Of a stretch of 64,000 nt of DNA, positions 1 through 64,000 are shown one piece after another. The stretch spans positions 16,172 through 80,171 of the forward strand of contig CAYZYV010000001.1 in the NCBI GenBank assembly GCA_964482735.1. The letters run 5' to 3'. Origin of the DNA: an uncultured Candidatus Saccharibacteria bacterium. Lineage in GTDB: Bacteria; Patescibacteriota; Minisyncoccia; Phycocordibacterales; UBA9973. How positions within the stretch are numbered: the first letter of the stretch is position 1; every line of letters begins with the position of its first letter. The notes under the pieces are model-generated. The model was not told the origin of the DNA, ran no database searches, and saw only the letters and a program-made list of their open reading frames with translations. The position numbers and the translations under genes were made by a program.

Positions 1-294
1 CCAAAATGTAAATTTATCAAGCAAGATGAAGAAGAGTTAAAAAAGAAAATGACTGACATTACTTGTCCTGTTTGTAACAAAGGTAAAATGATGGAAAGGC
101 GTGGAAGATTTGGAATTTTCTATTCATGTAGCAACTATCCTGATTGTAAGAATGCTATCAAAGCAAAACCAACTGGAAATATTTGTCACCTCTGTGGTGC
201 ATTAATGATGGATGGCACAAAAACTATTCCAGAGAGATGCAGTAACAACAAGTGCCCAAACAATCGACCTGATAAGCTTGAAAAAAATAAATAA
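1..294 (+). CDS. Partial CDS, C-terminal C4 zinc-ribbon repeats of topoisomerase type (likely C-terminus of DNA topoisomerase I). The reading frame is open from position 1.
   Basis: Frame 1 is open from nt 1 to the stop at 292-294. It has CPVCNKGKM...YSCSNYPDCKN and CHLCG...CSNNKCPN Cys4 motifs typical of topoisomerase I C-terminal Zn ribbons. Confidence 0.5.
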   Translation, partial: PKCKFIKQDEEELKKKMTDITCPVCNKGKMMERRGRFGIFYSCSNYPDCKNAIKAKPTGNICHLCGALMMDGTKTIPERCSNNKCPNNRPDKLEKNK

Positions 295-351
295 AAAAAC
301 TCCTAAAAAACATAAACTTTTAAAAAAAATAATAAAGTTTAAAAAAATAAT

Positions 352-1815
352 ATGATTCCCAAAATGGAAGACATCCTATCTCTTGTATTAGAGAAAACGA
401 TGGAAGATGAAAACTTAATAAGAAAGTCTTACAATTTTGCTGAGAAAGCTCATGCTGGGCAAAAAAGAAAAAGTGGAGAGCCGTATTTTATCCACCCAGC
501 TAATGTGGCTAAAATTTTAGCAGAATTAGGATTACCCCCTGTTGTTATAGCTACGGGGCTTGTTCACGATGTTATAGAAGAAACTAAATATTCAAAAGAA
601 GATATATCTAAATTACTAGGATGTGAAGTCGCAGAGTTAGCAGAAAGAGTTGTTAAACTAGGTGATATACGATATAAAGGAACTGAAAAAAATGTTGAAA
701 ATTTAAGAAAATTCTTCGTTTATGAAACAAAAGACTTACGAGCTTTAGTGGTTCGTCTCGCAGACAGATTACATAATGTTGAAACACTTGAATTCGTAGA
801 AAAAAATAAACAAAAAAGAATCGCTTTAGAAACGTTGGAAATATATGCTCACCTAGCGAACAGATTGTCTATGGGGCAATTAAAAAGCAGACTAGAAGAT
901 GCGTCTTTTGAATATGCATACCCCGAAGAATACCAGAAAATTAAAAGTTCTTTAGAAAATAAAAAGGATGTTGGAAAAGAGTATTTAATAGAAACTACAA
1001 CTAGATTAGGGGAAATGATCGAAAGTTCTGGTATAAAAAATGTAACGATAGATTCTCGTCAAAAACATTTATATTCTCTATGGAACAAATTAAACAAATA
1101 TGATTTAACTATTAACAATATCTACGACATTATCGCAATCAGAGTAGTCGTTGAAACAGTAGAAGATTGTTATAAGGTTCTTGGATTAATACATGGACAG
1201 TGGAGACCTATGATGAACAGGATTAGAGATTATATAGCCTCTCCTAAATCAAACGGATATCAAAGTATTCATACTATAATTTACACTGAATCAGGCGGAA
1301 TCGTAGAGATTCAGATACGAACCCAAGATATGCACAACAGAGCGGAAAATGGAGTAGCTGCTCACTTTGCCTATAAAGAAAAAGGTAGTGCTGAAAAAGC
1401 TTTATCTAAAGAAGTAGAATGGTCACACCAGCTTCACGAACTTAATCTATCAAAAAATTACCGAAAAAACTTTGAGCACAAAATAGATTTGGACTTTTTT
1501 GAAGATAGAATCTTTGCCTTCACCCCTAAGGGAGATATTATTGACTTACCCAAAGGAGCTAGTGTTATTGATTTTGCCTATGCTATTCATACAAGCATTG
1601 GAGACCACGCCTTAAGTGGTGTAGTGAACGGCAAAAACTCTTCTCTAAGCACGATTCTAAAAACCAACGATATTGTTGAAATAAAAACAAATAAAAATGG
1701 TAAACCATCTCAAAAATGGCTAGAGTATGCAAAAACAAACCTCGCCAAAAAACATATAAACAGTTATTTTAAAGACAATAGTTTGCTTTCGAAATATATT
1801 TCTTTCGGTAAATAA
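352..1815 (+). CDS. rel: RelA/SpoT-family (p)ppGpp synthetase/hydrolase, short form with HD, synthetase and TGS domains.
   Basis: It has HD-domain motifs (HDVIEE, RLHN), a synthetase core (DIIAIRVVV, GYQSIHT) and a TGS-like C-terminus (FTPKGDIIDLPKGASVIDFAYAIHT). Confidence 0.85.
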   Translation: MIPKMEDILSLVLEKTMEDENLIRKSYNFAEKAHAGQKRKSGEPYFIHPANVAKILAELGLPPVVIATGLVHDVIEETKYSKEDISKLLGCEVAELAERVVKLGDIRYKGTEKNVENLRKFFVYETKDLRALVVRLADRLHNVETLEFVEKNKQKRIALETLEIYAHLANRLSMGQLKSRLEDASFEYAYPEEYQKIKSSLENKKDVGKEYLIETTTRLGEMIESSGIKNVTIDSRQKHLYSLWNKLNKYDLTINNIYDIIAIRVVVETVEDCYKVLGLIHGQWRPMMNRIRDYIASPKSNGYQSIHTIIYTESGGIVEIQIRTQDMHNRAENGVAAHFAYKEKGSAEKALSKEVEWSHQLHELNLSKNYRKNFEHKIDLDFFEDRIFAFTPKGDIIDLPKGASVIDFAYAIHTSIGDHALSGVVNGKNSSLSTILKTNDIVEIKTNKNGKPSQKWLEYAKTNLAKKHINSYFKDNSLLSKYISFGK

Positions 1816-1817
1816 AT

Positions 1818-1850
1818 TAAACCCCACAATTTCATTGTGGGGTTTAATTT
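1818..1850. terminator. Bidirectional hairpin between the convergent rel and parB genes.
   Basis: aaccccacaat-ttc-attgtggggtt is a perfect 11-bp stem flanked by A/T runs. Confidence 0.55.
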
Positions 1851-2863
1851 TAGATTGAGAAATTTTTTATATTATACAAGTCTATGTCTTCTTCTGTTTT
1901 CTTAATTTCTTCTTCTGTCCTATCGTCTATTAAGTGAAGGTTTTCTTCTTCACTAGTTTCTTCTTGTTTAGTAACTTCTTTTTGTTCTGGTTGAGAGATG
2001 GAGATAAATTTATCGAGCATTTCTGTTGGGTTACGATTCTCGTTATTTTTAATGATTTCTAAAATAGTATGTAAATCATCATTGGTAAAGAAATCGATAG
2101 TAATATATCCTCCGTTTTCTTTTTTCTCTATATGAACTCTCGTTCCTAGAGATTCTTGCAATTTTTCTTCCATTTCTGCAATTTCTGGATCTACCAAATA
2201 CTCTTTCTTTCGAACTCTATCATAAGCAATTCTTCTAGCAGCTTTTTCTGCATCTCGAACAGTCATCTTTTTAAAGACTATTTCCTTGAATAAAACATTT
2301 TGCTCTTCAGGTCTATCAGCTAGCATTAGAATTGGTCTTGTATGACCTTCACTAATTTTCCCTTCTGACAACGCATCTAGAATTTCTTGAGGTAATGATA
2401 GTAGTCGTAGTGTGTTTGAAACATACTCACGGCTTTTACCAACTTTTTGCCCCACCTGAGCATGAGTAAATTTAAACTCTTCTACGAGACGCATGAAGGC
2501 TCTCGCCCTCTCTACCGCATTTAAGTCTTCTCTTTGTAAGTTTTCTATTATGGCAAGTTCTAGTTTTGCCATGTTGTCATCACCCACTCGGATAATTACA
2601 GGAATCTCTTTTAGACCTGCAATTTTAGAAGCACGTAACCTACGTTCTCCTGCGATCAATTCATATTCAACTGACATACCTCCATCTTCTCTGGTCATTT
2701 CAATTCTTGAAACTACGAGGGGTTGAAGCACTCCATACTGTCGAATAGAATCGGCTAAATCCTTTAATCGTTCTTCATCAAACTCTCTTCTAGGTTGAAA
2801 AGGGTTTGGTTTTATTTTTTCTATATCTACCCAAAAAATTGAATTATTATAAAGCTGTGACAT
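1850..2863 (-). CDS. parB: ParB/Spo0J chromosome partitioning protein.
   Basis: It has the ParB N-terminal box (KPNPFQPRREFDEERLKDLADSIRQYGVLQPLVV) and GERRLRASKIAGLKEIPVII. Confidence 0.85.
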   Translation of the reverse strand: MSQLYNNSIFWVDIEKIKPNPFQPRREFDEERLKDLADSIRQYGVLQPLVVSRIEMTREDGGMSVEYELIAGERRLRASKIAGLKEIPVIIRVGDDNMAKLELAIIENLQREDLNAVERARAFMRLVEEFKFTHAQVGQKVGKSREYVSNTLRLLSLPQEILDALSEGKISEGHTRPILMLADRPEEQNVLFKEIVFKKMTVRDAEKAARRIAYDRVRKKEYLVDPEIAEMEEKLQESLGTRVHIEKKENGGYITIDFFTNDDLHTILEIIKNNENRNPTEMLDKFISISQPEQKEVTKQEETSEEENLHLIDDRTEEEIKKTEEDIDLYNIKNFSI

Positions 2864-2970
2864 GCTTCTATTTTATCACAATTCAATTAAGATGAAAAAT
2901 AACTACTATTGACATAATAAAGTTAGAGTGTTAATCTTAAATAAAATAACCCATAAAAATTTAAGAAGAA

Positions 2971-3297
2971 ATGGGAACGAAAGCTCAGGAACTGTTATCT
3001 TTCTTTGGATTTACAGGAGAAGGATATGACGATCTTGCTAACGTAATTGCAGAAATTGCGAATGAATCTGACAGTAGTCAGGTGATTACTAAGGATATAA
3101 AATCTTTACCGTTCGGTTTTGGTCTACAAGATGAAGCCGATGAATTTGTGATAATAGATATTATTCAATTTATTCTAGCTGACATAGTTCCTAAAACAAG
3201 TAAAAAAAACTTCATTGTCAGCCATTTTCATTTAGATACTGACCACATCAAGAAGAAGACCTGTGGAAAGATAACCGTTGAAGTTGAAACATTATAA
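2971..3297 (+). CDS. Hypothetical acidic protein.
   Basis: It is an ORF with no recognisable motif, followed by a hairpin plus T-run at 3321-3353. Confidence 0.3.
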   Translation: MGTKAQELLSFFGFTGEGYDDLANVIAEIANESDSSQVITKDIKSLPFGFGLQDEADEFVIIDIIQFILADIVPKTSKKNFIVSHFHLDTDHIKKKTCGKITVEVETL

Positions 3298-3320
3298 TTT
3301 CTTTCCCCTATAGTAATTTT

Positions 3321-3353
3321 AAAAAACCCGGCAATCAAAAGCTGGGGTTTTTA
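3321..3353 (+). terminator. Rho-independent terminator-like hairpin after the hypothetical gene.
   Basis: cccggc-aatcaaaa-gctggggttttt. Confidence 0.4.
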
Positions 3354-3375
3354 TTTGTGCGCCGGGAGGGATTCG
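3354..3375. repeat. Duplicated 3'-end fragment of tRNA-Tyr. It is a direct repeat of 3540-3561 and looks like an att-like scar.
   Basis: tttgtgcgccgggagggattcg occurs at 3354-3375 and 3540-3561. The second copy is the genuine 3' acceptor/T-arm of the tRNA-Tyr on the minus strand. Confidence 0.6.
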
Positions 3376-3543
3376 GTCACTCTCGTGGATATTTTATTTC
3401 GTTATTACTCATAAAATATCTCACTCGCTCGACCCCCACTCGCTCCGGCCGCTTCGCGGACTTCGTCGGAGCTCGGTTCGAATCCTCCCGCTAGCTACAA
3501 AATAAAATCACCCAGTATTCCATACTGGGTTCATTTATTTTTG

Positions 3544-3626
3544 TGCGCCGGGAGGGATTCGAACCCCCGTAGCCCGAAGGCGTTTGATTTACAGTCAAAT
3601 GCAATTGACCACTCTGCCACCGACGC
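3544..3626 (-). tRNA. tRNA-Tyr (anticodon GTA), class II with a long variable arm. CCA is not encoded.
   Basis: Manual fold of the reverse complement gives GCGTCGG acceptor pairing with CCGGCGC, a D-arm, anticodon stem TTTGA/TCAAA with loop CTGTAAA, a 14-nt variable arm and T-arm GGGGG-TTCGAAT-CCCTC. Confidence 0.8.
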
Positions 3627-3686
3627 ATATTGTAAAACTTACACTAACATCTAACCAAACTTATATTGTAAACACTGCTCTATAAT

Positions 3687-3728
3687 TTGTGCGCCCCGTA
3701 GCTTTACTATTCTGGGGCCACCGACGCA
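3687..3728 (-). pseudogene. Internally deleted, degenerate copy of the tRNA-Tyr gene with conserved flanks.
   Basis: It shares ttgtgcgcc...ccccgtagc...ccaccgacgcatattgtaaaact with the intact locus but lacks the T-arm and anticodon arm. The same 3' flank (atattgtaaaact) follows both copies. Confidence 0.45.
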
Positions 3729-3775
3729 TATTGTAAAACTAATACTAACTACAATAGTATACACATTTTTTCTTT

Positions 3776-3812
3776 TTTTTCAAATACAAAAAAATAGAGG
3801 CCAAGCCTCTAT
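3776..3812 (-). terminator. Terminator hairpin downstream of the S51 peptidase gene.
   Basis: atagaggc-caa-gcctctat stem followed by a T-run on the minus strand. Confidence 0.5.
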
Positions 3813-3830
3813 TAATTTATTAGATTATCA

Positions 3831-4448
3831 CTATCCTCCCTGTATCACTTCTCCTCCTGCTATTTTCAACCAATTACTTTTTGAAAGGTAGCAGAGCGGC
3901 AAGTCATAGAATTTACGAAACCATCTTGCGATAGATTCGTCAGGTTTTACTTCGTAATTCTGATGAATTTGAAAGTCTACCAGATTCAATCCTTCAACTG
4001 CCCAAGGAATTGTCATAGAGATACTACCTTGAAAAATAAATGGACAGGCGATTAATACTCCGTCTTTGATTCCGATGTACTTCTTTTGCCCATTCATAAC
4101 CAAGTTCGCAATCGTATCAAAGATATCTCTTTGCTTAAGAAAACGGACTAGATTATAAATATCATTACCTTCTACAAAGAAGGCTTTGACCTCGGGTTGG
4201 AACAATAGTGTCTTAGACTTAACCACTTCTTCAATTGGAATAACACTATATCCAATCTTTGAGAAAAAGTGTTCCGCTTTATCAGAAGGAAGACCAACAG
4301 CGTCGGTTTCTTCTGCGTTTACATAAACAATGATTTCCCCTTTTTTTGCCGGCCCCAAGAATTTTATCAACTGTTGAGAACAGTGATCCAAATAGTGAGC
4401 CCCAGTGCCACAGAAAGGGTCTCCGATTAAAAACAGTTCCTTGTTCAT
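3831..4448 (-). CDS. Peptidase S51 family (PepE / cyanophycinase-like dipeptidase).
   Basis: The length and motifs (FVEGNDIYNL...IGIKDGVLIACPFI) resemble the S51 fold. The call is moderate. Confidence 0.5.
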   Translation of the reverse strand: MNKELFLIGDPFCGTGAHYLDHCSQQLIKFLGPAKKGEIIVYVNAEETDAVGLPSDKAEHFFSKIGYSVIPIEEVVKSKTLLFQPEVKAFFVEGNDIYNLVRFLKQRDIFDTIANLVMNGQKKYIGIKDGVLIACPFIFQGSISMTIPWAVEGLNLVDFQIHQNYEVKPDESIARWFRKFYDLPLCYLSKSNWLKIAGGEVIQGG

Positions 4449-4566
4449 AATTGTATGATTTTAGAGTGAATATTCAATTTCAACATAAATCTATCACATT
4501 AAGGCTTTTTGTCAAATATAACACAAGAATAAAAACGAAGGTTTTACCTTCGTTTTTATTCTTGTG

Positions 4567-7239
4567 TTACTTGGTTTTTTTAGAAACTTTAGTTTTCTTC
4601 TTTTTGTTTTCTACTAAAATTTCTTCATTTTTAACAGTAACTGAGATAACATCTCCTTTTTTTACACCCTTAGTAATTATGAGCATTGCTATTGGATTAA
4701 GTATCTTTTCTTGAATTAACCTAGATAGGGGTCTTGCTCCAAAATGAGGATCGTAACCTTCTTTGGCTAAATGATCGAGAGAACTTTCGGTTATTTCCAT
4801 CGTAATACCCTTCTCAAGTAATCTCTTTTCTGTGATCTTAATTTTTAGGTCGACTATTTGTCTAATCGCTTTTTCTGAAAGTATATCAAAGACAATTACA
4901 TCATCTAATCTATTTAAAAATTCTGGTTTAAAGAAATCTTTTAGAGCCCCCATGACTTTATCTTTAGTGATATCGTATTCATCTCGTTCTCCGTTATTAC
5001 TAAAACCCAACGATTCCATCTTTTGTATCAAGTGTGAACCAAGATTGGAAGTTAGAATAATAACAGTGTTTTTGAAATTTATTACTCTTCCCTTGCCGTC
5101 TGTTAGTCGTCCATCGTCTAAGACTTGTAATAAAACGTTTAAAACTTCAGGGTGAGCTTTTTCAACTTCATCAAACAATACCACAGAATAAGGTCTATGC
5201 TTTACGGCTTCTGTTAGGCTCCCAGATTCATCATACCCAACATATCCTGGTGGAGAACCAATAAGCTTAGACACACTATGTCTTTCTCCGTATTCACTCA
5301 TGTCTACTCTAACTAGAGCCTTATCATCATTAAACATAAACTCAGCTAAAGCTTTGGTTAATTCTGTCTTACCCACTCCTGTAGGTCCCAAGAATATGAA
5401 TGAACCAATTGGTTTATTTGGATCTCCAATACCAGCACGATTGCGTCTTACAACATCAGAAATCTTTTTAATAGCTTCATCCTGACCTATAACTCGTTTA
5501 TGCAATTCATCTTCCATGTGTGCTAGCTTTTCCATCTCTTCCTCGAGCATTTTTTGCAAAGGAATTCCAGTCCACCTTGAGACAACAGCCGCAACATCCT
5601 CCTCCGTTATTTCTTCTTTTAGTATTCTTCTAGACTTCTGTAGTTTTTTTAGACGAGAAAGCTTTTGATTTAGTTTATTTTGTAAATCTGGAATTCGTCC
5701 ATAGCGAATTTCCGCTGCCCTTCCTAGGTCAGCATGCATCTCAGCATTTTCAGCTTCTAATCTAAGAGATTCTAATTCTTTTTTAATGTTTCTAATTTCT
5801 ACAACAGTTTCTTTCTCGTTTTTCCACTTTAATTCCAATTCATAAGTTTTTTCTTTTAGATTAGCAATTTCTTTTTCGATATCTTTCAATCTAGATTTTT
5901 CTACCTTATGATTATTGCTTCCTTTTTCTCTTTCTATTTCTTTTGTTAACGCAGCTTTTTCTACTTCAAAACGCATTATCTTTCGATCTGCATCTTCCAA
6001 TATCTCAGGTTTATTTTCAAGCGCCAAACGTAGAGAAGATGAGGCTTCGTCAATCAAGTCAACTGCTTTATCTGGCAAAAAACGATTCGTTATATATCTA
6101 GCACTCAAATTGACCGCGGACAAAATAGCGTCATCTGTAATTCTTACTCCGTGGAATAATTCATACTTTTCTTTTAATCCCCGAAGAATTGCAACAGCAT
6201 CTTCTATGCTTGGTTCATCAATATAAACAGGCTGGAATCTTCTGGCTAGAGCTGGGTCTTTTTCAATATATTTCTGATATTCTTTTAAGGTTGTTGCCCC
6301 AATGGCTCGAAGCTCGCCTCTTGCAAGTGCTGGTTTTAGCATATTAGAAGCATCTAGAGATCCTTCAGAAGAACCAGCCCCGACGATTGTATGTATTTCA
6401 TCTATAAATAAAATTATCTGACCACTAGACCTTTCAATTTCTTTCATTATGCCTCTTAGCCTTTCTTCGAATTCCCCTCTGTATTTTGTTCCAGACAAAA
6501 GAAGTCCGAGGTCTAGCGAAACAACTTCTTTGTCTTTTAGACTCTCTGGAACATCATTTTTTGCGATACGAATAGCCAAGGCTTCTGCCACTGCAGTTTT
6601 ACCAGTTCCAGCTTCTCCTATGAGAATAGGATTATTTTTTGTTCGGCGAGAAAGAATTTGCATCATTCTCATTATCTCTGTATCTCTTCCGATAACAGGA
6701 TCAAGTTTATCCTCCCTAGCTAAAGCCGTCAGATTGCGAGTAAATTTAGCTAGAAGTTTAGGTTTCTTGGAGATGTTCATATCATTAATGTTTTCATCTC
6801 TGAGCTGTTTTAAAACTTCTATTACCTTATTTCTTTCTATTCTAAATCTCAAAAGCAAATCTCTTGCCTCTCCTTCGGTATCAAGCAAAGAAACGAATAG
6901 GTGTTCGGTGGATACAAATTCATCTTTTAAGGAAACAGCGACTTTGGCTGAATTTTCAATAATTTGAGCTAGGTCAGGAGTTAGGTAAATCTGAAACGAA
7001 GGAGAAATTGTATTACGATTCTCTGGTGACTCAATCATTTCTATCAAATTGTCAGTTAGTAAAACAGTATCAACGTCCATCTTGTCCAAGATAGAAACAA
7101 TAAGAGAATTTTCTTGAACCATCAGAGCCGTCAAAAGATGTAAGGAATTAACATGATTCTGCCCCCTTTCGACGGCTAGTTCATGGGACTTCCTGATAAC
7201 CTCCTTAGCTTTAGTTGTAAAATTATTAAATGGTGGCAT
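4567..7239 (-). CDS. clpB: ClpB chaperone (AAA+ disaggregase).
   Basis: It has a Clp_N domain, two AAA modules ([12 protein letters not shown] and [15 protein letters not shown]) and a long coiled-coil M-domain between them. Confidence 0.9.
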
Positions 7240-7295
7240 ATATTTTTATTTAAAGATTAATTTTATATACTTACAAGTTTTATTATACTTTCTCT

Positions 7296-7395
7296 TGCCC
7301 TGTAGTAAGCTTTGCTTTATTACCGAGGTCTCGTCCCGTAGTAAATTTAAAAAGCATCTTGTCCTGTAGTAAGCTTTGCTTTACTACTGGGGTCG
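7296..7395. repeat. Two copies of a ~37-nt hairpin repeat family (cctgtagtaagctttgctttactactgggg). A third copy lies at 30268-30306.
   Basis: Near-identical direct repeats at 7296-7332 and 7359-7395 each form a 9-bp stem. The second copy is followed by a T-run. Confidence 0.5.
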
Positions 7396-7450
7396 TTTTT
7401 AAATTTTACTACCGGGATTAGCAAAATAGGTGGCAGAGAGTAAATTTAGT

Positions 7451-7987
7451 CTAGTTATTATTTTGAGTTTCTGTTTCAGTAGTTTCTTCAACAGGTTTTT
7501 GACTAGATTTATCTTCACCTATCTTTAAAATAGCAAAACCATTATCAAAATTTTTAAGAGTATAAACACTAAACATATCTTCACCTAACTGAACTTCATA
7601 TTTATCTTTATTATCTATAATGTTTGTATTTACCAGAATTAATCCTTCATCAGAAATAATAACACCTTGTCCTATTTCTTTATCTTTTTCTTCTAAACTG
7701 TTCTCACCGGTCGCAACACTTGGTATTTTCTTAAATATAGACACTAGCTGATTACCACTATTTATATTTAATGTATCACCTGATTTTGATTCTTGATCTT
7801 TAGTTTCTTCAACTGTAGTAACTTTTTCTATCGTTCTTTGTATGACATTATTAATCGTCTGAGGAACTGTTGGTGGCATTTGCTTCATTAGAGATACAGT
7901 TACAATTCCTGTACCTATAGAGACTACAAAAGTGATTAACAATGTTAATAAAATCAATTGTTTTTTGTTTAATTCGTTTATATCCAT
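7451..7987 (-). CDS. Membrane-anchored protein with a degenerate trypsin/HtrA-like segment.
   Basis: It has an N-terminal TM helix. The C-terminal GQGVIISDEGLILVNTNII...ILKIGED resembles the HtrA N-lobe but has Asn where the catalytic His is expected. Confidence 0.35.
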   Translation of the reverse strand: MDINELNKKQLILLTLLITFVVSIGTGIVTVSLMKQMPPTVPQTINNVIQRTIEKVTTVEETKDQESKSGDTLNINSGNQLVSIFKKIPSVATGENSLEEKDKEIGQGVIISDEGLILVNTNIIDNKDKYEVQLGEDMFSVYTLKNFDNGFAILKIGEDKSSQKPVEETTETETQNNN

Positions 7988-8071
7988 CCCGTACGAAAAT
8001 AATTAATACTAATAGTTACATTATATACTATCTGTGCATAATAATAAACTCATCAAATTAAACAATATATG

Positions 8072-8362
8072 TTATTTTTGTACGGGATCCATTCCTTCAA
8101 AATGCCTTTTTAATCTTGATTTTAAAAATAACTTTCCTCTTCCTGGTTTTAGATAAATTTCTCTAGCTTTAGCATCAAACTCATTAAGGCAGGCTTCATA
8201 GTATACAAGCTCATAAGGACCTCTATACTTAGTATAGGTTGAAAATCCACTTTTATGCTCTTTTATACGCCTCTTTAGATCATTCGTATACCCAGTATAT
8301 AAATTCCTATCTTTAGTACTTTTTAATACATAAGTATAAAACATAATAATTAATTTTATCAC
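8072..8362 (-). CDS. GIY-YIG nuclease superfamily small protein (UPF0213/YhbQ-like).
   Basis: YVLKS...LYTGYTNDLKRRIKEH GIY-YIG motif, ~96 aa. Confidence 0.7.
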   Translation of the reverse strand: MIKLIIMFYTYVLKSTKDRNLYTGYTNDLKRRIKEHKSGFSTYTKYRGPYELVYYEACLNEFDAKAREIYLKPGRGKLFLKSRLKRHFEGMDPVQK

Positions 8363-8372
8363 TATTCGTTTA

Positions 8373-9632
8373 TTATTTCCACTCGCTATATTTTGACAAA
8401 ATTCTGGAAAGTCCTTTTACTAAAGCATCTAAATTACTTTTCACTGTCTGTCTTCCTAACGTGATTCGGATAGACCCAATAGTTTGATCTTTATTTCCAT
8501 TTATCGCTTTAATTACGTATGACCCTTTATCATCTTCACTCTTGCAAGCACTTTTTTCTGAAACATAAGCACCGAGTGCAGATAATTCTATGACAACCAG
8601 CTCGCTTGGTAACCCATCTATAGTTATGTTTATGTTGTTTGGTAATCTATTTTCTTTATCTCCATTTAATTTAATTTCGAAAGGATATTTTTTTGATAAA
8701 TCTAAAATTTTATCTATCCCATAATTTCTTAATTTTATTAATCGAAGTGATTCTTTTTCTTTTATTTTATTAGTTATCTCATGCGCAAGGTTTAAACTGT
8801 TTATCAAAGAAACACTCTCCGTGCCTGATCGTAATCCAAATTCCTGCCCTCCTCCGTTATAGATTGGAGTAATATCAACATTTCTTTTTTTAATAAGAAC
8901 ACCTATTCCTTTTGGTCCATAAATCTTAGAACTATTGAAAGTCATTAAATCAACCCCTAATTTATCTATGTTTTCTGTGAACAAATAATTCATTGCCTGG
9001 CAAGCATCAGTGTGAAAGAGAGGAAAATCGACTAAGTAAGGTCTTGCCTTAAGGGAGTCCAAGGCAAGATCTTGAGAAGTCGATTTTCCCTTTTTAAATC
9101 TCCTAATAATTTTTGCTATTTCTTCTATTGGTTCTATAGTACCTATTTCGTTATTTGCATACATCACAGAAACCAACACGGTATTTTCCTTGAGAGACTC
9201 TTTTAAAATTTTTAAATCAATTACACCGTTTTCTAGTACTGGAATATAAGAAGCTTCTATTATTTTCTTGCTTTCTAAATTTCTGATATTCTCTAGGACT
9301 GCAGGATGTTCTATCTCTGAAGTAATTACATGAGGGATAACATCTGGGAAACGATTAATAAAGGAATTAACAGTTCCAATTATAGCTAGCGCATCACTCT
9401 CTGTTCCGCTTCCTGTAAAAATTATTTCATCGGCATGAGCGTTCAATCTTTTTGCTATTTCTGATCTAGCACGTTCAACTACACTCCTGGTTTCTATCCC
9501 CTTTTTATATATAGTACTAGCATTGGCATAAAATTTTTTTTCTGTTTTGTGTAAAATTTTCAAAACTCTCCTGTCGATAGGAGTAGCACTTGCATAATCT
9601 AAGTAGATATCTTTTTGTGGTCTTAATCTCAT
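8373..9632 (-). CDS. Class V aminotransferase / cysteine desulfurase (IscS/NifS-like).
   Basis: It has a PLP-fold (HTDACQA) and an S-x-x-K lysine region (FNSSKIYGPKGIGVL). Confidence 0.8.
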   Translation of the reverse strand: MRLRPQKDIYLDYASATPIDRRVLKILHKTEKKFYANASTIYKKGIETRSVVERARSEIAKRLNAHADEIIFTGSGTESDALAIIGTVNSFINRFPDVIPHVITSEIEHPAVLENIRNLESKKIIEASYIPVLENGVIDLKILKESLKENTVLVSVMYANNEIGTIEPIEEIAKIIRRFKKGKSTSQDLALDSLKARPYLVDFPLFHTDACQAMNYLFTENIDKLGVDLMTFNSSKIYGPKGIGVLIKKRNVDITPIYNGGGQEFGLRSGTESVSLINSLNLAHEITNKIKEKESLRLIKLRNYGIDKILDLSKKYPFEIKLNGDKENRLPNNINITIDGLPSELVVIELSALGAYVSEKSACKSEDDKGSYVIKAINGNKDQTIGSIRITLGRQTVKSNLDALVKGLSRILSKYSEWK

Positions 9633-9675
9633 ATTTTATATAATATCATATTTAGGGATTGTAAAAAAAGCTTTA

Positions 9676-10143
9676 TTGTTATATACTCTTCTTGTTATGA
9701 GTACCACTATCTTATTTTATATAGTTTCAATAATCGTGTTGATAATACTTTTGTGGGTATTAATTATTGAAATCAGACTAAAAAGGATTTTCGCTGGTAT
9801 CAAAGCAAAAAACTTAGAGGAAGCTCTTGTAATAGCTGGTAAGAAATTACAAGCACTAGAAGAGACAGAATCCAAGATAGAAAAACACTTGGGAGTTATA
9901 GACGAAAGATTAAATAAATCTATCAGAAATGTTGAAACATTAAGATTTAATCCTTTTGTAGAAGCTGGTGGAAATCAAAGCTTCGCTATAGCATTTCTAA
10001 ACGATGAAGGAAATGGAGTTATACTCTCCAGCCTTTATGCGAGAGATAGGATGAGCGTTTTTGCAAAACCTATCTCTGGAGGAAAATCTACTTTTGAATT
10101 AACAGAAGAAGAAAAGGCCGTTTTAAATAAAACTAAAAAATAG
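9676..10143 (+). CDS. DUF4446-like small membrane protein.
   Basis: It has an N-terminal TM and an RFNPF...GGNQSFAIAFL...ARDRMSVFAK pattern recalled from DUF4446. Confidence 0.4.
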   Translation: MLYTLLVMSTTILFYIVSIIVLIILLWVLIIEIRLKRIFAGIKAKNLEEALVIAGKKLQALEETESKIEKHLGVIDERLNKSIRNVETLRFNPFVEAGGNQSFAIAFLNDEGNGVILSSLYARDRMSVFAKPISGGKSTFELTEEEKAVLNKTKK

Positions 10144-10232
10144 ATTATTTGAGCAGAAAATAAGATTTTATTTATCTTAGATGAAAGCATCTTGGATAAA
10201 ATTTTATTTTCTGAGTAAATAATAAAAAAATT

Positions 10233-11738
10233 ATGACTACTTCTAAAGATAACATTAAAAAAAGACCACCAGTCGTGGTAGTGATGGGACACGTTGATCA
10301 TGGTAAATCAACGCTTTTAGACTATATCAGAAAAACCAAAATTGTTGATGGAGAAGCTGGAGGAATAACTCAGCACATAAGTGCTTACGAAGTATGCACC
10401 AAAGATGAAAATAATAATGACAGATTAATAACATTTTTGGATACTCCAGGTCACGAAGCCTTTACAAAAATGAGGTGTCGCGGTGCTCAAGCTGCAGACA
10501 TTGCAATCCTGGTTGTCTCTGCAGAAGACGGAGTAAAAGCTCAAACAATGGAAGCCTACAACACAATCATAGAAAATAAAATTCCTTATGTTGTGGCAAT
10601 CAATAAAATAGATAGACCAAATGCAAACATAGATAGAACCAAAATGGATTTAGTTGAGAAAGGTATCTACTTGGAAGGATTAGGTGGAAATATACCATTT
10701 GCTTTAATATCTGCAAAAGAAGGAACTGGAATAAATGAACTCATGGAATTAATTATCCTTTTGTCTGATATGGAAAATCTAGAAGGAAATTCATCTTTGA
10801 ACGCAAGCGGTGTTATTATCGAAGCAAAAAGAGATCCAAAAAGAGGAATTAGTGCCACTTGTATTATAAAAGACGGAACTATCAGATCAGGAATGTTTGT
10901 AGCCTGTGGAGAATCTTTAGTGAGCACAAGAATGCTAGAAAATTTCTTAGGAAAACCAATCAAAGAAGCAACCTTCTCATCACCTATCCATCTTGTAGGC
11001 TTCGAAAGCATGCCAGAAGTAGGAAATGTTTTTGAATCTTTTGATACAAAAAAAGAAGCTGAAGCTTATATCAAAATTGTTAAAGAAGAAAACAGTAATA
11101 ACAAAACAACTAATTGCCAAAAAGACCAAAATATAAAAACTATTCCAATCGTTATAAAGACTGATGTTGTTGGAACTATTGATGCTATCGAAAAAGAAAT
11201 TGAAAAATTAAACAAAGAAGAAATTGCTTTCAAAATTATAGGTAAAGGAGTTGGTGCTATTAATGAATCTGATTTAAAAATGGCTTGTATTGATAAAGAC
11301 AGCATAATTGTTGGGTTTAATACAAAAATAGATTCTACCGCTAGAGACTTAAATGAATCTTTGAAAGTAAAAGTAGAAACTTTTGACATTATTTATAAAC
11401 TAATAGACTGGTTGAGAGATTTGATAGAAGAAAGAAGACCTAGACAAGAGGTAAAAGAAGTCATCGGTAGTTTAAAAATCCTAAAAACTTTTGGTACTAC
11501 AAAAGACAGGCACGTCGTTGGGGGTAAGGTTATAAGTGGTAAAATAAGCTTACACGGTAATGTTAAAATAATGCGAAGAGATTTTGAGATCGGCACAGGA
11601 AAAATAACAGAACTTCAGACCAATAAGATAAAAGCCAAGGATGTATTTGATGGAGATGAATGTGGAATTCAAGTTGAAACCAGAGTGGACGTTGCTTCTG
11701 GCGATGTCTTAGAAGCGTTTGAATTAGTTATTAAATAA
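10233..11738 (+). CDS. infB: Translation initiation factor IF-2 (short, GTPase plus C-terminal domains only).
   Basis: G1 VMGHVDHGKSTLLD, G3 DTPGHEAF and NKID motifs. It lies immediately upstream of rbfA, as in the infB-rbfA operon. Confidence 0.85.
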   Translation: MTTSKDNIKKRPPVVVVMGHVDHGKSTLLDYIRKTKIVDGEAGGITQHISAYEVCTKDENNNDRLITFLDTPGHEAFTKMRCRGAQAADIAILVVSAEDGVKAQTMEAYNTIIENKIPYVVAINKIDRPNANIDRTKMDLVEKGIYLEGLGGNIPFALISAKEGTGINELMELIILLSDMENLEGNSSLNASGVIIEAKRDPKRGISATCIIKDGTIRSGMFVACGESLVSTRMLENFLGKPIKEATFSSPIHLVGFESMPEVGNVFESFDTKKEAEAYIKIVKEENSNNKTTNCQKDQNIKTIPIVIKTDVVGTIDAIEKEIEKLNKEEIAFKIIGKGVGAINESDLKMACIDKDSIIVGFNTKIDSTARDLNESLKVKVETFDIIYKLIDWLRDLIEERRPRQEVKEVIGSLKILKTFGTTKDRHVVGGKVISGKISLHGNVKIMRRDFEIGTGKITELQTNKIKAKDVFDGDECGIQVETRVDVASGDVLEAFELVIK

Positions 11739-11770
11739 AAAAATCGTATTAACAAGTAATCAAGAATTTT

Positions 11771-12097
11771 ATGTCAGAATTTAGAAATGAAAAAATAAAA
11801 AATATGATTAAAGAGCATTCTGCTCTTTTCATTGAAAAAGAATCTGGTAACACTTCCCTGATTACGGTTACTAGAGTATTACTATCTGAAGATGGTAAAA
11901 GAGCAACGATCATGATCAGTGTCTTACCTAAAGACAAAGAAAGTGCAGCTTATGGTTTTATCAAAAGAAACCTGGGAGAACTTCGAAAAGAAATCATGAA
12001 AAATCTAAAAATAAACCCCGTCCCATTTTTAGATGTTAAAATTGATGAAGGAGAAAAAAACAGACAAAAAATTGACGAACTTTTAATAAATGGTTAG
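11771..12097 (+). CDS. rbfA: Ribosome-binding factor A.
   Basis: 108 aa immediately after infB, with the SLITVTRV...ATIMISV RbfA pattern. Confidence 0.7.
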   Translation: MSEFRNEKIKNMIKEHSALFIEKESGNTSLITVTRVLLSEDGKRATIMISVLPKDKESAAYGFIKRNLGELRKEIMKNLKINPVPFLDVKIDEGEKNRQKIDELLING

Positions 12098-12251
12098 TAT
12101 AGAAGAAGCTATTTGATTAATCAAACAATCAAAATAGCCTTTGATAAAAACACTTGATTGATTTTTGTATATGAGATATTTTTATCCGTGTAGGGCCCCT
12201 TTGGGGTAAAGCGGGAAAAATATCCCATATACAAAAATTATTAATTCGTTA

Positions 12252-12323
12252 GGCCTAGTCGCCAAGTGGTAAGGCAAGAGTCTGCAAAACTCTTATACGG
12301 CGGTTCGATTCCGCCCTAGGCCT
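12252..12323 (+). tRNA. tRNA-Cys (anticodon GCA).
   Basis: Manual fold gives acceptor GGCCTAG/CTAGGCC, anticodon loop CTGCAAA and T-arm GGCGG-TTCGATT-CCGCC. Confidence 0.8.
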
Positions 12324-12380
12324 CAGTGGAAAATTTAAAAATTTTCTGCTAATATATAAAGTGGTTTTACAAAGTAATAT

Positions 12381-12462
12381 GCCCAGGTGGCGGAATTGGT
12401 ATACGCGCTAGTCTTAGGAACTAGTGGAGCAATCCTTGGAGGTTCAAGTCCTCTCCTGGGCA
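12381..12462 (+). tRNA. tRNA-Leu (anticodon TAG), class II.
   Basis: Acceptor GCCCAGG/CCTGGGC, anticodon stem CTAGT/ACTAG with loop CTTAGGA, a long variable arm and T-arm GGAGG-TTCAAGT-CCTCT. Confidence 0.8.
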
Positions 12463-12477
12463 CAAAAGCATGGTTTT

Positions 12478-12508
12478 AAAAAGAGCAAACTTCTTTGCTC
12501 TTTTTTGC
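12478..12508 (+). terminator. Rho-independent terminator after the tRNA pair.
   Basis: aagagcaaa-cttc-tttgctctt followed by tttt. Confidence 0.6.
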
Positions 12509-12837
12509 TTTTGTGAGGCGGAGTGATAGTTTCGCCAACAGGCGAAACCACGAGCCGGGGTCGCGAAAATTTCGAGCGACGGCGAGAAATTATTTGTGAC
12601 CAAAAAGGTGTACAAAAAAGAGATAATGTTATTATCTCTTTTTTAAGGAGAGGGCTTGAAAGCCGGAGGCCGACAGGCCGAGGCGGGTGAGAAAGCGAAC
12701 ACCTGGAGCTTTCGCAAGACCTTGAGCGTTTTGTAATCAAAATGCGAAAGGTGTACAGAATCTGTAAGATTCGCAAGATTTTTCAGCAGAAAAATACTTG
12801 TGACCAAGTCCTCTTTCAAGAATTATAGGCAAAAGTA

Positions 12838-13704
12838 CTATCGAACACATCGGACATAGCTCTCGTTAGTCTGGTTATGGTTAACCAAGTTACCATTGTA
12901 CATGAACTGTTCGTAAGCGAGCGAAGTAGGCGAAGATGGGACGGTGGTAGAAGACCAATAGATGTTCGCCACGAATCCCAAAGGTGCCCAAGGGTCTGTG
13001 TCACCATCTGTACTTGCCTTAGAATACCATGCGTGAGATAGGGTTCTTGATTCTTCGATAGAAGGAAGTCTTCCTCCGTTGGTAGCACAAGCAGTTTTTG
13101 CAGTAGACCAGTTCATTGTATTACTACCAGATACATCATCTCCGGGTAGAGAGACTCCGGCTGAAGTTACGCTTCTTGTATCCCATTTGACTACTCCATT
13201 TTCATCCACAGACCATGCTTTGAGTTCACCTGTGTCATAAATGAGAGCGGTGGCACCGAAGCGTTGGTAGTCGTCACCGATATATGGAGTAGAACCTATA
13301 CCTGTCCCATAAAAACTAAAGCATTTAACAACTATTCCTTGATCAGTGAGTGATTTAGCTATTGGGGCTAGGTTTCCAGTACAAGCGAGATCCGTGTATG
13401 AAGTATTTGATCCAGTAAAACTACCATTTTCGAGTTGGTTTAAAGACGCTTGATTATATAGCTGTTTTAATGTTGATTTGACAGTTGCAATCTTTCCTTT
13501 TTCTCTTGCACTATTTAGTGAAGCAACAACTACAGCAGATAATATTCCGATGATAGCGATAACTACAAGAAGTTCAATAAGGGTAAAACCTCCACACCCA
13601 CTTTTACAATGTGATTTCATCACGCACGTTTCGTGCTTTGTAAAAGTAGGTGTGGGGGTGAAGCCTTTTGTAATTTTATTAGATTTTATGAATTCCTTTT
13701 TCAC
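12838..13704 (-). CDS. Type IV pilin-like protein with a long leader and a C-terminal DUF1566/Lcl-like domain (paralog 1).
   Basis: It has a prepilin motif ([21 protein letters not shown]) and a conserved C-terminus ([27 protein letters not shown]...[10 protein letters not shown]...YWSS...VRCVR). The start was chosen at GTG 13704 by homology to paralog 3. The ORF-track ATG at 13761 is the alternative. Confidence 0.65.
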
Positions 13705-13710
13705 TTTTTT

Positions 13711-13716
13711 ATTATA
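13711..13716 (-). promoter_or_regulatory. TATAAT -10 box 6 nt upstream of the pilin-1 start codon, suggesting a leaderless mRNA.
   Basis: An identical TATAAT at identical spacing is present before all three pilin paralogs. Confidence 0.4.
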
Positions 13717-13745
13717 CCATAGTAGTTTCAAAATTAAACCGTTTT

Positions 13746-13842
13746 CCCCTAGGTCCGACATAGGGGAAAGGAAGATTACTTAATAAGCCGAGGTCTTTCC
13801 TCGTACGAGGTCGGACCTAGTACAAGGTCCGACCTCGGCTGT
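13746..13842. repeat. GC-rich palindromic elements upstream of pilin 1.
   Basis: cccctaggtccgacatagggg and gaggtcggacc-tagtacaa-ggtccgacctc (11-bp perfect arms) lie in the divergent pilin1/secG intergenic region. Confidence 0.6.
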
Positions 13843-13986
13843 TATCCACAGTTTTTGTAGAGTATCTTAGCCCGCTCAAACCTGGAGTTTAAGTTAGTAA
13901 AAAGATATTTTTTCACTCTTTAGTGTAATATAGTTAACCAAACACCTTATTGCTTATTCTCTCAAAATATAGTATACTCTTTTTAT

Positions 13987-14220
13987 ATGACGATTTTCAC
14001 TAATATGTTACCTTATTTACAGATAATTCTGTCCATAATTTTAATAGTTACTATTTTACTACAACAATCTTCAGCTGGAGTCGGAGGCGCTTTTGGTGGA
14101 GGCGAAGGTGGTGGTCTTTATAACACACGTCGTGGTTTTGAAAAGTTTCTCTTTATTTTTACTATAGTAATAGCGATACTCTTTGCTGTTTTTGCTTTTA
14201 TTGCTATTTTTGTAAAATAG
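13987..14220 (+). CDS. secG: Preprotein translocase subunit SecG.
   Basis: 77 aa with two TM helices and a glycine-rich loop (LLQQSSAGVGGAFGGGEGGGLYNTRRG). Confidence 0.7.
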   Translation: MTIFTNMLPYLQIILSIILIVTILLQQSSAGVGGAFGGGEGGGLYNTRRGFEKFLFIFTIVIAILFAVFAFIAIFVK

Positions 14221-14251
14221 GCTTCTTTTCCCGATACGGCAACAGTTTTCT

Positions 14252-16063
14252 ATGCGTAAAACCAAAAATATATTAAAGTTTTTAAAAGAATTTCGTTTTT
14301 ATAAAAAAAGAGAGCTAGCATTAGCTGCATCTTCCCTTTCCAGTAAACAATTTTTATTGTTTGTAGGACTACTTTTAGTAACCATTATTTCACTTGTTGG
14401 AATCATCGGTAAGATTAATAGTATGTTTTTAGTGGATGTTCCTTCAAATGGAGGAGAAATTACCGAAGGTATTGTCGGTTTTCCAACATTGGTTAACCCA
14501 GTTATTGCTTTTTCAGACGCAGACAAAGATTTAACTTCTTTGATTTATTCTGGACTAATGAGAAAAACTCCAGATGGTGATTATATCCCCGATTTAGCAA
14601 AAACAATGGATGTCTCAGGAAATGGAACAGTTTACACTTTTACCCTAAAAGATGGCATTGAATTTCATAATGGAAAAGATATTACCGTAGATGATATTAT
14701 TTTTACAATAGACAAGATCAAGGATCCTCTAACCAAGAGTCCTAAAAAGTCTAGCTGGGATGGAGTTATCGTTAACAAAATAGACGAAAAGACAATAGAG
14801 TTTAGACTTCCACAACCATATATTTCATTTATGGATAATACCACCTTAGGAATTTTACCTTCTCAATTGTGGAAAAACGTTAGCACAAAAGAATTTAATC
14901 TTTCTACCCTAAATTCTAAAGCTGTCGGTTCTGGTCCTTTTAAAGTTAGAAAGGTAATAAAAAACAGTGATGGCTTGTCTGAAAGATATGAGCTTGTCAG
15001 ATTTAATGGTTTTGCTCTTGGAAAACCATTAATCAAGAAATTAAACATTGTTTCTTTTGCCAGTGAAAAAGAATTAATTAAATCTTTTCAAGGTGGATCG
15101 ATAGACCAAGCTGGAGGAATTAGCCCAGAAAACGCTTCATCTATTTTAAAAGGTGGAAATAAGATAAACTCTGTGAATCTACCTAGAGTTTTCGGAATCT
15201 TCTTCAATAGCTCAAAAAATAAACTTTTTTCAGATGAAGAACTTGTGAAGCTTTTGAATAAGGCTATCGACAGACAAGAAATAGTCGACAAGGTCTTGAG
15301 TGGTTACGGAGAAATCATAGACTCCCCTATTCCAAAGAAGATTCTCGACAAAGAAATCAGCGAGAAATTCACAGCCACAACCATAGAAGAGATAAACGCA
15401 TCTTTGGATAAAGCTGGATGGAAACTTGGAGACGACGGGATTAGAGTAAAAGGTGGAAAGACAACCAAAACAGTGACCAAGAAAGTTAATGGAAAGACTG
15501 TTAAACAAAACGTTACGACAAGCTCTCCAGAAACTAGATTGTCTTTTTCTTTGACCACAGGAGACGCACCTGAATTAAAACAGGCTGTTTCAATAATAAA
15601 AGAGCAGTTGTTAAAAATAGGAGTAGAAGTAGATATTAAAAAGGTTTATGAGACTGGACAGGTAAACCAACTGATTCACGCTAGAGAATATGAAGCTTTA
15701 TTCTTTGGACAAATTATTTATCATGAATCTGATTTATATTCTTACTGGCACTCTTCCCAAAAGATGGGACCTGGTTTAAACATTGGACTTTATGACAATA
15801 AAAAAGCAGACTCTATACTAGAGTCTGCTCAGAAGATGATGTCTCGAGAAGACCGATTGCAAAAGTATGAGGACCTAAGTAATGAATTTAAAAATGATAT
15901 CCCAGCAATTATGGTTTATTCTCCTCTATACCTTTATGCAACTTCTAACAATTTAGTTAATTTAAATCTTTCAAATATTACAACCCCATCTGATAGATTC
16001 TTATCTTCGTATTTGTGGTCTGCAGATACAGATAAGGTCTACAAAATCTTTATAAAAAAATAA
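14252..16063 (+). CDS. ABC transporter substrate-binding protein, family 5 (peptide/nickel type). It has an N-terminal TM anchor.
   Basis: ~600 aa with a signal/TM and SBP_bac_5-like blocks (DIIFTIDKIKDP, GPFKV, NPEN). Confidence 0.65.
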   Translation: MRKTKNILKFLKEFRFYKKRELALAASSLSSKQFLLFVGLLLVTIISLVGIIGKINSMFLVDVPSNGGEITEGIVGFPTLVNPVIAFSDADKDLTSLIYSGLMRKTPDGDYIPDLAKTMDVSGNGTVYTFTLKDGIEFHNGKDITVDDIIFTIDKIKDPLTKSPKKSSWDGVIVNKIDEKTIEFRLPQPYISFMDNTTLGILPSQLWKNVSTKEFNLSTLNSKAVGSGPFKVRKVIKNSDGLSERYELVRFNGFALGKPLIKKLNIVSFASEKELIKSFQGGSIDQAGGISPENASSILKGGNKINSVNLPRVFGIFFNSSKNKLFSDEELVKLLNKAIDRQEIVDKVLSGYGEIIDSPIPKKILDKEISEKFTATTIEEINASLDKAGWKLGDDGIRVKGGKTTKTVTKKVNGKTVKQNVTTSSPETRLSFSLTTGDAPELKQAVSIIKEQLLKIGVEVDIKKVYETGQVNQLIHAREYEALFFGQIIYHESDLYSYWHSSQKMGPGLNIGLYDNKKADSILESAQKMMSREDRLQKYEDLSNEFKNDIPAIMVYSPLYLYATSNNLVNLNLSNITTPSDRFLSSYLWSADTDKVYKIFIKK

Positions 16064-16067
16064 AAAT

Positions 16068-18053
16068 ATGACAGAAATAAACAAAAAAAATCAAAACTCT
16101 AAAACAAGAGTTTCTAATAGATTTTCTTATGAGAAGCATGGGAGCATTCGTGTTTTACACAAACCACAATCCCCATCAGCTACAAAGAAAACGACTCAAA
16201 AAAATCCAATAGCAAATACTGCTAATAAAAGCTCAGATAATAGAGTAAAGAAAATTAGCCGAGGAAGTTATCAGTACGGTAGTAAAAAAATGCCTAAAAA
16301 GCCAAAAATGGAAGCTTCCGTGGCACAACCTAAAACTTTTAACACTAGAAAATCTAGCCCCATTCCTGCTCCTGAAAGAGATGTGATTAGAATAATACCC
16401 CTTGGAGGTGTTGAAGAAATCGGCAAGAACATGACCGCTATTGAAATCAATGACGACATCATAGTCATTGATGCCGGAATGCAATTTAAAACAGAAGATA
16501 CTCCAGGAATTGATTACATTATTCCAAACACTACTTACCTAGAAGAAAGAAAGGATAAGATAAGAGGAGTCTTTATTACCCACGCCCACCTAGACCACAT
16601 AGGAGGTGTGCCTTTGGTAATGAGCCGTATCGGTAATCCTCCAATCTATTCGAGAAATCTAACTGTTTTAATGATGAAAAAGAGACAAGAAGATTTTTCT
16701 CACCTACCCGCTTTAAAATTAAATGTCGTAGAGAAAGACAGTGTAATTTATGCTGGAGAAATGAAAATCAGATTCTTTGGTGTGACCCACACTGTGCCTG
16801 ATTCAATGGGTATAATCATAGAGACACCTTATGGATTGATTGTTAATCCTGGAGACTACAAATTGGATCAAGTAGATGGCAAAACCACCGAAAGCGAAGA
16901 AAAAGAATATGCATTTTTTGATAAAGAAAAAGTTCTTCTTTTAATGGCAGACTCGACCAACGTAGAAAATGATGGGTTTGCTCTTCCCGAAGTAAAAGTA
17001 CATGAGGGACTAGCTCATTTAATCAAACAAATTTCAGGGCGTATTATTATTGCCGCTTTTGCCTCTCACATAACAAGACTTGTTAAAATAATTGAGATAG
17101 CAGAATCATTAAATAAAAAAGTTGCGCTAGACGGTCGCTCTCTTAAAACCAACATGGAAGTTTGTGAGTTAGCTGGATTATATAAACCCAAAAAAGGAAC
17201 AATCATACCGATTGAAGATGCAGACAGCTACCCTCCTAACAAGGTGATCGTTCTAATGACCGGAGCTCAAGGAGAAGAATTCGCCGCGCTAGGACGTGCT
17301 GCAAATAAAACCCACAGAAAATTTACTATTAAAAAGGGAGATACAATAATTCTTTCAGCATCTATTGTTCCTGGTAACGAAATATCAGTTCAACACTTAA
17401 AAGATAACCTGACCAGACACGGAGTTCGTATAATTAGTTACAGAACAAGTGAGGAATATGTTCACGCTACCGGGCACGGCAACAAAGAAGATATTAAGTG
17501 GCTACACAGAAAGTTAAAACCTAAATTTTTTGTACCAATTCACGGACATCATTCAATGCTTGTTGCTCACAAAGAAATAGCTACTACTTTGGGAATGTCA
17601 GAAGAGAATATCATAGTCCCAGACAATGGCTCTATTATTGAAATAGCCGACAAGGGACAAAAAATTGTATTACGAAAAGAAAAAGCTCCTTCTGGACCAA
17701 TGCTAGTTGACGGTTTTTCAATCGGAGACGAGCAGGACGTGGTTATCAGAGACCGAGTTATGCTAGCAAAAGACGGAATGTTCGTTTTAATTGCTACGAT
17801 TGATCAAGCTTCTGGTAAACTTAGAAAATCCCCTGATATTATTTCTCGAGGATTCATATATCTTAAAGAAAACCAGGAATTATTACACCAAGTCCGTCTA
17901 ATCATCAAGAAAACGATTGAAGACGAAGCTCTTGGAAGAAATCCTATTAACTTCGATAGTGTAAAAACTGCTCTAGGCGATAACATCTCAAAGTTTTTAT
18001 TCCAAAAAACTGCAAAGAGGCCTATTGTTATCCCAGTATTATTAAGTATTTAA
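16068..18053 (+). CDS. rnj: Ribonuclease J (beta-CASP metallo-beta-lactamase) with a basic low-complexity N-terminal extension.
   Basis: HAHLDHIGG, GDYKLDQ and later H/D motifs. The first ~110 aa are K/S-rich. Confidence 0.85.
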   Translation: MTEINKKNQNSKTRVSNRFSYEKHGSIRVLHKPQSPSATKKTTQKNPIANTANKSSDNRVKKISRGSYQYGSKKMPKKPKMEASVAQPKTFNTRKSSPIPAPERDVIRIIPLGGVEEIGKNMTAIEINDDIIVIDAGMQFKTEDTPGIDYIIPNTTYLEERKDKIRGVFITHAHLDHIGGVPLVMSRIGNPPIYSRNLTVLMMKKRQEDFSHLPALKLNVVEKDSVIYAGEMKIRFFGVTHTVPDSMGIIIETPYGLIVNPGDYKLDQVDGKTTESEEKEYAFFDKEKVLLLMADSTNVENDGFALPEVKVHEGLAHLIKQISGRIIIAAFASHITRLVKIIEIAESLNKKVALDGRSLKTNMEVCELAGLYKPKKGTIIPIEDADSYPPNKVIVLMTGAQGEEFAALGRAANKTHRKFTIKKGDTIILSASIVPGNEISVQHLKDNLTRHGVRIISYRTSEEYVHATGHGNKEDIKWLHRKLKPKFFVPIHGHHSMLVAHKEIATTLGMSEENIIVPDNGSIIEIADKGQKIVLRKEKAPSGPMLVDGFSIGDEQDVVIRDRVMLAKDGMFVLIATIDQASGKLRKSPDIISRGFIYLKENQELLHQVRLIIKKTIEDEALGRNPINFDSVKTALGDNISKFLFQKTAKRPIVIPVLLSI

Positions 18054-18066
18054 TTAAATCTTAAAA

Positions 18067-19236
18067 ATGGATAGTCATAAACTAAAAATAAGAAGAATGT
18101 ATTTGCTCTCATTCCTGTTTACTTTTCACATTGCATTATCTTCATATATCAACTCTACGTTCTTAACGAACATCATATCTGAAAAATATGTTGGTATGCT
18201 TTATACCCTATCTTCCCTTTTAGCTTTAGCCCTCCTTTCAAGAAGTGTTAATATCTTAAAATATTTTGGAAACAAAAAATTAACTTTATCATTTTTGCTT
18301 TTAAATATGTTGGCCTTGGTTGGAATTATTTCTTCCTCAAGTCCGATTCTAACTAGTGTTTCCTTTATTATTTTCTCAGCAACCAACACCTTGGTTCTAT
18401 TTTGCATAGATATATTTATAGAGCATTTTAGTGACCCTTCAAAGACTGGTAAAACAAGAGGATTATACCTAACCATCATAAACATAGCCTGGATGTTGTC
18501 TCCTTTAATTTCTGCAATGTTAATTACTAAGACAGGCGGATACACATCTATCTATGTCTTAGCTTTTATAATGGTCGCCCTTATGACTATAGGTTTAGTC
18601 TTCTCTGTTAAAACATTTAAAGATAAGGTTTATATCAAAACACCTTTTATTCAAACTTTTAAATACCTTTTGACCAATAGACACATGCTGGCTATTGTTT
18701 CAATCAATTTCCTCTTACAATTCTTCTATGCTTGGATGGTTGTTTATACCCCTATTTATCTTTATGACCACTTGGGCTTTACTTGGGATCAAATAGGTAT
18801 TGCCTTCACGGCAATGTTAGCTCCATTTGTTATATTAGGATATCCATTAGGAATCTTAGTTGATAAATATCATGTTAAGAGAAGAAATATCTTGAAGTTA
18901 GGTTTTGCAATTGCAATAATTTCAACCGTTTCAATATTCTTCATAACTTCGATGAACGTTCTTTTGTGGGCGTTGGTTTTGTTTATGACAAGAGTCGGAG
19001 CTAGTATGATAGAAACAGCTGGAGAAATATATTTCTTCGATCATATCGATGATCAAGATGCTAATCTGTTGAGTATTTATCGAGACATGTATCCTATCGC
19101 TTATATCATAGCTCCTACGATAGCCACACTTATATTCCTTGTACTTCCATTTAAATATCTTTTCATTATTCTCGGACTAATCCTATCTGTTGGTTTTTAT
19201 ATTATTCCTAAACTTAAAAAAATAAAAAATGCTTAA
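18067..19236 (+). CDS. Polytopic membrane transporter (MFS-like).
   Basis: About 10-12 predicted TM segments. No specific family signature was seen. Confidence 0.45.
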   Translation: MDSHKLKIRRMYLLSFLFTFHIALSSYINSTFLTNIISEKYVGMLYTLSSLLALALLSRSVNILKYFGNKKLTLSFLLLNMLALVGIISSSSPILTSVSFIIFSATNTLVLFCIDIFIEHFSDPSKTGKTRGLYLTIINIAWMLSPLISAMLITKTGGYTSIYVLAFIMVALMTIGLVFSVKTFKDKVYIKTPFIQTFKYLLTNRHMLAIVSINFLLQFFYAWMVVYTPIYLYDHLGFTWDQIGIAFTAMLAPFVILGYPLGILVDKYHVKRRNILKLGFAIAIISTVSIFFITSMNVLLWALVLFMTRVGASMIETAGEIYFFDHIDDQDANLLSIYRDMYPIAYIIAPTIATLIFLVLPFKYLFIILGLILSVGFYIIPKLKKIKNA

Positions 19237-19942
19237 AACTGAATATCCTATTAGGATTAATAAATATCTAGCTTTAAAAAACTACTCTACTAGAACTGGA
19301 GGAGACGATCTAATCAAAAAGGGATTAGTTTTTATAAACGGCAAAAAAGCCAAATTGGGAGACAAAGTTTTTGAAGAAGACACCGTAACCGTAAATACAA
19401 CCAAGAATCAAAAACAATTGGTCTACTATGCATACAATAAAAAAACAAATGTTTCTACCAACAAAGAACCCGGAGCCAAAGACATACTATCCGTGACCAA
19501 ATTCCCCGAAAGAGTTTTCCCTGTAGGTAGATTAGACAAAGATTCTCATGGATTAATTATTTTAACCAACGATGGAAGGATTACAGACCGATTATTATCA
19601 CCTCGTTATGTTCACGAAAAAGAATACATTGTAAAAGTTGAACCAGCTTTTAGTTCAAAATTTATTGAACTAATGTCAAAGGGGGTTAGGTTCGATGGAT
19701 ACACTAGTAAAAGATGTGAGATCTGGGCAAAAGGTAAATCAACCGATACTTTTCATATTATTTTAACCGAGGGTAAGAAGAGACAAATCAGAAGAATGTG
19801 TGAAGCTCTACATCATGAAGTGATAGATCTAAAAAGAATTCGAGTAATGAACATAGAATTAGGAAAAATAAAAGAAGGAGAATACAAAAAGATAGAAGGA
19901 CTAGAATTAGACATTTTCTTAAAATCATTGAACCTAAAATAA
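19229..19942 (+). CDS. Pseudouridine synthase, RsuA/RluB family (S4 domain plus catalytic domain).
   Basis: S4-like N-terminus (RINKYLALKNYSTRTGGDDLIKKGLVFINGK) and the catalytic Asp motif VGRLDKDSHGLIILTNDG. Confidence 0.8.
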   Translation: MLKTEYPIRINKYLALKNYSTRTGGDDLIKKGLVFINGKKAKLGDKVFEEDTVTVNTTKNQKQLVYYAYNKKTNVSTNKEPGAKDILSVTKFPERVFPVGRLDKDSHGLIILTNDGRITDRLLSPRYVHEKEYIVKVEPAFSSKFIELMSKGVRFDGYTSKRCEIWAKGKSTDTFHIILTEGKKRQIRRMCEALHHEVIDLKRIRVMNIELGKIKEGEYKKIEGLELDIFLKSLNLK

Positions 19943-20043
19943 AAACACCCCGACCAAAGTCGAAGTGTTTTTATTTTAAGTTAACAATATAGGGCTTGCC
20001 CGATTGCTATTTGGCAATGTAGGGCTTGCGCCCCCCCCGATCG

Positions 20044-20244
20044 CTATTTAGCGATATAGGGCAATAGACCCATAAATCTTGCTCTCTTGATAGCTTCTGC
20101 AAGTTTTCTTTGATTCTTTGCAGTTACATCAGTTCTTCTTCTTGAAAGAATACGAGCATTAGGAGTTAAAAATCTTTTTAGAAGTTCAACGTCCTTATAG
20201 TCTATATGCTTTATATTATTTGATGAGAAATAATCTTGTTTCAT
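20044..20244 (-). CDS. rpsR: Ribosomal protein S18.
   Basis: [12 protein letters not shown]...[28 protein letters not shown]. The start was taken at the internal ATG (20244). The ORF track extends to 20280. Confidence 0.8.
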
Positions 20245-20308
20245 TTTAGCGACAAGGGAATAGTGAAAAGCGAATAGCAAATCAGTAAACCCTAGTTAAA
20301 TTTAAAAT

Positions 20309-20653
20309 TTATTTTAATTTTTTAATAATAACCGATAACAATTTCTCCACCTCTGTAACTAACGTTAATGATTTTTCAACATTAATTTTTGGATATAGAG
20401 AATTACATAACATTAATTGTGTTTCTAACTCTGCAGATGAACCATACGCAATTATGAGAAATCTTATAAAATCTTTTGTGCCTCTTTTGTGCCCTTCTGC
20501 AATGTTACTAGGGATAGATATTGCACTTCTTTTTAGTTGGGAACTCAAACTATACATTTCTTCTGGCGGTAATTTTCTAGCTACCCAATAAACCTCTTTG
20601 GTTAAATCCATAGCTTTTTGCCAGACTATTAAATCTTTAAAAGAATTAATCAT
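20309..20653 (-). CDS. Four-helix-bundle protein of the TIGR02436 family (the family often encoded within 23S rRNA intervening sequences).
   Basis: DLIVWQKAMDL...QLKRSAISIPSNIAEG...DFIRFLIIAYGSSAELETQL. The real start is probably ATG 20653. The ORF-track N-terminus (GIGKIQKFNSLGVRVR twice) is a translation of the 48-bp tandem repeat. Confidence 0.7.
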   Translation of the reverse strand: MINSFKDLIVWQKAMDLTKEVYWVARKLPPEEMYSLSSQLKRSAISIPSNIAEGHKRGTKDFIRFLIIAYGSSAELETQLMLCNSLYPKINVEKSLTLVTEVEKLLSVIIKKLK

Positions 20654-20672
20654 GATATATTTTATTCTCCAC

Positions 20673-20768
20673 CCCCTTACTCTAACCCCCAGGGAATTGA
20701 ATTTTTGTATTTTCCCTATTCCCCTTACTCTAACCCCCAGGGAATTGAATTTTTGTATTTTCCCTATT
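20673..20768. repeat. Perfect 48-bp tandem duplication (two copies plus partial flanks) in the ssb/4HB intergenic region.
   Basis: ccccttactctaacccccagggaattgaatttttgtattttccctatt occurs at 20673-20720 and 20721-20768. Confidence 0.85.
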
Positions 20769-20791
20769 CCCTTTACACTATTCACTACCCC

Positions 20792-21244
20792 CTAGAAAGG
20801 AATATCTTCAACATTAATTTGTTCATCTGGATATTCTATTGTGTCCAAATTGTCATCAGATTCTTCGGGTGCAGAATTTGTAGAGGTTTCTTGACCTTGA
20901 GGTCTAGAACCACCACCGTTTGTACCAAATTGTACTCTATCTGCTATTATTTCAGTTCGGTATTTTTTGGTTCCAGTAGCTTGATCATCCCAGCTTCTAG
21001 TTTGCATTCTACCTTCTACCATAACCTGACTGCCCTTTTTCATATACTGAGCAACCGTCTCAGCTTGTCGTCCAAAGACCACAATGTTGTGATAATCAGC
21101 CGATTCTTGCTTTGCTCCATTTTTATCTTTCCAAACACGGTTAGTCGCAACTGAAAACGAGCAAACCTTTACCCCTGATGGGATTGCCTTTAACTCTGGA
21201 TCTCTTGTTAGATTTCCAATTATTAATGCTTTGTTAAGATACAT
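20792..21244 (-). CDS. ssb: Single-stranded DNA-binding protein.
   Basis: OB-fold N-terminus, G/Q-rich linker and acidic tail ending DIPF. Confidence 0.9.
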   Translation of the reverse strand: MYLNKALIIGNLTRDPELKAIPSGVKVCSFSVATNRVWKDKNGAKQESADYHNIVVFGRQAETVAQYMKKGSQVMVEGRMQTRSWDDQATGTKKYRTEIIADRVQFGTNGGGSRPQGQETSTNSAPEESDDNLDTIEYPDEQINVEDIPF

Positions 21245-21366
21245 ATAATTAGTTTCTAGTTTAAAGTTTCTAGTTTAAAGTGAAATCTTCACCAAAATAG
21301 ATACTGAAACTATTTATTATAATGATAATTTTCTAGAACACTGAATGTTTCTAGAGACTAACCTAA

Positions 21367-21888
21367 TTATACCACTAGAGCGTCAATTTCCTTATCAATC
21401 TCTTCTTCGTTGACTTCCTCAACTGGTTCAGATGATTCTACTACTTCAGAAACTTCTTTTATTCTTGAAGGAGTTCTTTTTTTGTTATCTTGTTTTGTAT
21501 AAGTTCTCTTAGGAGACATGGTATTCTCTCTAACAGTCTTTATCAAAAGATAACGAACCAACTTCTCGTTTTTATCTAGAAGTTCTTTGATTGTTTTAGC
21601 TTCCAAAGAAGTACATTCAAACTTAATCCATCCGAAATATCCTGTTGTAAATTTTTGCTTCTTGTTAGCAATTGACCTAGTCATTTCGTAAGCCAATTCC
21701 ATTAAACGAGGATACTCATCTGAGATAAAGTTAGCTCCATTACCTGCTAGTAAATCTTTAAGAGCTGTTACTTCTTCACCTAAATTTTCTTCTGCGATAG
21801 TTGGAACCATGTGGAAACCAACTTCGTAGACTCCCTTTCGAGCTATTGATTGTTCTTCAGGGATTACTTCTGCTACTTTTTTAGCCAT
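21367..21888 (-). CDS. rpsF: Ribosomal protein S6 with an acidic C-terminal extension.
   Basis: S6-like core (YEVGFHMVP...GYFGWIKFECTSLEAKTIKEL). It sits upstream of ssb and rpsR, matching the conserved rpsF-ssb-rpsR order. Confidence 0.7.
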   Translation of the reverse strand: MAKKVAEVIPEEQSIARKGVYEVGFHMVPTIAEENLGEEVTALKDLLAGNGANFISDEYPRLMELAYEMTRSIANKKQKFTTGYFGWIKFECTSLEAKTIKELLDKNEKLVRYLLIKTVRENTMSPKRTYTKQDNKKRTPSRIKEVSEVVESSEPVEEVNEEEIDKEIDALVV

Positions 21889-22012
21889 TGTAAAAATATT
21901 ATTTTAAATATTATAAAATCTCGCTCCGGACCTAAGTATCCCGATGTCAGTATCGGGATAAACGAGACTCCATCATATTAACAAAAAATAAGGCTTATGT
22001 CAAAGCCGATTT

Positions 22013-22825
22013 TTATCGAACGCAGCGAACATGATATCCATTGGCATGACTACCATCACCAAAGTTTCCGGTACCCATATACTGGAAGTAAGTATGCGTG
22101 GTGGGTGAAGACGGAACGAGATTAGAAGACCAGTAGTGAAGTGCTGCAAAACCAAACGGTGCCCAAGGGTCAGTATCTTCAGTGGAAGCTTTTGAATACC
22201 AGGCATGAGACAGTGTTCGAAGCTGTTCAATAGATGGAAGACGCCCACCATTTTTGGCACATGCATCTGCTGCAATGTATACACCATTGTTATCTTTCCA
22301 TGCCATAGTGATATCTGTTGAACTATTTGTTCCATCTATGTTTACTCCATGAGTATCCCATTTAACTACCCCATTTTCATCGACAGACCAAGCTTTAAGT
22401 TCACCTGAATCATAGATGAGAGCAGTGGCACCGAAACGTAAGTAGATATCACTATACGGAGTTCCATAGTAACTAAAACACTTAACAGCAACACCTTGGT
22501 CGATTAATGGTTGAGCAATCTTGGCTAGATTACCGGTAGTAATATCACCCGGAGATCCGTCTTCCTTTAAACCAGTACAATCTAAATTATAATATGAAAC
22601 ATTAGAATTAACAAAACTACCTTTTGTAACCTGATTTATCGCAGCTTGATTATATAGTTGTTTTAAAGTTGATTTGATAGTAGCTATCTTCCCCTTCTCT
22701 CTTGCAGAGTTTAATGAAGCAATAACAACAGCAGAAAGTATTCCAATGATAGCAATAACGACAAGTAATTCGATTAGTGTGAATCCTCTGGTTTTTTTGT
22801 CTGATTTTAAGAGTTTCTTTTTCAT
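22013..22825 (-). CDS. Type IV pilin-like protein with a C-terminal DUF1566/Lcl-like domain (paralog 2).
   Basis: [34 protein letters not shown] prepilin N-terminus and the conserved C-terminal block ending VRCVR. Confidence 0.7.
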   Translation of the reverse strand: MKKKLLKSDKKTRGFTLIELLVVIAIIGILSAVVIASLNSAREKGKIATIKSTLKQLYNQAAINQVTKGSFVNSNVSYYNLDCTGLKEDGSPGDITTGNLAKIAQPLIDQGVAVKCFSYYGTPYSDIYLRFGATALIYDSGELKAWSVDENGVVKWDTHGVNIDGTNSSTDITMAWKDNNGVYIAADACAKNGGRLPSIEQLRTLSHAWYSKASTEDTDPWAPFGFAALHYWSSNLVPSSPTTHTYFQYMGTGNFGDGSHANGYHVRCVR

Positions 22826-22831
22826 TTTTTT

Positions 22832-22837
22832 ATTATA
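22832..22837 (-). promoter_or_regulatory. TATAAT box 6 nt upstream of the pilin-2 ATG.
   Basis: Same spacing as in paralogs 1 and 3. Confidence 0.4.
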
Positions 22838-22852
22838 ACATAATTCTTACCT

Positions 22853-22908
22853 GTGGATAACTGTTCGAGGTCTTGCCTGTGCAGGCAAGACCTCGAACAG
22901 TTATCCAC
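22853..22908. repeat. 56-bp perfect palindrome (25-bp arms) between tatD and pilin 2.
   Basis: gtggataactgttcgaggtcttgcc-tgtgca-ggcaagacctcgaacagttatccac. Confidence 0.8.
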
Positions 22909-22913
22909 AATTT

Positions 22914-23777
22914 TTATATATGAAATAGTTTTTTAGCGTTTTTTACTATTTGTGAAGCAACTTCATCAAGTGGTAACCCTTTAATTTCTGCAATTTTTGC
23001 CACGATATCCTTCACATTGATTGGTTCATTTGTTTTACCCCTATTGGGCACTGGAGCAACATAAGGACTGTCAGTATCAGCCATGATCATATCGAGTGGG
23101 ACAGCTTTAATTATTTCTTCCGTGTTTATATTCCTAGGATTTATTTTTTTAGGAGGATAAGTAATAACTCCTGCAAAAGAAATATAAAAACCAAAACCTA
23201 CAAAATCTATTGCATCCTTTAATTCACCAGCAAAAAAATGAACCACTCCTTTAACCTTTGCGTATTTTTTCAAAATATCTAGCGCGTCTTGATATGCACT
23301 AGTTGATAAATCTTCCTCGCTATTTCTCAAGTGAAGCATAAGTGGAATGTTTAACTCATTGGCTAATTCTATCTGTGCGATAAAAGCCTCTTTTTGTTTT
23401 TCTTTGTCCCCATCTTTAAGATGAAAATAATCCAGCCCGCACTCACCTATTGCTACCACTTTCCCAGGTTCAAAAAGTCCTCGATATTTTTCTTTATCAA
23501 AAATTTCTCCATGTGTAGAAAATTCTTTTGAATAAACACCAAGTTCGTCTTGATCAGCAAAAGATGAAGATGTATGTGTAGGATGAAGGCCTATCGTTGA
23601 ATAAATTCCCTCTTTATAATCTTTCGTTACTTGTACAGCTTTTAGAGAAGTATCAAATTGTGTACCAATGTTGATTACCCAAGTATCATTATCCAAAGCA
23701 CGGCGAAGAATCAAATCTCGATTCTCATCAAAAATAGAGAAATTTATATGGGCGTGAATATCTATGTATTTAGGCAT
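22914..23777 (-). CDS. tatD: TatD-family metal-dependent DNase/hydrolase.
   Basis: IDIHAHINF...GLHP...GECGLDY...LHLR...HFF motifs of the TIM-barrel TatD family. Confidence 0.8.
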   Translation of the reverse strand: MPKYIDIHAHINFSIFDENRDLILRRALDNDTWVINIGTQFDTSLKAVQVTKDYKEGIYSTIGLHPTHTSSSFADQDELGVYSKEFSTHGEIFDKEKYRGLFEPGKVVAIGECGLDYFHLKDGDKEKQKEAFIAQIELANELNIPLMLHLRNSEEDLSTSAYQDALDILKKYAKVKGVVHFFAGELKDAIDFVGFGFYISFAGVITYPPKKINPRNINTEEIIKAVPLDMIMADTDSPYVAPVPNRGKTNEPINVKDIVAKIAEIKGLPLDEVASQIVKNAKKLFHI

Positions 23778-23779
23778 TT

Positions 23780-25249
23780 TTATTTTCTCAAAAACAAAGG
23801 TACTTCTGGTTTTTTGTTTTCTTTAATTAGTTCTTGAATTTTCTTTGAAGTTTCTGGCAAGAACGGCTCTATTGCAAGAGCACTTCCATACAAATGGTAT
23901 AACAAATAATGAACATCATTCTTTGCACCTTCTTCATCAACCTTAATCTTTTTAAAAGGTTCTGTTTTTTGTATGTATTCATCCAAGCCTCTTAAATCAA
24001 GCCAAATTTTATTTATGAATTTATTTATATCAAAAGACTCTAAGTCAGGAATTTCTTCTGTGTAATATTTAATGGATAATTCCTCTTCGTTTAATTTAAC
24101 TCCGTAGTTTGTCGCCATAGCCATCACACGACTTGTCAGATTACCCAACCCGTTTGCCAATCCTGAATTATATGCATCTTTAAATCTCTCTATCGTAAAT
24201 GGACTATCTTCAAAACTGCTAATTTCTTTCAACATAAAGAAACGAAGTGCATCTATTCCATATTCTTCTACCACGTCTCTTGGATCATAAGAAGTACCTA
24301 ATGATTTAGACATACGGACCCCACCCTCTCCTGTCACAAATCCATTAACAACTATCTGGTGAGAATTAGAAAGTCCAGCAGCCATAAGCATAGCTTGCCA
24401 CATTGCACTTTGAAAACGAGTGTTGTCTTTCCCGCAATATTGAGTAGGTGTACCATTCTGCCAATATTTTATAAATTTTTCTGATTTCAATAAATCATCG
24501 ATACTGTTCACGTTTTCCTCCGCCAAGGTGGAGACATAGTTTGATAAAGCATCAAACCACACGTACATCACTTGGGTATCGTCATTAGGAACAGATATTC
24601 CCCATGGCATCTTTTCTTTTAGTCGAGAGATAGAAAAATCTTGTAGTCCATTATTAACAAAATTTTTAATTTCATTTAATCTAAACTCGGGTATAACAAA
24701 ACTAGGATTATTTTCATAAAATTTCATGAGTTTATCACCAAAAGCTGAGTATTTGAAAAAATAATTTTCCTCATTTATCTCTTTTAAATCCATGTTTGGG
24801 TGATCCTTACATCGCCCATTTTCTATTTCCGAATCTGTTTTTTCGCTCTCACAACCAACGCAATATTTAGCAGTATAGTTTTTCTTGTAAATATAACCAT
24901 TTTCAAAAACCTTAGTCCAAAAGCTTTGAGCTATTTTGACGTGTTTTTCATCCGTCGTCCTTATAAAATTAATATCCTCTGTAAGACCAAAAATTTTAAT
25001 TTGTTCTTTAAAGATAGCAAAATTTTTATTTAAGAAATCTTGAACGTCTAATCCTTCTTCTTTTGCTTTCTCAAAAATCTTTACTCCATGTTCATCTGTT
25101 CCTGAATTAAAGTAAACATCATATCCAAGTAATTTTTTATATCGAGCAATACTATCCGCTCGTATAAATTCCAAAGCATGCCCCATGTGAAGTGGAGCAT
25201 TTATATATGGTAATGTTGTTGTTAAATAAAATGGTTTTTTGTTATTCAT
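23780..25249 (-). CDS. metG: Methionyl-tRNA synthetase.
   Basis: YINAPLHMGH (HIGH-type), a zinc knuckle and KMSKS (RMSKSLGT). Confidence 0.9.
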   Translation of the reverse strand: MNNKKPFYLTTTLPYINAPLHMGHALEFIRADSIARYKKLLGYDVYFNSGTDEHGVKIFEKAKEEGLDVQDFLNKNFAIFKEQIKIFGLTEDINFIRTTDEKHVKIAQSFWTKVFENGYIYKKNYTAKYCVGCESEKTDSEIENGRCKDHPNMDLKEINEENYFFKYSAFGDKLMKFYENNPSFVIPEFRLNEIKNFVNNGLQDFSISRLKEKMPWGISVPNDDTQVMYVWFDALSNYVSTLAEENVNSIDDLLKSEKFIKYWQNGTPTQYCGKDNTRFQSAMWQAMLMAAGLSNSHQIVVNGFVTGEGGVRMSKSLGTSYDPRDVVEEYGIDALRFFMLKEISSFEDSPFTIERFKDAYNSGLANGLGNLTSRVMAMATNYGVKLNEEELSIKYYTEEIPDLESFDINKFINKIWLDLRGLDEYIQKTEPFKKIKVDEEGAKNDVHYLLYHLYGSALAIEPFLPETSKKIQELIKENKKPEVPLFLRK

Positions 25250-25250
25250 A

Positions 25251-26339
25251 TTAAATATTTTTTTGTTCTATTTTCTTTTTTTCTAAATCATCTAAGAATT
25301 CTAGTAAACATACCGAGACAGGAATAGCGAGAACAACTCCGAGGAATCCAGCTAAAGCATAACCAATAATAATAGATAAAACTACAACCAAAGGTGATAT
25401 ACCGATAACTTTTTTAATAATTAATGGATATATCAAATAGGTTTCAAATTGATGCAAAATAAAGTACAAAGCAAACGATAATATGGCCATAGTGATACCT
25501 CCATCGAGAAATCCAAACAAAACAACAGGAACTACAGCGATAAAGATACCGTAAGGAACTAATTCGAACAATGCTGTTAAGATCGCTAGTACCAAGGAGT
25601 ATTTAACTCCTAAAATTGTAAGTCCGAGATAAGCTAGAACTCCAATAATCAATCCTAGAAGCATTTGTCCTTGCATCCACAACCCGATCTTATGTTCTGT
25701 TCTTTGCCACAAGCTAATTACATATTCTTCTTGTTTACGAGGAGTAACTATTCTCAAGAAGTTCTCTATACCCTTCTCTGTGATAGATAAGTAAAAAGAA
25801 ATTATTAAGATAAAACCAAAGTTAACAACCCCACCAAATGCTCCACCAAAAACATCCATGAATCCTCCGGACATGCTATCTATAAGATTTTTGAAACTTG
25901 ACACCACTTCTCCGATAGATGCATTTTTTGATATGCTTGAAAAAACATTTTTAGCCCCCGTTAAAGTATCTGGCTGAAATGTGTTAAGCACACTACTGTT
26001 CGGTATATATTGGCTTAATGAAGAGACAAGGGCAGACATTTCTCTGATAAATACCGGCATGAAAACTGAAGACAACCCGACAATCAAAGCTATCGCTATA
26101 GCATAAACTACAAAAACAGCAAAAGATCTATTTTTGATATAAGGTTTTAATCTTCTAACGGCTGATTCCACAAAAGAAGCTATGACTATTGCCACTAAAA
26201 TGATTAGAATGATGTTATAAAGCTTATACAAAGCTAAACAAATCAGTAAAAAAATCAAAATTTTAAGGAATGTCTTGTTCGAAATATTTATTTGTGGCGT
26301 ATTTATCTTTTCCTCCATAATAAAACAATAATACCACAT
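25251..26339 (-). CDS. AI-2E family (PerM/UPF0118) membrane transporter.
   Basis: Eight TM segments and the characteristic C-terminal block (ILHQFETYLIYPLIIKKVIGISPLVVVLS...AIPV). Confidence 0.65.
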   Translation of the reverse strand: MWYYCFIMEEKINTPQINISNKTFLKILIFLLICLALYKLYNIILIILVAIVIASFVESAVRRLKPYIKNRSFAVFVVYAIAIALIVGLSSVFMPVFIREMSALVSSLSQYIPNSSVLNTFQPDTLTGAKNVFSSISKNASIGEVVSSFKNLIDSMSGGFMDVFGGAFGGVVNFGFILIISFYLSITEKGIENFLRIVTPRKQEEYVISLWQRTEHKIGLWMQGQMLLGLIIGVLAYLGLTILGVKYSLVLAILTALFELVPYGIFIAVVPVVLFGFLDGGITMAILSFALYFILHQFETYLIYPLIIKKVIGISPLVVVLSIIIGYALAGFLGVVLAIPVSVCLLEFLDDLEKKKIEQKNI

Positions 26340-26373
26340 TTTAATGATAATTTAAATGTAGTATTTATTGGTG

Positions 26374-27714
26374 TTACTGATTCAATTTTTCTTTTATATA
26401 GCTAACAATATCATCTTTTTTAATTCTCTCTTGGAATGCGGTATTTCTGTCTCGGATGGTTACGGTATCATTTTCCAAAGTTTCAAAATCGATAACAATA
26501 CACCAAGGAGTTCCTATTTCATCCTGTCGTCTATATCTCTTACCAATGTTCCCATTGTCATCCCACATTACCCTTCCGAATTCATCTTTTAGGTTTCGAT
26601 AAACCAGTCTAGCATAATCTTTTAATTCGGGTTTATTTTTTAGCAAAGGAGAAACTGCGCATACAACTGGAGCTATCGCTGGTTTAAAAGCAAGATATGG
26701 TCTAGGTTCTTCTCCGTTTAAATCTTCTTTATAAGCACCGAGCAAAATTGCTAGGACAGTTCTATCTACACCCAAAGAAGGTTCAATAACATGTGGTACT
26801 ATTTTCTCATTTGTCTCCTTGCCTGCCATAGCTATACCATCGGTATTGCGGGCAGGTTCGTCTTGGTAAGTAAGTTTATGTCTACTTAAATCAAAGTCTG
26901 TTCTATATGCCAAACCATACAATTCTTTTCTACCAAAAGGAAAATCAAATTCGAAATCTATCGTTCGTTTAGAATAATGGGCTAAGCTGTCTTTTGGAAC
27001 TTCTAATTCGTGAACCTTTGACATATCCAAACCTATCTCCTCCATCCATTCAATCATCTCTGTTCTCCAATACTCAAAATAATTTTCCCAATTATCACCT
27101 TTCAAGAAGTATTCTATCTCCATCTGTTCAAATTCTCGAACTCTGAAAATAAAATCTCGAGGGGTTATTTCATTACGAAATGCCTTACCTATCTGAGCAA
27201 GTCCAAAAGGAAGTTTTGGATGAAAAGAATCAACAACATTCTTGAAGTTCACAAACATACCCTGTGCGGTCTCTGGTCTTAAATAAATAGTTGCAGAAGT
27301 GTCCTCTACGGCCCCTATTTGAGTCTTAAACATCATATTGAAGGCTTTAGGGGTTCCTACAGCACTGCCACATTCATCACATATTCCAGGCTCTTTTAGG
27401 GCATCTTCTCTAAAACGCCTCTTGCATTTAGTACATTCAACCAACGGATCTGTAAAAGTATCTACGTGCCCTGAAGCTTTCCAAACATCTGGATGCATCA
27501 GTATCGCAGCATCTACTCCGTACATGTCTTCTCTCGATTCTACAAATTTTTTCCACCAAGAATTCTTGATATTATTTTTCAAGGCAACCCCCAGTGGTCC
27601 GTAATCCCAAGTTCCAGCTAGCCCACCATAAATTTCTGAACCTTGATAAATAAAACCCCTTCTCTTTGATAGAGAAATAATTGATTCCATAATTTTATTT
27701 TCTTCCTTTTTCAT
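26374..27714 (-). CDS. glyQS: Glycyl-tRNA synthetase, dimeric class II type.
   Basis: RGFIYQGSEIYGGLAGTWDYGPLG motif 1 region and class II motifs 2/3 (FRNE, GLDRT). Confidence 0.9.
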   Translation of the reverse strand: MKKEENKIMESIISLSKRRGFIYQGSEIYGGLAGTWDYGPLGVALKNNIKNSWWKKFVESREDMYGVDAAILMHPDVWKASGHVDTFTDPLVECTKCKRRFREDALKEPGICDECGSAVGTPKAFNMMFKTQIGAVEDTSATIYLRPETAQGMFVNFKNVVDSFHPKLPFGLAQIGKAFRNEITPRDFIFRVREFEQMEIEYFLKGDNWENYFEYWRTEMIEWMEEIGLDMSKVHELEVPKDSLAHYSKRTIDFEFDFPFGRKELYGLAYRTDFDLSRHKLTYQDEPARNTDGIAMAGKETNEKIVPHVIEPSLGVDRTVLAILLGAYKEDLNGEEPRPYLAFKPAIAPVVCAVSPLLKNKPELKDYARLVYRNLKDEFGRVMWDDNGNIGKRYRRQDEIGTPWCIVIDFETLENDTVTIRDRNTAFQERIKKDDIVSYIKEKLNQ

Positions 27715-27734
27715 CTTTGTAATTTTATAATCTT

Positions 27735-29618
27735 CTAATTAGATACCCTACCGTTCCCTTCTCCAGCTGACGCCCCACTGATTGATGAGATGTATAAGTT
27801 ATTCATCGTGCTTCCAACCTGTGCACCAGAGTAGGAATCTGTTCCTGACAATGAGATGTTTTGTATCAAAAGTGGAGAGAGTCCTACTTGTGATATTGAT
27901 GGCTTAAAGTTCACAATAAAAGAAACTTCTCGGTTTGAATCCACCCCTGTTCCTGGTGGAACTGATCCTATCTTCCATGTAATTTCTCTTTTTTCTTTAT
28001 TGTAAGAAATATTTTCTTTTGTACCTGCAACAAATCCTACCCAATCAGTATAAATAGGTAAACTTGCTGTTACAAGAGCCTGACTAACACTGTTAGTAGA
28101 ATTGGATAATGTCCATGTCACCATATAATTAGTACTACCTTCTGCCCTAGGCGGCAAATCTCCAGTCAAATAAGATAATGATGAAGCCACTTGAAAATCA
28201 GTTTTTAATTTTATTTTTTTCTCTGTGAAATTATCTATATTAGAGAAGCTACTTCCGTATAATGGTTGGTTACCCTTTATACTTACGCTTATCACAGCCT
28301 GCGGATTCTTAATTCCAGAAAGTCCGGTTAAGCTCATAGGTGTGAAATCGAAAGAAACTTTCCCTGTTCCACCTGGCTCTATGGACGCAAGCTCTTTTAG
28401 AGTACTCTTATTCCAAATAATCTGCCCATTGAGAGAATCATAATAACCAGAAGTTTCTTTTATATTATTCTTATCAAGAATATTTCCAGTAATTTTTGCC
28501 ACTATTTCTGCATCGTTAATACTAGAAGAAAGATTATTTTTCCAAGTAATATCTACACTGACTTCTTGTCCACCCTTAACTGCATATTCTTCTTGGTCTT
28601 GATTGTTTACCAAAACTTTAATATCAAGAAACGGATTTTCTATAACCATCTTTTGTAAGATAGAACTGTAAACAACCCCCATTTTAGAAGTATCATTATT
28701 ATCTAACGTTCCTGCATAAGCATGGAAAACTTGTTCATCTCCAGTCTGCCCCATCAATTTACCTTTAAGCTCTATTGTTATTGGAGTGGTTTGAGTAATT
28801 GAAGATAAATCCCAAATATAATTATCGTTCATTGGCAACGGCTCAGCTGTTTCAAAAATAAAATTGCTAGGGTGTTTTAGTTGTAACACTAGATGATCAC
28901 TTGGCTGAGTTGTATTTAGGGTTGTAGTGATCTTGATAGAAACTGTTTGATTGGCAATTATACTATTAGGAGCTTCTACTTTTAGAGAAACAGGAGCTAG
29001 ACTAATAGTTACAGGGTAATACTTTTCTTTAGCAAAGGTAGCGTTAGATCCTTCTGGGCGATATTCTAAACTGGCCTTAATGTTCTTTATTGATTTTTCT
29101 GATCCATAAAGTTTTACTCTGATATTTCGAATAACAGTCTCTCCTGATTTTATGGTTCCAATCTCATCTTTATCTAAACGAATTATTTCAGAATCGTCAT
29201 TTGCCCCCTTAGGGTACTCGATCGTTAAAGACGCAGACTCTAAGCTTGCACTATTACGATTAGTTATCTCTATCTCTAAGGGTAAATCCTCACCCCCCTT
29301 AGTAAACGAGCTACCAATTATTTCCAAATCTATTTTATTTCCTGAAACAGTCGAGTCATCTAGGAAAAATTTATAAGCAGAATAACCAACTGCTCCGATG
29401 AAGAATATAATGGACAGTATAAAAAATTTTTTAAAAAAAGAAGTTTTTATTTTTTTATTTTTATTAGGCATTTCTTCTGTTTTTGGTTTATCCCATTCAT
29501 CTTTTACATCATATCTTTGTTCTCTTAAAGCCCCTCTTCTATAACTAGTTGACTCGTCGTAATTGGGATCATATAGTTTTCTTTTTAAATCTTCAATTTT
29601 TCCTTTGTTTTCTGACAT
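27735..29618 (-). CDS. Large single-pass membrane protein with a beta-rich extracytoplasmic repeat region. A surface protein is likely.
   Basis: ~60-aa charged cytoplasmic N-terminus, one TM (FFILSIIFFIGAVGYSAY), then ~550 aa rich in T/S/N/V with repeated strand-like segments. Confidence 0.4.
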   Translation of the reverse strand: MSENKGKIEDLKRKLYDPNYDESTSYRRGALREQRYDVKDEWDKPKTEEMPNKNKKIKTSFFKKFFILSIIFFIGAVGYSAYKFFLDDSTVSGNKIDLEIIGSSFTKGGEDLPLEIEITNRNSASLESASLTIEYPKGANDDSEIIRLDKDEIGTIKSGETVIRNIRVKLYGSEKSIKNIKASLEYRPEGSNATFAKEKYYPVTISLAPVSLKVEAPNSIIANQTVSIKITTTLNTTQPSDHLVLQLKHPSNFIFETAEPLPMNDNYIWDLSSITQTTPITIELKGKLMGQTGDEQVFHAYAGTLDNNDTSKMGVVYSSILQKMVIENPFLDIKVLVNNQDQEEYAVKGGQEVSVDITWKNNLSSSINDAEIVAKITGNILDKNNIKETSGYYDSLNGQIIWNKSTLKELASIEPGGTGKVSFDFTPMSLTGLSGIKNPQAVISVSIKGNQPLYGSSFSNIDNFTEKKIKLKTDFQVASSLSYLTGDLPPRAEGSTNYMVTWTLSNSTNSVSQALVTASLPIYTDWVGFVAGTKENISYNKEKREITWKIGSVPPGTGVDSNREVSFIVNFKPSISQVGLSPLLIQNISLSGTDSYSGAQVGSTMNNLYISSISGASAGEGNGRVSN

Positions 29619-29645
29619 AAAAACATTATATCATAAAAATACTTT

Positions 29646-30230
29646 TTATAATTGGCTCTCCAAAAGAGCTTTATTTATATGGGCTATAATTGACTGCCTT
29701 TCTCTTAGAAGATCATTCGTTTTATCTTTATTAAAGGGAGAACCTAGATACTTTGATAAAAGCGACGAATCCCCAATATAACCAAGCTCATTCATGATTC
29801 TTAGGACAAGGTGAAGTTCTAGTGCTTCTCTCGTGTCATTTTCAACCTCATCATCTAATATATAAATTGACTGAATAAGTTCATCAAAAATTTTTTGATT
29901 TACCGATTCCGCTCCGCAAAATCTGTCTATGAGAGATGAAATGCGAGCAATCAAAAGCAAAGAGTCTTTATTGGCTCTAGCTAGTGGAAAAGTATTTATA
30001 CTTTTTGCAGAGGTCACTCTCCAGATTTCTTTTCCTTTTACAAAATCAACATTAGCATATGAAAAATCTTGGAGTATATATTTTAGCTTCGATTTATTTA
30101 GTCTTATTCCCTGCACCATCGCGCGCACAAGCCCCAATTCCCTAGTAAAAATTGTGACCATTTTATTAGCTTCGCCCACGTTACGCGAAGACAGAATAAA
30201 TCCTTGTGTGTGATAAATATGATGATGCAT
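29646..30230 (-). CDS. recO: DNA repair protein RecO (short form).
   Basis: N-terminal OB-fold pattern (GFILSSRNVGEANKMVTIFTRELGLVRAMVQG) and a helical C-terminal half. The call is moderate. Confidence 0.5.
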   Translation of the reverse strand: MHHHIYHTQGFILSSRNVGEANKMVTIFTRELGLVRAMVQGIRLNKSKLKYILQDFSYANVDFVKGKEIWRVTSAKSINTFPLARANKDSLLLIARISSLIDRFCGAESVNQKIFDELIQSIYILDDEVENDTREALELHLVLRIMNELGYIGDSSLLSKYLGSPFNKDKTNDLLRERQSIIAHINKALLESQL

Positions 30231-30267
30231 ATTGAATACGTTACTTATAAATAATTATTGATATGTA

Positions 30268-30306
30268 GTTATATTTGGCACTTCTTGCCCCGTAGTAAGC
30301 TATTGT
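30268..30306. repeat. Third copy of the gtagtaagc...ttactctgggg hairpin repeat (see 7296-7395).
   Basis: cttgccccgtagtaagctattgttttactctggggtg. Confidence 0.45.
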
Positions 30307-30345
30307 TTTACTCTGGGGTGATAAATATGGTGATACATTACACTT

Positions 30346-33300
30346 TTATTTTACCACCTTAATTACAAAAGTTAAATCTGCAATTTTTACTTCTATCCCA
30401 TCATTGTCTTCATACTCTATCGTCTTAGCAGATACTAATTTTTGAATATTTTCCTTAAAGAGGTTTACTAGATTTTTACCACTCTCATCGGTTTTGACTA
30501 CAAGAGTAATCACATCATTAGGATTCAACTCGTTTTTCTTTCTTATGTCTTGAATAGCCCTAACAAGTTCTCGATAATAACCCTCAAGTTTCAAATCTTC
30601 AGTGATATTTGTATCGAGAATAACCTCAAGTTCTTGTCCTTCTTCAAATTTTACATTTTTGATATTTAATTCATCTTTTAGAATAGAAACATATTCTTCT
30701 TTTAGGTTGTATTTTTTAAGTGTTATTTCACGAAGAGGTTGTCTAACAGGAATTCCTGCTTTTTGTCGGTTTTGTAAACCTAGTGTAACTATTTCTCTTA
30801 ATTCTTTCATTTCCTCTATGACTTTCTCTTCATAGCTAATAGCCTCTGGCCAGCTAGAGAAATGGACACTCTCCGGATCACCTTCTAATTTTAACTTCTG
30901 CCATATATCCTCGGCTGAAAATGGAGCGAACGGAGCAAATAGTCTCGCCATTGTTTTAAATACAAAATAGATGGTTTGTTTAGCTTCTGTGTCTCCATCT
31001 TTAATTCTGTCTCTTGAACGGCGTAAATACCATGTAGATAAATCATCTATAAAATTTCTAGCTGCCCTTACAGGCTCAAGTAATTTGTAATCTTCTGTGT
31101 TATCTGTCATAACTTTGATTAATTCTCCGAGCTTAGCCATAATCCAGATGTCCAGCACATTTTTACTTTTTGGCATATCGTTCGATTCAATTTTTGTATC
31201 TCTGTATAGTTCATAAAAAGCCAAAACATTATAGAACAAATTGAAAAACTTATTATTTAATTCTGCAACGGTTTTCTCATCAAAATTTTTCGGTTCACCA
31301 GGTTGATTGATTGAATACATCCAGAGACGAAGAGCATCCACTCCATATTTATCTATCATAAGCCACGGGTCTACTCCATTACCAAGCGACTTAGACATTT
31401 TCTTGCCATTAGCATCAAGCACAAGTCCGAGACAAATTACGTTCTTGAACGCTTTACCTTTGTTCATAATTGTTCCAACAGCATGAAGAGTATAGAACCA
31501 ACCTCTTGTTTGGTCTATTCCCTCACTAATAAAATCAGCAGGGTAAGAAATATCCTTTGTGCTAAATGGGTAATGACTCTGAGCAAAAGGCATGGACCCT
31601 GAATCAAGCCAAACATCCATAACTTCTTTTGTTCTTTCTAATTTACCACCACAATCACAAGTAAGATGAATATCATCAATATATGGTCTGTGTAGGTCTA
31701 ATTCATAATTTTCATCATGAGGAATTAGTTTGAAATCAAGTTCTCTAATTTCCGAATTGGTAAGACAAGAAAAGTTCTTTAACATTGAGAGAGATTCTTT
31801 TGCTCCGTAACCATTTATTCCTGCAATCATAAGCCAGGCTGGCCCTCCGTGGGTTACGATTAATATATTTTTATCTTGATATTTGTTTTCTAAATCGTAC
31901 AAGAAATCCATTGATCTTTTTCTCAACTCATTCCATGTCTCACTACCTTCTTCTGTTTTATAGAAATTTTCTTCTGTATTAGGATAATCATTGTGATAAT
32001 CTTGCCATGTTTTTCCTTCGTATTTAGAAACTTTGTATTCTGTTAAATTCTCATCTATCAAAATCTTTTCAGTATCGTATCCTAAAATTTTTGCAACTTC
32101 ATTTGCTGTTTCTTTTGCTCTTGTTACAGGAGAAGATATTATTAAGTCTATTTTTTCATCTTTGATTTTTTCTGCGTTATTTCTAGATTCAGTTATACCT
32201 TTCTCTGTTAGGTGACTTACTCGATATTCATCTTTTGTATTTATCTTTCCATCAATATTGTTTTCTGCCTCTCCATGACGCATAACAAAATACTTATTGC
32301 CAGAAGTTTTTGCTTTAGATTTTATATCTTCTAAACTTCCAAGTACTTCTATCTTGCCACAAGTATCACACTTCCAAACAGGAAGTGGTGTCCCCCAATA
32401 TCTTTCTCGTGATATTGCCCAATCTTTAATATCTTTTAGCCATTCACCAAATCTCCCCTCTTTTATGTAAGATGGTTCCCAGTTAATGTCTTCATTCTCT
32501 TTCATCATTTTGTCACGGAGAGCCGACATTTTTATATACCAAGAATCTCGAGCGTAGTAGACAAGGGCTGTTTTACATCTCCAGCAGTGAGGATATGTGT
32601 GTTCGTATTTTTCTTTTTTAAACAAGAGGTTTCTTCCTGATAAATCTTTCATTATATCTATTGCAACATCTTCATTTCTGACGAACCTTCCAGTCAAGAA
32701 ATCTGTTCCTTCTAAGAATTTTCCATCAAGCCCAACAAGGTGGCATTTAGGAAGCCCAACCTTATTACCCAAGTCGAAGTCATCTTGTCCATACATTGGA
32801 GCTATGTGTACAACACCTGTTCCATCTTCTGTTGTCACAAAATCTGCTCCATAAATTTTATAAGCATTTTCTAACTTTTGTTCTTCTTCTTTGTTAACCA
32901 AAGATTTTGTATATGGATATAGAGGCTCATAAGAAAGGCCAAGTAAGTCTTTACCTTTTAATTCCTTAACAATTTTATATTCACCATCCAAGATTGATAG
33001 ACGAGACTTCGCAAGAATCAAAAGTTCTCCGTTCTGTTCTACCAAAACATAATCAATATCTTCTCCAACAGCCAATGCAACATTCGAAGGAAGTGTCCAC
33101 GGCGTTGTTGTCCAAACTAAAACACAGATTTCTTCGCTCGCATGCTTCCCTGAAGAAATTTTAGAACACGAATCTCCTGTTAATTTAAATTTCACATACA
33201 CTGTAATATCTTTAACATCTTGGTATCCTTGAGCTAATTCGTGTGAAGAAAGCCCCGTTCCACATCTTGGACACCATGGCACAATTTTGTAATCTTTAAA

Positions 33301-33813
33301 AAGTAAATCTTGCTTGGAAGCTTCTTTAATAACATTCCAAACTGATTCAATGTAATCATTGTGATAAGTAACGTAAGGATTTTCTTGATCTACCCAAAAA
33401 CCTATTCTGTCTGTAAATTTATGCCACAAATCTGTGTAGTTCCATACGCTCTTCTTGCATTCTTTATTAAATTTATCTATTCCGTATTCTTCAATTTCCT
33501 TTTTCGATTCTAGGTTTAATTTTTTCTCAACTTCAATTTCTACAGGAAGACCATGAGTGTCCCATCCGCCTTTTCTGGTAACATGGTAACCTTGCATTGT
33601 CTTATAACGTAAAATAGCATCCTTAAAAGCCCTCGCTTCCAAGTGGTGAATTCCAGGCTTGCCATTAGCAGTTGGGGGACCTTCATAGAAAACATATTCC
33701 CCTTTTGGAGAATCTTTTTCTAAACTCTTTTCGAAAATTTTGTTCTCTTGCCAAAATTCTAAAACTTTTTCTTCCCGAAGTGTATTATTTGATTTTTCTT
33801 TTTCTTCATTCAT
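30346..33813 (-). CDS. ileS: Isoleucyl-tRNA synthetase carrying an inserted histidine-phosphatase (PGAM-like) domain within the zinc knuckle.
   Basis: IleRS signatures (GWDTHGLPVE, CP1 editing region, KMSKSLGN). Between CDTCGK (aa ~482) and HLTCDCGG (aa ~717) lies a ~165-aa module. It begins FVMRHGEAENN (RHGE at nt 32269-32280) and ends ILIVTHGGPAWLM, the two catalytic hallmarks of the histidine phosphatase superfamily. Confidence 0.9.
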   Translation of the reverse strand: MNEEKEKSNNTLREEKVLEFWQENKIFEKSLEKDSPKGEYVFYEGPPTANGKPGIHHLEARAFKDAILRYKTMQGYHVTRKGGWDTHGLPVEIEVEKKLNLESKKEIEEYGIDKFNKECKKSVWNYTDLWHKFTDRIGFWVDQENPYVTYHNDYIESVWNVIKEASKQDLLFKDYKIVPWCPRCGTGLSSHELAQGYQDVKDITVYVKFKLTGDSCSKISSGKHASEEICVLVWTTTPWTLPSNVALAVGEDIDYVLVEQNGELLILAKSRLSILDGEYKIVKELKGKDLLGLSYEPLYPYTKSLVNKEEEQKLENAYKIYGADFVTTEDGTGVVHIAPMYGQDDFDLGNKVGLPKCHLVGLDGKFLEGTDFLTGRFVRNEDVAIDIMKDLSGRNLLFKKEKYEHTYPHCWRCKTALVYYARDSWYIKMSALRDKMMKENEDINWEPSYIKEGRFGEWLKDIKDWAISRERYWGTPLPVWKCDTCGKIEVLGSLEDIKSKAKTSGNKYFVMRHGEAENNIDGKINTKDEYRVSHLTEKGITESRNNAEKIKDEKIDLIISSPVTRAKETANEVAKILGYDTEKILIDENLTEYKVSKYEGKTWQDYHNDYPNTEENFYKTEEGSETWNELRKRSMDFLYDLENKYQDKNILIVTHGGPAWLMIAGINGYGAKESLSMLKNFSCLTNSEIRELDFKLIPHDENYELDLHRPYIDDIHLTCDCGGKLERTKEVMDVWLDSGSMPFAQSHYPFSTKDISYPADFISEGIDQTRGWFYTLHAVGTIMNKGKAFKNVICLGLVLDANGKKMSKSLGNGVDPWLMIDKYGVDALRLWMYSINQPGEPKNFDEKTVAELNNKFFNLFYNVLAFYELYRDTKIESNDMPKSKNVLDIWIMAKLGELIKVMTDNTEDYKLLEPVRAARNFIDDLSTWYLRRSRDRIKDGDTEAKQTIYFVFKTMARLFAPFAPFSAEDIWQKLKLEGDPESVHFSSWPEAISYEEKVIEEMKELREIVTLGLQNRQKAGIPVRQPLREITLKKYNLKEEYVSILKDELNIKNVKFEEGQELEVILDTNITEDLKLEGYYRELVRAIQDIRKKNELNPNDVITLVVKTDESGKNLVNLFKENIQKLVSAKTIEYEDNDGIEVKIADLTFVIKVVK

Positions 33814-34208
33814 ATGTTTTCTATTTAATTAATAAGTTTAATAATCATTTTAGAAAATAAAAATAAGTCTTTGGGAAACGCCTTGCACAGAGCGACGGCT
33901 CGAGCAGAGAAATTTTTCAGCAGAAAAATATTCGTGCATTTCGAGAAGAGCTTATTTTTGTTTTCTCCTAACAAAAAAACTCGTCCTTGTATAACAATCA
34001 CAAAATTGTTACATAAGGACGAGTTTCAAAAAATTCTCGTGGTACCACCTTAATTCCCCCAAAAGGGCTTATTTTACAGCTTTTACGGGCTTACCCGCTA
34101 AGTTCTAATTTCCTTTTATGGATTTCTTCTTAGTGCTCAGAGGTGATATCCTCTTCAACGCTTCTTTATATATTATAACATATTTACCTTAAAATTAAAA
34201 GTTTGTTT

Positions 34209-35003
34209 TTATCGAACACATCGAACCTTATAAAGGTCTGAGGCCTTATAAGCATAATCAATTCTACCACTAACCGTATTAATTAAATAAGCCAAACTAG
34301 AATTTTTAATAGATGTATTATTAGTCCAGTAAAAGTAACCGTTAGAAAAACCCGTAGGATAATAAACGGTACTTCCTGAACCTTGATACCATGCATGAAA
34401 TAAAGTCCGTATTTGTTCAAAGGATGGAAGTCGTCCGCCGTTCGTAGCACAAGCAGTATTTGCCGTATTCCAACTCATTGTAGAGTCAGGGGTAACTGTA
34501 TCACCTAAAGAGGTAACACCTTGTGTATCCCATTTAACTATTCCGTTTTCATCAACAGACCAAGCCTTGAGTTCACCCGTGTCATATATTAAAGCCGTAG
34601 CTCCGAAACGTTGATAATCATCGCCAGGGTAGATTCCACCGCTTCCCGTTCCATAAAGACTAAAACATTTAACAATTACACCTTGATCAATTAGAGGTTT
34701 AGCAATTTTAGCTAAGTTGCCGGTAGTAGTATCACCTTGTGAGTCGTCTGAATTTAACCCCGTACATGCTAAATCGGTATCTGAAGAATTCGAATAAATA
34801 AAACTACCTTTGTTTAATTGGTTTAATGCAGCCTGATTGTATAGTTGTTTTAAAGTTGATTTAATTGTGGCTATCTTTCCCTTTTCTCTTGCAGAGTTCA
34901 GAGAAGCAATAACTACAGCAGAAAGAATACCAATGATAGCAATTACAACCAATAACTCTATCAACGTGAATGCTTTATTAGATTTTAGAGATTCCTTTTT
35001 CAC
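34209..35003 (-). CDS. Type IV pilin-like protein with a C-terminal DUF1566/Lcl-like domain (paralog 3). It starts at GTG.
   Basis: [31 protein letters not shown] and a conserved C-terminus ([27 protein letters not shown]...NGGRLPSFEQ...VRCVR). Confidence 0.7.
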   Translation of the reverse strand: MKKESLKSNKAFTLIELLVVIAIIGILSAVVIASLNSAREKGKIATIKSTLKQLYNQAALNQLNKGSFIYSNSSDTDLACTGLNSDDSQGDTTTGNLAKIAKPLIDQGVIVKCFSLYGTGSGGIYPGDDYQRFGATALIYDTGELKAWSVDENGIVKWDTQGVTSLGDTVTPDSTMSWNTANTACATNGGRLPSFEQIRTLFHAWYQGSGSTVYYPTGFSNGYFYWTNNTSIKNSSLAYLINTVSGRIDYAYKASDLYKVRCVR

Positions 35004-35009
35004 TTTTTT

Positions 35010-35015
35010 ATTATA
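35010..35015 (-). promoter_or_regulatory. TATAAT box 6 nt upstream of the pilin-3 GTG.
   Basis: cacttttttattatacca is conserved with paralog 1 over ~90 bp. Confidence 0.4.
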
Positions 35016-35043
35016 CCACAGTAGCTTTAAAACTAAACAGTTT

Positions 35044-35062
35044 CCCTAGGTCGGACCTAGGG
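35044..35062. repeat. Palindrome ccctaggtc-g-gacctaggg, shared with the pilin-1 upstream region.
   Basis: Perfect 9-bp arms. The homologous element sits at 13748-13768. Confidence 0.7.
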
Positions 35063-35121
35063 GAATACTTTACCCTCTCAAACCCATAGGTTTGGATGGG
35101 TAAAGAACTGTTATAACGACC

Positions 35122-35163
35122 ATTTACATGTTTTGTAAGCTATCGCTTACAAAACATGTAAAT
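35122..35163. repeat. Perfect palindrome with 19-bp arms (atttacatgttttgtaagc-tatc-gcttacaaaacatgtaaat).
   Basis: Seen directly in the sequence. Confidence 0.8.
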
Positions 35164-35276
35164 TGCAAAGTCTTGCCCATTCAGGTAAAAACACTCCCCC
35201 TTCTTATCTTTGGGATAAGGGGAATGATTATTTTACAAGCCGATATTCTGAAATCTTTTTTATTTTTACATTTACA

Positions 35277-35304
35277 TATTTGTGCGCGATCGCGCACAAA
35301 TATG
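35277..35304. repeat. 28-bp fully self-complementary palindrome atatttgtgcgcgatcgcgcacaaatat.
   Basis: It contains a GC-rich core, gcgcgatcgcgc, in an AT-rich context. Confidence 0.8.
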
Positions 35305-35333
35305 ACAACTCCTCACAAACAAAATAATCTTTA

Positions 35334-35365
35334 GTAAGTATTGTAATACGTATTACAATACTTAC
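35334..35365. repeat. 32-bp perfect palindrome gtaagtattgtaatacgtattacaatacttac.
   Basis: Seen directly in the sequence. Confidence 0.8.
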
Positions 35366-35412
35366 CACACGTAATTAAAAAATAGTCTACAACGGTTCGA
35401 GTAAGGACATAA

Positions 35413-35448
35413 TAAGAGTCCGGGCCTGTGCACAGGCCCGGACTCTTA
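35413..35448. repeat. 36-bp perfect palindrome taagagtccgggcctgtgcacaggcccggactctta.
   Basis: Its centre, cctgtgca...cagg, resembles the centre of the pilin-2 palindrome. Confidence 0.8.
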
Positions 35449-35515
35449 TTATCATATTTGCTTTCTATTCGTATCATTCGCATTCATTCGTGTATTTGTG
35501 TCGTGTTTGATTCCT

Positions 35516-37240
35516 TTACATTTTGTCTGGAATTTTTATACCAAGAAGCCATAGGCCATTCTCCATTGTTTGGTAAAAAGCTTTTATGAGGTCTAGATGA
35601 TATTTGGCACACTTGTTGTCATCAACTAAAATTCTTGTATTCCCATAGAAGGCGTTAAAGGTGCTTGCTAGTTCTGTCAGATATTTAACTATATGATGAG
35701 GCTCTAAGTTAAGATATGATTTTTCAACAACTTCACCAAATTGATATAGGTTCTTTTCTAATTCAAAAATTTCATCTGGTATTTCTTCTTTATCACTCAA
35801 ATCAAAATCTTTTGATTTTTCTAAAATCGAATTAGCACGAACTGCAGTGTACTGTAAATAAGGGCCTGAATCACCATCAAAAGAAATAGATTTTTCAAAG
35901 TCATAAGCAATATCAGAACCAAGTGATGATTTTAAAATAGAATAGCGAAGTGCTGAGACACCAACCCTCTCCGAAATTTGATTCTTTTCTTCATCGCTAA
36001 ATTCACGTTCTCTAATTTTTTCTCGAACGACAGAAATAGAATCGTTTATTAGAGACTCCCCAGTGATTATGTTTCCTTTTCGTGATGACATTTTACCTGT
36101 TGAAAGCTTCATCATTCCATGCGTTACATGCTTCATTTTCTTTTCCATTTCTGGATACATTAAAGATATGGCCTTTCTGACAACCTTCATATACTCAGCT
36201 TGTTCTATTGCAGTTGTAACGATTGAGATATCAAGGTCTTTTTCTTTTTCAAACTTAGTTAGAGTAAGACCGATCTCTTTTGTTTCATAAGTAGGAACTC
36301 CATGAGAATTGATAAAGACACGAGTGTGTAATTTTGGATCATAATTTTCTCCATGGAAAATAACGGCTCCGTCTGATTCCTCAAAAATTTTACCAATATT
36401 TTCTCGAACAATTTTCTCTCCTATGTGAACCATATCACTTTCAAAAAAGTAATACTTAAATTTCGTATCAAGAAGTTTATAAATTATTTCAAAAGCTTCG
36501 AGAGTAATTTCCCTCCCCCAATTATAAACATCTTTTATACTTTCATCCTTCAAAAAGATTTTCTTGTTTAATTCGTCTATTTCTTTCTTAACCGTCTCGT
36601 CATCGTCATAAATATTACTTGCCTTTGAATAGCATTCACCTATGTAAATCGCTTTCTCTGAAACATTTTTATTTTCATCGGGTAAGCCAAATTTATTAAG
36701 ACCATAAATAGCTTTGGCAACGTGAAGGCCTATATCTCCTTGATAGTTTGCTCTTATAGTTTCAGCACCAGAAAATTCAACGATTCTAGAAACCGATTCC
36801 CCTACAGCGTTGGCCATTAAGTGTCCTATGTGAAATGGCTTAAATGGATTTGGATCTGTATATTCAACCATGACCTTCTTACCTGCCAAAATTTCATTTT
36901 TGCCCCAATTCTCTTTCTTGTCTAATATCTCTTTTATCTTGTTTGTAAAAAACTCACGAGATAAATAAAAGTTTATAAACCCAGGACCAGCAATTTCTAT
37001 TTTCTCAATGCCTGATGATAAACTTTTTTCTATTTCTACTTTAATTTCCTCCGATAATTGTCTAGGGTTCTTTCCTGTTCTCTTCGCACAGACCATCGCC
37101 ACATTCGTCGAATAATCTCCATGGCTAAAATCATCAGGATGTTCAACCGTGAAATCTACATCTTTTATTCCAAGATTTTCTAAAACTTCTTTAATTTTAT
37201 TTTCTATTATTTTTTTCATTTTATTTTCCTGTTGAACCAA
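35516..37240 (-). CDS. argS: Arginyl-tRNA synthetase.
   Basis: Class I HIGH (PFHIGHLMANAVGES) and an MSSRKG (MSTR-like) motif. Length and domain order fit ArgRS. Confidence 0.9.
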   Translation of the reverse strand: MVQQENKMKKIIENKIKEVLENLGIKDVDFTVEHPDDFSHGDYSTNVAMVCAKRTGKNPRQLSEEIKVEIEKSLSSGIEKIEIAGPGFINFYLSREFFTNKIKEILDKKENWGKNEILAGKKVMVEYTDPNPFKPFHIGHLMANAVGESVSRIVEFSGAETIRANYQGDIGLHVAKAIYGLNKFGLPDENKNVSEKAIYIGECYSKASNIYDDDETVKKEIDELNKKIFLKDESIKDVYNWGREITLEAFEIIYKLLDTKFKYYFFESDMVHIGEKIVRENIGKIFEESDGAVIFHGENYDPKLHTRVFINSHGVPTYETKEIGLTLTKFEKEKDLDISIVTTAIEQAEYMKVVRKAISLMYPEMEKKMKHVTHGMMKLSTGKMSSRKGNIITGESLINDSISVVREKIREREFSDEEKNQISERVGVSALRYSILKSSLGSDIAYDFEKSISFDGDSGPYLQYTAVRANSILEKSKDFDLSDKEEIPDEIFELEKNLYQFGEVVEKSYLNLEPHHIVKYLTELASTFNAFYGNTRILVDDNKCAKYHLDLIKAFYQTMENGLWLLGIKIPDKM

Positions 37241-37643
37241 ACCCCTGCTCTCCCCTTACTGTATTTGATAATTCTTCGCTTTCTACAATATCACAATCTT
37301 CAAATTTTTGAATTATTAACTGGGCTATTTTATCTCCTTTTTTAATTTCTACTTCTTCATCATTTGTATTAAAAAGATGAAATAGCATTTCTCCTCGATA
37401 ACCTGCATCTATCACTCCACCCATCGTTTTTAATCCTTTTTTAAAAGCAATGCTTGATTTATCCCAGACCAAACCAACAAAGCCTTCAGGAATTTCAATA
37501 GCTACTCCTGAAAAAACATCCATCGTTTCTTTTGGCGGGAAAATGACATCTTCACTAGAATAAAAATCTATACCAGCATCTCCTGGATGACCTTTGGTCG
37601 GCAACTTAGCATCTTCTTTTAATTTTTTCACTCTTAATTTCAT
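37221..37643 (-). CDS. dut: dUTP diphosphatase.
   Basis: GDAGIDFYS, GLVWDKSSIAFKKGL and GGVIDAGYRGE dUTPase motifs. Its 3' end overlaps the argS start by 20 nt. Confidence 0.85.
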   Translation of the reverse strand: MKLRVKKLKEDAKLPTKGHPGDAGIDFYSSEDVIFPPKETMDVFSGVAIEIPEGFVGLVWDKSSIAFKKGLKTMGGVIDAGYRGEMLFHLFNTNDEEVEIKKGDKIAQLIIQKFEDCDIVESEELSNTVRGEQGFGSTGK

Positions 37644-37709
37644 GGTTTTATCTTAACATTTTTATAAAAAATTCAGAAATTAGTTATTTTATCTATACAT
37701 AGTAATTTT

Positions 37710-38882
37710 TTATTTTCTTAGTGTTTTATCTATCTTCCTAGCTAGAGTAATCATATCTTTTTCTTTCTTTCCACGAGTGGTTTCCGCACAAGTTCCAAGA
37801 CGAATTCCCGAGGGATCCATTGGACTACGTGAGTCGCCTGGAATTGTGTTCATGTTAACAATTATTCCAGCTTCTTCTAATTTTTCACTCGCCACTTTAC
37901 CAGGCAGTCCATCACCTTGCATCCATGTATCCATAAGAATCAAATGAGAGTCTGTTCCCCCAGAAATTATACGCCATCCAAGTTTTTTTAACCCGTTAGC
38001 TAACGTTCTTGCATTTTTAACCACCTGCTTTGCATACTGTTTAAATTCTAAACAATTTGCTTCTGCCAATGCTACAGCAACAGCTCCTATGGTATTCTCA
38101 TGCGGACCTCCATATAATCCAGGAATAATCGTCTTATCTATCTTATTATCAAAGCCACGATTATCTTTACGAACAAAGATTAAAGCATGTCTTGGTCCAC
38201 GAAGAGACTTATGGGTAGTGGTGACAACAGAATCGGCGTACGGAAAAGGCGATGGATATGCGCCTCCAGCTACAAGTCCTGAAAAATGAGACATATCCAC
38301 ATGAAGAAGAGAACCACATGCATCAGCTATCTCTCGAAATTTTTTAAAATCTACGATTCTCGGATACGCCGTAAAACCGCAAACAATAATATCTGGTTTT
38401 TCCTTAATAGCCAACTTTTTTAATTCATCATAATTAATTACTTCTGTTTTTGGGTCAAGTTCAAATTGAATTGGCTTCCAAAGTTTCCCAGTCATAGATG
38501 CTGGATGTCCGTGAGTCAAATGACCACCAGAAGAAAGTTTCATTCCCATTATTTTACCCCCGAGAGGAATTAGTGCGGAATACACTGCAAAATTAGCCGG
38601 GCTCCCGGATAATGCTTGAACATTTACATGCCAATCTTTATTTTTTAATTTAAAAAGTTTTAGAGCTCTTTCTATGCAAAGATTTTCTATCTTATCAATA
38701 ATTTTATTACCTCCATAATATCTTCGTCCTGGGTACCCTTCTGCATACTTATTGGTTAGCTTAGAACCAAGTGTTTTTAAAACATCTTCAGATACATAGT
38801 TTTCAGAGGCTATAAGATTTATTACACTTTTTTGTCTTTTTTCCTCTTCTTTAATTAGTTTCTCTACTTGTTTATCTTTCAT
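37710..38882 (-). CDS. glyA: Serine hydroxymethyltransferase.
   Basis: LIASENYVSEDVL, YAEGYPGRRYYGG and TTTHKSLRGPR (PLP lysine). Confidence 0.9.
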   Translation of the reverse strand: MKDKQVEKLIKEEEKRQKSVINLIASENYVSEDVLKTLGSKLTNKYAEGYPGRRYYGGNKIIDKIENLCIERALKLFKLKNKDWHVNVQALSGSPANFAVYSALIPLGGKIMGMKLSSGGHLTHGHPASMTGKLWKPIQFELDPKTEVINYDELKKLAIKEKPDIIVCGFTAYPRIVDFKKFREIADACGSLLHVDMSHFSGLVAGGAYPSPFPYADSVVTTTHKSLRGPRHALIFVRKDNRGFDNKIDKTIIPGLYGGPHENTIGAVAVALAEANCLEFKQYAKQVVKNARTLANGLKKLGWRIISGGTDSHLILMDTWMQGDGLPGKVASEKLEEAGIIVNMNTIPGDSRSPMDPSGIRLGTCAETTRGKKEKDMITLARKIDKTLRK

Positions 38883-38989
38883 TATAATTAGTGTGATATT
38901 TTAATTAATATCTAGTATTTTATCACGTTTGGAAAAAAACAAGAAAAGGTTATAATTATAAAGTTAAACCTTTACTATTAATTTAGTTT

Positions 38990-40063
38990 GTGTTAATTTT
39001 ATTAAAAATAACCTTAGAATTAAATAAAATGGAAAAACAATCAAACTTTAAAGCATTAAATATTTTCACTAAAATCTTTAATGAAATTAGGTACACCCTT
39101 AAAACCCTAATCAAAAAACACCACTTCAACAAACATGTGGATGTACAATATCTAAGACTACTCAAGAAAATCATGAAGAATGGAAACAATAAAGGAGACA
39201 GGACAGGAACCGGGACTAAATCTATTTTTGGTTACCAGATGAGATTTGACCTAAGTGAAGGGTTCCCTTTGCTAACCACAAAAAAACTTCCAATCAAAAC
39301 AATTATCCACGAACTTTTATGGTTTTTAAAAGGAGACACAAACCTAAAGTATTTAGTAGACAACAATGTCCACATCTGGGATGAATGGCCCTACAAAGCG
39401 TACTTAAATAAAAACAAAATTGCTATCCCTAAAACAGATAGTGAAGAGTGGAAAAACGGAATTAAAGAGTTTGTGGAAAGAATAAAGACAGATGCTAACT
39501 TCGCTAAAGAGTACGGAGACCTAGGTCCAATCTATGGGTATCAATGGAGAAATTGGCCAACACCAAACGGAGAAAAGATTGATCAAATAAAAGACATTAT
39601 TGATCAAATAAAAAAGACCCCGGATTCTCGTAGAATGATAATTTCCGCCTGGAACGTTTCTGATATAAACGAAATGGCGAAATCAGGACTTCCTCCGTGT
39701 CATTGTTTGTTCCAATTTTATGTAGCAAATGGAAAACTGTCTTGTCAGTTGTACCAAAGAAGTTGTGATACTTTTTTGGGAGTTCCTTTTAATATCGCTT
39801 CATATGCACTGTTAACCATGATGGTTGCTCAAGTCGCAGGTTTGGAACCTGGAGAGTTTATTTGGGTAGGTGGCGACACACACCTATATAACAATCATTT
39901 TAATCAGGTTAAAGAACAGTTAGGGCGAAGAACAAAAATTAGCCCCATGCCTATTATGAGGATAAACCCTGAGGTAAAAGAAATTGATCAATTTACAATC
40001 GACGACTTTGAACTCGTTGGATACAATCCTTGCGATTCAATCAAAGCACCAATCGCTGTATAG
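38990..40063 (+). CDS. thyA: Thymidylate synthase (ThyA type) with an N-terminal extension. The real start may be ATG 39029.
   Basis: [21 protein letters not shown] and the [11 protein letters not shown] catalytic Cys region. Confidence 0.9.
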
Positions 40064-40068
40064 ATTTA

Positions 40069-40106
40069 AAAAATTTCCTTGTCATAAAGACAAGGAAATT
40101 TTTATT
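40069..40106 (+). terminator. Terminator hairpin after thyA.
   Basis: aaatttccttgtc-ataaa-gacaaggaaattt plus a T-run. Confidence 0.6.
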
Positions 40107-40123
40107 TATGTTATAATATAAAT

Positions 40124-40633
40124 ATGATTTTATCGATTATATCTGCAATAGGAGAAAACAGAGAGATTGGAGAAAAAAACAATCTATTGTGGAATTTACC
40201 TGCGGACATGAAGCATTTTAAAGAAACAACTTCTGGTCATGTAGTTATCATGGGACTAAAAACATTTGAATCAATTGGCAGACCTCTACCAAATAGAAGA
40301 AATATCGTATTAGCTCAAAACTATAATATTCAACTAGAAGGGGTGGAAATTTTTAACAGTGTAGAATCTTTATTAGACAACCTAGATAAAAGCTTAAACA
40401 AAGATGAGGAGGTTTTTGTTATAGGAGGTGGTCAAATATACAAACTTTTTATTAACATGGCTGATAGACTTTATATAACGCACGTTAATAAAAGCTTCCC
40501 TAATGCCGATGTCTTTTTCCCAGAGATAGATTCATCTTGGAGTGTTGTATCTAAAACAAATGTTATGACTGACAGTAAAAATAATTATGATTTTTACTTT
40601 TCCTTATATGAAAGATTGAACAAAAAAACTTGA
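40124..40633 (+). CDS. folA: Dihydrofolate reductase.
   Basis: ISAIGENREIGEKNNLLWNLPADMKHFKETTSGHVVIMG and the GGGQIY motif. Confidence 0.85.
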   Translation: MILSIISAIGENREIGEKNNLLWNLPADMKHFKETTSGHVVIMGLKTFESIGRPLPNRRNIVLAQNYNIQLEGVEIFNSVESLLDNLDKSLNKDEEVFVIGGGQIYKLFINMADRLYITHVNKSFPNADVFFPEIDSSWSVVSKTNVMTDSKNNYDFYFSLYERLNKKT

Positions 40634-40651
40634 GCTAGCTCAAGTTTTTTT
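40622..40651. terminator. Bidirectional terminator (A-run, palindrome, T-run) between folA and the convergent kinase gene.
   Basis: aaaaaaacttgagctagctcaagttttttt. Confidence 0.65.
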
Positions 40652-40655
40652 ATTT

Positions 40656-41213
40656 TTAATTATTTAACTCCAATAAAACTTCATCAAGACTTTCATATAA
40701 TTCCTTTTTTGTCTTTTCATTTATTATTGTCCAATCAGCTCTAGCTATCGGACCAGCCTGGTGTAAATTTTCTATTTGAGAATAATCTCTTGAAATTAAT
40801 TCTTCTTTTGTTAATGGTCTAATAGGTCTATCAGATAACCTTTTTATCCTTGTGTCGGGAGAAGCATAAATTGCCAATACTTTAAAAGAGTTTCCAAACT
40901 CTTTTTTCATTTCTAGGTATTCTTCCCAGCTGTATAAACTTTCAACCAAAACACTATTTTCTTGATAAAAATCTTTAACCTTTTGTAGGCTTAGAATAGC
41001 ATAAGCACCCATTCCATACTTGTTTCTTATTTCTTCCCTTGTCTTTCTCTCGTTCGCCTCGTTTATCTCTAACCCGTTTTTTCTCATTTCATCAAAAGTT
41101 GCATCTCCAAAATACACCTTTGGACATTTTAATTTCTCAACCAAATACTCCATTGCTTCTGTCTTACCAGAACCAGCCAATCCTACTAAAGCTAATACTA
41201 TTTTATTTTTCAT
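40656..41213 (-). CDS. P-loop nucleotide/nucleoside monophosphate kinase-like protein.
   Basis: Walker A (LVGLAGSGKTEA) in a ~185-aa NMP-kinase-sized protein. It overlaps the dCMP deaminase gene and is embedded in the thymidylate cluster. Confidence 0.45.
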   Translation of the reverse strand: MKNKIVLALVGLAGSGKTEAMEYLVEKLKCPKVYFGDATFDEMRKNGLEINEANERKTREEIRNKYGMGAYAILSLQKVKDFYQENSVLVESLYSWEEYLEMKKEFGNSFKVLAIYASPDTRIKRLSDRPIRPLTKEELISRDYSQIENLHQAGPIARADWTIINEKTKKELYESLDEVLLELNN

Positions 41214-41700
41214 TTTTTTTCTTAAGATTATACTGTCTCATTTTGACCTTGGCTAAAGTAAAAAGTTTACGACTAGCATTATTCCCTGGAGTTCCATTGT
41301 ATTTGTCGCTATCGTAAACAACTTCTTTGATTCCATTTTGAATTATCGTTTTAGCACATTCGTTACACGGAAAAAGCGTGCAATAAATTTTACATCCATG
41401 TGTAGAATTATTGGCATTATAAACAGCATTTTCTTCTGCATGGCAGACGTATGGATATTTAGTATCTTCAAAGTTACCCTCTCTAGCCCACGACAGAGCA
41501 TTAGCTTCTACACCTCTAGGCCAGCCATTATACCCAGCTCCTACCATTATGTTATTGTCGCTAACAATTATTGCTCCAGCTTGTGTAGATGGATCTGGTG
41601 ACCTTTCTGCCATCACATATGCCATTTGCATAAAACATTCATCCCAGGTGATACGATTCTCTCGTGGTTTTATTTTTGGTGTTGTTTTTTTATTTGCCAT
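41203..41700 (-). CDS. dCMP deaminase (cytidine/deoxycytidylate deaminase zinc-binding family).
   Basis: CHAEENAV and CTLFPCNECAK zinc ligand motifs. Confidence 0.8.
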   Translation of the reverse strand: MANKKTTPKIKPRENRITWDECFMQMAYVMAERSPDPSTQAGAIIVSDNNIMVGAGYNGWPRGVEANALSWAREGNFEDTKYPYVCHAEENAVYNANNSTHGCKIYCTLFPCNECAKTIIQNGIKEVVYDSDKYNGTPGNNASRKLFTLAKVKMRQYNLKKKNEK

Positions 41701-41779
41701 TTTGTTTTTAAAAATTAGTAAACAAAGTAATGCTTACATTATATTAAAAAACAACCAATAAGGAAATAGCGGTTATAAT

Positions 41780-43003
41780 CTATTCATAACGTAAGGCATC
41801 TATCGGATTTAGGTTCGCTGCTCTGTGTGCTGGATAATACCCGAATGTAATTCCTATTAGGGCAGATACTCCGAATGATAAGAATACAGAACCTATGGAG
41901 ACCTGTGTGTTTACTACTTCAAAATAATTCAAAACAAAAGATATTCCCCAACCTAAAATCACACCAATCACCCCTCCAGTAAGAGTAAGCATGGTGGCTT
42001 CTATCAAAAATTGACTATTTATATCTTTTCTTTTAGCTCCAATCGCTTTTCTTAAACCAATTTCTCTCGTCCTCTCTGTTACTGTAGTCAACATCATATT
42101 CATGATTCCTATTCCCCCAACGATTAAAGAAATAGCGGCAACCGCAGCAAGGAAAGTAGTAAATGTTCCAATAACTTCAGAAACGGTTTCTATCATATCG
42201 GCTTGGTTAGAAGTTGTGAAATCATCTGTACCGTTTTCTGCAATTTTATGTCTTTTCCTTAATAACGTTTCCACATCGCTTTGGACAAGAGATGAATAAT
42301 CCGAGCTTTCTGTTGATATGTAAATGTTTGAAAGATATTTGTTCCCTGTTAAATACCTTTGGGCTGTTGTATATGGGATATAAACAGTGTCATCACTACT
42401 CATTGGACCTGTTCCACCCTTAGACAATGCTACTCCTATGATTTTATATTCTGTCCCAGAAATTCTTATCATTTCTCCAACAACATTATCTGTATTTTCT
42501 CCAAAGAGATCATCTCTTACTGTTGAACCAAGGACAACTACTTTTGATGTTTTTTCAACATTTTGATCAGATAGAAAATCACCCTCTCTAAGTTCTATGT
42601 TCCTAACAACAGCATAATTTGGTTCTGTACCAACAATACTCGTATTGGTATTATTACCAGAAAATACTAATTGTTGTTGAGAACTTACTACTTTAACAAC
42701 AGCAGAAACGTGACTAATACTCTCAGATATGGCGTCTGCATCTTCTAGTGTTAGAGTTTTAGCAGAACCTCGTTGACCTTGCGGTCCGCCAAACGATCTA
42801 ACAGCTCCAGGAGAAACAGTGACTAGATTTGCTCCTATAGATTCTATACTCTCTGTAACTTGCTGTTTTGCTCCATTACCAATAGCCGTCATTGTAATAA
42901 CTGAAGCTATACCTATTATGATACCGAGCATCGTCAAACCTGTTCGTGCTTTGTTAGATTTAAGAGCTATAAATGTTTCTAATAAAATATCTCGAATTTT
43001 CAT
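41780..43003 (-). CDS. ABC transporter permease, MacB/FtsX-like.
   Basis: N-terminal TM, a large periplasmic domain and the C-terminal FtsX 3-TM bundle. Confidence 0.8.
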   Translation of the reverse strand: MKIRDILLETFIALKSNKARTGLTMLGIIIGIASVITMTAIGNGAKQQVTESIESIGANLVTVSPGAVRSFGGPQGQRGSAKTLTLEDADAISESISHVSAVVKVVSSQQQLVFSGNNTNTSIVGTEPNYAVVRNIELREGDFLSDQNVEKTSKVVVLGSTVRDDLFGENTDNVVGEMIRISGTEYKIIGVALSKGGTGPMSSDDTVYIPYTTAQRYLTGNKYLSNIYISTESSDYSSLVQSDVETLLRKRHKIAENGTDDFTTSNQADMIETVSEVIGTFTTFLAAVAAISLIVGGIGIMNMMLTTVTERTREIGLRKAIGAKRKDINSQFLIEATMLTLTGGVIGVILGWGISFVLNYFEVVNTQVSIGSVFLSFGVSALIGITFGYYPAHRAANLNPIDALRYE

Positions 43004-43006
43004 AGA

Positions 43007-43714
43007 TTATATTTTCGCTTCCCTTTTCGTATGACGAATAGGATTTTCCGTTAAGAGACCATCTCGAATAAATAAAATTCTATCTGCGTGCTCGGCAACT
43101 TCTTGTTCGTGGGTAATCAAAACTATCGTCCGACCACTTTCTTTATTTAATTTTTGAAAAGTAGCCAATACAATATTCCCTGTTTTTGTATCCAGGTTTC
43201 CAGTTGGTTCATCAGCAAGTATTATTGATGGATTATTAACCAAGGCTCGAGCTATTGCCACTCTTTGAATTTGACCTCCAGAAAGTTGATTTGATAAGTG
43301 ACCAAAATGTGATTCATCTAATCCTGCTTCCTTAAGAGCCTCTTTTGCTCTTCTTTCTCTTTCAGAAAATGTGACACCTTCGTATACAAGTGGTAACATT
43401 ACATTTTTTAAAACAGTTGTTCTCGGTAAAAGATTAAACGACTGAAAGACGAAGCCGATATTTTTCTGTCTTATTTCAGATAATTCATCATCTGATAACT
43501 TTGAGACATCTTTACCATCTAAAAAATATTTCCCTGACGTAGGATTGTCTAGTGCCCCCAGGATATGCATGAGAGTAGATTTACCAGAACCAGAAGGTCC
43601 CATGATTGCTACAAATTCTCCATCTTCAACCTTAAAACTTACTCCATTTAAAGCTGGATATGGTTCATCACTATTTTGGTTATAAACCTTTTTTATATTT
43701 TTAACTTCAATCAT
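43007..43714 (-). CDS. ABC transporter ATP-binding protein (MacB/LolD-like).
   Basis: Walker A GPSGSGKST, signature LSGGQIQRVAIARAL and Walker B ILADEPTGNLD. Confidence 0.85.
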   Translation of the reverse strand: MIEVKNIKKVYNQNSDEPYPALNGVSFKVEDGEFVAIMGPSGSGKSTLMHILGALDNPTSGKYFLDGKDVSKLSDDELSEIRQKNIGFVFQSFNLLPRTTVLKNVMLPLVYEGVTFSERERRAKEALKEAGLDESHFGHLSNQLSGGQIQRVAIARALVNNPSIILADEPTGNLDTKTGNIVLATFQKLNKESGRTIVLITHEQEVAEHADRILFIRDGLLTENPIRHTKREAKI

Positions 43715-43715
43715 A

Positions 43716-45362
43716 TTATCGCATCATTGCCCCCATGGCAGAGCCACCCATAGGAGGAACTCCGCCCATTACATTCTTATTGTTATTTGATCCTTGTGTT
43801 TTGCTATTTTGAGATGTTGTACTTTGAGTGCTAGACGACATTACCGTCTTAGAAATTATTTGATCACCATTATTCAAACCAGAAACTATTTCTATTAAAG
43901 TATCATCTGTAATCCCAGTAACCACTTCTTTTCTTATTATCTTCGAAGTAGCCAAAACTGCTTCAGACTTGTCTTTCAAAGTAACAGGGATTTCAAAAGC
44001 TTCTACATATGATTTTCCATTTTTGGTCTTAACTGCATTGTTTGAAACGGTTAATATATTCTTTTTCTCGTTAGTAATGATAGAAGCATTGACACTCATT
44101 CCTGGTTTAACACGAGCATCATCTTTACTAAAAACAATTTTTACTCCATAAGTCACCACCCCCGAATTAACTTCTCCCACAGAATCTATTTCTATTACCT
44201 TTCCTGGCAAGGTTAGATCTTCTAACGCGTCAAAAGTTAAAGTAACCTCTTGTCCTTCTTTTATAGATGCAACATCTACTTCATTTAAAGAAATAACTGC
44301 AACCTTGGAGGTAGTTATGATTGTACCAACAGAAGAACCAGATGATTCACCAATTTTTGCTGTGATAGAAGAAACTATTCCATCTATCGGAGCATAAATA
44401 AAGCAATCTTGATAAGACTGTTGCTTGTTTTCAAGAGTAAGTAAGGCACTTTTAATATCTATTTCATCAGCCGGGTTAATAGTTTCATTGAGTGATTCTT
44501 TATTTTTCTTTATCTCATTTTTACTAGACAACAAACTATTCACGGAATTATTTGTTTCTTCTACCCAAGAAGAAACATCATCCTTGGTAGTTTTGGATAG
44601 GGTTGTAGAATCTTCCAGATATAACGAGACATAATTGACGGCTGTCTGTAAATCTTTTGTTGCATTAGCATACAAGATTGCAATTTGGTGTGCATCATCT
44701 ATTGTTTTTTCTATTTCCTCCCTTGAGCTATTTCTAGATAAATTTTTATAAACTTTTACAAAGTCATCAAAAGATCTTTTTGCTTTATAAAAACTATTCT
44801 CTGCCGTTTCTACTTTTTGTCGGCCACTACTATTTAATTTTAGATTTTTTTCTGGACCAAGGTATCCATCTTTATCAAATACTTCACTTATATTTTCTTG
44901 TAATAACGTGGTATCGGAAACAAAAGAGGAAACATTATTCCAGCCGTTGTCATATGACACATTCAAACCATTTTCTGATTTTAAAACAGAAAGAGAATCT
45001 GGTGATACAGTTTTTTGGTAATCTAATTTGGCAATCTCTAAAGCCCTCTTGGCTTCTCTGGAATCTACTTCTGCTATCAAAGTCCCTTTCTCTACTCGTT
45101 GTCCTTCCTTTACTGCTACACGGGTTATTGTACCCGATGATTTAGCCTGTATGGTAATTGAATCTTCTGCTTCTACTTGGCCGGTCTCGGTTACATATGT
45201 AGTTATATTTTTCAATTCTGCATTTTCTAATACGTATTTTGCCTCACTCTTATCCCTATTAAAAAATAATAAAAAGACAACTGACAATAGCACAACAGCC
45301 AAGATTATACTTATAACCTTATGCCTAAGCACAAGATTTTTTATTTTTTTAACTTTATTCAT
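43716..45362 (-). CDS. Membrane fusion / periplasmic adaptor protein (HlyD/MacA-like). It has a long coiled coil and a G/M-rich C-terminal tail.
   Basis: N-terminal TM, beta-barrel/lipoyl-like segments flanking a ~250-aa coiled coil. It lies upstream of and adjacent to the ABC ATPase/permease. Confidence 0.6.
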   Translation of the reverse strand: MNKVKKIKNLVLRHKVISIILAVVLLSVVFLLFFNRDKSEAKYVLENAELKNITTYVTETGQVEAEDSITIQAKSSGTITRVAVKEGQRVEKGTLIAEVDSREAKRALEIAKLDYQKTVSPDSLSVLKSENGLNVSYDNGWNNVSSFVSDTTLLQENISEVFDKDGYLGPEKNLKLNSSGRQKVETAENSFYKAKRSFDDFVKVYKNLSRNSSREEIEKTIDDAHQIAILYANATKDLQTAVNYVSLYLEDSTTLSKTTKDDVSSWVEETNNSVNSLLSSKNEIKKNKESLNETINPADEIDIKSALLTLENKQQSYQDCFIYAPIDGIVSSITAKIGESSGSSVGTIITTSKVAVISLNEVDVASIKEGQEVTLTFDALEDLTLPGKVIEIDSVGEVNSGVVTYGVKIVFSKDDARVKPGMSVNASIITNEKKNILTVSNNAVKTKNGKSYVEAFEIPVTLKDKSEAVLATSKIIRKEVVTGITDDTLIEIVSGLNNGDQIISKTVMSSSTQSTTSQNSKTQGSNNNKNVMGGVPPMGGSAMGAMMR

Positions 45363-45364
45363 TT

Positions 45365-45856
45365 TTAGTTAAAAGAATCCTCTAGTGGTACTGGTAATAC
45401 GCGAATTAATTTCGCCTCTATCTGACCTTTGTCATTGGGATTTCCAACCACCACAATAGCATCTTCCAATTTTAATTCTTCTTTTGTTATGGTTTCTCTT
45501 GCTTTTCTAATTTGTGTTTTTTCATCAATAACAACTACTTTTTCAGTAGATTCTTTGTCATCAAAAACTATAACATTTGGTAAGGAAATTTTTATTATTT
45601 TACCAATAGACCCATTTGCGTTAGGAAAATTCCTAAATTCGCCTCTTCCTTTATTTGGCGGAAGAGGATTCATTCTCGGAGCCCCAAAGTTAGCTTCATA
45701 ATTTCTTCCCCAATTACAATTAAACATGGCTCTTTTGTGACCAGCAATAGTACCTAGATGAAAGATACAAAAAAGAACCGCTAGGGATAATGTTGTATAT
45801 AATACAATCCTAAAGTCTCTTGAATTTAAAATATTCTTGATTTTTTCTTTATTCAT
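45365..45856 (-). CDS. Hypothetical membrane-anchored protein in the ECF-sigma/efflux operon.
   Basis: N-terminal TM. No other motif was recognised. Confidence 0.3.
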   Translation of the reverse strand: MNKEKIKNILNSRDFRIVLYTTLSLAVLFCIFHLGTIAGHKRAMFNCNWGRNYEANFGAPRMNPLPPNKGRGEFRNFPNANGSIGKIIKISLPNVIVFDDKESTEKVVVIDEKTQIRKARETITKEELKLEDAIVVVGNPNDKGQIEAKLIRVLPVPLEDSFN

Positions 45857-45869
45857 ATTTTTTAAAAAA

Positions 45870-46268
45870 TTACGCTATTAATAATCTATTTTTAAGATAG
45901 TAGAAGGTCTTTTTTGTTGAAAAGAATAATGCAAAGACTAAGAATAAAGTAACTCCTAGACTAGCAAATGGAATTGAATCCGCTAGTGTCAAAGTGTACT
46001 CTTTCCAGTAGGTTGCCAAGAAACTACCATCAGAGAACAACAATGAAACATATTCAAAGAACCCCAACTTTTCGAACTCAGAAACCAAACTTACTATTGA
46101 AACAATCAAACCTACAAATGAAAACAATCCAAAAGAAGCAAAACCAATAGATTTGAATTTCACTTTTCTGTCTATTTTTCTTGAGATTTCAGTCCAAATA
46201 TCCAAAGATAGTTGATCTCTTGAAGTATTTGCTGTTTTTATAAAAATCTCTTTAATATCTGTTTCCAT
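45870..46268 (-). CDS. Putative anti-sigma factor (small polytopic membrane protein immediately downstream of the ECF sigma).
   Basis: Assigned by position and by a cytoplasmic N-terminus followed by TM segments. This is inference only. Confidence 0.3.
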   Translation of the reverse strand: METDIKEIFIKTANTSRDQLSLDIWTEISRKIDRKVKFKSIGFASFGLFSFVGLIVSIVSLVSEFEKLGFFEYVSLLFSDGSFLATYWKEYTLTLADSIPFASLGVTLFLVFALFFSTKKTFYYLKNRLLIA

Positions 46269-46311
46269 GTGTAGTTTATACGATTTAAAATTAGTTTTGG
46301 TGCAAAGTGTT

Positions 46312-46926
46312 TTAATTATTTTTTCCTTTTAATTCTTGTTTCAATTTAATAATTGCTCGCCGATGATAACTTTTGACTGTGTTTAATGGTTTGTCGAGTA
46401 ACTCTCCTATCTCTTTGAAGGTCATCTCGTTTTCATAATATAAAACAAGTATTTCTTTGTAGTGAGCTGGGAGTAATGAAATTGCCTCTTTTAAAAAATT
46501 TACATCTTCATTTTTAATAAAAATATTTTCTTGATCTGTTAAATCATCTGGTATGTTTTCCACTAAATCTTTGTCTTCTTCATAAAGCGAAGAAAAACTA
46601 ATGGATTTTTTCTTTCTTAGATAATCTATCGTAGTATTCCTCGCTATATTGTATATCCAAGTTTTAAAACTTGCTCTTTTGGTGTCAAAATTTTTGAGAT
46701 TCTTCCAAACTTTTATAAACACATCTTGAGTGAGATCTTCCGCGCTATCTTTCCCCGCTAGCCTAGAGATATAACTATATATCAGCTGAGTATATTTATC
46801 TATAATAAGTTTCAGAGATAAATCATCTCCGCCCAAATAGTTTTCTATAAGATTTTCGTCTTTCTTATCCATCTGTAATATCATATCATTTTGAGACTTC
46901 GGAGAAAATATCGTTTTGTAAATCAA
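46312..46926 (-). CDS. ECF-type RNA polymerase sigma-70 factor.
   Basis: Region 2 (DLTQDVFIKVWKNLKNFD...FKTWIYNIARN) and region 4 (LPAHYKEILVLYYENEMTFKEIGELLDKPLNTVKSYHRRA). The real start is probably an internal Met (~46884). Confidence 0.8.
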   Translation of the reverse strand: MIYKTIFSPKSQNDMILQMDKKDENLIENYLGGDDLSLKLIIDKYTQLIYSYISRLAGKDSAEDLTQDVFIKVWKNLKNFDTKRASFKTWIYNIARNTTIDYLRKKKSISFSSLYEEDKDLVENIPDDLTDQENIFIKNEDVNFLKEAISLLPAHYKEILVLYYENEMTFKEIGELLDKPLNTVKSYHRRAIIKLKQELKGKNN

Positions 46927-46994
46927 AAAAATGATTTTACTGGCACTCTTGACTTTTAGAACTGATTAAGTATAATAGTATCGAAAAGTTCCTA

Positions 46995-47408
46995 TTGTTA
47001 AACGAACAAAAAACTTTATACGTTATGTGCAGAAATTCAGTCCTCGTCGTCACAACAAAGAGACCGTCTAAACAAGACGAAAATACTTATGCCCAAGAAG
47101 TCAAAAAGGAAATCTTTTCTTCTGGAAAAACGCTAAAAGACGGAGAATTCAAGGTTGAAGTCAGCTTTATTGACCACAATGGGCACATTGACTACCAATC
47201 AAAGAAAGGGTCTCATATAAAAAGGGTAGTCTTTGATCTCGGTGGTTTCCGCGACGAAGGAAAAACAATCGCCAATGTGAAAAAAGGCTTAGCCAAGGTA
47301 AACAAGGTTGAGAACCCTCTCATGTTGAGAATCAGTACCGGAGATAATCTACATGGTTGCAAGAGCATTTCAAAATTGAAACATGTCGCATGCGACTTTG
47401 CGGATTAA
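46995..47408 (+). CDS. Hypothetical protein.
   Basis: It is an ORF followed by a strong GC-stem bidirectional terminator. Confidence 0.3.
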   Translation: MLNEQKTLYVMCRNSVLVVTTKRPSKQDENTYAQEVKKEIFSSGKTLKDGEFKVEVSFIDHNGHIDYQSKKGSHIKRVVFDLGGFRDEGKTIANVKKGLAKVNKVENPLMLRISTGDNLHGCKSISKLKHVACDFAD

Positions 47409-47435
47409 AAGAAACGCACACGTAAGAAAAAACAA

Positions 47436-47475
47436 AAAGAACGGCGCCCACAAGGCGCCGTGTTTTTTATTTTTC
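47436..47475. terminator. Bidirectional terminator between convergent genes.
   Basis: acggcgcc-cacaa-ggcgccgt flanked by A-run and T-run. Confidence 0.65.
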
Positions 47476-47871
47476 TTATTCAGTTGTTACTCCGTCAAAT
47501 TCTGCTTCGTTTTGTTCTGCTTCATTTTTAGTTGATCTCACTATTCCGTCTTTGTGATGAGCAGGAGAATATATTGTATACATCTTTAATCCATCATCTC
47601 CAGCTATAACATTGTGTCTTGAACCTTTAGGGACAACCACTGCATCACCGTCCTTAACTTCATATTCTGTTTCATCTATCACCACCCTTCCACTACCCTT
47701 TTCGAATCTAAAGAATTGATCATTTTCATCATGGACTTCCATTCCAATATCTTCATTAGGAAGAAGACTCATAAGTACGAGCTGGCTCATTTCTCCAGTG
47801 TATAAAACTTTTCTAAAGTTATTGTTATCTTCTGTTAACTTTTCTATGTTATCTTTAAAACCCTTTTTCAT
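47476..47871 (-). CDS. Cupin-2 domain protein.
   Basis: G(x)5HxH(x)nE-like cupin motif region (HDENDQFFRFEKGSGRVVIDE...GDAVVVPKGSRHNV). Confidence 0.6.
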   Translation of the reverse strand: MKKGFKDNIEKLTEDNNNFRKVLYTGEMSQLVLMSLLPNEDIGMEVHDENDQFFRFEKGSGRVVIDETEYEVKDGDAVVVPKGSRHNVIAGDDGLKMYTIYSPAHHKDGIVRSTKNEAEQNEAEFDGVTTE

Positions 47872-47906
47872 ACGTTTTATATTTTTTAATTAAACTAATA
47901 ATAACT

Positions 47907-48572
47907 TTAATTGTTGACCTCCGTTTCTTGAACTTTATCTTCAGATTCATCACCTTCTTCTTTAGTGTCTTTTTTCTCATCTTTGATTTGGGATTGATAT
48001 GCTCTATACATCCTAGACATTACTAAGTATCCTACTGGGAAAGTAAACAATACTCCTACCCCAAAGAAGATAAAACCAGAAATCATAAATAATCCAATGA
48101 GTAAGTTTTTCCAAAATAGTCTCCACCCATTTTTCTTTGTCATCACCCAAGAATCAGAGAGACTATCTATAGCTCCTTGGTTTTTTTCTATTGAAAGATA
48201 CAAAGCAAAAGCTAGTCTTCCGGAAAAATAAAAAGCTGGCAAAAGTAAAAACGGCAAGCTTACTATGAAGATGATAAAAAATAGAACCGAAGTTTTTAGT
48301 ACGTTCCAATATTGCAAAAGCGTTGGAAATGTTTTTTTGCTAAAAAAATCATAACCCTTTTTATCTATCAAACATAGAGTATATTTTATCCAAACGAAAA
48401 CAAGTAGGAAGCTTATGGCAAAAGAAAGAACAGCTGGTCCAAAACCGTTTTCTTGGCTAAAAGCATTAACTATGGCTGTTACCGCCGTCAAAAGGATTAA
48501 AACGCCAAAGTTCTCTTTGTAGATAGGCCAAGATTGTTTAATTGAATCCCAAATTTTAAATTTAAAAATCAT
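47907..48572 (-). CDS. Hypothetical polytopic membrane protein with a charged C-terminal tail.
   Basis: About 5 predicted TM helices. No motif was recognised. Confidence 0.35.
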   Translation of the reverse strand: MIFKFKIWDSIKQSWPIYKENFGVLILLTAVTAIVNAFSQENGFGPAVLSFAISFLLVFVWIKYTLCLIDKKGYDFFSKKTFPTLLQYWNVLKTSVLFFIIFIVSLPFLLLPAFYFSGRLAFALYLSIEKNQGAIDSLSDSWVMTKKNGWRLFWKNLLIGLFMISGFIFFGVGVLFTFPVGYLVMSRMYRAYQSQIKDEKKDTKEEGDESEDKVQETEVNN

Positions 48573-48719
48573 GTTTTTTAAAAAATAAAACTAATAATTA
48601 ACTACTTTTTTATTATAACAATTAAACCTCAAAAACCACAATAGGGGGAGCAAATTGACAAAAATTGCTAAAAGTCTAGTATAATATGAAATATAGAACA
48701 AAACTAAAAAACAAAAATT

Positions 48720-49412
48720 ATGAGAAAACATAAATTGATAGTGATAGAGGGTACCGACGGATCGGGAAAAGCCACTCAAACAAAAATGATCCGCGAAAGG
48801 CTAGAGGCTGAGGGTTTAAAAGTAGAAACTCGAGACTTTCCTAATTATAAAAATTTCTATGGAAAAATGATTGGGAAGTTCCTTTCAGATCCGGTCTATG
48901 ATTGGGTTCACGTTCACCCATTGATAGCATCAACATTCTATGCCTTAAATAGAGATGAGGATAAGGAAGAAATCGAGAAGCTCATCCGTAGTAACGATAT
49001 TGTAGTTTTTGACCGCTATGTATCTGCAAATCAGATACACCAGGGTGGTAAAATTAAAGATATCGGAAAAAGAAGAGAGTTCTTAAAAGAATTAGAGTTG
49101 TATGAGTACGACAAACTCGGATTGCCAAAGCCAAACCTTGTTTTCTTTTTGGATCTATCTCCTGCCCTATCCCAGAAGCTTATTGAAAAAAGAGATGAAG
49201 AGACTAAGCGAAGTTATCTTAATGGTAAAAAAGACGTGCATGAAACCAACGACGAATTCAAAAAGAATTCTTACGAAGCAGCTGTCTGGCTTGCCAAAAT
49301 GGAACCTAACTGGATAAGGATCAACTGTGAAAAAGATGGAGATATTAAATCCGTCGAAGAAATTCACGAAGAAATCTATTCCAAGCTCACAGCTTTCTTA
49401 AAAACCCATTAA
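48720..49412 (+). CDS. tmk: Thymidylate kinase.
   Basis: IVIEGTDGSGKATQ P-loop, DRYVSANQIHQG and lid region. Confidence 0.8.
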   Translation: MRKHKLIVIEGTDGSGKATQTKMIRERLEAEGLKVETRDFPNYKNFYGKMIGKFLSDPVYDWVHVHPLIASTFYALNRDEDKEEIEKLIRSNDIVVFDRYVSANQIHQGGKIKDIGKRREFLKELELYEYDKLGLPKPNLVFFLDLSPALSQKLIEKRDEETKRSYLNGKKDVHETNDEFKKNSYEAAVWLAKMEPNWIRINCEKDGDIKSVEEIHEEIYSKLTAFLKTH

Positions 49413-49426
49413 TGAACAAAAAACGA

Positions 49427-49458
49427 AGGACTCCGTCAAAACACGGAGCCTTTTTGTT
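49427..49458 (+). terminator. Terminator after tmk.
   Basis: ctccg-tcaaaaca-cggag followed by tttttgtttg. Confidence 0.5.
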
Positions 49459-49551
49459 TGCTGGCGTCCTTGAGCCAGAACGGTGGTCAGTCAAGCCCTG
49501 TAAGGACATTTCTAATACTTCTATCTTATCATTTTGACGGTCTTTGAGCAT

Positions 49552-49743
49552 CTATAAAATTACTTGATTTCCGTCTTGATCTAAAACTGATCCTTTTGGT
49601 GGTTTATACCTATCTGGATTTTGTTTTCTATCCTGATCAAGTAGCCATTGAAAAACTGCCACCACTCTATCAGTCTCTTCCTTGGTCCAATTTTTAGGAT
49701 CTCGTTTATCTTCATTATTCATAAAAAGTGACAAAAGTGACAC
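49552..49743 (-). CDS. Small charged hypothetical protein at the 3' end of the lexA-Thoeris operon.
   Basis: 63-aa ORF, same strand, 36 nt after the upstream gene. Confidence 0.25.
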   Translation of the reverse strand: MSLLSLFMNNEDKRDPKNWTKEETDRVVAVFQWLLDQDRKQNPDRYKPPKGSVLDQDGNQVIL

Positions 49744-49779
49744 AGGTTTGAGTATAAAAGTTACAAACTACTGTAACTT

Positions 49780-50322
49780 TCATAAACCCCAACTGGTGTA
49801 TGCCTCTGCCGAGTAATAATTTAAGGTTGTCTTTGGGTGGTTATTCATATCAAACTGAGAAATAGCATCTGCTATAGGCTCTTTTTTAAACGGAACATGA
49901 ATAATACCTACTGTTTCATTTTTAATTGCCTTAGCCAATTCGGCTGGCCATAAATGAGAAAGTTCAGATGGAGCCATTATCTTGTTGTATCCCGTATACA
50001 CAACTATGATTGGAATATTGCAGGTTTCAACAGCATATTTAATTTCAAAAGGAACCCAATCTGTATCATTTTTTGTTGTTGATCCTATTATCAATAGTAA
50101 ATTTTTAGAATTATTCATTCTTGATATTAACGACCTACGCAAAGTATCTTTTTTACTTGAATCCTTTACAGCTCCAGTTTTTTCATGACTGTTTACAAAA
50201 TTAAAGTCATCATCTCTCACTTTCCAACCCTTTAACAAACTATAATATTTCATATCAGAAGCTGTCGGATTTGTTTCTCCGTCAGCATGAAAAGCTATGT
50301 ATGTTCCGCTTCTATATGCCAT
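49780..50322 (-). CDS. thsB: TIR-like (DUF1863/MTH538-type) protein, ThsB-like.
   Basis: N-terminal TYIAFHADGE...D..YY..L..W pattern of the TIR-like flavodoxin-fold family. It is a paralog of 51168-51680. Confidence 0.6.
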   Translation of the reverse strand: MAYRSGTYIAFHADGETNPTASDMKYYSLLKGWKVRDDDFNFVNSHEKTGAVKDSSKKDTLRRSLISRMNNSKNLLLIIGSTTKNDTDWVPFEIKYAVETCNIPIIVVYTGYNKIMAPSELSHLWPAELAKAIKNETVGIIHVPFKKEPIADAISQFDMNNHPKTTLNYYSAEAYTSWGL

Positions 50323-50325
50323 ATA

Positions 50326-51171
50326 TTAGTTGTGAAGAGATTTTAGAAAATCTTGAATTTCTAATAAATTAACTTTCTCCTTATCTTCCTCTCGTATAAT
50401 AAGAACTAATTCTTTCGATATTGGTTCTACTCTTGAATTAATAATAAACGAGAGAAGGATAAGATTTATAGGTAATTTAAATGAAATACCAGGAACTCTA
50501 GCTAAATTAGTACCAATGACTGGCATTACAATAGTTTTCTGTTCTCCCTCCACTCTAATTTTATTCCAAAGATTTTGGAGTGAAGACCATAAATTATTAA
50601 TGTCAGATGTTGCCTTGAGATCGGATCCCATACGACTATAGGCACAACAAAAGAATTTTCTATTTAACCCAGACAGTGCTACAACGGTACCAATTTTATA
50701 TCTCTTATTTTTACCACGAGTCTTCGTACTATCTTCTTCTGACTCTTCATTTTTTAATAGTGCATCAAGATCATTATCAAGTTTATTTTGATTATTCTCA
50801 TACATAGAAACCAAAAATTGACCTTGCATACTATCCTTACTTACAACATCACCTATCTCTGTATCAAATGTGTCGCTGAAACCAATAACAAGGTGTCCAG
50901 ACTGGTCGAATATGTTTCCAATCTTAATCCCAATTTTTACATCTGGATTTGAAAAGTTTTCAGAGAAACTTCTTTTAGGCCAGGATCTTACAAAAGCAAA
51001 TACTAGACAAACAAAAACAGATATAAACCACCCCTTCCATTTATAGTTGGAAATAAAATCTGGGTAACTTGAGGTGATTATTTGAATAAATGAACTTATT
51101 ACACCTAGAGAGACGAAAAAATTCACACTCAATTTAACCACCATTCTTTTTGAGAAAATACTATTCATCAT
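50326..51171 (-). CDS. thsA: Two-TM plus Macro-like domain protein, ThsA of the type II Thoeris architecture.
   Basis: Two N-terminal TM helices. The C-terminal domain has IKIGNIFDQSGHLVIGFSDTF and IVMPVIGTNLARVP, which match the Macro-domain blocks (xAxVNAAN and IAFPAISTGxYGYP). Confidence 0.5.
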   Translation of the reverse strand: MMNSIFSKRMVVKLSVNFFVSLGVISSFIQIITSSYPDFISNYKWKGWFISVFVCLVFAFVRSWPKRSFSENFSNPDVKIGIKIGNIFDQSGHLVIGFSDTFDTEIGDVVSKDSMQGQFLVSMYENNQNKLDNDLDALLKNEESEEDSTKTRGKNKRYKIGTVVALSGLNRKFFCCAYSRMGSDLKATSDINNLWSSLQNLWNKIRVEGEQKTIVMPVIGTNLARVPGISFKLPINLILLSFIINSRVEPISKELVLIIREEDKEKVNLLEIQDFLKSLHN

Positions 51172-51680
51172 ATGCCGAGTTGGTTATAGGTTGCGTCTGT
51201 ATAGATATACCTATGGTCTTGATAATCAGGATGATTTTTCCATTTATGATAATTATCTGGGAAATGATCTAAAGCATATTGAATCGCCTTTAATTTAAAA
51301 GGTACTGAAATAGTGTACTTCCAGTCTTTAATAGCGGACGGACAAAGATTATCATCATAACCTTTTTTATTATTCAAATTAACAATTATGATTGGTATAT
51401 CTTTCTTTCTAGCAAGTTCTATTTCCCATGGTAAAAATTTTCTTAAGTACTTAGTATTATCTCCAACCAACAAAAGCATTTGCTTTGAGTTTGCCATTCG
51501 TACTCTAAGTTGAGCTTTTATCGACTCTTCGGTACTTGTATCTCTAGCACTATTTAGGTCGTGGGCATTTAAAAAATCAAATTCAATATGATCATGTTCT
51601 TTCCATGCAGTCATTAAACGATAATATTTCATATCATTGTCTCCATCAAAAGCAACATATGTTTTATTTTTGTAAGACAT
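51168..51680 (-). CDS. thsB: TIR-like (DUF1863-type) protein, second ThsB-like gene.
   Basis: KTYVAFDGDNDMKYYRLMTAWK N-terminus parallel to 49780-50322. It overlaps the downstream gene by 4 nt. Confidence 0.6.
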   Translation of the reverse strand: MSYKNKTYVAFDGDNDMKYYRLMTAWKEHDHIEFDFLNAHDLNSARDTSTEESIKAQLRVRMANSKQMLLLVGDNTKYLRKFLPWEIELARKKDIPIIIVNLNNKKGYDDNLCPSAIKDWKYTISVPFKLKAIQYALDHFPDNYHKWKNHPDYQDHRYIYTDATYNQLGI

Positions 51681-51685
51681 AATTT

Positions 51686-52303
51686 TTAATACAAATCACC
51701 AGGAAGTACGGCAACGACTACTCCTTGAATGATACAGTTATCTGTTAATATAATCGGCCTATGGTTTTTGTTTGTTGACTTCGGTTGAAGTACAACAGCA
51801 CCATTCGCTTTCTTGAACACTTTGACGGTTGCTTCGTCATTTATAAGAGCAACAACTTTATCATTATCTTCTGCTGTGTCTTGCTGTCGAATCAAAAGCA
51901 GATCACCGCTATTAATTCCTGCAAGATTCATAGAGTCTCCAATTGCACGCAAAAGAAAATATTTCGAACCCTTTTTAGCTAGACCTGTTGATACAGGAAT
52001 CAAAGCTTGAATATTTTCTTCAGCAAGAACAGGGGTACCACATGTCACAGCACCTACCAAGGGAACATCAACAGTGCTTATTGAAGCTGTTGTTTGTGAT
52101 CCGGTAAGGATAAGCTGTCGACCGATTTTCTTTATAAGTCCTGCATCGATTAGTCGATTAATTACAAGGCTTGCAGATCGTGGAGAAGCTCCACCTGTAA
52201 CCTCATTAATCTCGCTAAGCGTAGGGCTTTTGCCATAATGAACAATCTTATTACGGATAAGGGCAAATGCTTTTTTGTCTTTGTCGCTAAGGTTATTTTT
52301 CAT
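51686..52303 (-). CDS. lexA: LexA repressor (winged HTH plus S24 autopeptidase).
   Basis: Block-by-block similarity to LexA: LIRNKIVHYGKSPTLSEINE...LIKKIGR, VPLVGAVTCGTP, FLLRAIGDSMNLAGINSGD (Ser) and ATVKVFKK (Lys). The start was taken at ATG 52303. The ORF track uses TTG 52333. Confidence 0.85.
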   Translation of the reverse strand: MKNNLSDKDKKAFALIRNKIVHYGKSPTLSEINEVTGGASPRSASLVINRLIDAGLIKKIGRQLILTGSQTTASISTVDVPLVGAVTCGTPVLAEENIQALIPVSTGLAKKGSKYFLLRAIGDSMNLAGINSGDLLLIRQQDTAEDNDKVVALINDEATVKVFKKANGAVVLQPKSTNKNHRPIILTDNCIIQGVVVAVLPGDLY

Positions 52304-52361
52304 GGTATAAATAGTATAAATTACTCTATACAAAAAAGCAAGTATTTGCTATGATGTCCTT

Positions 52362-52985
52362 ATGGAAAATGACCAGAAAAAACCAATGACCGTCGGTGAA
52401 CTGGTGGCAAAGATACACCCTCCTGCTTTGAGTGAGAGGCAGATTTCTCAGTTCCAAGAAATTGGAAGAAAACACGCAGAAGCAATTGAAAATGTGAGGA
52501 AAATTGCTCAACCAATCATTGAGCAAATGAATCGCGTTCGAGAACAAGTAAAACTTTTTGAACCAGTAGAGTACCCTGAGATTGTATATCGTCGTCCTGT
52601 TGAATATGATATCCTGGAAGAACTTCAAGAGTTAAATAAAAACCACAAGCGACTTTTATCTTCAAGCCAAGACAGCAATGTAATTATTTATGACACAAGA
52701 AATGGATCACTCGATAAACATTTGGGAGGTAAACTTTTCTCATACGATCTCACTGAGAACGGTAAAAGAAAACAGTTGCTTGAGATACTTCTCGATCGTG
52801 GCACATATGTAAAAACAAAAGAACTTGAATCTATGCTTTCATCGTCAGCCGTAGCAAAAATAGTTCAGACTTTTAATGATTATGCGATCAATACCTTGAG
52901 ACTTCCAAAGAAAACAAAACTCATTCAAGGAAAGAAAGGATCTGGGTATCGTATCAATCCTAAAATACACATAGAAAAAGAATAA
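52362..52985 (+). CDS. Coiled-coil protein with an OmpR/PhoB-type winged-helix C-terminus but no receiver domain. It is divergent from lexA.
   Basis: C-terminal RKQLLEILLDRGTYVKTKELE...INTLRLPKKTKLIQGKKGSGYRI resembles the trans_reg_C wHTH. Confidence 0.4.
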   Translation: MENDQKKPMTVGELVAKIHPPALSERQISQFQEIGRKHAEAIENVRKIAQPIIEQMNRVREQVKLFEPVEYPEIVYRRPVEYDILEELQELNKNHKRLLSSSQDSNVIIYDTRNGSLDKHLGGKLFSYDLTENGKRKQLLEILLDRGTYVKTKELESMLSSSAVAKIVQTFNDYAINTLRLPKKTKLIQGKKGSGYRINPKIHIEKE

Positions 52986-53159
52986 ATTCCTAAGTTGACA
53001 CCAAGTTGAGTGGATAACTTTGAAAAATCGCCTTTAAATAGGCGTTTTTTCTTTATGCTACTCAATTTTATGCCAATTACATGCCTATGTACCTTTTTGA
53101 TTTCATAGAGTTAGTAGATTAGTCATCTACAAATTTATAAGTAATCAAATAACAACTCT

Positions 53160-54437
53160 ATGAATAAAAAACCTTCATGGAAAACAGGAGTTCGAGAGGT
53201 CAAAGACCTACTCCCTTGGAAAGAAAATCCAAGAAAAATCTCAAAGATCGCTATGGAAAAATTAAAAGAGAAAATCATTCAAAATGGTTTTCATAGTGTA
53301 ATTGTCATTGATACGGATAACACCATTATCTCAGGCAACCAAAGAAAAACTGCTTTGATACAGCTTGGTATCAAACAAGTAAATGTATTAATCCCTGATC
53401 GTAAACTATCAGACGACGAGCGTCGCAAGATTGCAATTGAAAGCAATATTAATGATGGTGAATGGGATTTTAAAAAGCTTAAATCTTTTGACCTAGAGCT
53501 TTTGCAGTTTGCTGGATTCAACGAAAAAGAACTGGTTAAGTTCTGGGACGAGGAAAAAGATACAAAAGACGACAAATTCGATGTCGATAAAGAGTTAAAG
53601 AAAATAGAAACACCACAAACAAAGCCGGGTGATCTTATCATCATGGGTGGTCATAAGTTGCTATGTGCCAGTTCTACCGATATGAATGCTGTCACCAAGC
53701 TATTCGGAAATGATAAAGCCACGGCTATCTATAATGATCCACCTTTTAATATCGGGCTTTCATACGACAAAGGTGTTGGTAATAAATCCAACTACGGAGG
53801 AACTTTTGACGATAACCAATCACCTGAAGAATATAAAGAATTTATTCGCAAGGTTCTAAAATCTTCACTAACCGTATCTACCAAAGATGTACACGTCGCT
53901 TTCTGGTGTGATGAAGCCTGGGTGTGGGTTTTTCAAACGCTCTATATGGAAAATGGAGTTAAGAACCGAAGACTTAATGTCTGGGTTAAAAACAATTCAT
54001 CACCGACACCAACTGTTGCGTTCAATAAGTGCCTTGAGTATTGCGTGTATGGCACGAAAGGATCTCCATATATTTCAGATCTCGTAAGAAATCTAAATGA
54101 AGTTCAAAACAAAGATTACGGAACTGGTAATCAACTTCTAGAAGATGTTTCAAACATTTGGGCGACAAAACGACTACCTTCAAATCAAATGGAACACGCA
54201 ACGAGTAAAAATCCTGAACTTCATCACAAGTTTATAATGCGTTGCACTAAACCAGGAGACATCATTTTTGATGCCTTCTCGGGTTCGGCAAGCACTATGA
54301 TCTGTGCAGAACAATTGGGTCGAAAAGTTTATTCCCTAGAGATAGAGCCTGTGTTTTGTGATTTAGCGATTCGTCGTTACGAAAAATTAACTGGTCACAA
54401 AGCACAAGTAATCAAGAACTTCTATGAAAAAGAATAA
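53160..54437 (+). CDS. ParB-like nuclease domain fused to a beta-class N6-adenine/N4-cytosine DNA methyltransferase (phage-type orphan MTase).
   Basis: ParBc N-terminus (IISGNQRKTALIQLGIKQVNVLI), motif IV DPPF (NDPPFNIGLSY) preceding motif I (FDAFSGSASTMICAEQLGRKVYSLE). Confidence 0.8.
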   Translation: MNKKPSWKTGVREVKDLLPWKENPRKISKIAMEKLKEKIIQNGFHSVIVIDTDNTIISGNQRKTALIQLGIKQVNVLIPDRKLSDDERRKIAIESNINDGEWDFKKLKSFDLELLQFAGFNEKELVKFWDEEKDTKDDKFDVDKELKKIETPQTKPGDLIIMGGHKLLCASSTDMNAVTKLFGNDKATAIYNDPPFNIGLSYDKGVGNKSNYGGTFDDNQSPEEYKEFIRKVLKSSLTVSTKDVHVAFWCDEAWVWVFQTLYMENGVKNRRLNVWVKNNSSPTPTVAFNKCLEYCVYGTKGSPYISDLVRNLNEVQNKDYGTGNQLLEDVSNIWATKRLPSNQMEHATSKNPELHHKFIMRCTKPGDIIFDAFSGSASTMICAEQLGRKVYSLEIEPVFCDLAIRRYEKLTGHKAQVIKNFYEKE

Positions 54438-54831
54438 ATTTCAAGATCAGTTTCTTGATGAATTACGGAAAGTGCCAATTGTTCAAGTAGCTTGTGAAAA
54501 AACAGGATTATCTCGCAACAGTGTTTATCGGTGGCGAAAGGAAGATAAAGATTTTCTCAAGAAAATGGAAGATGCAATTTCTGAGGGTGTTGCTCTGGTA
54601 AATGACATGAGTGAAAGTCAATTACTTACGCTTATTAAAGAGAAAAACTATCCTGCAATTAGTTTTTGGCTTCGTCATCGAAATGATAATTACAAAAACA
54701 AACTTGAGATTACTACTAAAGATGATAACGAGGAACTAACACCGTCACAAGCGAAAATTGTAAAGCAGGCACTTAAACTCGCAAAAATTACCAAGTCGAA
54801 ATCTATTAAAAATATTAATCGCAAAAAATAA
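54424..54831 (+). CDS. Putative terminase small subunit (HTH protein overlapping and preceding terL).
   Basis: HTH segment (VACEKTGLSRNSVYRWRKED). It is positioned immediately upstream of the large terminase. Confidence 0.45.
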   Translation: MKKNKFQDQFLDELRKVPIVQVACEKTGLSRNSVYRWRKEDKDFLKKMEDAISEGVALVNDMSESQLLTLIKEKNYPAISFWLRHRNDNYKNKLEITTKDDNEELTPSQAKIVKQALKLAKITKSKSIKNINRKK

Positions 54832-54833
54832 TT

Positions 54834-56330
54834 ATGACCAAAATAATTCCAAAAGCACTGGTTAATACGATGATAAAAGATCGTTCAGTGCGAACATCAA
54901 TTACAAAAGATAGCTTCCTGTATTTTTTCCATTTCTATTATGCACACTATGTGAAGTACGAAACGGCAGACTTTCAAAAAGAGATTATCCATAATCTCGA
55001 AAAGAGCACCACTGAAAACTTATATGTGGTGGCGTTTCGTGGATCAGGAAAATCTACCATGGTGACAACTGCATATCCGATTTGGGCAATCCTCGGAAAA
55101 CAGCAAAAGAAGTTTTGTATTATCTTTTGCCAAACACGAGCACAAGCAAAACAACACATGATGAATATTCGTACCGAACTTGAAGGTAATGATGTTCTTA
55201 AAAAAGACCTCGGACCTTTTCAAGAAGAAAGTGACGAATGGGGTTCTTTCTCTCTTGTATTCAAAAAGCACGGAGCAAGAATTACTGTAGCTTCTGCCGA
55301 GCAAAGTATTCGTGGTATTCGCCATAACGAACACCGCCCAGACTTAATAATCTGTGACGACGTTGAGGATGTGCAATCGACCAAAACTCGTGAGGGTCGA
55401 GAGAAGACCTATAACTGGCTCCGTGGTGAAGTTATACCTGCTGGAGATAGGAATACTCGACTAATAATTGTTGGAAACTTACTCCACGAAGATTCGTTGT
55501 TAATGCGTATCAAAGACGAAATTGCAAAAGGTAAAGCAAAAGGAATATTTAAAGAATATCCATTGATTGATAAGAACAGCGTTTGTTTGTGGTCTGGGAA
55601 GTACGCAACAGAAAAAGATCTTGAGGATGAGAAGTTAAAAGTCGCTAGTGAAATATCTTGGCAGCGAGAATACTTGCTCCGTATTATTCCGAGCGATGAT
55701 CAGGTTATCTACCCAGAATGGATTCAATTTTATGACGAACTGCCAGGAGAAAAACACCGAGGCTATCGTGGTACTTATGCAGGTGTAGATCTTGCGATTT
55801 CAGCTTCAGAAACAGCCGATGATACTGCTGTGGTATTTGCTCATATTTATTCACGACGTGAGAAATTGCGAATCTATATTCTACCTAACCCTATTGCAAA
55901 GAAACTTAACTTTCCTGCACAGGTGGATCTTATGAAAGATATTCGTAACACCTTACTTACAAGAAGTTCTGATGAATTGTTTGTTGAAAGTGTTGCATAT
56001 CAAGAAGCCCTACCACAAATGCTTGAACATCATGGAGTTAAAGCAACTGCAATCAAACCCAAAGGAGATAAACGAACACGACTTGCTCTTACTTCTACTG
56101 CAATAAAATCAGCAAAGATTTTATTCCCAAGACAAGGGTGTGAAAGACTTATCGAGCAACTTGTTGGATTTGGAGTAGAAAAGCATGACGACTTAGCAGA
56201 TGCATTTTCTCTCTTGATTAACTCAACCATGGACAAGCATTCAGGAGAATCAACATGGCTCATGTACTGGATGGGAGACGATGAACCTTTGTACTTTAGG
56301 GATTATGTAGATATGGATCAAAAAAAGTAG
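54834..56330 (+). CDS. Phage terminase large subunit.
   Basis: Walker A (VVAFRGSGKSTMV), Walker B (LIICDDVED) and C-terminal RNaseH-like nuclease residues (YAGVDLAISASETADDTAV). Confidence 0.85.
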   Translation: MTKIIPKALVNTMIKDRSVRTSITKDSFLYFFHFYYAHYVKYETADFQKEIIHNLEKSTTENLYVVAFRGSGKSTMVTTAYPIWAILGKQQKKFCIIFCQTRAQAKQHMMNIRTELEGNDVLKKDLGPFQEESDEWGSFSLVFKKHGARITVASAEQSIRGIRHNEHRPDLIICDDVEDVQSTKTREGREKTYNWLRGEVIPAGDRNTRLIIVGNLLHEDSLLMRIKDEIAKGKAKGIFKEYPLIDKNSVCLWSGKYATEKDLEDEKLKVASEISWQREYLLRIIPSDDQVIYPEWIQFYDELPGEKHRGYRGTYAGVDLAISASETADDTAVVFAHIYSRREKLRIYILPNPIAKKLNFPAQVDLMKDIRNTLLTRSSDELFVESVAYQEALPQMLEHHGVKATAIKPKGDKRTRLALTSTAIKSAKILFPRQGCERLIEQLVGFGVEKHDDLADAFSLLINSTMDKHSGESTWLMYWMGDDEPLYFRDYVDMDQKK

Positions 56331-56357
56331 TCGCGAGTATGCAATATTTCGCTAGTT

Positions 56358-57722
56358 TTGCATAGACTTAGCAAAACGCTCAAATTGCGTCATCAATATA
56401 ATATGGAGACGCAATATATAAGCAATTTAGGAGTAAGGACAGAGGTACCCAAAACCAAGATTCGGTATGTCCTGTACGCTCGAAAATCAACCGAATCAGA
56501 CGAAAAACAAGCCCTGTCTATCGAATCACAGGTTAAGGAAATGCTTGCTATAGCCGACCGTGATAGTTTAACAGTTGTTGATATTAGACGTGAATCTCAC
56601 TCGGCTAAAGAATCTGGGCAACGACCAGTGTTTAGAGAGGTATTAGAGGATGTAAGACGTGGCAGGTATAACGGTATACTCACCTGGGCACCTGATCGTC
56701 TATCTAGAAACGCAGGCGACCTCGGATCGGTTGTTGATCTAATGGACGAAACAAAACTTTTAGAAATTCGTACATACGGTCAACATTTCAAAAATTCACC
56801 AAACGAGAAATTCCTTTTGATGATTTTGTGTTCCCAGGCTAAACTCGAAAACGACAATAAAAGTATCAACGTAAAGCGAGGCTTACGAACGAGATGCGAA
56901 ATGGGACTTCGCCCTGGTCCTGCTGTTGTTGGATATCTCAACGAAAAACGAATGGATAAAAAATGTGAGGTTGTGATAGACCCAGAACGAGCACCGATAG
57001 TTAAACAAATGTTTGAAAAAGTGGCATACGAAAAATGGTCAGGCAGAAAACTATATCATTGGCTTAAGTTTGATCTTAATTTCAAAACTCGTAGTGGTAA
57101 CAAAGGTCTTACTCTTAGTAATATTTATCTCATACTTCAAAATCCATTTTATTATGGGGTTTTTGAATATCCACGAAAAAGCGGAAACTTTTATACAGGT
57201 AGACATGAACCAATAATCAATAAAGAACTTTTTGAATTGGTTCAAGAGCAAGTTAAAAGCCAAGCATTACGGACCCAAGAACCAAAAGAATTTGCTTTTA
57301 CAAAAATGATGACTTGTGGGCTTTGTGGATCAGGAATCTGTGCTGACGAAAAGTTTAAAAAGTTAAAAGACGGATCAGTGAATAGACATATCTATTATGG
57401 ATGTACTAGATCTAAAGATAAAAATTGTAAGTGTGGGTATATAAACGAGATTGAATTAATACAGCAATTTGAAAAGTTAATTGAACAAGTAAATATCAAT
57501 GAGATAGGAATGAAAGAGAAGATTAAATATGAAGTTGAGCGAATCAAACGCTTTAATCAATCTGTATTAAATACAAAACAGCAGATACAAATAAAAGACG
57601 TAGACATTAGAGACTACGCCAAATTTATTTTGAAAGAAGGTTTGATTGAGGAGAAACGAGAATTATTAACTTGTTTTAAGAGCAAGATTTTATTAAAGAA
57701 TAAAGAAATTTGTCTTAATTAA
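56358..57722 (+). CDS. Large serine recombinase (resolvase catalytic domain, recombinase domain and zinc ribbon).
   Basis: YVLYARKSTESDEKQALSIESQ (catalytic Ser), ILTWAPDRLSRN and the Cys cluster CGLCGS...YYGCTRSKDKNCKCGY. Confidence 0.85.
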   Translation: MHRLSKTLKLRHQYNMETQYISNLGVRTEVPKTKIRYVLYARKSTESDEKQALSIESQVKEMLAIADRDSLTVVDIRRESHSAKESGQRPVFREVLEDVRRGRYNGILTWAPDRLSRNAGDLGSVVDLMDETKLLEIRTYGQHFKNSPNEKFLLMILCSQAKLENDNKSINVKRGLRTRCEMGLRPGPAVVGYLNEKRMDKKCEVVIDPERAPIVKQMFEKVAYEKWSGRKLYHWLKFDLNFKTRSGNKGLTLSNIYLILQNPFYYGVFEYPRKSGNFYTGRHEPIINKELFELVQEQVKSQALRTQEPKEFAFTKMMTCGLCGSGICADEKFKKLKDGSVNRHIYYGCTRSKDKNCKCGYINEIELIQQFEKLIEQVNINEIGMKEKIKYEVERIKRFNQSVLNTKQQIQIKDVDIRDYAKFILKEGLIEEKRELLTCFKSKILLKNKEICLN

Positions 57723-60700
57723 GAATTGCGCACAATTTCTTTTTCTTCTTTATTTAAACCATACACTTCCATAACATAATCGTCTATCTGTTTTTCTAGG
57801 TTATCAGTATCTACAATTCCATCATTCTTTAATCTTATTACTTGTTCAACTAAATCAGATATCTTATTTACTAATTCTTCAGATTCAGAGGTAATTTTAG
57901 GAATAGGTAAAATCTTAAGTGTTGTAATTAGTATTTGTGGATGCAAATCTACACCCTTCAATCTTTTTGAATTATAATAATAATTTAAAACGGACGAATT
58001 CATACACGCAAGAATAAAAGACAACCTATATTTGTTTTTGAATTGATCCTTTAAATAGGTACTATGGATCGAGTTTGAAACAAAATATTGCGATCTATCA
58101 ATACTCCCTTTTAGTTGAGCACTATTTTGTGATGTTATAATTTTTTCAGGTTGTAAAAATATTTCTCTATCTCTAAGTTGCACCTTTCTTAATTCTTCGA
58201 CATCACTTATATATTTTCTTGCTTCATTTATATCGTAACAAAGGTACATCTCTTCTGCTGAAAAATGATATCTATCTAGCTTATAAGTACCAGAAACACC
58301 AGCAAACTTAACATACCGATCATCTATTTTTAGATTGCTAAGCATTTTTTCTCTAATATAAGGAACTATTCCATCTCGTACCTCACAAATATCAGCAAGT
58401 ATCTGTTGATCTTTTTCAATTTTTCTCAAAAGTGAATGATCAAATTTTGATATGTTAATGTTTATTTCCTCATTTTCTTCAAAAACGCTTTGCTGTACTT
58501 GAATAAAATCTAAGTTGCTGGATTTATAAAAATCTGGCTTATTACAAATTTTTATTGAATTACCAACTAAATGTTTTGAAAAAAGCACAATCATAAATTC
58601 GTCTTTTGCTGATTCAAAACCCGCATCCTTTCCTAAATATATTATTTCATTTATTGATAATCTTTTTAAAACATATTCCTGAAAGGCTCCATGATTTCTT
58701 TTTCGAGAAAAAAGTCGATAAGGAATTATATAGCAAATATTAAAATCTTCTTTTGCAACACGATGAGCCAACTCAACAAATATCGCCGCTGTATCCTGTC
58801 TACCAGATTTTACACTTTCATACGTATCCTTAAAGAATTTTCTCTCTTCATCATTTAGGTCCGCATTGTACGGAGGATTGCCGATTATAACATCAAATTT
58901 ATCTTGTAACCCAAACATCCACTCAGCATCAAACCAGTTATTTGAATGATTTCCGAACGGATTCCATGTTGTAAGTTTCAGGGTTAGTTCTCCTGTATTT
59001 TTTCCAAACGCTGATACTGTTTTCTCTAATATATCTTTTTGAGCATTAGTAAATCTAATTTTCAGTTCATTTTTTCTCTGACTATTACAAGAGAAGTACT
59101 CTGACATTATCTTTGATAGTTCTGTAATTCCTGAATGATCATCGAAAAGATTTGTTGCAGTTGATTTAGGTAGAGAAACAAGTGTATTTGCACATACGAA
59201 TTTAAAGTCCAGGTTTGGAAGTGGTTCTATCCCTCGATTTGGTTTATTGTCATCTATTTCAGATTCAACAACCAAGGTCAAAAAGCATCGCAGACGAGAT
59301 ACATCTACAGCGATTGGCTGAATATCTACTCCAAAGATTGAGTTCTTTATAACATCAAGTTTTCTGGTGTAATCAAATGGATTTTGCTTTACCTCATTGA
59401 TTATTTTTTGTTTATATAAATCTGGAACTCCTTTTAGTTTCCTTTCTAGCCAAAGAGTACAGTCAGGGTCAACTTGTTGTAGTATGTAAACTATCTTTTG
59501 AAGTGCACCGATAGGATAAGCTCCTGATCCACAAGCAGGGTCTAGAATTTTTAATGATTCAATAGCATCGATTATTTGCTCTTTTTCTTTTTGAACTAAC
59601 GGATATTCTGTATCGTCAGTAAGATCATAACTAACCAAAGCTGTTAACTTTTTCTCTTCGATGCCTGTCTTGGTCTTAAAATATTCAATCAAAGATTGAT
59701 CTACCATGTACTCAACAATCTGTCTTGGCGTATAGAAGCTACCTGTATCTTTCTGTTCATTTTTGCCAGTTTCAGAATCAATTTTCTTTGCGAGAAGGTT
59801 TTCAAAAATCTTTCCAAGCATTTCAGGATCAACTGAAAGCTCTTGATCAAAAACGGTGTTTTCATCAATAGTGAAATTGTATGTCTCTAGAAGTTCAAAA
59901 AACTCTTTAAACCACTTATCACTTATTTTAAGAGTATTGATGTATTTTGAAGCAAAGGTACCACGATCAAGTTCATAATAATCATCAGATTGTGGATTAA
60001 ACAAACCTCCGTTTAGATACGGCACCTTGTCAAAAAGCTCATTTCGAATATCACGAGCGTCGATACTTGTATTCAAAACGCCAAAGAAAAGAGGTTCAAG
60101 AGTATTGTGATAGTAATTATCAGATACAACTTTTGAAGATAAGATCTCGTCAGGAACAAGTTGTCCATTATCTGATTTTTTCTGCTTCAAAAACCAACAA
60201 AACATCGCACGACCAATAAGTCGAACAGCAAAGCTTTTTCGCGTATTTATATCTGTTTCTGATACTCCAGGAAGAATTAGGTTTTGATCTTCTATTGAAA
60301 CCAATTCATCAAAGAATTTTGCAACTTCTAGGTAGAATTGCTTATTTACAACTTCAACAGAAAACCGATTAAGCAGATCATCTACATCCTTAATTTTCCC
60401 TTTTTTAATAAGTTGTTGTTCTGGAGTTTTAACCTTTGCATTAGTTCCTAGATAAAAAGAATAGCGTCGTGCGTTTGAGTACTTTTTAACAACTTTATTC
60501 TTATCATTAAGATCGAGAGATATTGTAAGGTATGAAAAACGATAATTATCAGAATCTTTGTTTTTAAAGATGACTAATGCTCTATGGATCCAGTGATCAG
60601 CGAGAATTTTGAATGCATCAGTGGCGATAGCTACTCGGGGATCCTTATCGTGATTGTGATCCATTTCCAAAACATGCAAATCTAATGATTCACAAAAACC

Positions 60701-60841
60701 CAAAATCTTTGCTCTGGTTATCTCTTTATATCTATCTTTGTTAATTACAATATCCTCTTCTTTGAGATTAAAATCTTCAGGAAGAAAGTCTTGAATAAAA
60801 TTAACAAAAGATTCTGAATTGTATTTTTCGTTTAATTTCAT
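57719..60841 (-). CDS. Gamma-class N6-adenine DNA methyltransferase of the Eco57I/PglX/DrmMI type with a C-terminal target-recognition region.
   Basis: Motif X GSFYTPRQIVEYMV, motif I ILDPACGSGAYP and motif IV IIGNPPYNAD. A ~350-aa region follows motif IV. The start overlaps the upstream gene's stop (ATGA). Confidence 0.8.
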   Translation of the reverse strand: MKLNEKYNSESFVNFIQDFLPEDFNLKEEDIVINKDRYKEITRAKILGFCESLDLHVLEMDHNHDKDPRVAIATDAFKILADHWIHRALVIFKNKDSDNYRFSYLTISLDLNDKNKVVKKYSNARRYSFYLGTNAKVKTPEQQLIKKGKIKDVDDLLNRFSVEVVNKQFYLEVAKFFDELVSIEDQNLILPGVSETDINTRKSFAVRLIGRAMFCWFLKQKKSDNGQLVPDEILSSKVVSDNYYHNTLEPLFFGVLNTSIDARDIRNELFDKVPYLNGGLFNPQSDDYYELDRGTFASKYINTLKISDKWFKEFFELLETYNFTIDENTVFDQELSVDPEMLGKIFENLLAKKIDSETGKNEQKDTGSFYTPRQIVEYMVDQSLIEYFKTKTGIEEKKLTALVSYDLTDDTEYPLVQKEKEQIIDAIESLKILDPACGSGAYPIGALQKIVYILQQVDPDCTLWLERKLKGVPDLYKQKIINEVKQNPFDYTRKLDVIKNSIFGVDIQPIAVDVSRLRCFLTLVVESEIDDNKPNRGIEPLPNLDFKFVCANTLVSLPKSTATNLFDDHSGITELSKIMSEYFSCNSQRKNELKIRFTNAQKDILEKTVSAFGKNTGELTLKLTTWNPFGNHSNNWFDAEWMFGLQDKFDVIIGNPPYNADLNDEERKFFKDTYESVKSGRQDTAAIFVELAHRVAKEDFNICYIIPYRLFSRKRNHGAFQEYVLKRLSINEIIYLGKDAGFESAKDEFMIVLFSKHLVGNSIKICNKPDFYKSSNLDFIQVQQSVFEENEEININISKFDHSLLRKIEKDQQILADICEVRDGIVPYIREKMLSNLKIDDRYVKFAGVSGTYKLDRYHFSAEEMYLCYDINEARKYISDVEELRKVQLRDREIFLQPEKIITSQNSAQLKGSIDRSQYFVSNSIHSTYLKDQFKNKYRLSFILACMNSSVLNYYYNSKRLKGVDLHPQILITTLKILPIPKITSESEELVNKISDLVEQVIRLKNDGIVDTDNLEKQIDDYVMEVYGLNKEEKEIVRNS

Positions 60842-63800
60842 AGTGCGATTAATTCTTCAGAGAGAACAATGAGTTTTCCATCATCATTTGCTCTATCCGC
60901 AGTTTCAAAGATACTTTCAAGGTATTTGCTTGGAATAAGCTCTTTAAGTTCAAGGTACGCCTTCTCTGGATTAGTTTTATCAATACGAAGTTCTACAATC
61001 TCTTTAAGTACTCCATTTGGAAGAGCATCAAGATCCTTAATTGCTCTAATAATATCCAAACATAGGTCTTTTGCTTGAGGGTATAACTCACTAAGCAATT
61101 TAACCCTGTTGAGCGCATCTTGCTTTCGACCACCATCGACAGAAGCTTTTGTATTGTCTTTAAAGATATGCTCTTTAGCCATTTTATAGATTGGATCAAA
61201 GTTTACTGTTGTCTGTAGTGATTCTTCTGAATCAATAACTTGATTAAACAAAGGAAGTGCGGCTTGTGGAGATACTATTTGAACTGTTTCAGGAGTATTT
61301 CCAAATGCGAATACATAATTTCCGCTTTTCTTTGCAAAAGCGACCACACCACTGATATCTTTGGTATTTCGAGCAATTCTTGATCGGTGCGGAATTCGAG
61401 AAATCTGATCCATTATTTTCTTATCGTCCTTAATCTTGAGCCAGGTATTACGATATGGTGCATCCCAAGACAAACTTTCATTTTTACTATTTTCTTCTTT
61501 GTATTGCTTAGCAAAGTAGTTCTTCAGATCTTCTTCTGATGTAAGAGTTTTTGTATCTTCACCTAAAAGTGTATGGATCAAATCCATCTTAAGAGTTGAA
61601 ATTGCTTTTGTTCGAGTTTCAAGCTCTCCGGTAAGTGTCGGGAAGAAGTTGTAAATATACAATTCATCAAAAACTTTTCTGTTGATACGGTTGATACGAC
61701 CAACACGTTGAATAACACGAGTTGGGTTATATGGAATATCGTAGTTTATGATTGCTCCTGCTCTATGCAAGTTAAACCCTTCGGAAATTGCATCAGTGGC
61801 AATAATGATATCGAAGTCATTAGACTGTTTTGGTTCTTCAAGTCCAGCATCAAAGTTTGATCTGATTATTTTCTTATTCTCATCTGAAGCATCTTCTGAG
61901 CTATATTTAAAGACGCGAGCAAATCCATCCTTTTGTAGTTTTTGGAATACATAGTTTGCAGTATCAGAGAACTCTGTAAATACAACAATCTTTCTGTTTG
62001 AATTTTCTGCTAGTGATGTTGCAATCTTTTGTTTAAAGAATTCAAACTTTGGATCACTCGTCTTATCAGACCAGTCTTCTTCAATCCCTTTAAGAAGTGC
62101 AATATCGTGTCGTAGATGATCACCAAATTGCGGTTGTAGTTCGCTTAATGGAATTCTAATAAGTCCTTTATCTTCAAGTTTGTTGAGAGTTTCTTCTAGT
62201 TCTTTTTCATCAAGTTCACTTAGATATTCTGAATCTGGCAATACACCTTTTTTAAATATTGGAACTTCCTGTCGATTTTCATACCAATCAAGCATAGCTT
62301 CAGAAGAAGTAATCATGTTTTTTAACGACAACTTAAATGCTCCAACAGAACTCTCAAATCGTCGAACTAAAAGTCTTCGCATAAACCGAGCAAGGTTGCT
62401 TTGTCCTTGTTGGATACGCTGAAGTTTCTCTTCTGCTGACATTCCATCTTCATCATCTTGCTCAATTAACTTTTCAAGGAATTTTGAACCTTGGTTAATA
62501 TATGAAGCTGGCTTATATCGTGCACCGATAAAACTAGTACTCCGATCTTCTGGGGCAATTTTCTCAAGAGTATTCACATAAAGATCAAACATATCACCAA
62601 GATCATACTCGAGAAGTTGTGGATCTTTCACTTTTGCAAAAGCAACACCTTGAGCTTTCAGGTCTTCCTTGTATTCTTCAATTTCCTCCAAATCAAGTCG
62701 TGATCTTCGAATAATCAACGGCTCAATCATTTTTCTTAATTCATCTGCAATCGAATGTAGCTCAACTTTGATTTCAGAATTATCTGATTCATCTTTTGTA
62801 CTCTTTCTTAGATCTCGACGGACGGCTTTGTATCGTTTAAAAAGCATATGGAAAGACATACTTAGGTTTTCCACTGTTCTAATCGTTGATTGTCCTGGAG
62901 TACTAAAGAGCTTAATCAAGGCGTAAATATCTTTTGGATCGTTATTGAAAGGAGTTGCAGATAGAGCCATTACATAGTTACCCGCACAGAGTCTGTGCAG
63001 AACTTTGTAATTGTCAGTATCTTCATTTCGATGTTTGTGGGCTTCGTCTAATATAACCAAAAGTCTACCCTCATCATCACCGTGTCGTTGTAATGCTTCT
63101 TCTATTTTTCCAGTTGAATATACAAAACCTTTAAAATCAAATTCAGACATGTAGTCTTTCCATTGATTCTCGAGGTGAGGTGGTGCAATAATGATTGTTT
63201 TATAACCAAGGTTGTGAGCAATCGCAGAAGCAATAATACTTTTTCCTAGACCTACCACATCGGCAATGATTACACCTCCGAACTTCTTAATACGATCAAT
63301 ACCTAGATTGATAGCATCTTTTTGATATTTAAGATCAGAAAATTTACCCCCTGTAATATGTTTTGGGGTTTTCATGTTTTCTATTTCAGTAACAGCAAAG
63401 TATTCATTAAGTACTTTGTAATACATCAAAAGTGGATTTGGCAAAGCATAAAGCCAAATCTTGTCTTTCACTTCCTTGATAAAGGTTTCTGCTGAATCAA
63501 GATCAGTAATGACTATGTTGTCAGGATCATTCCACACTGATTCAAATCGTTTAACATCATCTTCGTAATAATGTTTTTCCATTAAAATACGGTTATGTTC
63601 TCCTTGACCCTTTAATCCTGAAAAGGTTAGGTTGCTTGAACCTTCAATTACAATTCCTGGAGTAATTCCGTTAGTTGAAAATTCAAATTTGTTGTGAAGA
63701 ATATAAAACTTTGAGTGGTTTGCTTGTGCTGTTTTTTTAATCTGCAAGCTACCATCTTTGATTTTATCTAAAAATATCTCAAAAGCTTTCTGAGATTCAT

Positions 63801-64000
63801 CATTATCAAAAAAATCTGTGTCGTTAAAAATCCTTGAAAAGTTCTCAATGTAATCATCCTTTGCAATAGAGCGAGAAGATGTCTTTGTATCTGTTGTATA
63901 TGAGTCCAGGTTTAAATCTTTGAGTGTTGAGACTTTATCAATAATTTTCTTATCAATATCCATTCCAACCAAGATTCTAATTTGTTTATCTTTTAGTTCA
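60838..64000 (-). CDS. PLD-family (HKD) nuclease fused to an SNF2/DEAH-box superfamily-2 ATPase. The N-terminus may continue past the window edge.
   Basis: HSKFYIL...IEGSSNLT (HxK...GSxN), Walker A ADVVGLGKSIIA, DEAH (VILDEAHKHRN) and helicase C-terminal motifs (IIATDAISEGFNLHRA, QRVGRINR). The frame stays open to nt 64000. Candidate starts within the window are TTG 63972 and ATG 63963. Confidence 0.8.
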   Translation of the reverse strand, partial: ELKDKQIRILVGMDIDKKIIDKVSTLKDLNLDSYTTDTKTSSRSIAKDDYIENFSRIFNDTDFFDNDESQKAFEIFLDKIKDGSLQIKKTAQANHSKFYILHNKFEFSTNGITPGIVIEGSSNLTFSGLKGQGEHNRILMEKHYYEDDVKRFESVWNDPDNIVITDLDSAETFIKEVKDKIWLYALPNPLLMYYKVLNEYFAVTEIENMKTPKHITGGKFSDLKYQKDAINLGIDRIKKFGGVIIADVVGLGKSIIASAIAHNLGYKTIIIAPPHLENQWKDYMSEFDFKGFVYSTGKIEEALQRHGDDEGRLLVILDEAHKHRNEDTDNYKVLHRLCAGNYVMALSATPFNNDPKDIYALIKLFSTPGQSTIRTVENLSMSFHMLFKRYKAVRRDLRKSTKDESDNSEIKVELHSIADELRKMIEPLIIRRSRLDLEEIEEYKEDLKAQGVAFAKVKDPQLLEYDLGDMFDLYVNTLEKIAPEDRSTSFIGARYKPASYINQGSKFLEKLIEQDDEDGMSAEEKLQRIQQGQSNLARFMRRLLVRRFESSVGAFKLSLKNMITSSEAMLDWYENRQEVPIFKKGVLPDSEYLSELDEKELEETLNKLEDKGLIRIPLSELQPQFGDHLRHDIALLKGIEEDWSDKTSDPKFEFFKQKIATSLAENSNRKIVVFTEFSDTANYVFQKLQKDGFARVFKYSSEDASDENKKIIRSNFDAGLEEPKQSNDFDIIIATDAISEGFNLHRAGAIINYDIPYNPTRVIQRVGRINRINRKVFDELYIYNFFPTLTGELETRTKAISTLKMDLIHTLLGEDTKTLTSEEDLKNYFAKQYKEENSKNESLSWDAPYRNTWLKIKDDKKIMDQISRIPHRSRIARNTKDISGVVAFAKKSGNYVFAFGNTPETVQIVSPQAALPLFNQVIDSEESLQTTVNFDPIYKMAKEHIFKDNTKASVDGGRKQDALNRVKLLSELYPQAKDLCLDIIRAIKDLDALPNGVLKEIVELRIDKTNPEKAYLELKELIPSKYLESIFETADRANDDGKLIVLSEELIAL

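Follow-up and report, generated by a model that had tools for sequence, protein, structure and literature searches.

Pilin–lectin fusion genes in Patescibacteria: a family of DGR targets with three off-template copies

Three pilin–lectin genes and their promoters

The window, meaning the whole 64-kb stretch of DNA analyzed here, carries three intact, full-length genes on its minus strand, each encoding a prepilin fused to a C-terminal domain of the DUF1566/Lcl_C type, the fusion that the initial annotation had proposed:

12838..13704, minus strand: paralog 1, prepilin with pilin head and Lcl_C/C-type-lectin-fold domain (ORF and translation, Pfam)
22013..22825, minus strand: paralog 2, prepilin with Lcl_C-like domain, 270 aa, ATG start (ORF, Pfam, AlphaFold2)
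34209..35003, minus strand: paralog 3, prepilin with Lcl_C-like domain, 264 aa, GTG start (ORF, Pfam)

A tblastn search retrieved no additional copies or fragments of pilin genes in the 64 kb. Alignment to paralogs 2 and 3 and to the homolog L023 was used to pick GTG 13704 as the start of paralog 1, giving 288 aa; the ORF is extendable to ATG 13761, the start called by NCBI (307 aa). The starts chosen by NCBI and Prodigal for this gene differ from each other, and both are probably wrong. Paralog 3, whose C-terminal 60 aa are divergent, equals P0044 throughout, except that the GTG start is translated as Val, hence a BLASTP identity of 99.6%.

The proposed fusion was borne out by Pfam, an AlphaFold model, a structural match to Lcl, and N-terminal matches to solved pilins. 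N_methyl (PF07963) is matched by all three proteins above its curated cut-off (31.9–38.4 bits versus 21.2, with paralog 1 at 31.9), and Lcl_C (PF07603) is likewise matched by all three at E values of 1e-7 to 1e-8 (35.7, 31.0, and 33.6 bits for paralogs 1, 2, and 3), but its curated cut-off of 34.9 bits is exceeded by paralog 1 only, with paralogs 2 and 3 below it (E 5e-8 to 3.5e-7). Across 72 homologs, four Cys and G/F/E5 are invariant, and F, T, L, I, E, L, and L of the prepilin N-terminus are unchanged. The AlphaFold2 model of paralog 2 (pLDDT 91.8) displays a helix at residues 17–68, and its best Foldseek match in the PDB is the C-terminal domain of Legionella Lcl (8q4e; probability 1.00, TM 0.49 on the target, sequence identity ~20%). 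Other matches include Endo180, FGE, intimin, CTLDs, langerin, and the diversity-generating retroelement (DGR) protein Mtd; Foldseek E-values are weak throughout, that of Lcl included (best 3e-3). On the basis of this model, the C-terminal domain is predicted to adopt a C-type-lectin-like fold. Each protein consists of a class III signal peptide (G-1/F+1/E+5), a long α1 helix with a small pilin head, and a C-terminal C-type-lectin-fold (Lcl_C/DUF1566) domain as the presumed ligand-binding tip. The paralogs are real pilin proteins with a sugar-binding-type tip domain and belong to a large Patescibacteria (Moranbacteria-like) multigene family; the named homologs are from Candidatus Moranbacteria, in agreement with the CPR-like host that had been proposed.

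It is somewhat unlikely that the paralogs are surface lectins rather than filament subunits, using the prepilin signal for export and membrane anchoring in a pseudopilin- or "bindosome"-like manner. Such a role would suit the mature size of ~250 aa, which is large for a major pilin, the many paralogs per genome (at least five recorded on a 169-kb contig and at least seven in a related genome), and the 64-kb window itself, in which no pilB, pilC, pilD, pilM, or pilT was found and for which filament assembly is therefore assumed. However, the N-terminal 60 residues match the solved filament-forming pilins PilA and geopilin at E 1e-10 to 1e-12, E5 and the α1 helix are invariant, and on a related contig a PilB-type ATPase (T2SSE) is the neighbor of a DGR reverse transcriptase.

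The three paralogs form independent monocistronic units, each with its own promoter:

13711..13719, minus strand: extended −10 box TGGTATAAT of paralog 1, ending 6 nt before GTG 13704
22832..22840, minus strand: extended −10 box TGTTATAAT of paralog 2, ending 6 nt before ATG 22825
35010..35018, minus strand: extended −10 box TGGTATAAT of paralog 3, ending 6 nt before GTG 35003

All three share the arrangement TGnTATAAT, AAAAAA, and GTG/ATG, confirming the TATAAT noted earlier as ending 6 nt before the start, and all three lack a Shine-Dalgarno sequence, as had also been noted. The leaderless reading drawn from these features stands in that the expected sequence arrangement is present; it is not pilin-specific, being common to other genes of the window. 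A convincing Shine-Dalgarno sequence precedes none of the 51 window genes, and among TGnTAnnAT motifs before ORFs of at least 100 aa, eight lie at exactly 6 nt and two at 7 nt from the start, with any other spacing between 0 and 40 nt occurring at most once each in the 64-kb window. The TGnTATAAT-N6-start pattern is also kept in homologs of another genome. Judged from sequence, the leaderless promoter arrangement is genome-wide; transcription would be driven by the extended −10 promoter, 6 nt ahead of the start codon, and yield a leaderless mRNA, apparently as the organism's general habit. Genome-wide leaderless starts without a Shine-Dalgarno sequence affect gene calling in these genomes, as do the hairpin elements in pilin leaders described below.

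Palindromes and hairpins also surround the genes:

13743..13840, minus strand: nested palindromes (13743-13769 and 13786-13840) that have AGGTC-N-GACCT as their core, upstream of paralog 1; candidate operator or insulator (repeat search)
22861..22900, minus strand: 40-nt hairpin CTGTTCGAGGTC...GACCTCGAACAG upstream of paralog 2
21992..22007, minus strand: terminator-like hairpin and T-run just past the paralog 2 stop codon
35044..35062, minus strand: palindrome CCCTAGGTC-C-GACCTAGGG, ~30 nt before the −10 box of paralog 3

Within the 64 kb, the AGGTC-N-GACCT motif occurs upstream of pilin genes only (0.02 matches expected by chance), and the homologs L002 and L023 carry the motif upstream as well.

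A palindromic element in the leader of paralog 1

The leader-coding region of paralog 1 is interrupted by a structured insertion:

13591..13656, minus strand: Y-shaped palindromic insertion element, 66 nt, in the leader-coding region of paralog 1 (inverted repeat, RNA fold)

The in-frame insertion reported initially is real, with a size of 25 aa (75 nt) rather than ~28 aa, and the leader measures 39 aa if translation starts at GTG 13704 and 58 aa if it starts at ATG 13761, in place of the ~47 aa first given. The suggested origin, a partial duplication around the cleavage site, was rejected in favor of a palindromic insertion element with flanking 9-nt direct repeats (GGYTTYACC), namely GGCTTCACC (13657-13665) and GGTTTTACC (13582-13590), both of which encode G-F-T. 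Its inverted repeat has 22-nt arms that are 91% complementary, and its predicted RNA fold reaches −40.3 kcal/mol (z −7.3). No second copy of the element occurs in the 64-kb window. The same site holds unrelated hairpins in ~20 of 115 homologs, with ~17% of the family bearing hairpin-encoded leader insertions of 22–50 aa. These elements fall into at least three unrelated sequence classes, have one copy of the duplicated G-F-T codons directly on either side, at the prepilin cleavage site, are in frame in every case, and display compensatory base-pair changes. In one pilin, which lacks the lectin domain, two of them stand in tandem. Presumably, the element is removed together with the leader by prepilin peptidase.

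We tentatively suggest, while considering it doubtful on balance, that these Y-shaped palindromes of 66–75 nt constitute an undescribed family of site-specific mobile elements or cis-acting RNA/DNA structures. If so, they would target the conserved GGNTTYACC of pilin genes, with the cleaved leader peptide as a safe harbor, and could modulate pilin gene expression, processing, or recombination.

Divergence and the 3′ variable region

Codon windows gave 68–84% nucleotide identity among the three paralogs in the N-terminal helix region and 72–81% in the GATALIYD...KWDT block, 340–400 nt before the stop codon. The initial annotation had described the last ~300 nt as 80–85% identical and the middle third as divergent; the windows instead place the greatest divergence at the 3′ end, where the last ~180 nt are 58–70% identical between paralogs 1 and 2 and 39–45% between either and paralog 3, and only the final VRCVR codons are common to all three. 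Over 34212-34355, amino acid identity of paralog 3 to paralogs 1 and 2 is 13–31%. Synonymous sites are saturated throughout, with pS of 0.6–0.9 also inside the conserved blocks. These blocks have therefore been kept by purifying selection and not homogenized by recent conversion, and there is no indication that the three copies have lately exchanged sequence in a pilE/pilS-like manner. A permutation test returned p = 0.014, 0.056, and 0.61 in the pairwise comparisons; given that constraint varies along the gene, this test is anti-conservative, and the evidence for recombination among paralogs 1–3 is at most marginal (best pair p = 0.014, uncorrected).

These values bear on the model first put forward for the locus, pilE/pilS-like antigenic variation in which the three genes swap cassettes by gene conversion. 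Mosaic blocks do occur in the family: in a related genome, paralogs agree with each other over runs of 25–74 consecutive polymorphic sites (p ≤ 0.0005 in 12 of 21 pairs), windows of more than 200 nt are 100% identical inside pairs that are 45–75% identical elsewhere, and the loci sharing such mosaic blocks have unrelated flanks. P0005 and P0008 are identical over the C-terminal 143 aa with 41 differing positions upstream, paralog 1 matches P0049 without a difference through residue 93 and at ~60% beyond it, and paralogs 1 and 3 are ~85–90% identical over the promoter and first 10 codons. Nevertheless, all three genes are full length with their own promoters, the window contains no promoterless or truncated copies and no silent fragments, and the pS and permutation values above also speak against cassette exchange. 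Moreover, between-sample differences in relatives lie at template-Asn positions only, a DGR signature. Gene conversion among the three window genes as the source of variation is thus very unlikely. "Mosaic" holds at the family level, where homologous recombination, as relatives show, also shuffles N-terminal and central modules; exchange among paralogs 1–3 has at most marginal support. Across samples, the 3′ regions of paralogs 1, 2, and 3 show no differences from those of L017, L016, and L012 (a single additional assembled contig for each gene rather than reads).

What the cassette reading had missed is a DGR variable region (VR), which in this family comprises the last 47 codons at the very 3′ end and whose mismatches to the template repeat (TR) are adenine-limited in relatives. 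The L001 cassette consists of pilin, bAvd (PF22296, 43.8 bits), TR, and an RVT_1 reverse transcriptase (RT) with IGNLTSQ and YVDD, and the L144 cassette of pilin, a 90-aa ORF, TR, and RT. Mismatches between TR and VR affect 13/38 A and 0/100 non-A sites in L001, 18/38 and 0/100 in L005, 14/38 and 1/100 in L009, and 13/34 and 0/107 in L144. Two TR scaffold subtypes are present, PTTLAY..SQTNG and PLSLAY..SQGNG. Targets in trans are found in the related genome, where L003, L004, and L007 lie on contigs other than that of the cassette. From database records rather than sequence, P0005 is apparently a fourth paralog on the same contig as paralogs 1–3, the records of all four giving an NCBI contig of identical length (169,177 bp) and source; its allele L023 is on-template relative to the L144 TR (9/34 A, 0/107 non-A). 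Of the 268 residues of P0005, five differ from its allele P0243 in another sample, each of them at a template-Asn position, and all 11 differences between P0007 and P0008 fall inside the VR; between-sample variation is confined to templated positions for P0005/P0243 and P0006-8. Family-wide, entropy is 2.96 bits at the 12 template-Asn positions versus 0.84 bits elsewhere (p = 2e-7). The family is the natural target family of CPR-type DGRs, and retroelement diversification is shown for relatives and for the sister paralog P0005. In on-template members, the reverse transcriptase copies the TR and misreads its 12 AAC/AAT codons at adenines, and the cDNA takes the place of the 3′-terminal ~141 nt (GFVAxxYWSS...YVRCVR), randomizing 12 residues on the lectin-fold surface.

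The corresponding regions of the window copies have a different relation to the template:

12841..12981, minus strand: VR equivalent of paralog 1, last 47 codons (...YVRCVR), off-template (TR comparison)
22016..22156, minus strand: VR equivalent of paralog 2, last 47 codons, off-template (TR comparison)
34212..34355, minus strand: C-terminal region of paralog 3 at the VR position, without nucleotide-level relation to known TRs

Relative to the TRs of L001 and L144, the VR of paralog 1 is 80–81% identical over 143–161 nt and that of paralog 2 is 73–74% identical over 62–80 nt, with no nucleotide homology for paralog 3. Against the L144 TR, a near-cognate template from another assembly and not this genome's own, mismatches amount to 10/34 A and 18/107 non-A sites in paralog 1, 16/34 and 37/107 in paralog 2, and 19/34 and 72/107 in paralog 3; differences are therefore not confined to template adenines in any of them, and enrichment at A sites is weak (p = 0.09 and 0.13 for paralogs 1 and 2). 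Codons at template-Asn positions conform to NNY at 11 of 12 sites in paralog 1 and at all 12 in paralog 2 (p = 0.0014); for paralog 3, a one-residue shift in the alignment to the VR makes the count uninterpretable. Searches of the 64-kb window detected neither a TR nor an RT or Avd homolog. A PF05635 ORF at 20309-20785, considered as an accessory gene, was rejected, having no bAvd match.

Paralogs 1–3 could still be active DGR targets served by a second or more divergent TR elsewhere in the genome, which we regard as unlikely. Multi-target DGRs acting in trans are the rule in the related genome, paralogs 1 and 2 retain the NNY footprint, paralog 1 resembles the PTTLAY..SQTNG subtype of TR scaffold, and its 3′ flank resembles the TR flank past the stop codon (TAGTACTTTT-GCCTATAATT versus TAGTAGTTTTTTGGCCTAGAATT). 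Counting against continued activity, non-A mismatches to both known TR types number 13–18 in paralog 1 and 29–37 in paralog 2, the VRCVR codons of the homing region depart from the on-template allele L023 at ~4 of 18 nt, and the VRs are unchanged in the additional contigs, including that of paralog 2 in allele L016/P0001. With 18–72 non-A mismatches and no variation across the few additional samples, paralogs 1–3 are off-template; judging by these comparisons, they have probably left the template as retired or independent copies. On retirement, they would have kept the scaffold and NNY codon footprint while accumulating non-adenine differences, the 3′ homing region included, and most likely represent fixed adhesin specificities beside actively diversified copies. 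To the account as a whole, a pilin–lectin family of DGR targets that is leaderless and recombining and whose window copies are off-template, we assign a probability of about 0.75.

Significance and relation to known systems

Patescibacteria live attached to other cells, with pili as the main contact organ. A large, expanded pilin–lectin family tied to retroelement-driven hypervariation provides concrete candidate host-recognition adhesins, and the apparent coexistence of on-template and retired copies in one genome offers a natural experiment on the recruitment and loss of DGR targets.

Legionella pneumophila Lcl (PDB 8q4e) is the best structural match and shares the Pfam family PF07603, but sequence identity is only ~20%, and Lcl carries a collagen-like stalk where the paralogs have a pilin and has not been reported among DGR targets. 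With type IVa major pilins (PilA/PilE, geopilin), the paralogs share a short basic leader, G-1/F+1/E+5, an α1 of ~50 residues, and a disulfide-bonded head; they differ in the extra C-terminal lectin-fold domain of ~110 residues and in the family's hairpin-encoded leader insertions. As in Neisseria pilE/pilS, a multicopy pilin family combines conserved and variable segments, and recombination between copies is detectable in relatives; unlike that system, there are no silent, promoterless, 5′-truncated cassettes, all copies are predicted to be expressible, and the family's hypervariation is templated by a retroelement rather than by donor cassettes.

The type of system, a DGR-diversified pilin–DUF1566 target, is already known. 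DUF1566/CLec2 targets and CPR DGRs were reported earlier (PMC5758913). DUF1566 targets with pilin-like N-termini are also on record: a passage of PMC6642488 on CPR DGRs, citing Paul et al. 2017, speaks of "putative pilin structures", and PMC11661182 reports G-type pilin domains containing a VR. The closest system is formed by the DUF1566/CLec2 DGR proteins (category "d" of Wu et al. 2018, e.g., Legionella LdtA) together with the CPR DGR set of Paul et al. 2017, the latter sharing the CPR host. In both the DUF1566/CLec2 proteins and the present family, the VR coincides with the C-terminal strands of a DUF1566 domain of C-type-lectin fold, its end falling a few codons short of the stop, and in relatives a target–avd–TR–RT cassette with adenine-only mutagenesis serves several targets in trans. 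The three window genes, in contrast, are off-template and lie without a nearby cassette, their N-terminal anchor is a prepilin signal where LdtA has a lipoprotein signal, and their family combines at least 5–8 copies per genome with mosaic recombination.

Architecture and predicted fold of the pilin-lectin genes

Translation gave three related ORFs whose products share 64–71% identity, and tblastn retrieved no additional pilin copy or fragment within the 64 kb.

12838-13704, minus strand: paralog 1, 288 aa (GTG 13704) or 307 aa (ATG 13761)
22013-22825, minus strand: paralog 2, 270 aa
34209-35003, minus strand: paralog 3, 264 aa

The description of these genes in the initial annotation as type IV pilins carrying a DUF1566/Lcl-like C-terminal domain is borne out by Pfam. 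All three match the prepilin motif PF07963 above threshold and PF07603 (Lcl_C/DUF1566) with E values of 1e-7 to 1e-8, with only paralog 1 passing the curated PF07603 cut-off and paralogs 2 and 3 falling below it. Lectin_C, Intimin_C, and InvE_AD gave fainter matches. Paralog 2 was modeled with AlphaFold2 from 72 homologs (pLDDT 91.8); the model comprises an N-terminal helix of 52 residues, a small head, and a C-terminal α/β domain whose best PDB matches were the Legionella Lcl C-terminal domain, C-type lectin-like domains, formylglycine-generating enzymes, intimin, and Mtd, the Bordetella phage protein diversified by a diversity-generating retroelement (DGR). At the N-terminus, the similarity is to PilA and geopilin chains of known structure. 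Database searching yielded over 5,000 protein matches to the pilin-lectin genes; the top-ranking ones likewise combine N_methyl with Lcl_C, and several of them carry the name Candidatus Moranbacteria. Throughout the family, the G/F/E5 motif and four cysteines do not vary.

Retroelement cassettes in relatives and the status of the three copies

In the related genome CAYPQU01, paralogs number seven or more and occupy unrelated loci. One of its contigs, L001, encodes in succession a pilin, a bAvd accessory protein (PF22296), an Asn-codon-rich 3′ pilin fragment, and a reverse transcriptase (RT) with IGNLTSQ and YVDD motifs. When compared with the 3′ end of its own gene over 138 nt, the fragment mismatches at 13/38 adenines and 0/100 other bases, and five further genes agree with this template nearly as well. 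The L001 cassette is a canonical DGR that serves several targets in trans. A second cassette, on contig L144, is ordered pilin, 90-aa ORF, template repeat (TR), RT, and rpoB; here the TR and variable region (VR) differ at 13/34 A and 0/107 non-A positions. The same TR agrees with contig L023 at 107/107 non-A sites and differs from it at 9/34 A sites; the pilin encoded on L023, P0243, is an allele (98%) of the sister paralog P0005. All five residues that distinguish P0005 from P0243 fall at template-Asn positions (the 12 AAC/AAT codons of the TR), and all 11 that distinguish the homologs P0007 and P0008 lie inside the VR. Across 52 homologs, the 12 template-Asn positions have an entropy of 2.96 bits, versus 0.84 elsewhere (p = 2e-7). 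The genome's own DGR would be predicted to have an RT with the motifs IGNLTSQ/YVDD and a TR resembling GGTTTCGTTGCGAACAACTATTGG...GTTCGTTAG. NCBI records place paralogs 1–3 and two further paralogs, P0005 and P0040, each on a 169,177-bp contig; from the matching length and source in these records, rather than from sequence, we infer that the five share one contig.

The DGR TR and the interior of the conserved pilin N-terminus are systematic break points in short-read assemblies (L013, L014, and L018–L021); L018–L021, Logan RT contigs from other samples, begin ~70 nt before the RT. Because of such breaks, pilin genes and DGR cassettes are likely truncated or under-represented in public contigs.

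With the L001 and L144 cassettes as queries, blastn and tblastn located no TR, RT, or Avd in the window; the sole hits were the paralog 1 and paralog 2 VRs. These two copies retain the VR scaffold, with NNY codons at 11 of the 12 template-Asn positions in paralog 1 (p = 0.009) and at 12 of 12 in paralog 2 (p = 0.0014). Measured against the near-cognate TR of L144, they carry 18 and 37 non-adenine mismatches, respectively, some of which fall within the 3′ homing segment VRCVR, and paralog 3 is unrelated to that TR at the DNA level. No VR differences were found for any of the three in one other assembled contig per gene. With moderate confidence, we interpret paralogs 1–3 as former or independent members of the system that the known template would not diversify at present. 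We consider it unlikely that they are served instead by a second template elsewhere in the genome. A 17-mer from the VR flank, scanned over metagenomes, returned 120 unrelated loci and no homologs, the pattern being too short.

Directly after ssb, the minus-strand ORF at 20309-20785 encodes a PF05635 "23S rRNA intervening sequence protein" four-helix bundle (E 3e-31), which we take to be part of the broad Avd-like group. It was rejected as an Avd: it has no match to bAvd PF22296, is unlike the L001 and L144 accessory proteins, and has neither TR nor RT beside it.

Mosaicism and palindromic elements in prepilin leaders

In codon windows over the α1 helix region, the paralogs are 91–97% identical as protein and only 68–84% as DNA, with pS of 0.6–0.8; the GATALIYD...KWDT block likewise has saturated synonymous sites. 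Because of this saturation, the conserved blocks point to purifying selection, not recent conversion. The initial annotation had proposed a shared 3′ block of 80–85% DNA identity over the last ~300 nt; instead, divergence is greatest in the last ~60 codons, above all in paralog 3 (amino acid identity 13–31%). Part of the 3′ similarity noticed there may stem from retrohoming, which, from one common template, would homogenize the non-A positions of 3′ ends.

The accompanying proposal of mosaic genes holds for the wider family and hardly for the trio. A GENECONV-like permutation test, itself anti-conservative, gave p = 0.014, 0.056, and 0.61 for the three paralog pairs, and locally raised identity was confined to the promoter and first ten codons of paralogs 1 and 3, which suggests at best marginal mosaicism in the window. 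Elsewhere, sequence comparisons argue for real mosaicism. Paralog pairs in CAYPQU01 contain 100%-identical windows of >200 nt within genes otherwise 45–75% identical, with 25–74 consecutive polymorphic sites identical; by permutation, 12 of the 21 pairs reach p ≤ 0.0005. P0005 and P0008 are identical over their C-terminal 143 aa and have 41 differences upstream, and paralog 1 and the homolog P0049 share their first 93 aa (translated promoter region included) before dropping to ~60%. A further candidate was the Logan contig L016, where (at 1-330) the upstream sequence and the 5′ coding part are P0005-like and run into the body of paralog 2 and the S6 gene. It could be a real recombinant allele of paralog 2 or a chimera spanning the shared pilin N-terminus, its 5′ part resembling the P0005 locus. 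Since Logan contigs are assembled from short k-mers, we set L016 aside as a probable assembly chimera.

Palindromic elements interrupt the leaders of paralog 1 and of genes on two other contigs:

13582-13665, window: leader element of paralog 1 with flanking GGYTTYACC repeats
4039-4131 and 4944-5117, L146: leader elements
51-114, L017: leader element

The extra 75 nt of paralog 1, previously taken for a partial duplication, consist of a 66-nt palindromic element (13591-13656) and one 9-nt direct repeat GGYTTYACC encoding G-F-T. The element has arms of 19–22 nt and two small inner hairpins (−40.3 kcal/mol, z −7.3). Insertions at exactly this site occur in ~20 of 115 homologs and fall into at least three unrelated sequence classes; the elements are Y-shaped and 66–75 nt long, and in prepilin genes they sit in frame at the G-F-T codons, which form GGNTTYACC direct repeats. 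A class-B element in L146, with a peptide identical to that of P0040, follows the same Y-shaped design (−39.8 kcal/mol, z −8.6), and the neighboring gene there, a pilin without the lectin domain, carries two leader elements in tandem. Among three element copies, six base pairs are kept through compensatory changes on both sides. Because the paralog 1 element leaves the canonical cleavage site downstream of it (G|FTLIELL) intact, the inserted peptide would be removed together with the leader. No Rfam family matched the leader hairpins, and a search of one literature library found no published description of such elements in pilin leaders. In L023, a ~130-nt inverted-repeat element (1629-1790) lies between the stop codon of the P0005 allele and GCCTAGAATTT, a conserved motif normally found downstream of VRs and TRs. 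The termini of this inverted repeat, CCCACACACCTAT...ATAGGTATAGGGG, are similar to those found in the paralog 1 leader element.

Promoters, gene neighborhood, and relation to known systems

A consensus scan missed the pilin promoters because they lack a −35 hexamer; they were therefore assessed by extended −10 analysis. All three genes read TGnTATAAT-AAAAAA-start codon, and none has an alternative in-frame start upstream of the cleavage site. Seven paralogs of another genome show TGnTAYAAT-N6/7-ATG. The TATAAT box 6 nt before the start and the missing Shine-Dalgarno sequence, both noted in the initial annotation, thus stand, but not as traits special to pilins: a convincing Shine-Dalgarno sequence precedes 0 of 51 window genes, and the spacing of the 65 TGnTAnnAT motifs in the window to ORFs of ≥100 aa is 6 nt eight times, 7 nt twice, and any other value (0–40) at most once. 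In about ten genes the motif lies exactly 6–7 nt upstream of the start (e.g., 2863, 9632, 29618, 37643, 40124, and 52362). This pattern suggests that leaderless transcripts are widespread in the window and makes leaderless transcription a well-supported prediction, as a property of the organism. Such starts affect start-codon calls; the sigma factor gene at 46312-46926 probably begins at the ATG 7 nt after TGATATGAT. The 627-aa ORF at 27735-29618 (minus strand), conserved in Logan contig L013, has a perfect TGATATAAT-N6-ATG start and no Pfam match.

Roughly 30 nt upstream of the −10 box, paralogs 1 and 3 share a palindrome with the core AGGTC-N-GACCT; paralog 1 has further copies upstream, and paralog 2 is preceded by a related 40-nt hairpin. 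Because the motif occurs nowhere else in the 64-kb window and recurs upstream of homologs in other assemblies, it is a candidate operator.

Neighboring genes are housekeeping (aminoacyl-tRNA synthetases, TatD, S6, SSB, RecO, RNase J, and thymidylate metabolism), and no pilus machinery was found in the window. The isoleucyl-tRNA synthetase (30346-33813, minus strand) has a His_Phos_1 (histidine-phosphatase) domain inserted at residues 509-676, an architecture that recurs in L013. A defense/prophage island occupies 49.7–64 kb:

49780-51680, minus strand: Thoeris-like defense cluster (ThsB TIR, ThsA Macro, ThsB TIR)
51686-52333: LexA/S24-like repressor, after the Thoeris-like cluster
52362-57722, plus strand: prophage-like remnant or integrative element (N6/N4 DNA methylase with ParB-like N-terminus, small terminase-like HTH, large terminase, large serine recombinase)
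57719-63972, minus strand: Eco57I/MmeI-type fused restriction-modification methylase (1040 aa) and adjoining SNF2 helicase with PLD nuclease domain (1044 aa)

The Thoeris cluster and the methylase/SNF2-PLD pair make this a defense island in a CPR genome. The location of the L144 cassette beside rpoB had raised the idea of rpoB at the window end, which was discarded on identification of the two large ORFs there as this methylase and helicase.

DUF1566/CLec2 domains are an established DGR target class, and CPR bacteria are rich in DGRs (PMC5758913, PMC8144416). For DUF1566 targets of CPR DGRs, "putative pilin structures" were described by Paul et al. 2017, as cited in PMC6642488, and G-type pilin domains with a VR are listed as rare (PMC11661182). 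Since such targets, hosts, and pilin-like parts have already been published, the window genes belong to a known kind of DGR system. Beyond the literature compared lie the apparent off-template status of the three copies, the extent of mosaicism suggested for the family, and the leader elements.

Follow-up and report, generated by a model that had tools for sequence, protein, structure and literature searches.

A histidine phosphatase domain nested in the zinc knuckle of a type-2 isoleucyl-tRNA synthetase of Patescibacteria

Few enzymes are as conserved as the aminoacyl-tRNA synthetases, and apart from editing domains no hydrolytic domain is known to us inside their catalytic cores. In the window, the whole 64-kb stretch of DNA analysed here, from a small-genome bacterium of the candidate phyla radiation, an isoleucyl-tRNA synthetase (IleRS) contains a second, unrelated enzyme of phosphomonoesterase fold within the catalytic domain of this essential protein. 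The locus raises the questions of whether the insert is genuine, whether it is likely to be active and what it might act on. No published description of an IleRS-phosphatase fusion was found, including in a 2026 preprint on IleRS domain evolution and in the AARS Online paper.

To judge from its signature and editing motifs, which are conserved, the host protein is a bona fide and intact IleRS. The gene is a single open reading frame of 1155 aa without a stop or frame break (Table 1), and the frame is continuous through both junctions, as a sequence-only reading of this DNA had claimed. The TIGR00392 ileS profile matches at 887.1 bits (cutoff 621.4) in two stretches flanking the insert, and the PF00133 match in a Pfam search is likewise split in two. 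The IleRS hallmarks reported in that reading are thus borne out by the profile score and by the presence of GIHH, KMSKS and the editing motifs, with both the class I signature and the CP1 editing motifs of IleRS in place. KMSKS, TTTPWT and GTGVVH are conserved family-wide, and each position of the latter two is kept in 174-180 of 181 sequences, except position 4 of GTGVVH (Val in 127). The GXHH variant has been described for part of the IleRS2 enzymes, where it is linked to mupirocin hyper-resistance (PMC10485003). The acquired mupirocin-resistance enzymes MupA and MupB were considered and rejected (768 and 787 bits against an exception-model cutoff of 1900).

The host enzyme belongs to type 2. 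Its best solved relatives are Priestia megaterium IleRS2 (PDB 8c8w, E~1e-239) and Thermus thermophilus IleRS (1ile, E~1e-236), while the IleRS1 structures 8c9f and 1ffy match at ~1e-96 only, and residues 1033-1154 form a DUF5915 domain and not the IleRS1 zinc-binding domain. The two IleRS2-type relatives are alike over the full length and share the CP3 zinc motif, DUF5915 and the editing motifs. They differ in lacking the ~196 residues of phosphatase found here between the CP3 Cys pairs. In addition, ~80 residues in the C-terminal region of the P. megaterium enzyme have no counterpart here, as would be expected if the INS subdomain had been lost. IleRS domain nomenclature follows PMC7191050 and PMC7955072.

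The insertion point, as placed by alignment, lies between the two Cys pairs, at the tip of the hairpin that binds zinc in the CP3 subdomain. C482, C485, C719 and C721 align to the CP3 zinc ligands C461, C464, C502 and C504 of T. thermophilus IleRS, and residues 695-730 align to its residues 488-504, C502 and C504 included. The spacing between the Cys pairs is 233 residues here versus 37 in T. thermophilus. Against P. megaterium IleRS2, residues 7-497 align to 7-474 and residues 690-1061 to 472-854, and the net insertion is ~196 aa (about residues 498-695). Of 181 sequences, 160 and 156 keep the respective cysteines of the first pair, and 159 keep the second pair. Linkers are short and highly conserved, with SGNKY ahead of the phosphatase domain and PHxENYELD behind it. 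The sequence-only reading had located the fusion at 31600-32400, and the knuckle and insert motifs it quoted lie inside or adjoining that interval. It had also put the module at ~165 aa; presence and site hold, but this size is somewhat too small, because the fold passes the THG motif by ~35 residues, as far as its last strand, NSEIRELDF.

Table 1. Position of the synthetase gene, its domains and its motifs in the 64-kb window.
Feature	Residues (aa)	Position	Strand	Basis or remark
ileS, type-2 (eukaryote-like) isoleucyl-tRNA synthetase with nested phosphatase domain	1155 aa	30346..33813	-	single ORF, TIGR00392
First Rossmann half, CP core, CP1 editing domain, CP2, CP2-CP3 linker (IKDWAISRERYWG)	1-474	32392..33813	-	
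Class I signature, non-canonical GXHH form (GIHH)	54-57	33643..33654	-	variant of HXGH
N-terminal CP3 half; zinc ligands C482/C485 (CDTC), conserved linker KSKAKTS	475-504	32302..32391	-	
CDTCGK	482-487	32353-32370	-	
Histidine phosphatase domain (His_Phos_1, branch 1)	505-694	31732..32301	-	PF00300, conservation, AF2, Foldseek
FVMRHGEAENN	509-519	32257-32289	-	
Codon of H513 (nucleophile)	513	32275-32277	-	
ILIVTHGGPAWLM	650-662	31828-31866	-	THG motif
Codon of H655 (second catalytic His)	655	31849-31851	-	
Catalytic residues of the phosphatase domain	R512, H513, R565, E592 (proton donor), H655			
C-terminal CP3 half (PHDENYELDLHRPYIDD); second zinc-ligand pair C719/C721 (CDC)	695-730	31624..31731	-	
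HLTCDCGG	716-723	31645-31668	-	
Second Rossmann half, anticodon-binding domain, type-2 C-terminal domain (DUF5915)	731-1155 + stop	30346..31623	-	
KMSKS	805-809	31387-31401	-	in second Rossmann half

The insert is a complete histidine phosphatase (HP) domain, as had been proposed along with a search against the His_Phos profile. That search gave 110.2 bits for PF00300 (gathering score 21.7; E=1.3e-31) over residues 509-676, covering profile positions 2-168 of 194. The AF2 model of the domain is confident (pLDDT 93.9, pTM 0.91). Foldseek returned 287 PDB matches at E<=1e-3, and all 50 of those listed belong to the histidine phosphatase superfamily. The best structural matches (TM 0.76-0.78, E~1e-13) are phosphatases of ~200 aa with a helical cap, namely GpgP Rv2419c, PspA, PhoE, a riboflavin-pathway HFP, CobC and Entamoeba histolytica PSP. 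Profile score, catalytic core set and alpha/beta fold all place the domain in branch 1 of the superfamily. A generic CP insertion with chance RHG and THG motifs is dismissed by the profile E-value and the fold match.

Assignment to a named family within branch 1 was less specific. PhoE (1h2e), the phosphoserine phosphatase PspA (4ij5), the alpha-ribazole phosphatase CobC (6e4b) and the glucosyl-3-phosphoglycerate phosphatase Rv2419c (4pza) share fold, size, cap and catalytic residues with the insert. They differ in being free-standing, not nested, and identity to them is ~20-27%, with the insert below every NCBIfam equivalog cutoff. Rejected candidates were phosphoglycerate mutases (dPGM_arch NF038349, 72.6 against 225; GpmB NF002901, 38.7 against 261), CobC (TIGR03162, 74.1 against 162.9), the phosphohistidine phosphatase SixA (TIGR00249, 39.1 against 74.5, with the match confined to residues 509-593) and HP-type PspA (NF045917, 46.5 against 350), to which the likeness is structural only. 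The RNase H/acid phosphatase model NF005567 scored 71.7 bits, also below its family cutoff. Structures of dPGM give lower target TM values (0.59-0.66), because the domain is without their larger cap.

Conservation within the insert suggests that it is an enzyme. Mean pairwise identity among 180 family members is 39% for the insert versus 58% for the remaining protein, and only 5 of 190 insert columns are invariant. Four of these five are R512, H513, R565 and H655, present in all 180 members, and the proton-donor position, E592 here, holds Glu in 177 members and Asp in the other 3. From the conservation counts, the chance of catalytic residues filling four of five invariant columns is ~1e-7. 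Such strict conservation of the catalytic set within a diverged remainder points to selection for catalysis. We infer, by analogy with the established superfamily mechanism, that the domain is probably catalytically active. The phosphatase fold might instead have been kept to modulate IleRS, whether by sensing a ligand or in a structural role, which would fit a domain that evolves faster than the remaining protein and has a variable cap region. Pseudo-enzymes typically lose their catalytic residues, though, and the residues that define catalysis are precisely those retained here, so that a non-catalytic module is very improbable. Sequence conservation of this kind makes a good case for an active phosphatase within a functional IleRS.

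The fusion is widespread among related bacteria. The 120 best of 8000 homologues are all 1138-1270 aa long, carry PF00133 and PF00300 and share 61-92% identity, which agrees with the sequence-only reading of an internal fusion and not a split gene. That reading had also suggested asking whether the insertion is lineage-wide. At least 215 representatives of clusters at 50% identity carry it (E<=1e-30), and a profile scan found it in at least 466 GTDB species genomes. Among the 150 top cluster representatives listed, nearly all match both flanks and the insert in a single stretch. Carriers fall within Nomurabacteria, Paceibacteria and Parcubacteria and include Parcubacteria RAAC4_OD1_1 and Nomurabacteria GW2011_GWE1_32_28. 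Automatic annotation tends to under-name these proteins, as a "class I tRNA ligase family protein" or a "histidine phosphatase family protein, partial".

Such a distribution leaves next to no room for an artefact or a mobile insertion, whether assembly chimera, frameshifted neighbour or intein-like element. IleRS is indeed broken into fragments in some public assemblies (L001, L002, L083), but the broken copies are loci with the IleRS gene and/or many neighbouring genes fragmented, and the 84 loci inspected contain 67 intact long ORFs. Hundreds of assemblies, made independently in many projects, show the architecture, and together with the continuous ORF in the window this disposes of a chimera or frameshift. 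A Pfam search of the protein at E<=0.01 found no Hint, intein or homing-endonuclease family; an intein was rejected because a splicing domain is absent and His_Phos_1 explains the whole of the insert. The insertion is probably ancient, passed down by vertical descent within a large patescibacterial clade comprising Paceibacteria, Nomurabacteria and Parcubacteria. An HMM of the insert detected no second copy in the window and, across the IleRS-bearing loci, no match outside the IleRS ORF. Its one other match was the gene of P0011 (locus L084), which is truly free-standing but has an unrelated gene context and was rejected as an ancestor beside ileS. P0014, also considered as a free-standing ancestor, turned out to belong to a broken IleRS, of which it is one fragment.

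We suggest a bifunctional protein, in which an editing-competent type-2 IleRS serves as scaffold for a nested HP domain acting on a small phosphomonoester, and give this reading a probability of about 0.5. His513 would attack a phosphomonoester held by R512, R565, H655 and N519, with E592 as the proton donor. The resulting phospho-His513 intermediate would then be hydrolysed by water. The phosphatase would take no part in aminoacylation chemistry. IleRS would mainly provide a constitutively expressed scaffold, through which a streamlined genome keeps the phosphatase co-localised and co-expressed with its translation machinery. The nature of the substrate is a weaker step than the chemistry, and a small phosphomonoester (a nucleotide or phosphorylated metabolite), rather than tRNA or protein, is our best guess. 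The sequence-only reading had put forward a nucleotide by-product, an alarmone or a tRNA end as possible targets.

Indirect evidence favours a small phosphomonoester and speaks mildly against any action on the tRNA 3' end that depends on geometry: the fold is PhoE/PspA/CobC-like and capped, the domain is acidic, and relatives have a second insertion site. The net charge of about -2 per 100 aa equals that of free-standing relatives and is not nucleic-acid-like. Some relatives (P0313, P0307, P0314, P0290) have an equally intact HP domain at a second site, where the anticodon-binding domain begins, and one (P0320) has HP domains in tandem; no fixed geometry thus seems to be needed. A search of a word-indexed database added one further second-site candidate, a fragment (P0329). 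In a comparison that asked whether the second-site domains are duplicates of the first-site domain, all HP domains were ~27-39% identical to one another and formed no distinct groups. Fold likeness to small-molecule enzymes nevertheless leaves room for macromolecular substrates. The short conserved linkers, together with a pTM of 0.79 in the predicted model, suggest fixed docking, which could mean functional coupling and not passive carriage.

One macromolecular candidate is the tRNA end, which the phosphatase would heal, or defend against toxins, as a step built into the synthetase. The CCA end of tRNA is the target of pyrophosphorylation by toxSAS toxins, and the junctions of the insert are short and conserved. 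Two relatives combine the HP domain with a P-loop kinase-like domain (P0311) or a NUDIX domain (P0327), which recalls the kinase-phosphatase and pyrophosphohydrolase sets of RNA-end repair. We know of no member of the histidine phosphatase superfamily that acts on RNA ends, however. The CP2-CP3 linker forms part of the tRNA CCA-binding pocket (PMC7955072), and CP3, with its insert, begins directly behind this linker. Against this proximity, the nearest folds are small-molecule phosphatases, the domain is acidic, and the intact HP domains at the anticodon-binding-domain site should, on known IleRS architecture, lie far from the acceptor end. In the predicted topology the RHG loop follows strand 1 on the side away from the junction, which suggests an outward-facing pocket. 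On balance we find action on tRNA ends unlikely.

The phosphatase could also act on protein, removing phosphate from His, Ser or Thr of IleRS itself or of a partner, for example by undoing an inhibitory phosphorylation that a kinase or toxin has made, or by regulating signalling. HipA-type kinases inactivate aminoacyl-tRNA synthetases by phosphorylation, and the superfamily does include protein phosphatases. In mycobacterial MutT1, a SixA-like C-terminal domain dephosphorylates sensor kinases (PMC12407098), and MutT1 is a precedent for the pairing of NUDIX and HP seen in P0327. Hydrolysis of 8-oxo-GDP by the MutT1 HP domain was considered as well and set aside, the MutT1 literature consulted lending it no support. 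This role is unlikely given a SixA score of 39 bits against the cutoff of 74.5, a helical cap typical of small-molecule enzymes and the lack of any kinase conserved beside ileS in the 84 loci inspected.

The IleRS of relatives has gathered further phosphate- and nucleotide-handling modules. HP domains were recruited repeatedly, and some members have NUDIX or P-loop kinase-like domains as inserts; this may indicate a connection particular to IleRS biology, which a pure scaffold model leaves unexplained. The embedded HP domain and these additional modules might then be mechanistically coupled to tRNA charging as a repair or immunity device, which we regard as doubtful. Before aminoacylation, such a device might remove phosphate or pyrophosphate from tRNA-Ile whose 3' end is damaged or toxin-modified, or might clear inhibitory phosphorylation from the synthetase. 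Coupling would add a new kind of quality control in translation, or of resistance to toxins. An independent housekeeping activity riding on IleRS, as in the scaffold reading that we prefer, would be a clear case of function packing by domain nesting in streamlined genomes. Either outcome is informative. The catalytic residues have stayed intact in hundreds of species belonging to a major lineage of uncultivated bacteria with minimal genomes.

Known systems share parts of this arrangement. The CP1 editing domain of the class Ia enzymes IleRS, ValRS and LeuRS is likewise hydrolytic and sits in a connective-polypeptide loop that interrupts the Rossmann fold. CP1 is universal and hydrolyses mischarged aminoacyl esters, whereas the domain described here has a phosphomonoesterase fold, lies in CP3 and occurs in one bacterial clade only. 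HP domains are joined to nucleotide- or nucleic-acid-handling domains in MutT1 (NUDIX), Rv2228c (RNase H, with a CobC-like HP domain) and PFK-2/FBPase-2 (P-loop kinase), and the domain sets of P0327 and P0311 echo the pairings of MutT1 and PFK-2/FBPase-2. These are end-to-end fusions and not nested, and none involves an aminoacyl-tRNA synthetase. The family NF040702 (isoleucine--tRNA ligase, N-acetyltransferase domain-containing) is another IleRS that hosts an extra enzymatic domain. Its additional domain is of a different kind, a GNAT, and the window protein scores 330 bits against the cutoff of 1999.

The type-2 isoleucyl-tRNA synthetase (IleRS2) encoded in the window carries a predicted histidine phosphatase inside its CP3 zinc knuckle. 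The Pfam domain His_Phos_1 (PF00300) scores 110 bits at aa 509-676 of the protein (E=1.3e-31) against a gathering score of 21.7, and it divides the tRNA-synt_1 match into two. At the level of profile comparison, this confirms far beyond chance the claim of the sequence-only reading that a phosphatase lies within the IleRS. The motifs quoted there were recovered at aa 482-487 (CDTCGK), 509-519 (FVMRHGEAENN), 650-662 (ILIVTHGGPAWLM) and 716-723 (HLTCDCGG), and one uninterrupted 1155-codon ORF runs through the insert, in line with the internal fusion it had described. Alignment equates aa 7-497 with residues 7-474 and aa 690-1061 with residues 472-854 of Priestia megaterium IleRS2, leaving ~196 residues of the window protein with no counterpart. 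The proposed position between two cysteine pairs holds as well: C482/C485 and C719/C721 align to the knuckle cysteines C461/C464 and C502/C504 of Thermus thermophilus IleRS, the four residues that make up its second zinc site. The zinc ligands are kept in ~88% of family members, and all four are lost in a minority. The phosphatase fold opens with strand KYFVMR at about aa 505 and closes with strand EIRELDF at about aa 694, after which CP3 resumes with PHDENYELDLHRPYIDD. Both junctions are short and conserved, with SGNKY upstream and PHxENYELD downstream. CP3 starts directly after the CP2-CP3 linker IKDWAISRERYWG; in yeast IleRS this linker helps to form the pocket that receives the CCA end of the tRNA (PMC7955072).

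The IleRS part of the fusion is, judged by its sequence, intact. The NCBIfam match to TIGR00392 (887 bits, cutoff 621) and KMSKS at aa 805-809 bear out the identification of the 1155-aa protein as an IleRS, and Pfam recovers tRNA-synt_1, Anticodon_1 and the type-2 C-terminal DUF5915. Among solved structures, the type-2 enzymes of P. megaterium (8c8w, E=2e-239) and T. thermophilus (1ile) come nearest, with type-1 IleRS structures scoring far behind in the same comparison. Across the family KMSKS is kept, as are two editing motifs, TTTPWT and GTGVVH. The first position of the class I signature motif is G in 140 and the canonical H in 35 of 181 family members. A swap from HXGH to GXHH in IleRS2 confers mupirocin hyper-resistance (PMC10485003). 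In the alignment, some 80 residues of P. megaterium IleRS2 (about 855-910) find no match in the C-terminal region of the window IleRS (approximately 30346-31000), which fits a missing INS subdomain of ARD2 (as described in bioRxiv 10.64898/2026.02.03.703510).

The best 120 of 8000 matches to the full-length query were all 1138-1270 aa long at 61-92% identity, contained both PF00133 and PF00300 and came, where the source was named, from Candidatus Nomurabacteria, Paceibacterota or Pacebacteria. When aa 460-760 were searched exhaustively against 1.84 billion cluster representatives, at least 215 matched at E<=1e-30, and nearly all of the top 150 listed covered flank, insert and flank in one stretch (34-51% identity). 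With each GTDB species represented by one genome, a scan revealed a relative encoded in 466 genomes, including Parcubacteria RAAC4_OD1_1, Nomurabacteria GW2011_GWE1_32_28 and Campbellbacteria, which settles as lineage-wide an insertion whose extent the sequence-only reading had left to comparison with related genomes. Gene order in fetched ileS loci matches the window (ArgRS ... IleRS ... RecO ... large protein). The same architecture in the best 120 matches, the 466 genomes and the 67 of 84 loci with an intact long ileS ORF excludes an assembly chimera, and we regard an artefactual fusion as practically negligible. In the broken copies of loci L001, L002 and L083, the IleRS gene and/or many of its neighbours are fragmented. 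These loci (4720-8242 in L001) resemble indel-ridden assemblies, and IleRS reads as two or three consecutive ORFs in several public assemblies. In locus L020, ileS consists of ORFs 3522-5768 and 5765-6940 with a clean 4-base overlap ~65 codons past the phosphatase domain, which may reflect either an erroneous frameshift or a gene that is truly split. One family member (P0162) is labelled Burkholderiales, and many MAGs with such an IleRS (CAY.../CAZ... records) are labelled 'uncultured Candidatus Saccharibacteria'. Both labels are probably generic or mis-binned, since the sequences group with Paceibacteria/Nomurabacteria. Within a few kb each side of ileS in the fetched loci, window included, an HMM of the insert matched no ORF other than ileS.

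IleRS and histidine phosphatase are each textbook families, and the fusion is already visible in public records (RAAC4_OD1_1, GW2011_GWE1_32_28) and precomputed Pfam domains, often under-named 'class I tRNA ligase family protein' or 'histidine phosphatase family protein, partial'. Full-text literature searches brought up no description of it, nor did inspection of a 2026 preprint on IleRS domain evolution or of the AARS Online paper. Among the nearest architectural analogies is the CP1 editing domain, like the nested phosphatase a hydrolase within a connective peptide. The others are provided by an NCBIfam IleRS class with a GNAT domain and by MutT1, an end-to-end fusion of NUDIX and histidine phosphatase domains. 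Rv2228c and PFK-2/FBPase-2 are further end-to-end fusions of this kind. That an essential synthetase should have a second catalytic activity nested in its catalytic core, and keep it over hundreds of species, would be unusual and is directly testable.

Across 180 aligned full-length members having the insert, mean pairwise identity is 39% in the insert versus 58% in the rest of the protein. Only five of 190 insert columns are strictly invariant (R512, H513, G539, R565 and H655), and four of these form the Arg-His...Arg...His set defining catalysis in the superfamily, a coincidence with a chance of ~1e-7 as calculated from column counts. At E592, the position of the proton donor, 177 members have Glu and three have Asp, and 166 have Asn at N519 of the phosphate pocket. 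We read this pattern as the signature of selection for catalysis rather than of a module in decay or with a structural role alone, which makes a non-catalytic role of the insert very improbable. Together, the comparisons show a complete, conserved, putatively active histidine phosphatase nested in CP3 of an apparently functional IleRS2 and inherited across a large clade.

AlphaFold2 gave the confident structural model that the sequence-only reading had called for, both for full-length IleRS (pLDDT 87.6, pTM 0.79; insert pLDDT 85-96) and for the isolated phosphatase domain (pLDDT 93.9, pTM 0.91). Foldseek against the PDB grouped the domain with monomeric small-molecule phosphatases of ~200 aa with a short helical cap. 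The nearest folds were glucosyl-3-phosphoglycerate phosphatase Rv2419c, the phosphoserine phosphatase PspA and PhoE, with a riboflavin-pathway phosphatase, CobC and an E. histolytica phosphoserine phosphatase equally near (all TM 0.76-0.78, E~1e-13). Phosphoglycerate mutases matched less completely. Membership of the NCBIfam equivalogs was rejected for CobC (74 bits, cutoff 163), archaeal dPGM (73, cutoff 225), SixA (39, cutoff 74.5) and PspA (46, cutoff 350). Since no NCBIfam equivalog cutoff was reached, the domain classifies as a superfamily member outside every characterised specificity group. It is mildly acidic (~-2 net charge per 100 aa, equal to free-standing relatives), and charge analysis revealed no basic signature of nucleic-acid binding.

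A Pfam scan of the longest family members revealed additional modules. In the related protein P0313 the CP3 knuckle is normal and uninterrupted, and an intact His_Phos_1 domain sits instead at a second site, in a loop where the anticodon-binding domain begins. In P0307, P0314, P0290 and P0308 each of the two sites bears a phosphatase domain, and P0320 has a tandem pair. Catalytic residues are kept in all second-site domains. Two relatives with the CP3 phosphatase gained other domains: P0311 a P-loop kinase-like domain (aa ~746-869, after the DSGSMP strand; Walker A GACGAGKT; weak AAA_18/AAA_33/Zeta_toxin matches) and P0327 a NUDIX domain (aa 226-343, near the start of the editing domain). Because of these second-site, tandem, kinase-like and NUDIX inserts, we conclude that IleRS of this clade has repeatedly accreted phosphate- and nucleotide-handling modules in different surface loops; the sample of multi-module relatives is biased, having been retrieved with a phosphatase-containing query. 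Second-site architectures look rare, with one fragment more found.

By analogy with the superfamily mechanism, His513 would attack a phosphomonoester bound by R512, R565, H655 and N519, E592 would give a proton to the leaving group, and the phospho-His intermediate would then be hydrolysed. We suggest, with a probability of roughly 0.5, that the substrate is a small phosphomonoester (nucleotide or metabolite) and that IleRS serves mainly as a constitutively expressed scaffold. This is favoured because the domain is acidic and has small-molecule enzymes with a cap as its nearest structural neighbours, and because equally intact copies occupy the second site, which known IleRS architecture would place far from the acceptor end. 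The topology, in which the RHG loop sits at the junction-distal end of strand 1, also suggests an outward-facing pocket. Three points weigh against this reading: the insert adjoins the CCA-pocket linker, its own linkers are short and conserved, and recruitment of phosphatases was repeated and IleRS-specific. Two rival readings seem unlikely: phosphatase or repair activity on the tRNA 3' end, and dephosphorylation of IleRS itself or of a partner protein. The window also encodes a Rel/SpoT homologue, which bears on the alarmone substrate proposed by the sequence-only reading. This homologue has HD, RelA_SpoT and TGS domains, so that the organism is probably capable of both synthesis and breakdown of (p)ppGpp.

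Features of the window discussed in the text
Feature	Position	Strand	Remarks
Rel/SpoT homologue	352-1815	+	only 487 aa
Type IV pilin-like protein, 270 aa	22013-22825	-	N-terminal methylation motif, Lcl C-terminal domain
MetRS	23780-25249	-	
Class II enzyme	26374-27714	-	tRNA-synt_2b, HGTP_anticodon
627-aa protein	27735-29618	-	N-terminal transmembrane-like segment
ileS	30346-33813	-	1155 codons, single ORF without interruption
Class I signature motif GIHH	33643-33654	-	aa 54-57; non-canonical GXHH in place of HXGH
Type IV pilin-like protein, 264 aa	34209-35003	-	N-terminal methylation motif, Lcl C-terminal domain
ArgRS	35516-37240	-	
Large serine recombinase	56358-57722	+	
Eco57I/N6-methylase-type protein	57719-60841	-	adjoins serine recombinase
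PLD-domain SNF2-type helicase	60838-63972	-	4-base overlap with Eco57I/N6-methylase-type protein

A 14-kb stretch contains four aminoacyl-tRNA synthetase genes, all on the minus strand, and L001 repeats the order ArgRS ... IleRS ... RecO ... large unknown protein ... class II synthetase. The 627-aa protein has no Pfam match, and a 649-aa protein of similar size occupies the same place in L001. The two type IV pilin-like proteins are paralogous, one being encoded directly upstream of ileS. The segment 56358-63972 looks, from its gene content, like a mobile restriction or defence island.

What the first reader, a model, noticed from the sequence alone, without database searches (positions are those of the whole stretch)
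49552..52333. Type II Thoeris-like module (TIR-like / 2TM-Macro / TIR-like) transcribed as an operon led by lexA
Four minus-strand genes are packed with 5-nt, -4-nt and 3-nt spacings: lexA, DUF1863 TIR-like, 2TM-plus-Macro-like, DUF1863 TIR-like. A small 63-aa ORF follows. The TIR-Macro-TM combination matches the type II Thoeris architecture (ThsB TIR signal producer plus a membrane Macro effector). Having full-length LexA (wHTH plus S24 Ser/Lys dyad) as the first gene suggests SOS/DNA-damage-responsive control of an abortive-infection-type system. This is analogous to cI-rexAB-style coupling of immunity to a repressor. The divergent neighbour (52362-52985) is a wHTH protein, and the 58-bp shared intergenic region is a candidate operator.
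Basis: partly seen in the sequence, partly recalled or inferred. Interest (0 to 1): 0.7.

Follow-up and report, generated by a model that had tools for sequence, protein, structure and literature searches.

The report
LexA-led defence slot on mobile island
The Thoeris anti-phage genes are real, but they are one interchangeable cargo behind a LexA-type repressor on a roughly 15-kb mobile island that is widespread in ultra-small (CPR/Patescibacteria) bacteria and carries CBASS, Pycsar or other defences in the same slot.

Summary
lexA (51686-52303), thsB, thsA (2TM+Macro), thsB and a small ORF lie head to tail on the minus strand with 5, -4 and 3 nt spacings. Profile and structure-database matches make this a canonical type II Thoeris.

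The interpretation needs re-framing. This lexA is not shown to be the host SOS regulator. It is the repressor of a mobile element inserted at the 3' end of tRNA-Gln. Strains with a 98.7% identical backbone have an empty site whose breakpoint is 4 nt from the element end I inferred independently.

The backbone is a LexA-family repressor divergent from an OmpR-type wHTH protein, then ParB-methylase, TerS, TerL and a large serine recombinase. It has no capsid genes. It recurs in more than 100 Patescibacteria loci.

In 58 readable loci the gene after lexA starts about 7-16 nt from its stop. The cargo is CBASS (22), Thoeris II (5), other TIR or caspase-like sets (12), Pycsar, PDC candidates or unknowns. 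Backbones about 90% identical carry Thoeris, CBASS, Pycsar or an unknown pair.

A conserved, probably leaderless promoter is overlapped by a palindrome (GTATA-N8-TATAC) found only there: 32 of 32 occurrences in 745 kb. Co-transcription with lexA is therefore very likely. SOS induction is plausible but untested.

The parts
49459..49551 (.). Element terminus (attR arm). It is a conserved ~90-bp end reading ...GGCTCAAGGACGCCAGCA| on the minus strand and carrying GCTCAARGAC-like repeats. The breakpoint against the empty site lies at 49459-49463.
   Evidence: The same end occurs in 13 loci with 13 different flanks. Homology to empty-site strains stops at 49463. There is no Rfam hit and no covariation, so it is a DNA site and not an RNA.
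49552..49743 (-). Small conserved ORF (63 aa from GTG; gene callers give 56 aa from ATG 49722). It forms the right border of cargo slot 1 and its function is unknown.
   Evidence: Homology to L008 resumes at 49780, right after the cargo. tblastn finds it in about 21 loci. It has no Pfam, PHROG, NCBIfam or PADLOC family.
49780..50322 (-). thsB2, a TIR-like protein (180 aa).
   Evidence: PF08937 9.5e-18; PADLOC ThsB 1.2e-67; FEI motif at residue 92.
50326..51171 (-). thsA, the type II Thoeris effector. It has two N-terminal hydrophobic helices (about residues 10-34 and 47-65) and a Macro domain (80-260).
   Evidence: PF20016 2.1e-54; PADLOC ThsA 6.9e-83; hydropathy; aligns to solved type II ThsA Macro domains 8R66, 8V6Q and 9UUZ at E about 1e-17.
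51168..51680 (-). thsB1, a TIR-like protein (170 aa).
   Evidence: PF08937 7e-17; PADLOC ThsB 9.8e-70; WEI motif at residue 85.
51686..52303 (-). Element-encoded LexA-family repressor (205 aa): wHTH plus S24 peptidase, with a Cys-Gly scissile bond and a Ser/Lys dyad.
   Evidence: TIGR00498 129.2 bits against cutoff 110.95. End-to-end alignment to solved LexA structures, E 5.5e-20. Ser and Lys invariant in 46 of 46, Gly invariant, and Cys (42) or Ala (4) before it. An identical protein sits on the CBASS-carrying element L008.
52304..52361 (.). Divergent control region. PlexA is -35 TTGCTT, 17 nt, -10 TATACT, with 9 nt to the ATG (leaderless or nearly so). Pp207 is TATACA, 17 nt, TG-n-TATGAT, with 6 nt to the ATG. 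The palindrome GTATA-N8-TATAC (52314-52331) overlaps both promoters. A second palindrome AGCAA-N4-TTGCT lies at 52337-52350.
   Evidence: Family-wide conservation. The Pp207 site was flagged. Each palindrome occurs once in 64 kb, expected 0.07 and 0.05. All 32 exact palindromes in 744,666 bp lie within 60 nt upstream of lexA.
52362..52985 (+). p207: N-terminal long helices plus a C-terminal OmpR/PhoB-type winged-helix DNA-binding domain. It is followed by a terminator-like hairpin at 53029-53044.
   Evidence: AF2 mean pLDDT 78 (about 90 for residues 105-207). Foldseek PDB hits are CovR, PhoP, ToxR, CadC and AdeR, TM up to 0.73. It has no sequence family. Terminator scan.
53160..54437 (+). ParB_N-domain fused to an N6/N4 DNA methyltransferase.
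   Evidence: PF01555 3.6e-28; phrog_498 2.7e-72.
54424..54831 (+). Small terminase-like HTH protein (TerS).
   Evidence: phrog_4044 4.2e-11; weak HTH and Sf6-terminase Pfam hits.
54834..56330 (+). Large terminase (TerL).
   Evidence: phrog_38 4.2e-77; TIGR01630 41.7 bits against cutoff 41.65; Terminase_6C/6N weak hits.
56403..57722 (+). Large serine recombinase (439 aa as called by gene callers; the mechanical ORF starts at 56358).
   Evidence: Resolvase 9.2e-20, Recombinase 1.1e-15, Zn_ribbon_recom 5.4e-6; phrog_95 integrase 1.8e-61.
57719..60841 (-). Type IIG restriction-modification enzyme (Eco57I-type). It lies in the variable region between the recombinase and the tRNA-side end of the element.
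   Evidence: PF07669 3.7e-26; PADLOC REase_MTase_IIG 8.4e-73. It is collinear at 88-91% nt in L070 and L071, except 57787-58869.
60838..64000 (-). SNF2-family (DrmD-like) helicase, cut by the window end. By comparison with L070, the tRNA-Gln and the other element end (attL) lie about 450 nt beyond the window.
   Evidence: PADLOC DrmD 5.6e-35. L070 is homologous up to window position 64000, with tRNA-Gln 446 nt further on.

Best explanation
The module is a canonical type II Thoeris system. By the published mechanism, ThsB TIR proteins make His-ADPR on infection, and the ThsA Macro domain binds it and triggers its two-helix membrane effector.

Here it occupies the first cargo slot of a mobile element of about 15 kb. 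The element integrates at the 3' end of tRNA-Gln through a large serine recombinase. It also encodes TerS, TerL, a ParB-methylase, an OmpR-type wHTH protein (p207) and a self-cleaving LexA-family repressor, but no virion genes.

The lexA gene is the element's own switch. It is read from a conserved, essentially leaderless promoter that sits back to back with the p207 promoter. One family-specific palindrome (GTATA-N8-TATAC) overlaps both promoters. Whatever sits 5-16 nt after the lexA stop codon is transcribed with it, so the defence cassette is expressed whenever the element keeps itself repressed. That is the integrated, quiescent state.

Because the operator overlaps the -10 and spacer of PlexA, LexA most likely represses its own operon. 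RecA-stimulated self-cleavage, triggered by DNA damage or by replicating phage DNA, would then raise expression of the defence cargo. It would also release p207 and, through it or by read-through, the methylase-terminase-recombinase genes.

Shown here: gene content, element borders, the empty site, cargo swapping, conservation of the promoter and palindrome, and the catalytic residues. Inferred: co-transcription, LexA binding to the palindrome, the direction of regulation, RecA dependence, and any packaging by a helper phage.
For: - **Thoeris II identity:**. The mechanism is taken from bioRxiv 10.1101/2024.01.03.573942.
- **LexA family:**
- **Precise cargo replacement:** an identical LexA and a 92% identical backbone carry CBASS instead of Thoeris, swapped exactly between the lexA stop and the small ORF. 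Pycsar or an unknown pair sits on other backbones about 90% identical.
- **Cargo survey:** 58 loci, 50 with a recognised defence system or PADLOC candidate system. The first cargo ORF starts 7-16 nt after the lexA stop in nearly all.
- **Linkage of lexA to the backbone:** ParB-methylase, TerS, TerL and recombinase accompany lexA down to 50% identity.
- **Empty site:** it lies at tRNA-Gln, with the breakpoint 4 nt from the independently inferred end.
- **tRNA target:** tRNA-Gln (16) or tRNA-Trp (6) lies downstream of the recombinase, always with its 3' end facing the element. A conserved dyad-related arm follows the tRNA.
- **Promoter and operator:**
- **No structural genes:** none in any family member or IMG/VR relative.
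Against: - No transcript data exist. A promoter-like site inside lexA (51890-51863, 10 of 12 matches) could drive thsB1-thsA-thsB2 independently, although promoter-like sites in the region are not more frequent than in shuffles (19 against 14.9 +/- 4.1).
- The consensus scan did not flag PlexA, because its -35 matches only 3 of 6. I infer PlexA from conservation.
- The left half of the palindrome is lost in the most distant relatives (L049, L050). The right half coincides with the -10, so part of the conservation could be promoter rather than operator.
- Only +/-10 kb around each element was searched for further operators, so a host regulon is not excluded.
- About a third of loci have no serine recombinase next to TerL.
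- No replication gene and no helper phage were found.
Confidence: 0.72

Rival explanations
1. This is the host's genuine SOS LexA. The Thoeris genes are ordinary members of the chromosomal SOS regulon.
For: It passes the NCBIfam lexA equivalog cutoff and aligns end to end with solved LexA proteins. Public sources name relatives 'repressor LexA'. No other lexA or recA lies in the 64-kb window. A published study reports an SOS network in Patescibacteria (PMID 28618189, cited in PMC8565304), but I could not read it.
Against: The gene lies inside an insertion that is missing from strains with a 98.7% identical backbone. It travels with terminase and recombinase genes in essentially all relatives down to 50% identity. 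The candidate operator is found only at its own promoter in 745 kb. Identical LexA proteins sit on elements at different chromosomal sites.
Confidence: 0.08
2. Lambda-like polarity. LexA activates or is needed for its own promoter (like CI at PRM), so the defence cargo is expressed only in the quiescent state and shuts off when the repressor is cleaved.
For: The arrangement is analogous to cI-rexAB in lambda (established knowledge). The layout is divergent with a second regulator (p207). The lexA mRNA appears leaderless, like the cI mRNA from PRM (compared with established knowledge).
Against: The palindrome lies in the spacer and -10 of PlexA, which is the usual position for repression. Known LexA proteins repress their own genes (PMC8565304). 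There is one main operator, not a tripartite OR.
Confidence: 0.15
3. The cargo is transcribed mainly from its own promoter inside the 3' part of lexA. On this view the tight spacing reflects only compaction of a small genome, not regulatory coupling.
For: The best promoter-like match of the region lies at 51890-51863 on the minus strand, about 180 nt upstream of thsB1. Patescibacteria genomes are densely packed.
Against: Unrelated cassettes (Thoeris, CBASS, Pycsar, PDC candidates) all start 7-16 nt after the same stop codon. That points to selection for insertion into an expressed slot. Promoter-like sites are not enriched over shuffles. No terminator follows lexA.
Confidence: 0.12
4. The region is a decayed prophage remnant with no present function as a mobile unit, and the lexA-Thoeris adjacency is a frozen accident.
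For: Only part of a phage gene set is present (repressor, methylase, TerS, TerL, integrase), with no capsid, tail or lysis genes.
Against: The same reduced gene set, with intact ORFs and conserved ends, recurs in 47 genome loci and in more than 532 metagenome stretches that encode a relative of the recombinase. It sits at different sites with sharp common termini. Empty sites and tandem copies exist. Cargo is exchanged between backbones about 90% identical.
Confidence: 0.04

Closest known systems
Type II Thoeris (Bacillus amyloliquefaciens Y2 ThsA/ThsB; His-ADPR signalling)
   Same: ThsA has two N-terminal TM helices and a C-terminal ThsA-type Macro domain, with adjacent TIR-like ThsB. Strong profile matches and alignment to the solved Macro domain 8R66 support this.
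   Different: Two ThsB genes flank ThsA. The host is a CPR bacterium. The system sits as cargo behind a LexA-family gene on a mobile element. The signal molecule and the phenotype are not tested.
Lambda cI-rexAB and other prophage defence genes co-transcribed with the immunity repressor
   Same: An element-encoded, RecA-sensitive S24 repressor is transcribed divergently from the mobilisation genes, with abortive-infection genes immediately downstream in the same unit. The repressor mRNA is apparently leaderless.
   Different: The DNA-binding domain is a LexA wHTH, not a Cro/CI HTH. The element is not a phage because it has no virion genes. The slot is a swappable hotspot rather than a fixed gene pair. 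Autoregulation is probably negative.
Defence hotspots of P2-like phages and P4-like satellites (PMC9122126) and defence-carrying PICIs
   Same: Otherwise collinear mobile elements carry highly variable anti-phage cargo between conserved flanking genes. The element size (about 10-18 kb), integrase, divergent regulators and lack of structural genes resemble satellites.
   Different: The backbone differs (large serine recombinase, TerS plus TerL, ParB-methylase, LexA, OmpR-type wHTH). No primase or replication module was found and no helper is known. The hotspot is fused transcriptionally to the repressor gene. The hosts are Patescibacteria, which are not covered by the four satellite families of SatelliteFinder (PMC10085698).
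DNA-damage-responsive regulators of immune operons: CapH/CapP, CapW, CapK/CapS (bioRxiv 10.1101/2022.04.27.489752; PMC11662680; PMC13373217)
   Same: A regulator gene placed directly upstream of diverse immune operons (CBASS and others) would couple their expression to DNA damage or ssDNA.
   Different: Here a single LexA-family protein, presumably needing RecA*, would do the job of the repressor-plus-protease pair. It is co-directional and co-transcribed with the cargo, and it doubles as the mobile element's own switch.
E. coli lexA-dinF operon (established knowledge)
   Same: lexA is the first gene of an autoregulated operon whose downstream gene is thereby SOS-inducible.
   Different: That operon is chromosomal and fixed, and it is not a defence cassette. 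The operator there is CTGT-N8-ACAG, against GTATA-N8-TATAC here.

Membership tests
Type II Thoeris | ThsA effector with a C-terminal ThsA-type Macro domain | tested here: met
   PF20016 2.1e-54, residues 80-260; PADLOC ThsA 6.9e-83; PDB 8R66, 8V6Q and 9UUZ at E about 1e-17.
Type II Thoeris | Two N-terminal transmembrane helices in ThsA | tested here: met
   Kyte-Doolittle 19-mer windows of at least 1.6 at residues 10-34 and 47-65. The feature is defined in 10.1101/2024.01.03.573942.
Type II Thoeris | At least one adjacent TIR-like ThsB | tested here: met
   Two copies: PF08937 7e-17 and 9.5e-18; PADLOC ThsB 9.8e-70 and 1.2e-67.
Type II Thoeris | Catalytic glutamate in ThsB and His-ADPR pocket residues in the Macro domain | tested here: inconclusive
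   Both ThsBs have a (W/F)EI motif, but I did not align them to a characterised ThsB. Pocket residues (D100, N133, Q135, S194, R240, Y277 of 8R66) were not mapped.
Type II Thoeris | Phage-triggered His-ADPR production and protection from phage | not testable with these tools
   Needs an experiment.
LexA (TIGR00498 / SOS repressor) | N-terminal LexA wHTH plus C-terminal S24 peptidase in one roughly 200-aa protein | tested here: met
   TIGR00498 129.2 bits against cutoff 110.95. S24 2e-26; LexA_DNA_bind 21.1 bits, just below the gathering score of 23.7. Residues 5-200 align to E. coli LexA 4-196.
LexA (TIGR00498 / SOS repressor) | Ser/Lys dyad and a cleavable Ala/Cys-Gly bond | tested here: met
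   Ser and Lys in 46 of 46; Gly in 46 of 46; Cys in 42 and Ala in 4. Cys-Gly is the UmuD cleavage site by established knowledge.
LexA (TIGR00498 / SOS repressor) | Palindromic operator in its own promoter (autoregulation) | tested here: inconclusive
   GTATA-N8-TATAC overlaps the PlexA spacer and -10. It is an exact match in 32 of 45 promoters and occurs nowhere else. Binding was not tested.
LexA (TIGR00498 / SOS repressor) | Controls a chromosomal regulon of DNA-repair genes | tested here: not met
   No further operator in the 64-kb window or in 745 kb of loci. The gene is absent from near-identical strains. The test is limited, because whole genomes were not available.
Temperate-phage CI-type immunity repressor with linked defence (cI-rexAB) | Repressor on a mobile element, divergent from the mobilisation genes, with defence genes downstream in the same orientation | tested here: met
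Temperate-phage CI-type immunity repressor with linked defence (cI-rexAB) | The element is a complete phage with virion and lysis genes, and the repressor has a Cro/CI HTH domain | tested here: not met
   No structural genes in any member. The DNA-binding domain is a LexA wHTH.
Phage satellites (PICI, cfPICI, P4-like, PLE) | Integrated element of 7-20 kb with an integrase and att sites, regulators, and no full virion gene set | tested here: met
   Ends, empty site and tRNA target. Size is about 15 kb. No capsid, portal or tail genes.
Phage satellites (PICI, cfPICI, P4-like, PLE) | Own replication module (primase or Rep plus an origin) | tested here: not met
   No primase, helicase or Rep family among the backbone proteins. 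p207 is a wHTH protein.
Phage satellites (PICI, cfPICI, P4-like, PLE) | Packaging-redirection gene such as TerS | tested here: met
   TerS phrog_4044 4.2e-11 and, unusually, also TerL phrog_38 4.2e-77.
Phage satellites (PICI, cfPICI, P4-like, PLE) | Induction and transfer by a helper phage | not testable with these tools
   No helper was identified. TerL relatives of at least 51% identity in IMG/VR are all the same element.
Mobile-element defence hotspot (P2/P4-type) | Unrelated defence systems at one position between conserved genes of collinear elements | tested here: met
   Thoeris, CBASS, Pycsar and an unknown pair sit on backbones about 90% identical. There are 12 cargo classes in 58 loci.

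The most novel reading that the evidence does not exclude
These elements are a previously undescribed family of phage-satellite-like islands of CPR/Patescibacteria. They carry their own small and large terminase but no capsid. They integrate at tRNA-Gln or tRNA-Trp through a serine recombinase. They use a RecA-sensitive LexA-family repressor both as the island's switch and as a universal expression driver for swappable abortive-infection cassettes. Phage-induced RecA activation would then boost immunity and mobilise the island into a helper's capsids at the same time. If so, these islands may be a main vehicle of signalling-based immunity in these tiny-genome bacteria, and the unrecognised cargos in the slot are a ready list of candidate new defence systems.
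Probability: 0.35. Interest if true: 0.85.

Novelty: new variant of a known kind. Interest (0 to 1): 0.68.

Why it matters
CPR/Patescibacteria have genomes under 1 Mb, mostly lack CRISPR, and yet show high defence density, with Paceibacteria the most diverse (PMC12259885). This work identifies a concrete and very common vehicle for that immunity, and a simple rule: whatever follows the element's lexA is defence.

The rule can be used to find new systems. Candidates include the recurrent 303-323-aa first gene, the 752- and 795-aa membrane proteins, and the PDC candidates.

The finding also offers a one-protein, RecA-linked alternative to the CapH/CapP and CapW regulators of immune operons. It warns that many genes annotated 'LexA' in Patescibacteria are mobile-element repressors, which bears on reconstructions of their SOS network. 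Finally, a terminase-bearing element with no capsid genes in uncultured episymbionts would extend satellite biology to a new part of the tree.

Tried and rejected
- **Structured RNA or tRNA fragment at the terminus.** I asked whether the GC-rich conserved terminus (49459-49551) is one. There is no Rfam hit at E<=1 over 49300-57900, and RNAalifold found 16 pairs with no compensatory change. I rejected this in favour of a protein-binding att arm.
- **Second host lexA.** There is none in the window. The only extra LexA-like gene, in L018, is a LexA-C5-methyltransferase fusion inside the element's variable region, so it is not a plain host lexA.
- **The 2017 Patescibacteria SOS paper (PMID 28618189).** It is not held, and citing papers give no motif.
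- **DNA beyond the window's right end.** A look-up with the type IIG enzyme found nothing on record. A look-up with the recombinase returned only a 1.9-kb contig. Close relatives L070 and L071 solved this instead.
- **Full-phage relatives or a helper, via TerL in IMG/VR.** Only the same element turned up, and the next hits drop to 22-24% identity.
- **Virion genes in larger family members and in the sub-family without a recombinase.** None were found.
- **Promoter scan.** The number of promoter-like sites is not above shuffles, so the scan alone proves nothing.
- **Palindrome AGCAA-N4-TTGCT.** It is unique in the window, but its halves coincide with the -35 of PlexA and the TG-extended -10 of Pp207. 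I do not claim it as an operator.

Full report
**1. The observation**

The minus strand between 49552 and 52303 carries five consecutive ORFs:
- lexA-like, 51686-52303. The family-conserved and gene-caller start is ATG 52303. The mechanical ORF begins at TTG 52333.
- thsB1, 51168-51680.
- thsA, 50326-51171.
- thsB2, 49780-50322.
- A 63-aa ORF, 49552-49743.

The intergenic region to the divergent gene at 52362 is 58 bp.

Profile searches are unambiguous:
- Peptidase_S24 2e-26, ThsB_TIR 7e-17 and 9.5e-18, ThsA_Macro 2.1e-54.
- PADLOC ThsA 6.9e-83, ThsB 9.8e-70 and 1.2e-67.

ThsA has two N-terminal hydrophobic helices. Its Macro domain aligns with the solved type II ThsA Macro domains, including 8R66. 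This matches the published definition and mechanism of type II Thoeris: the TIR protein makes His-ADPR, the Macro domain binds it, and the effector has two TM helices (bioRxiv 10.1101/2024.01.03.573942).

The repressor passes the NCBIfam lexA equivalog cutoff (129.2 against 110.95). It aligns end to end with solved LexA proteins.

**2. What the surroundings show**

The plus strand to the right encodes:
- a 207-aa protein with no sequence family;
- a ParB_N-methyltransferase fusion;
- a small terminase-like protein and a large terminase (phrog_38, 4.2e-77);
- a large serine recombinase.

AF2 on a 42-sequence alignment, followed by Foldseek, shows that the 207-aa protein ends in an OmpR/PhoB-type winged-helix DNA-binding domain. 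Beyond the recombinase lie a type IIG restriction-modification enzyme and a DrmD-like SNF2 helicase.

**3. The lexA gene belongs to a mobile element with a swappable cargo slot**

An exact-protein look-up found a contig (L008) encoding the identical 205-aa LexA and the same backbone. In L008, a CD-NTase and a Cap15-type effector replace Thoeris.

At the DNA level the two loci are 92% identical from window 57707 to 51678, which is 8 nt past the lexA stop. They are unrelated across the cargo. Homology resumes (90% identity) at 49780, right after the last cargo gene, and runs to 49459.

A scan of one genome per species found 47 loci encoding relatives at 50-99% identity. Apart from three records labelled otherwise (Gammaproteobacteria, Bacteroidota and Treponema, the last being a 39% partial match), all are Patescibacteria or unclassified MAGs (Paceibacteria, Campbell-, Nomura-, Taylor- and Uhrbacteria and others). 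In nearly all of them lexA is divergent from ParB-methylase, TerS and TerL, usually followed by the recombinase. The protein database holds 1,720 clusters at E<=1e-10, commonly annotated 'repressor LexA'.

**4. Ends, empty site and target**

The small-ORF side ends at ...GGCTCAAGGACGCCAGCA| (window 49459). The same end occurs in 13 loci with 13 different flanks.

Contigs that encode the identical flanking tmk protein come in two forms. One carries the element. Several others (L059-L065) are 98.7% identical over more than 10 kb, and in them tmk is followed directly by tRNA-Gln(CTG), a LOG-family gene, pyrG and ftsX/E. Homology to the window stops at 49463, inside the last few nucleotides of the tRNA 3' end.

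A metagenome scan with the recombinase found more than 532 relatives. Among 25 loci with a tRNA downstream of the recombinase, 16 have tRNA-Gln and 6 have tRNA-Trp. All 25 have the tRNA's 3' end facing the element, at 1.2-9.3 kb.

Directly after the tRNA, about 20 of 23 loci share an arm (ACTTGAGC-TA-GCTCAAAG or ACTCGTGC-TA-GCACGAG) that is absent from the empty site. CTTGAGC is the reverse complement of the GCTCAAG at the other terminus, which is the dyad expected of a serine-integrase attP. In L013 and L011 the small-ORF-side end abuts this arm directly, which indicates tandem copies.

The unit therefore runs from the tRNA to the small-ORF-side end. L070 and L071 are 88-91% identical to the window right through the RM and SNF2 genes to position 64000, and they have tRNA-Gln 446 nt further on. 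The window's element is thus about 15 kb (49459 to roughly 64446) and is cut by the window edge.

No member, and no IMG/VR relative of TerL at 51% identity or more, has capsid, portal, tail or lysis genes.

**5. The slot is a defence hotspot**

I called the ORFs after lexA in every locus. I annotated representatives with PADLOC and propagated the labels by BLAST. The tally over 58 loci is:

| Cargo class | Loci |
|---|---|
| CBASS (types with 2TM, patatin+E2, SAVED-HNH, or HORMA+2TM) | 22 |
| other TIR-like sets, often with an 8xMP membrane protein | 7 |
| Thoeris II | 5 |
| caspase-like (+TIR) | 5 |
| PDC-M48B | 5 |
| only the small DUF2188/PDC-S16 protein | 4 |
| nothing recognised | 4 |
| PDC-M36A | 2 |
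| Pycsar | 1 |
| HEPN | 1 |
| PDC-M50 | 1 |
| protease-type | 1 |

The first cargo ORF begins 7-16 nt after the lexA stop in nearly all loci, whatever the cargo.

Two further variable regions exist:
- Between TerL and the recombinase: T5orf172, SNase, bPH, DUF4352, and an NgoPII RM pair in L020.
- Between the recombinase and the tRNA: RM systems.

**6. Regulation**

Upstream of lexA the family shares TTGCTT, 17 nt, TATACT and then 9 nt to the ATG, so the mRNA is probably leaderless. The divergent p207 gene has TATACA, 17 nt, TG-n-TATGAT and 6 nt to its ATG.

The palindrome GTATA-N8-TATAC (52314-52331) overlaps the spacer and -10 of PlexA and the -35 of Pp207. It occurs once in the window, with 0.07 expected. 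Across 744,666 bp of non-redundant loci all 32 exact copies lie within 60 nt upstream of lexA.

The LexA family keeps Ser, Lys and the Gly of the scissile bond in 46 of 46 sequences. The preceding residue is Cys (42) or Ala (4). By established knowledge Cys-Gly is the UmuD cleavage site.

No terminator lies between lexA and thsB1. A terminator-like hairpin follows p207.

I therefore infer three things. First, lexA and its cargo form one transcript. Second, LexA represses both divergent promoters from the shared operator. Third, self-cleavage would raise cargo expression and release p207 and the mobilisation genes. None of this is shown experimentally. A PRM-like polarity and an extra internal promoter (51890-51863) remain possible.

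**7. Comparison with what is known**

The Thoeris module is a member of a known family. The coupling resembles four known arrangements:
- lambda cI-rexAB;
- the P2/P4 and PICI defence hotspots (PMC9122126);
- the DNA-damage-responsive regulators CapH/CapP, CapW and CapK/CapS placed upstream of immune operons;
- the lexA-dinF operon.

It differs from each in these ways: the repressor type (a LexA wHTH), the direct transcriptional fusion of the hotspot to the repressor gene, the backbone (serine recombinase, TerS plus TerL, and no replication module found), and the host lineage.

Searches of the held literature found no description of this element. They did show that CPR, especially Paceibacteria, have high defence density and diversity. 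A 2017 study of the Patescibacteria SOS network exists but could not be read. Its LexA motif should be compared with the palindrome found here.

**8. Verdict**

'Operon led by lexA' is very probably right, but the lexA is a mobile-element repressor. The notable result is the general one: a widespread, tRNA-targeting, terminase-bearing island of Patescibacteria whose lexA gene drives a swappable defence cassette. I rate it a new variant of a known kind, with interest 0.68.

Noticed in passing
L018:2327-3904 (minus strand), between tRNA-Gln (1471-1542) and the recombinase: A 525-aa protein fuses a complete LexA module (Ala-Gly site, GDSM, Lys) to a C5 cytosine DNA methyltransferase. It lies next to a 187-aa ORF. 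It may be an RM system whose methylase carries a self-cleaving LexA domain.
   Followed up: partly
window 57787-58869 (C-terminal part of the type IIG RM gene): This stretch, which holds the TaqI_C-type specificity domain, has no homology to L070 or L071, although the rest of the gene and element is 88-91% identical. That suggests swapping of the target-recognition domain.
   Followed up: partly
L008:8232-9143, L015:10622-11533, L070, L043, L126, L138 (first or second gene after lexA): A recurrent 303-323-aa protein has no Pfam or PADLOC family. It precedes different partners: CBASS, a 752-aa multi-TM protein, or a trypsin-like protease. It may be a new sensor or regulator.
   Followed up: partly
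L017, L018, L022, L027, L030, L039, L044, L045, L047, L048, L020: gap between TerL and the recombinase: This is a second variable slot of 0.8-1.6 kb (5 kb in L020). It carries T5orf172, a secreted SNase, bPH, DUF4352 or membrane proteins. In L020 it holds an SMC-like ATPase plus a C5 methylase and an NgoPII endonuclease.
   Followed up: yes
L012, L014, L016, L029, L057 (about 0-6 kb beyond TerL); also L038: This sub-family has no serine recombinase next to TerL. A 302-317-aa unknown protein, a reverse transcriptase (RVT_1, 2.5e-28) and a ResIII helicase lie there instead. How these members integrate is unknown.
   Followed up: partly
L013:12804 onward and about 17568-18425; L011:13326 onward: The small-ORF-side end of one element is followed directly by the tRNA-side arm of another (...GACGCCAGCA|AACTTGAGCTAGCACGAG...). 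L013 also has a second partial copy. The elements occur in tandem.
   Followed up: partly
L097, L114, L116, L118, L119, L128: In a sub-group of elements tRNA-Trp(CCA), not tRNA-Gln, lies downstream of the recombinase. The same conserved arm follows the tRNA, which indicates a second attachment site.
   Followed up: partly
window 52304-52361 and the same region in all loci: Both divergent genes (lexA and p207) have their -10 element only 6-9 nt from the ATG and no Shine-Dalgarno sequence. Both mRNAs may be leaderless.
   Followed up: partly
first gene after lexA in about 13 loci (for example L017:10625-10870, L010, L012, L027, L049, L074, L077): A small DUF2188 protein (PADLOC candidate PDC-S16, 75-85 aa) often sits between lexA and the main cargo. 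In four loci it is the only recognised gene.
   Followed up: partly
L057:10999-11949, L049, L016, L018, L076: TIR-like proteins are paired with a PF24838 '8xMP' octameric membrane protein (1.1e-45), sometimes with a caspase-like protein. These TIR-plus-membrane-effector sets are distinct from Thoeris II.
   Followed up: partly
window 53029-53044: A terminator-like hairpin (CGCCTTTAAATAGGCG followed by a T-run on both strands) separates p207 from the methylase-TerS-TerL-recombinase genes. Those genes therefore need their own promoter or anti-termination, and p207 (an OmpR-type wHTH) is a candidate activator.
   Followed up: no
window 38990-49412 (left flank): The host flank is a nucleotide-metabolism cluster (thyA, folA, dCMP deaminase, tmk) plus a MacB/HlyD-type ABC exporter and an ECF sigma factor. 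The tmk terminator (49429-49450) is bidirectional and abuts the element end.
   Followed up: no
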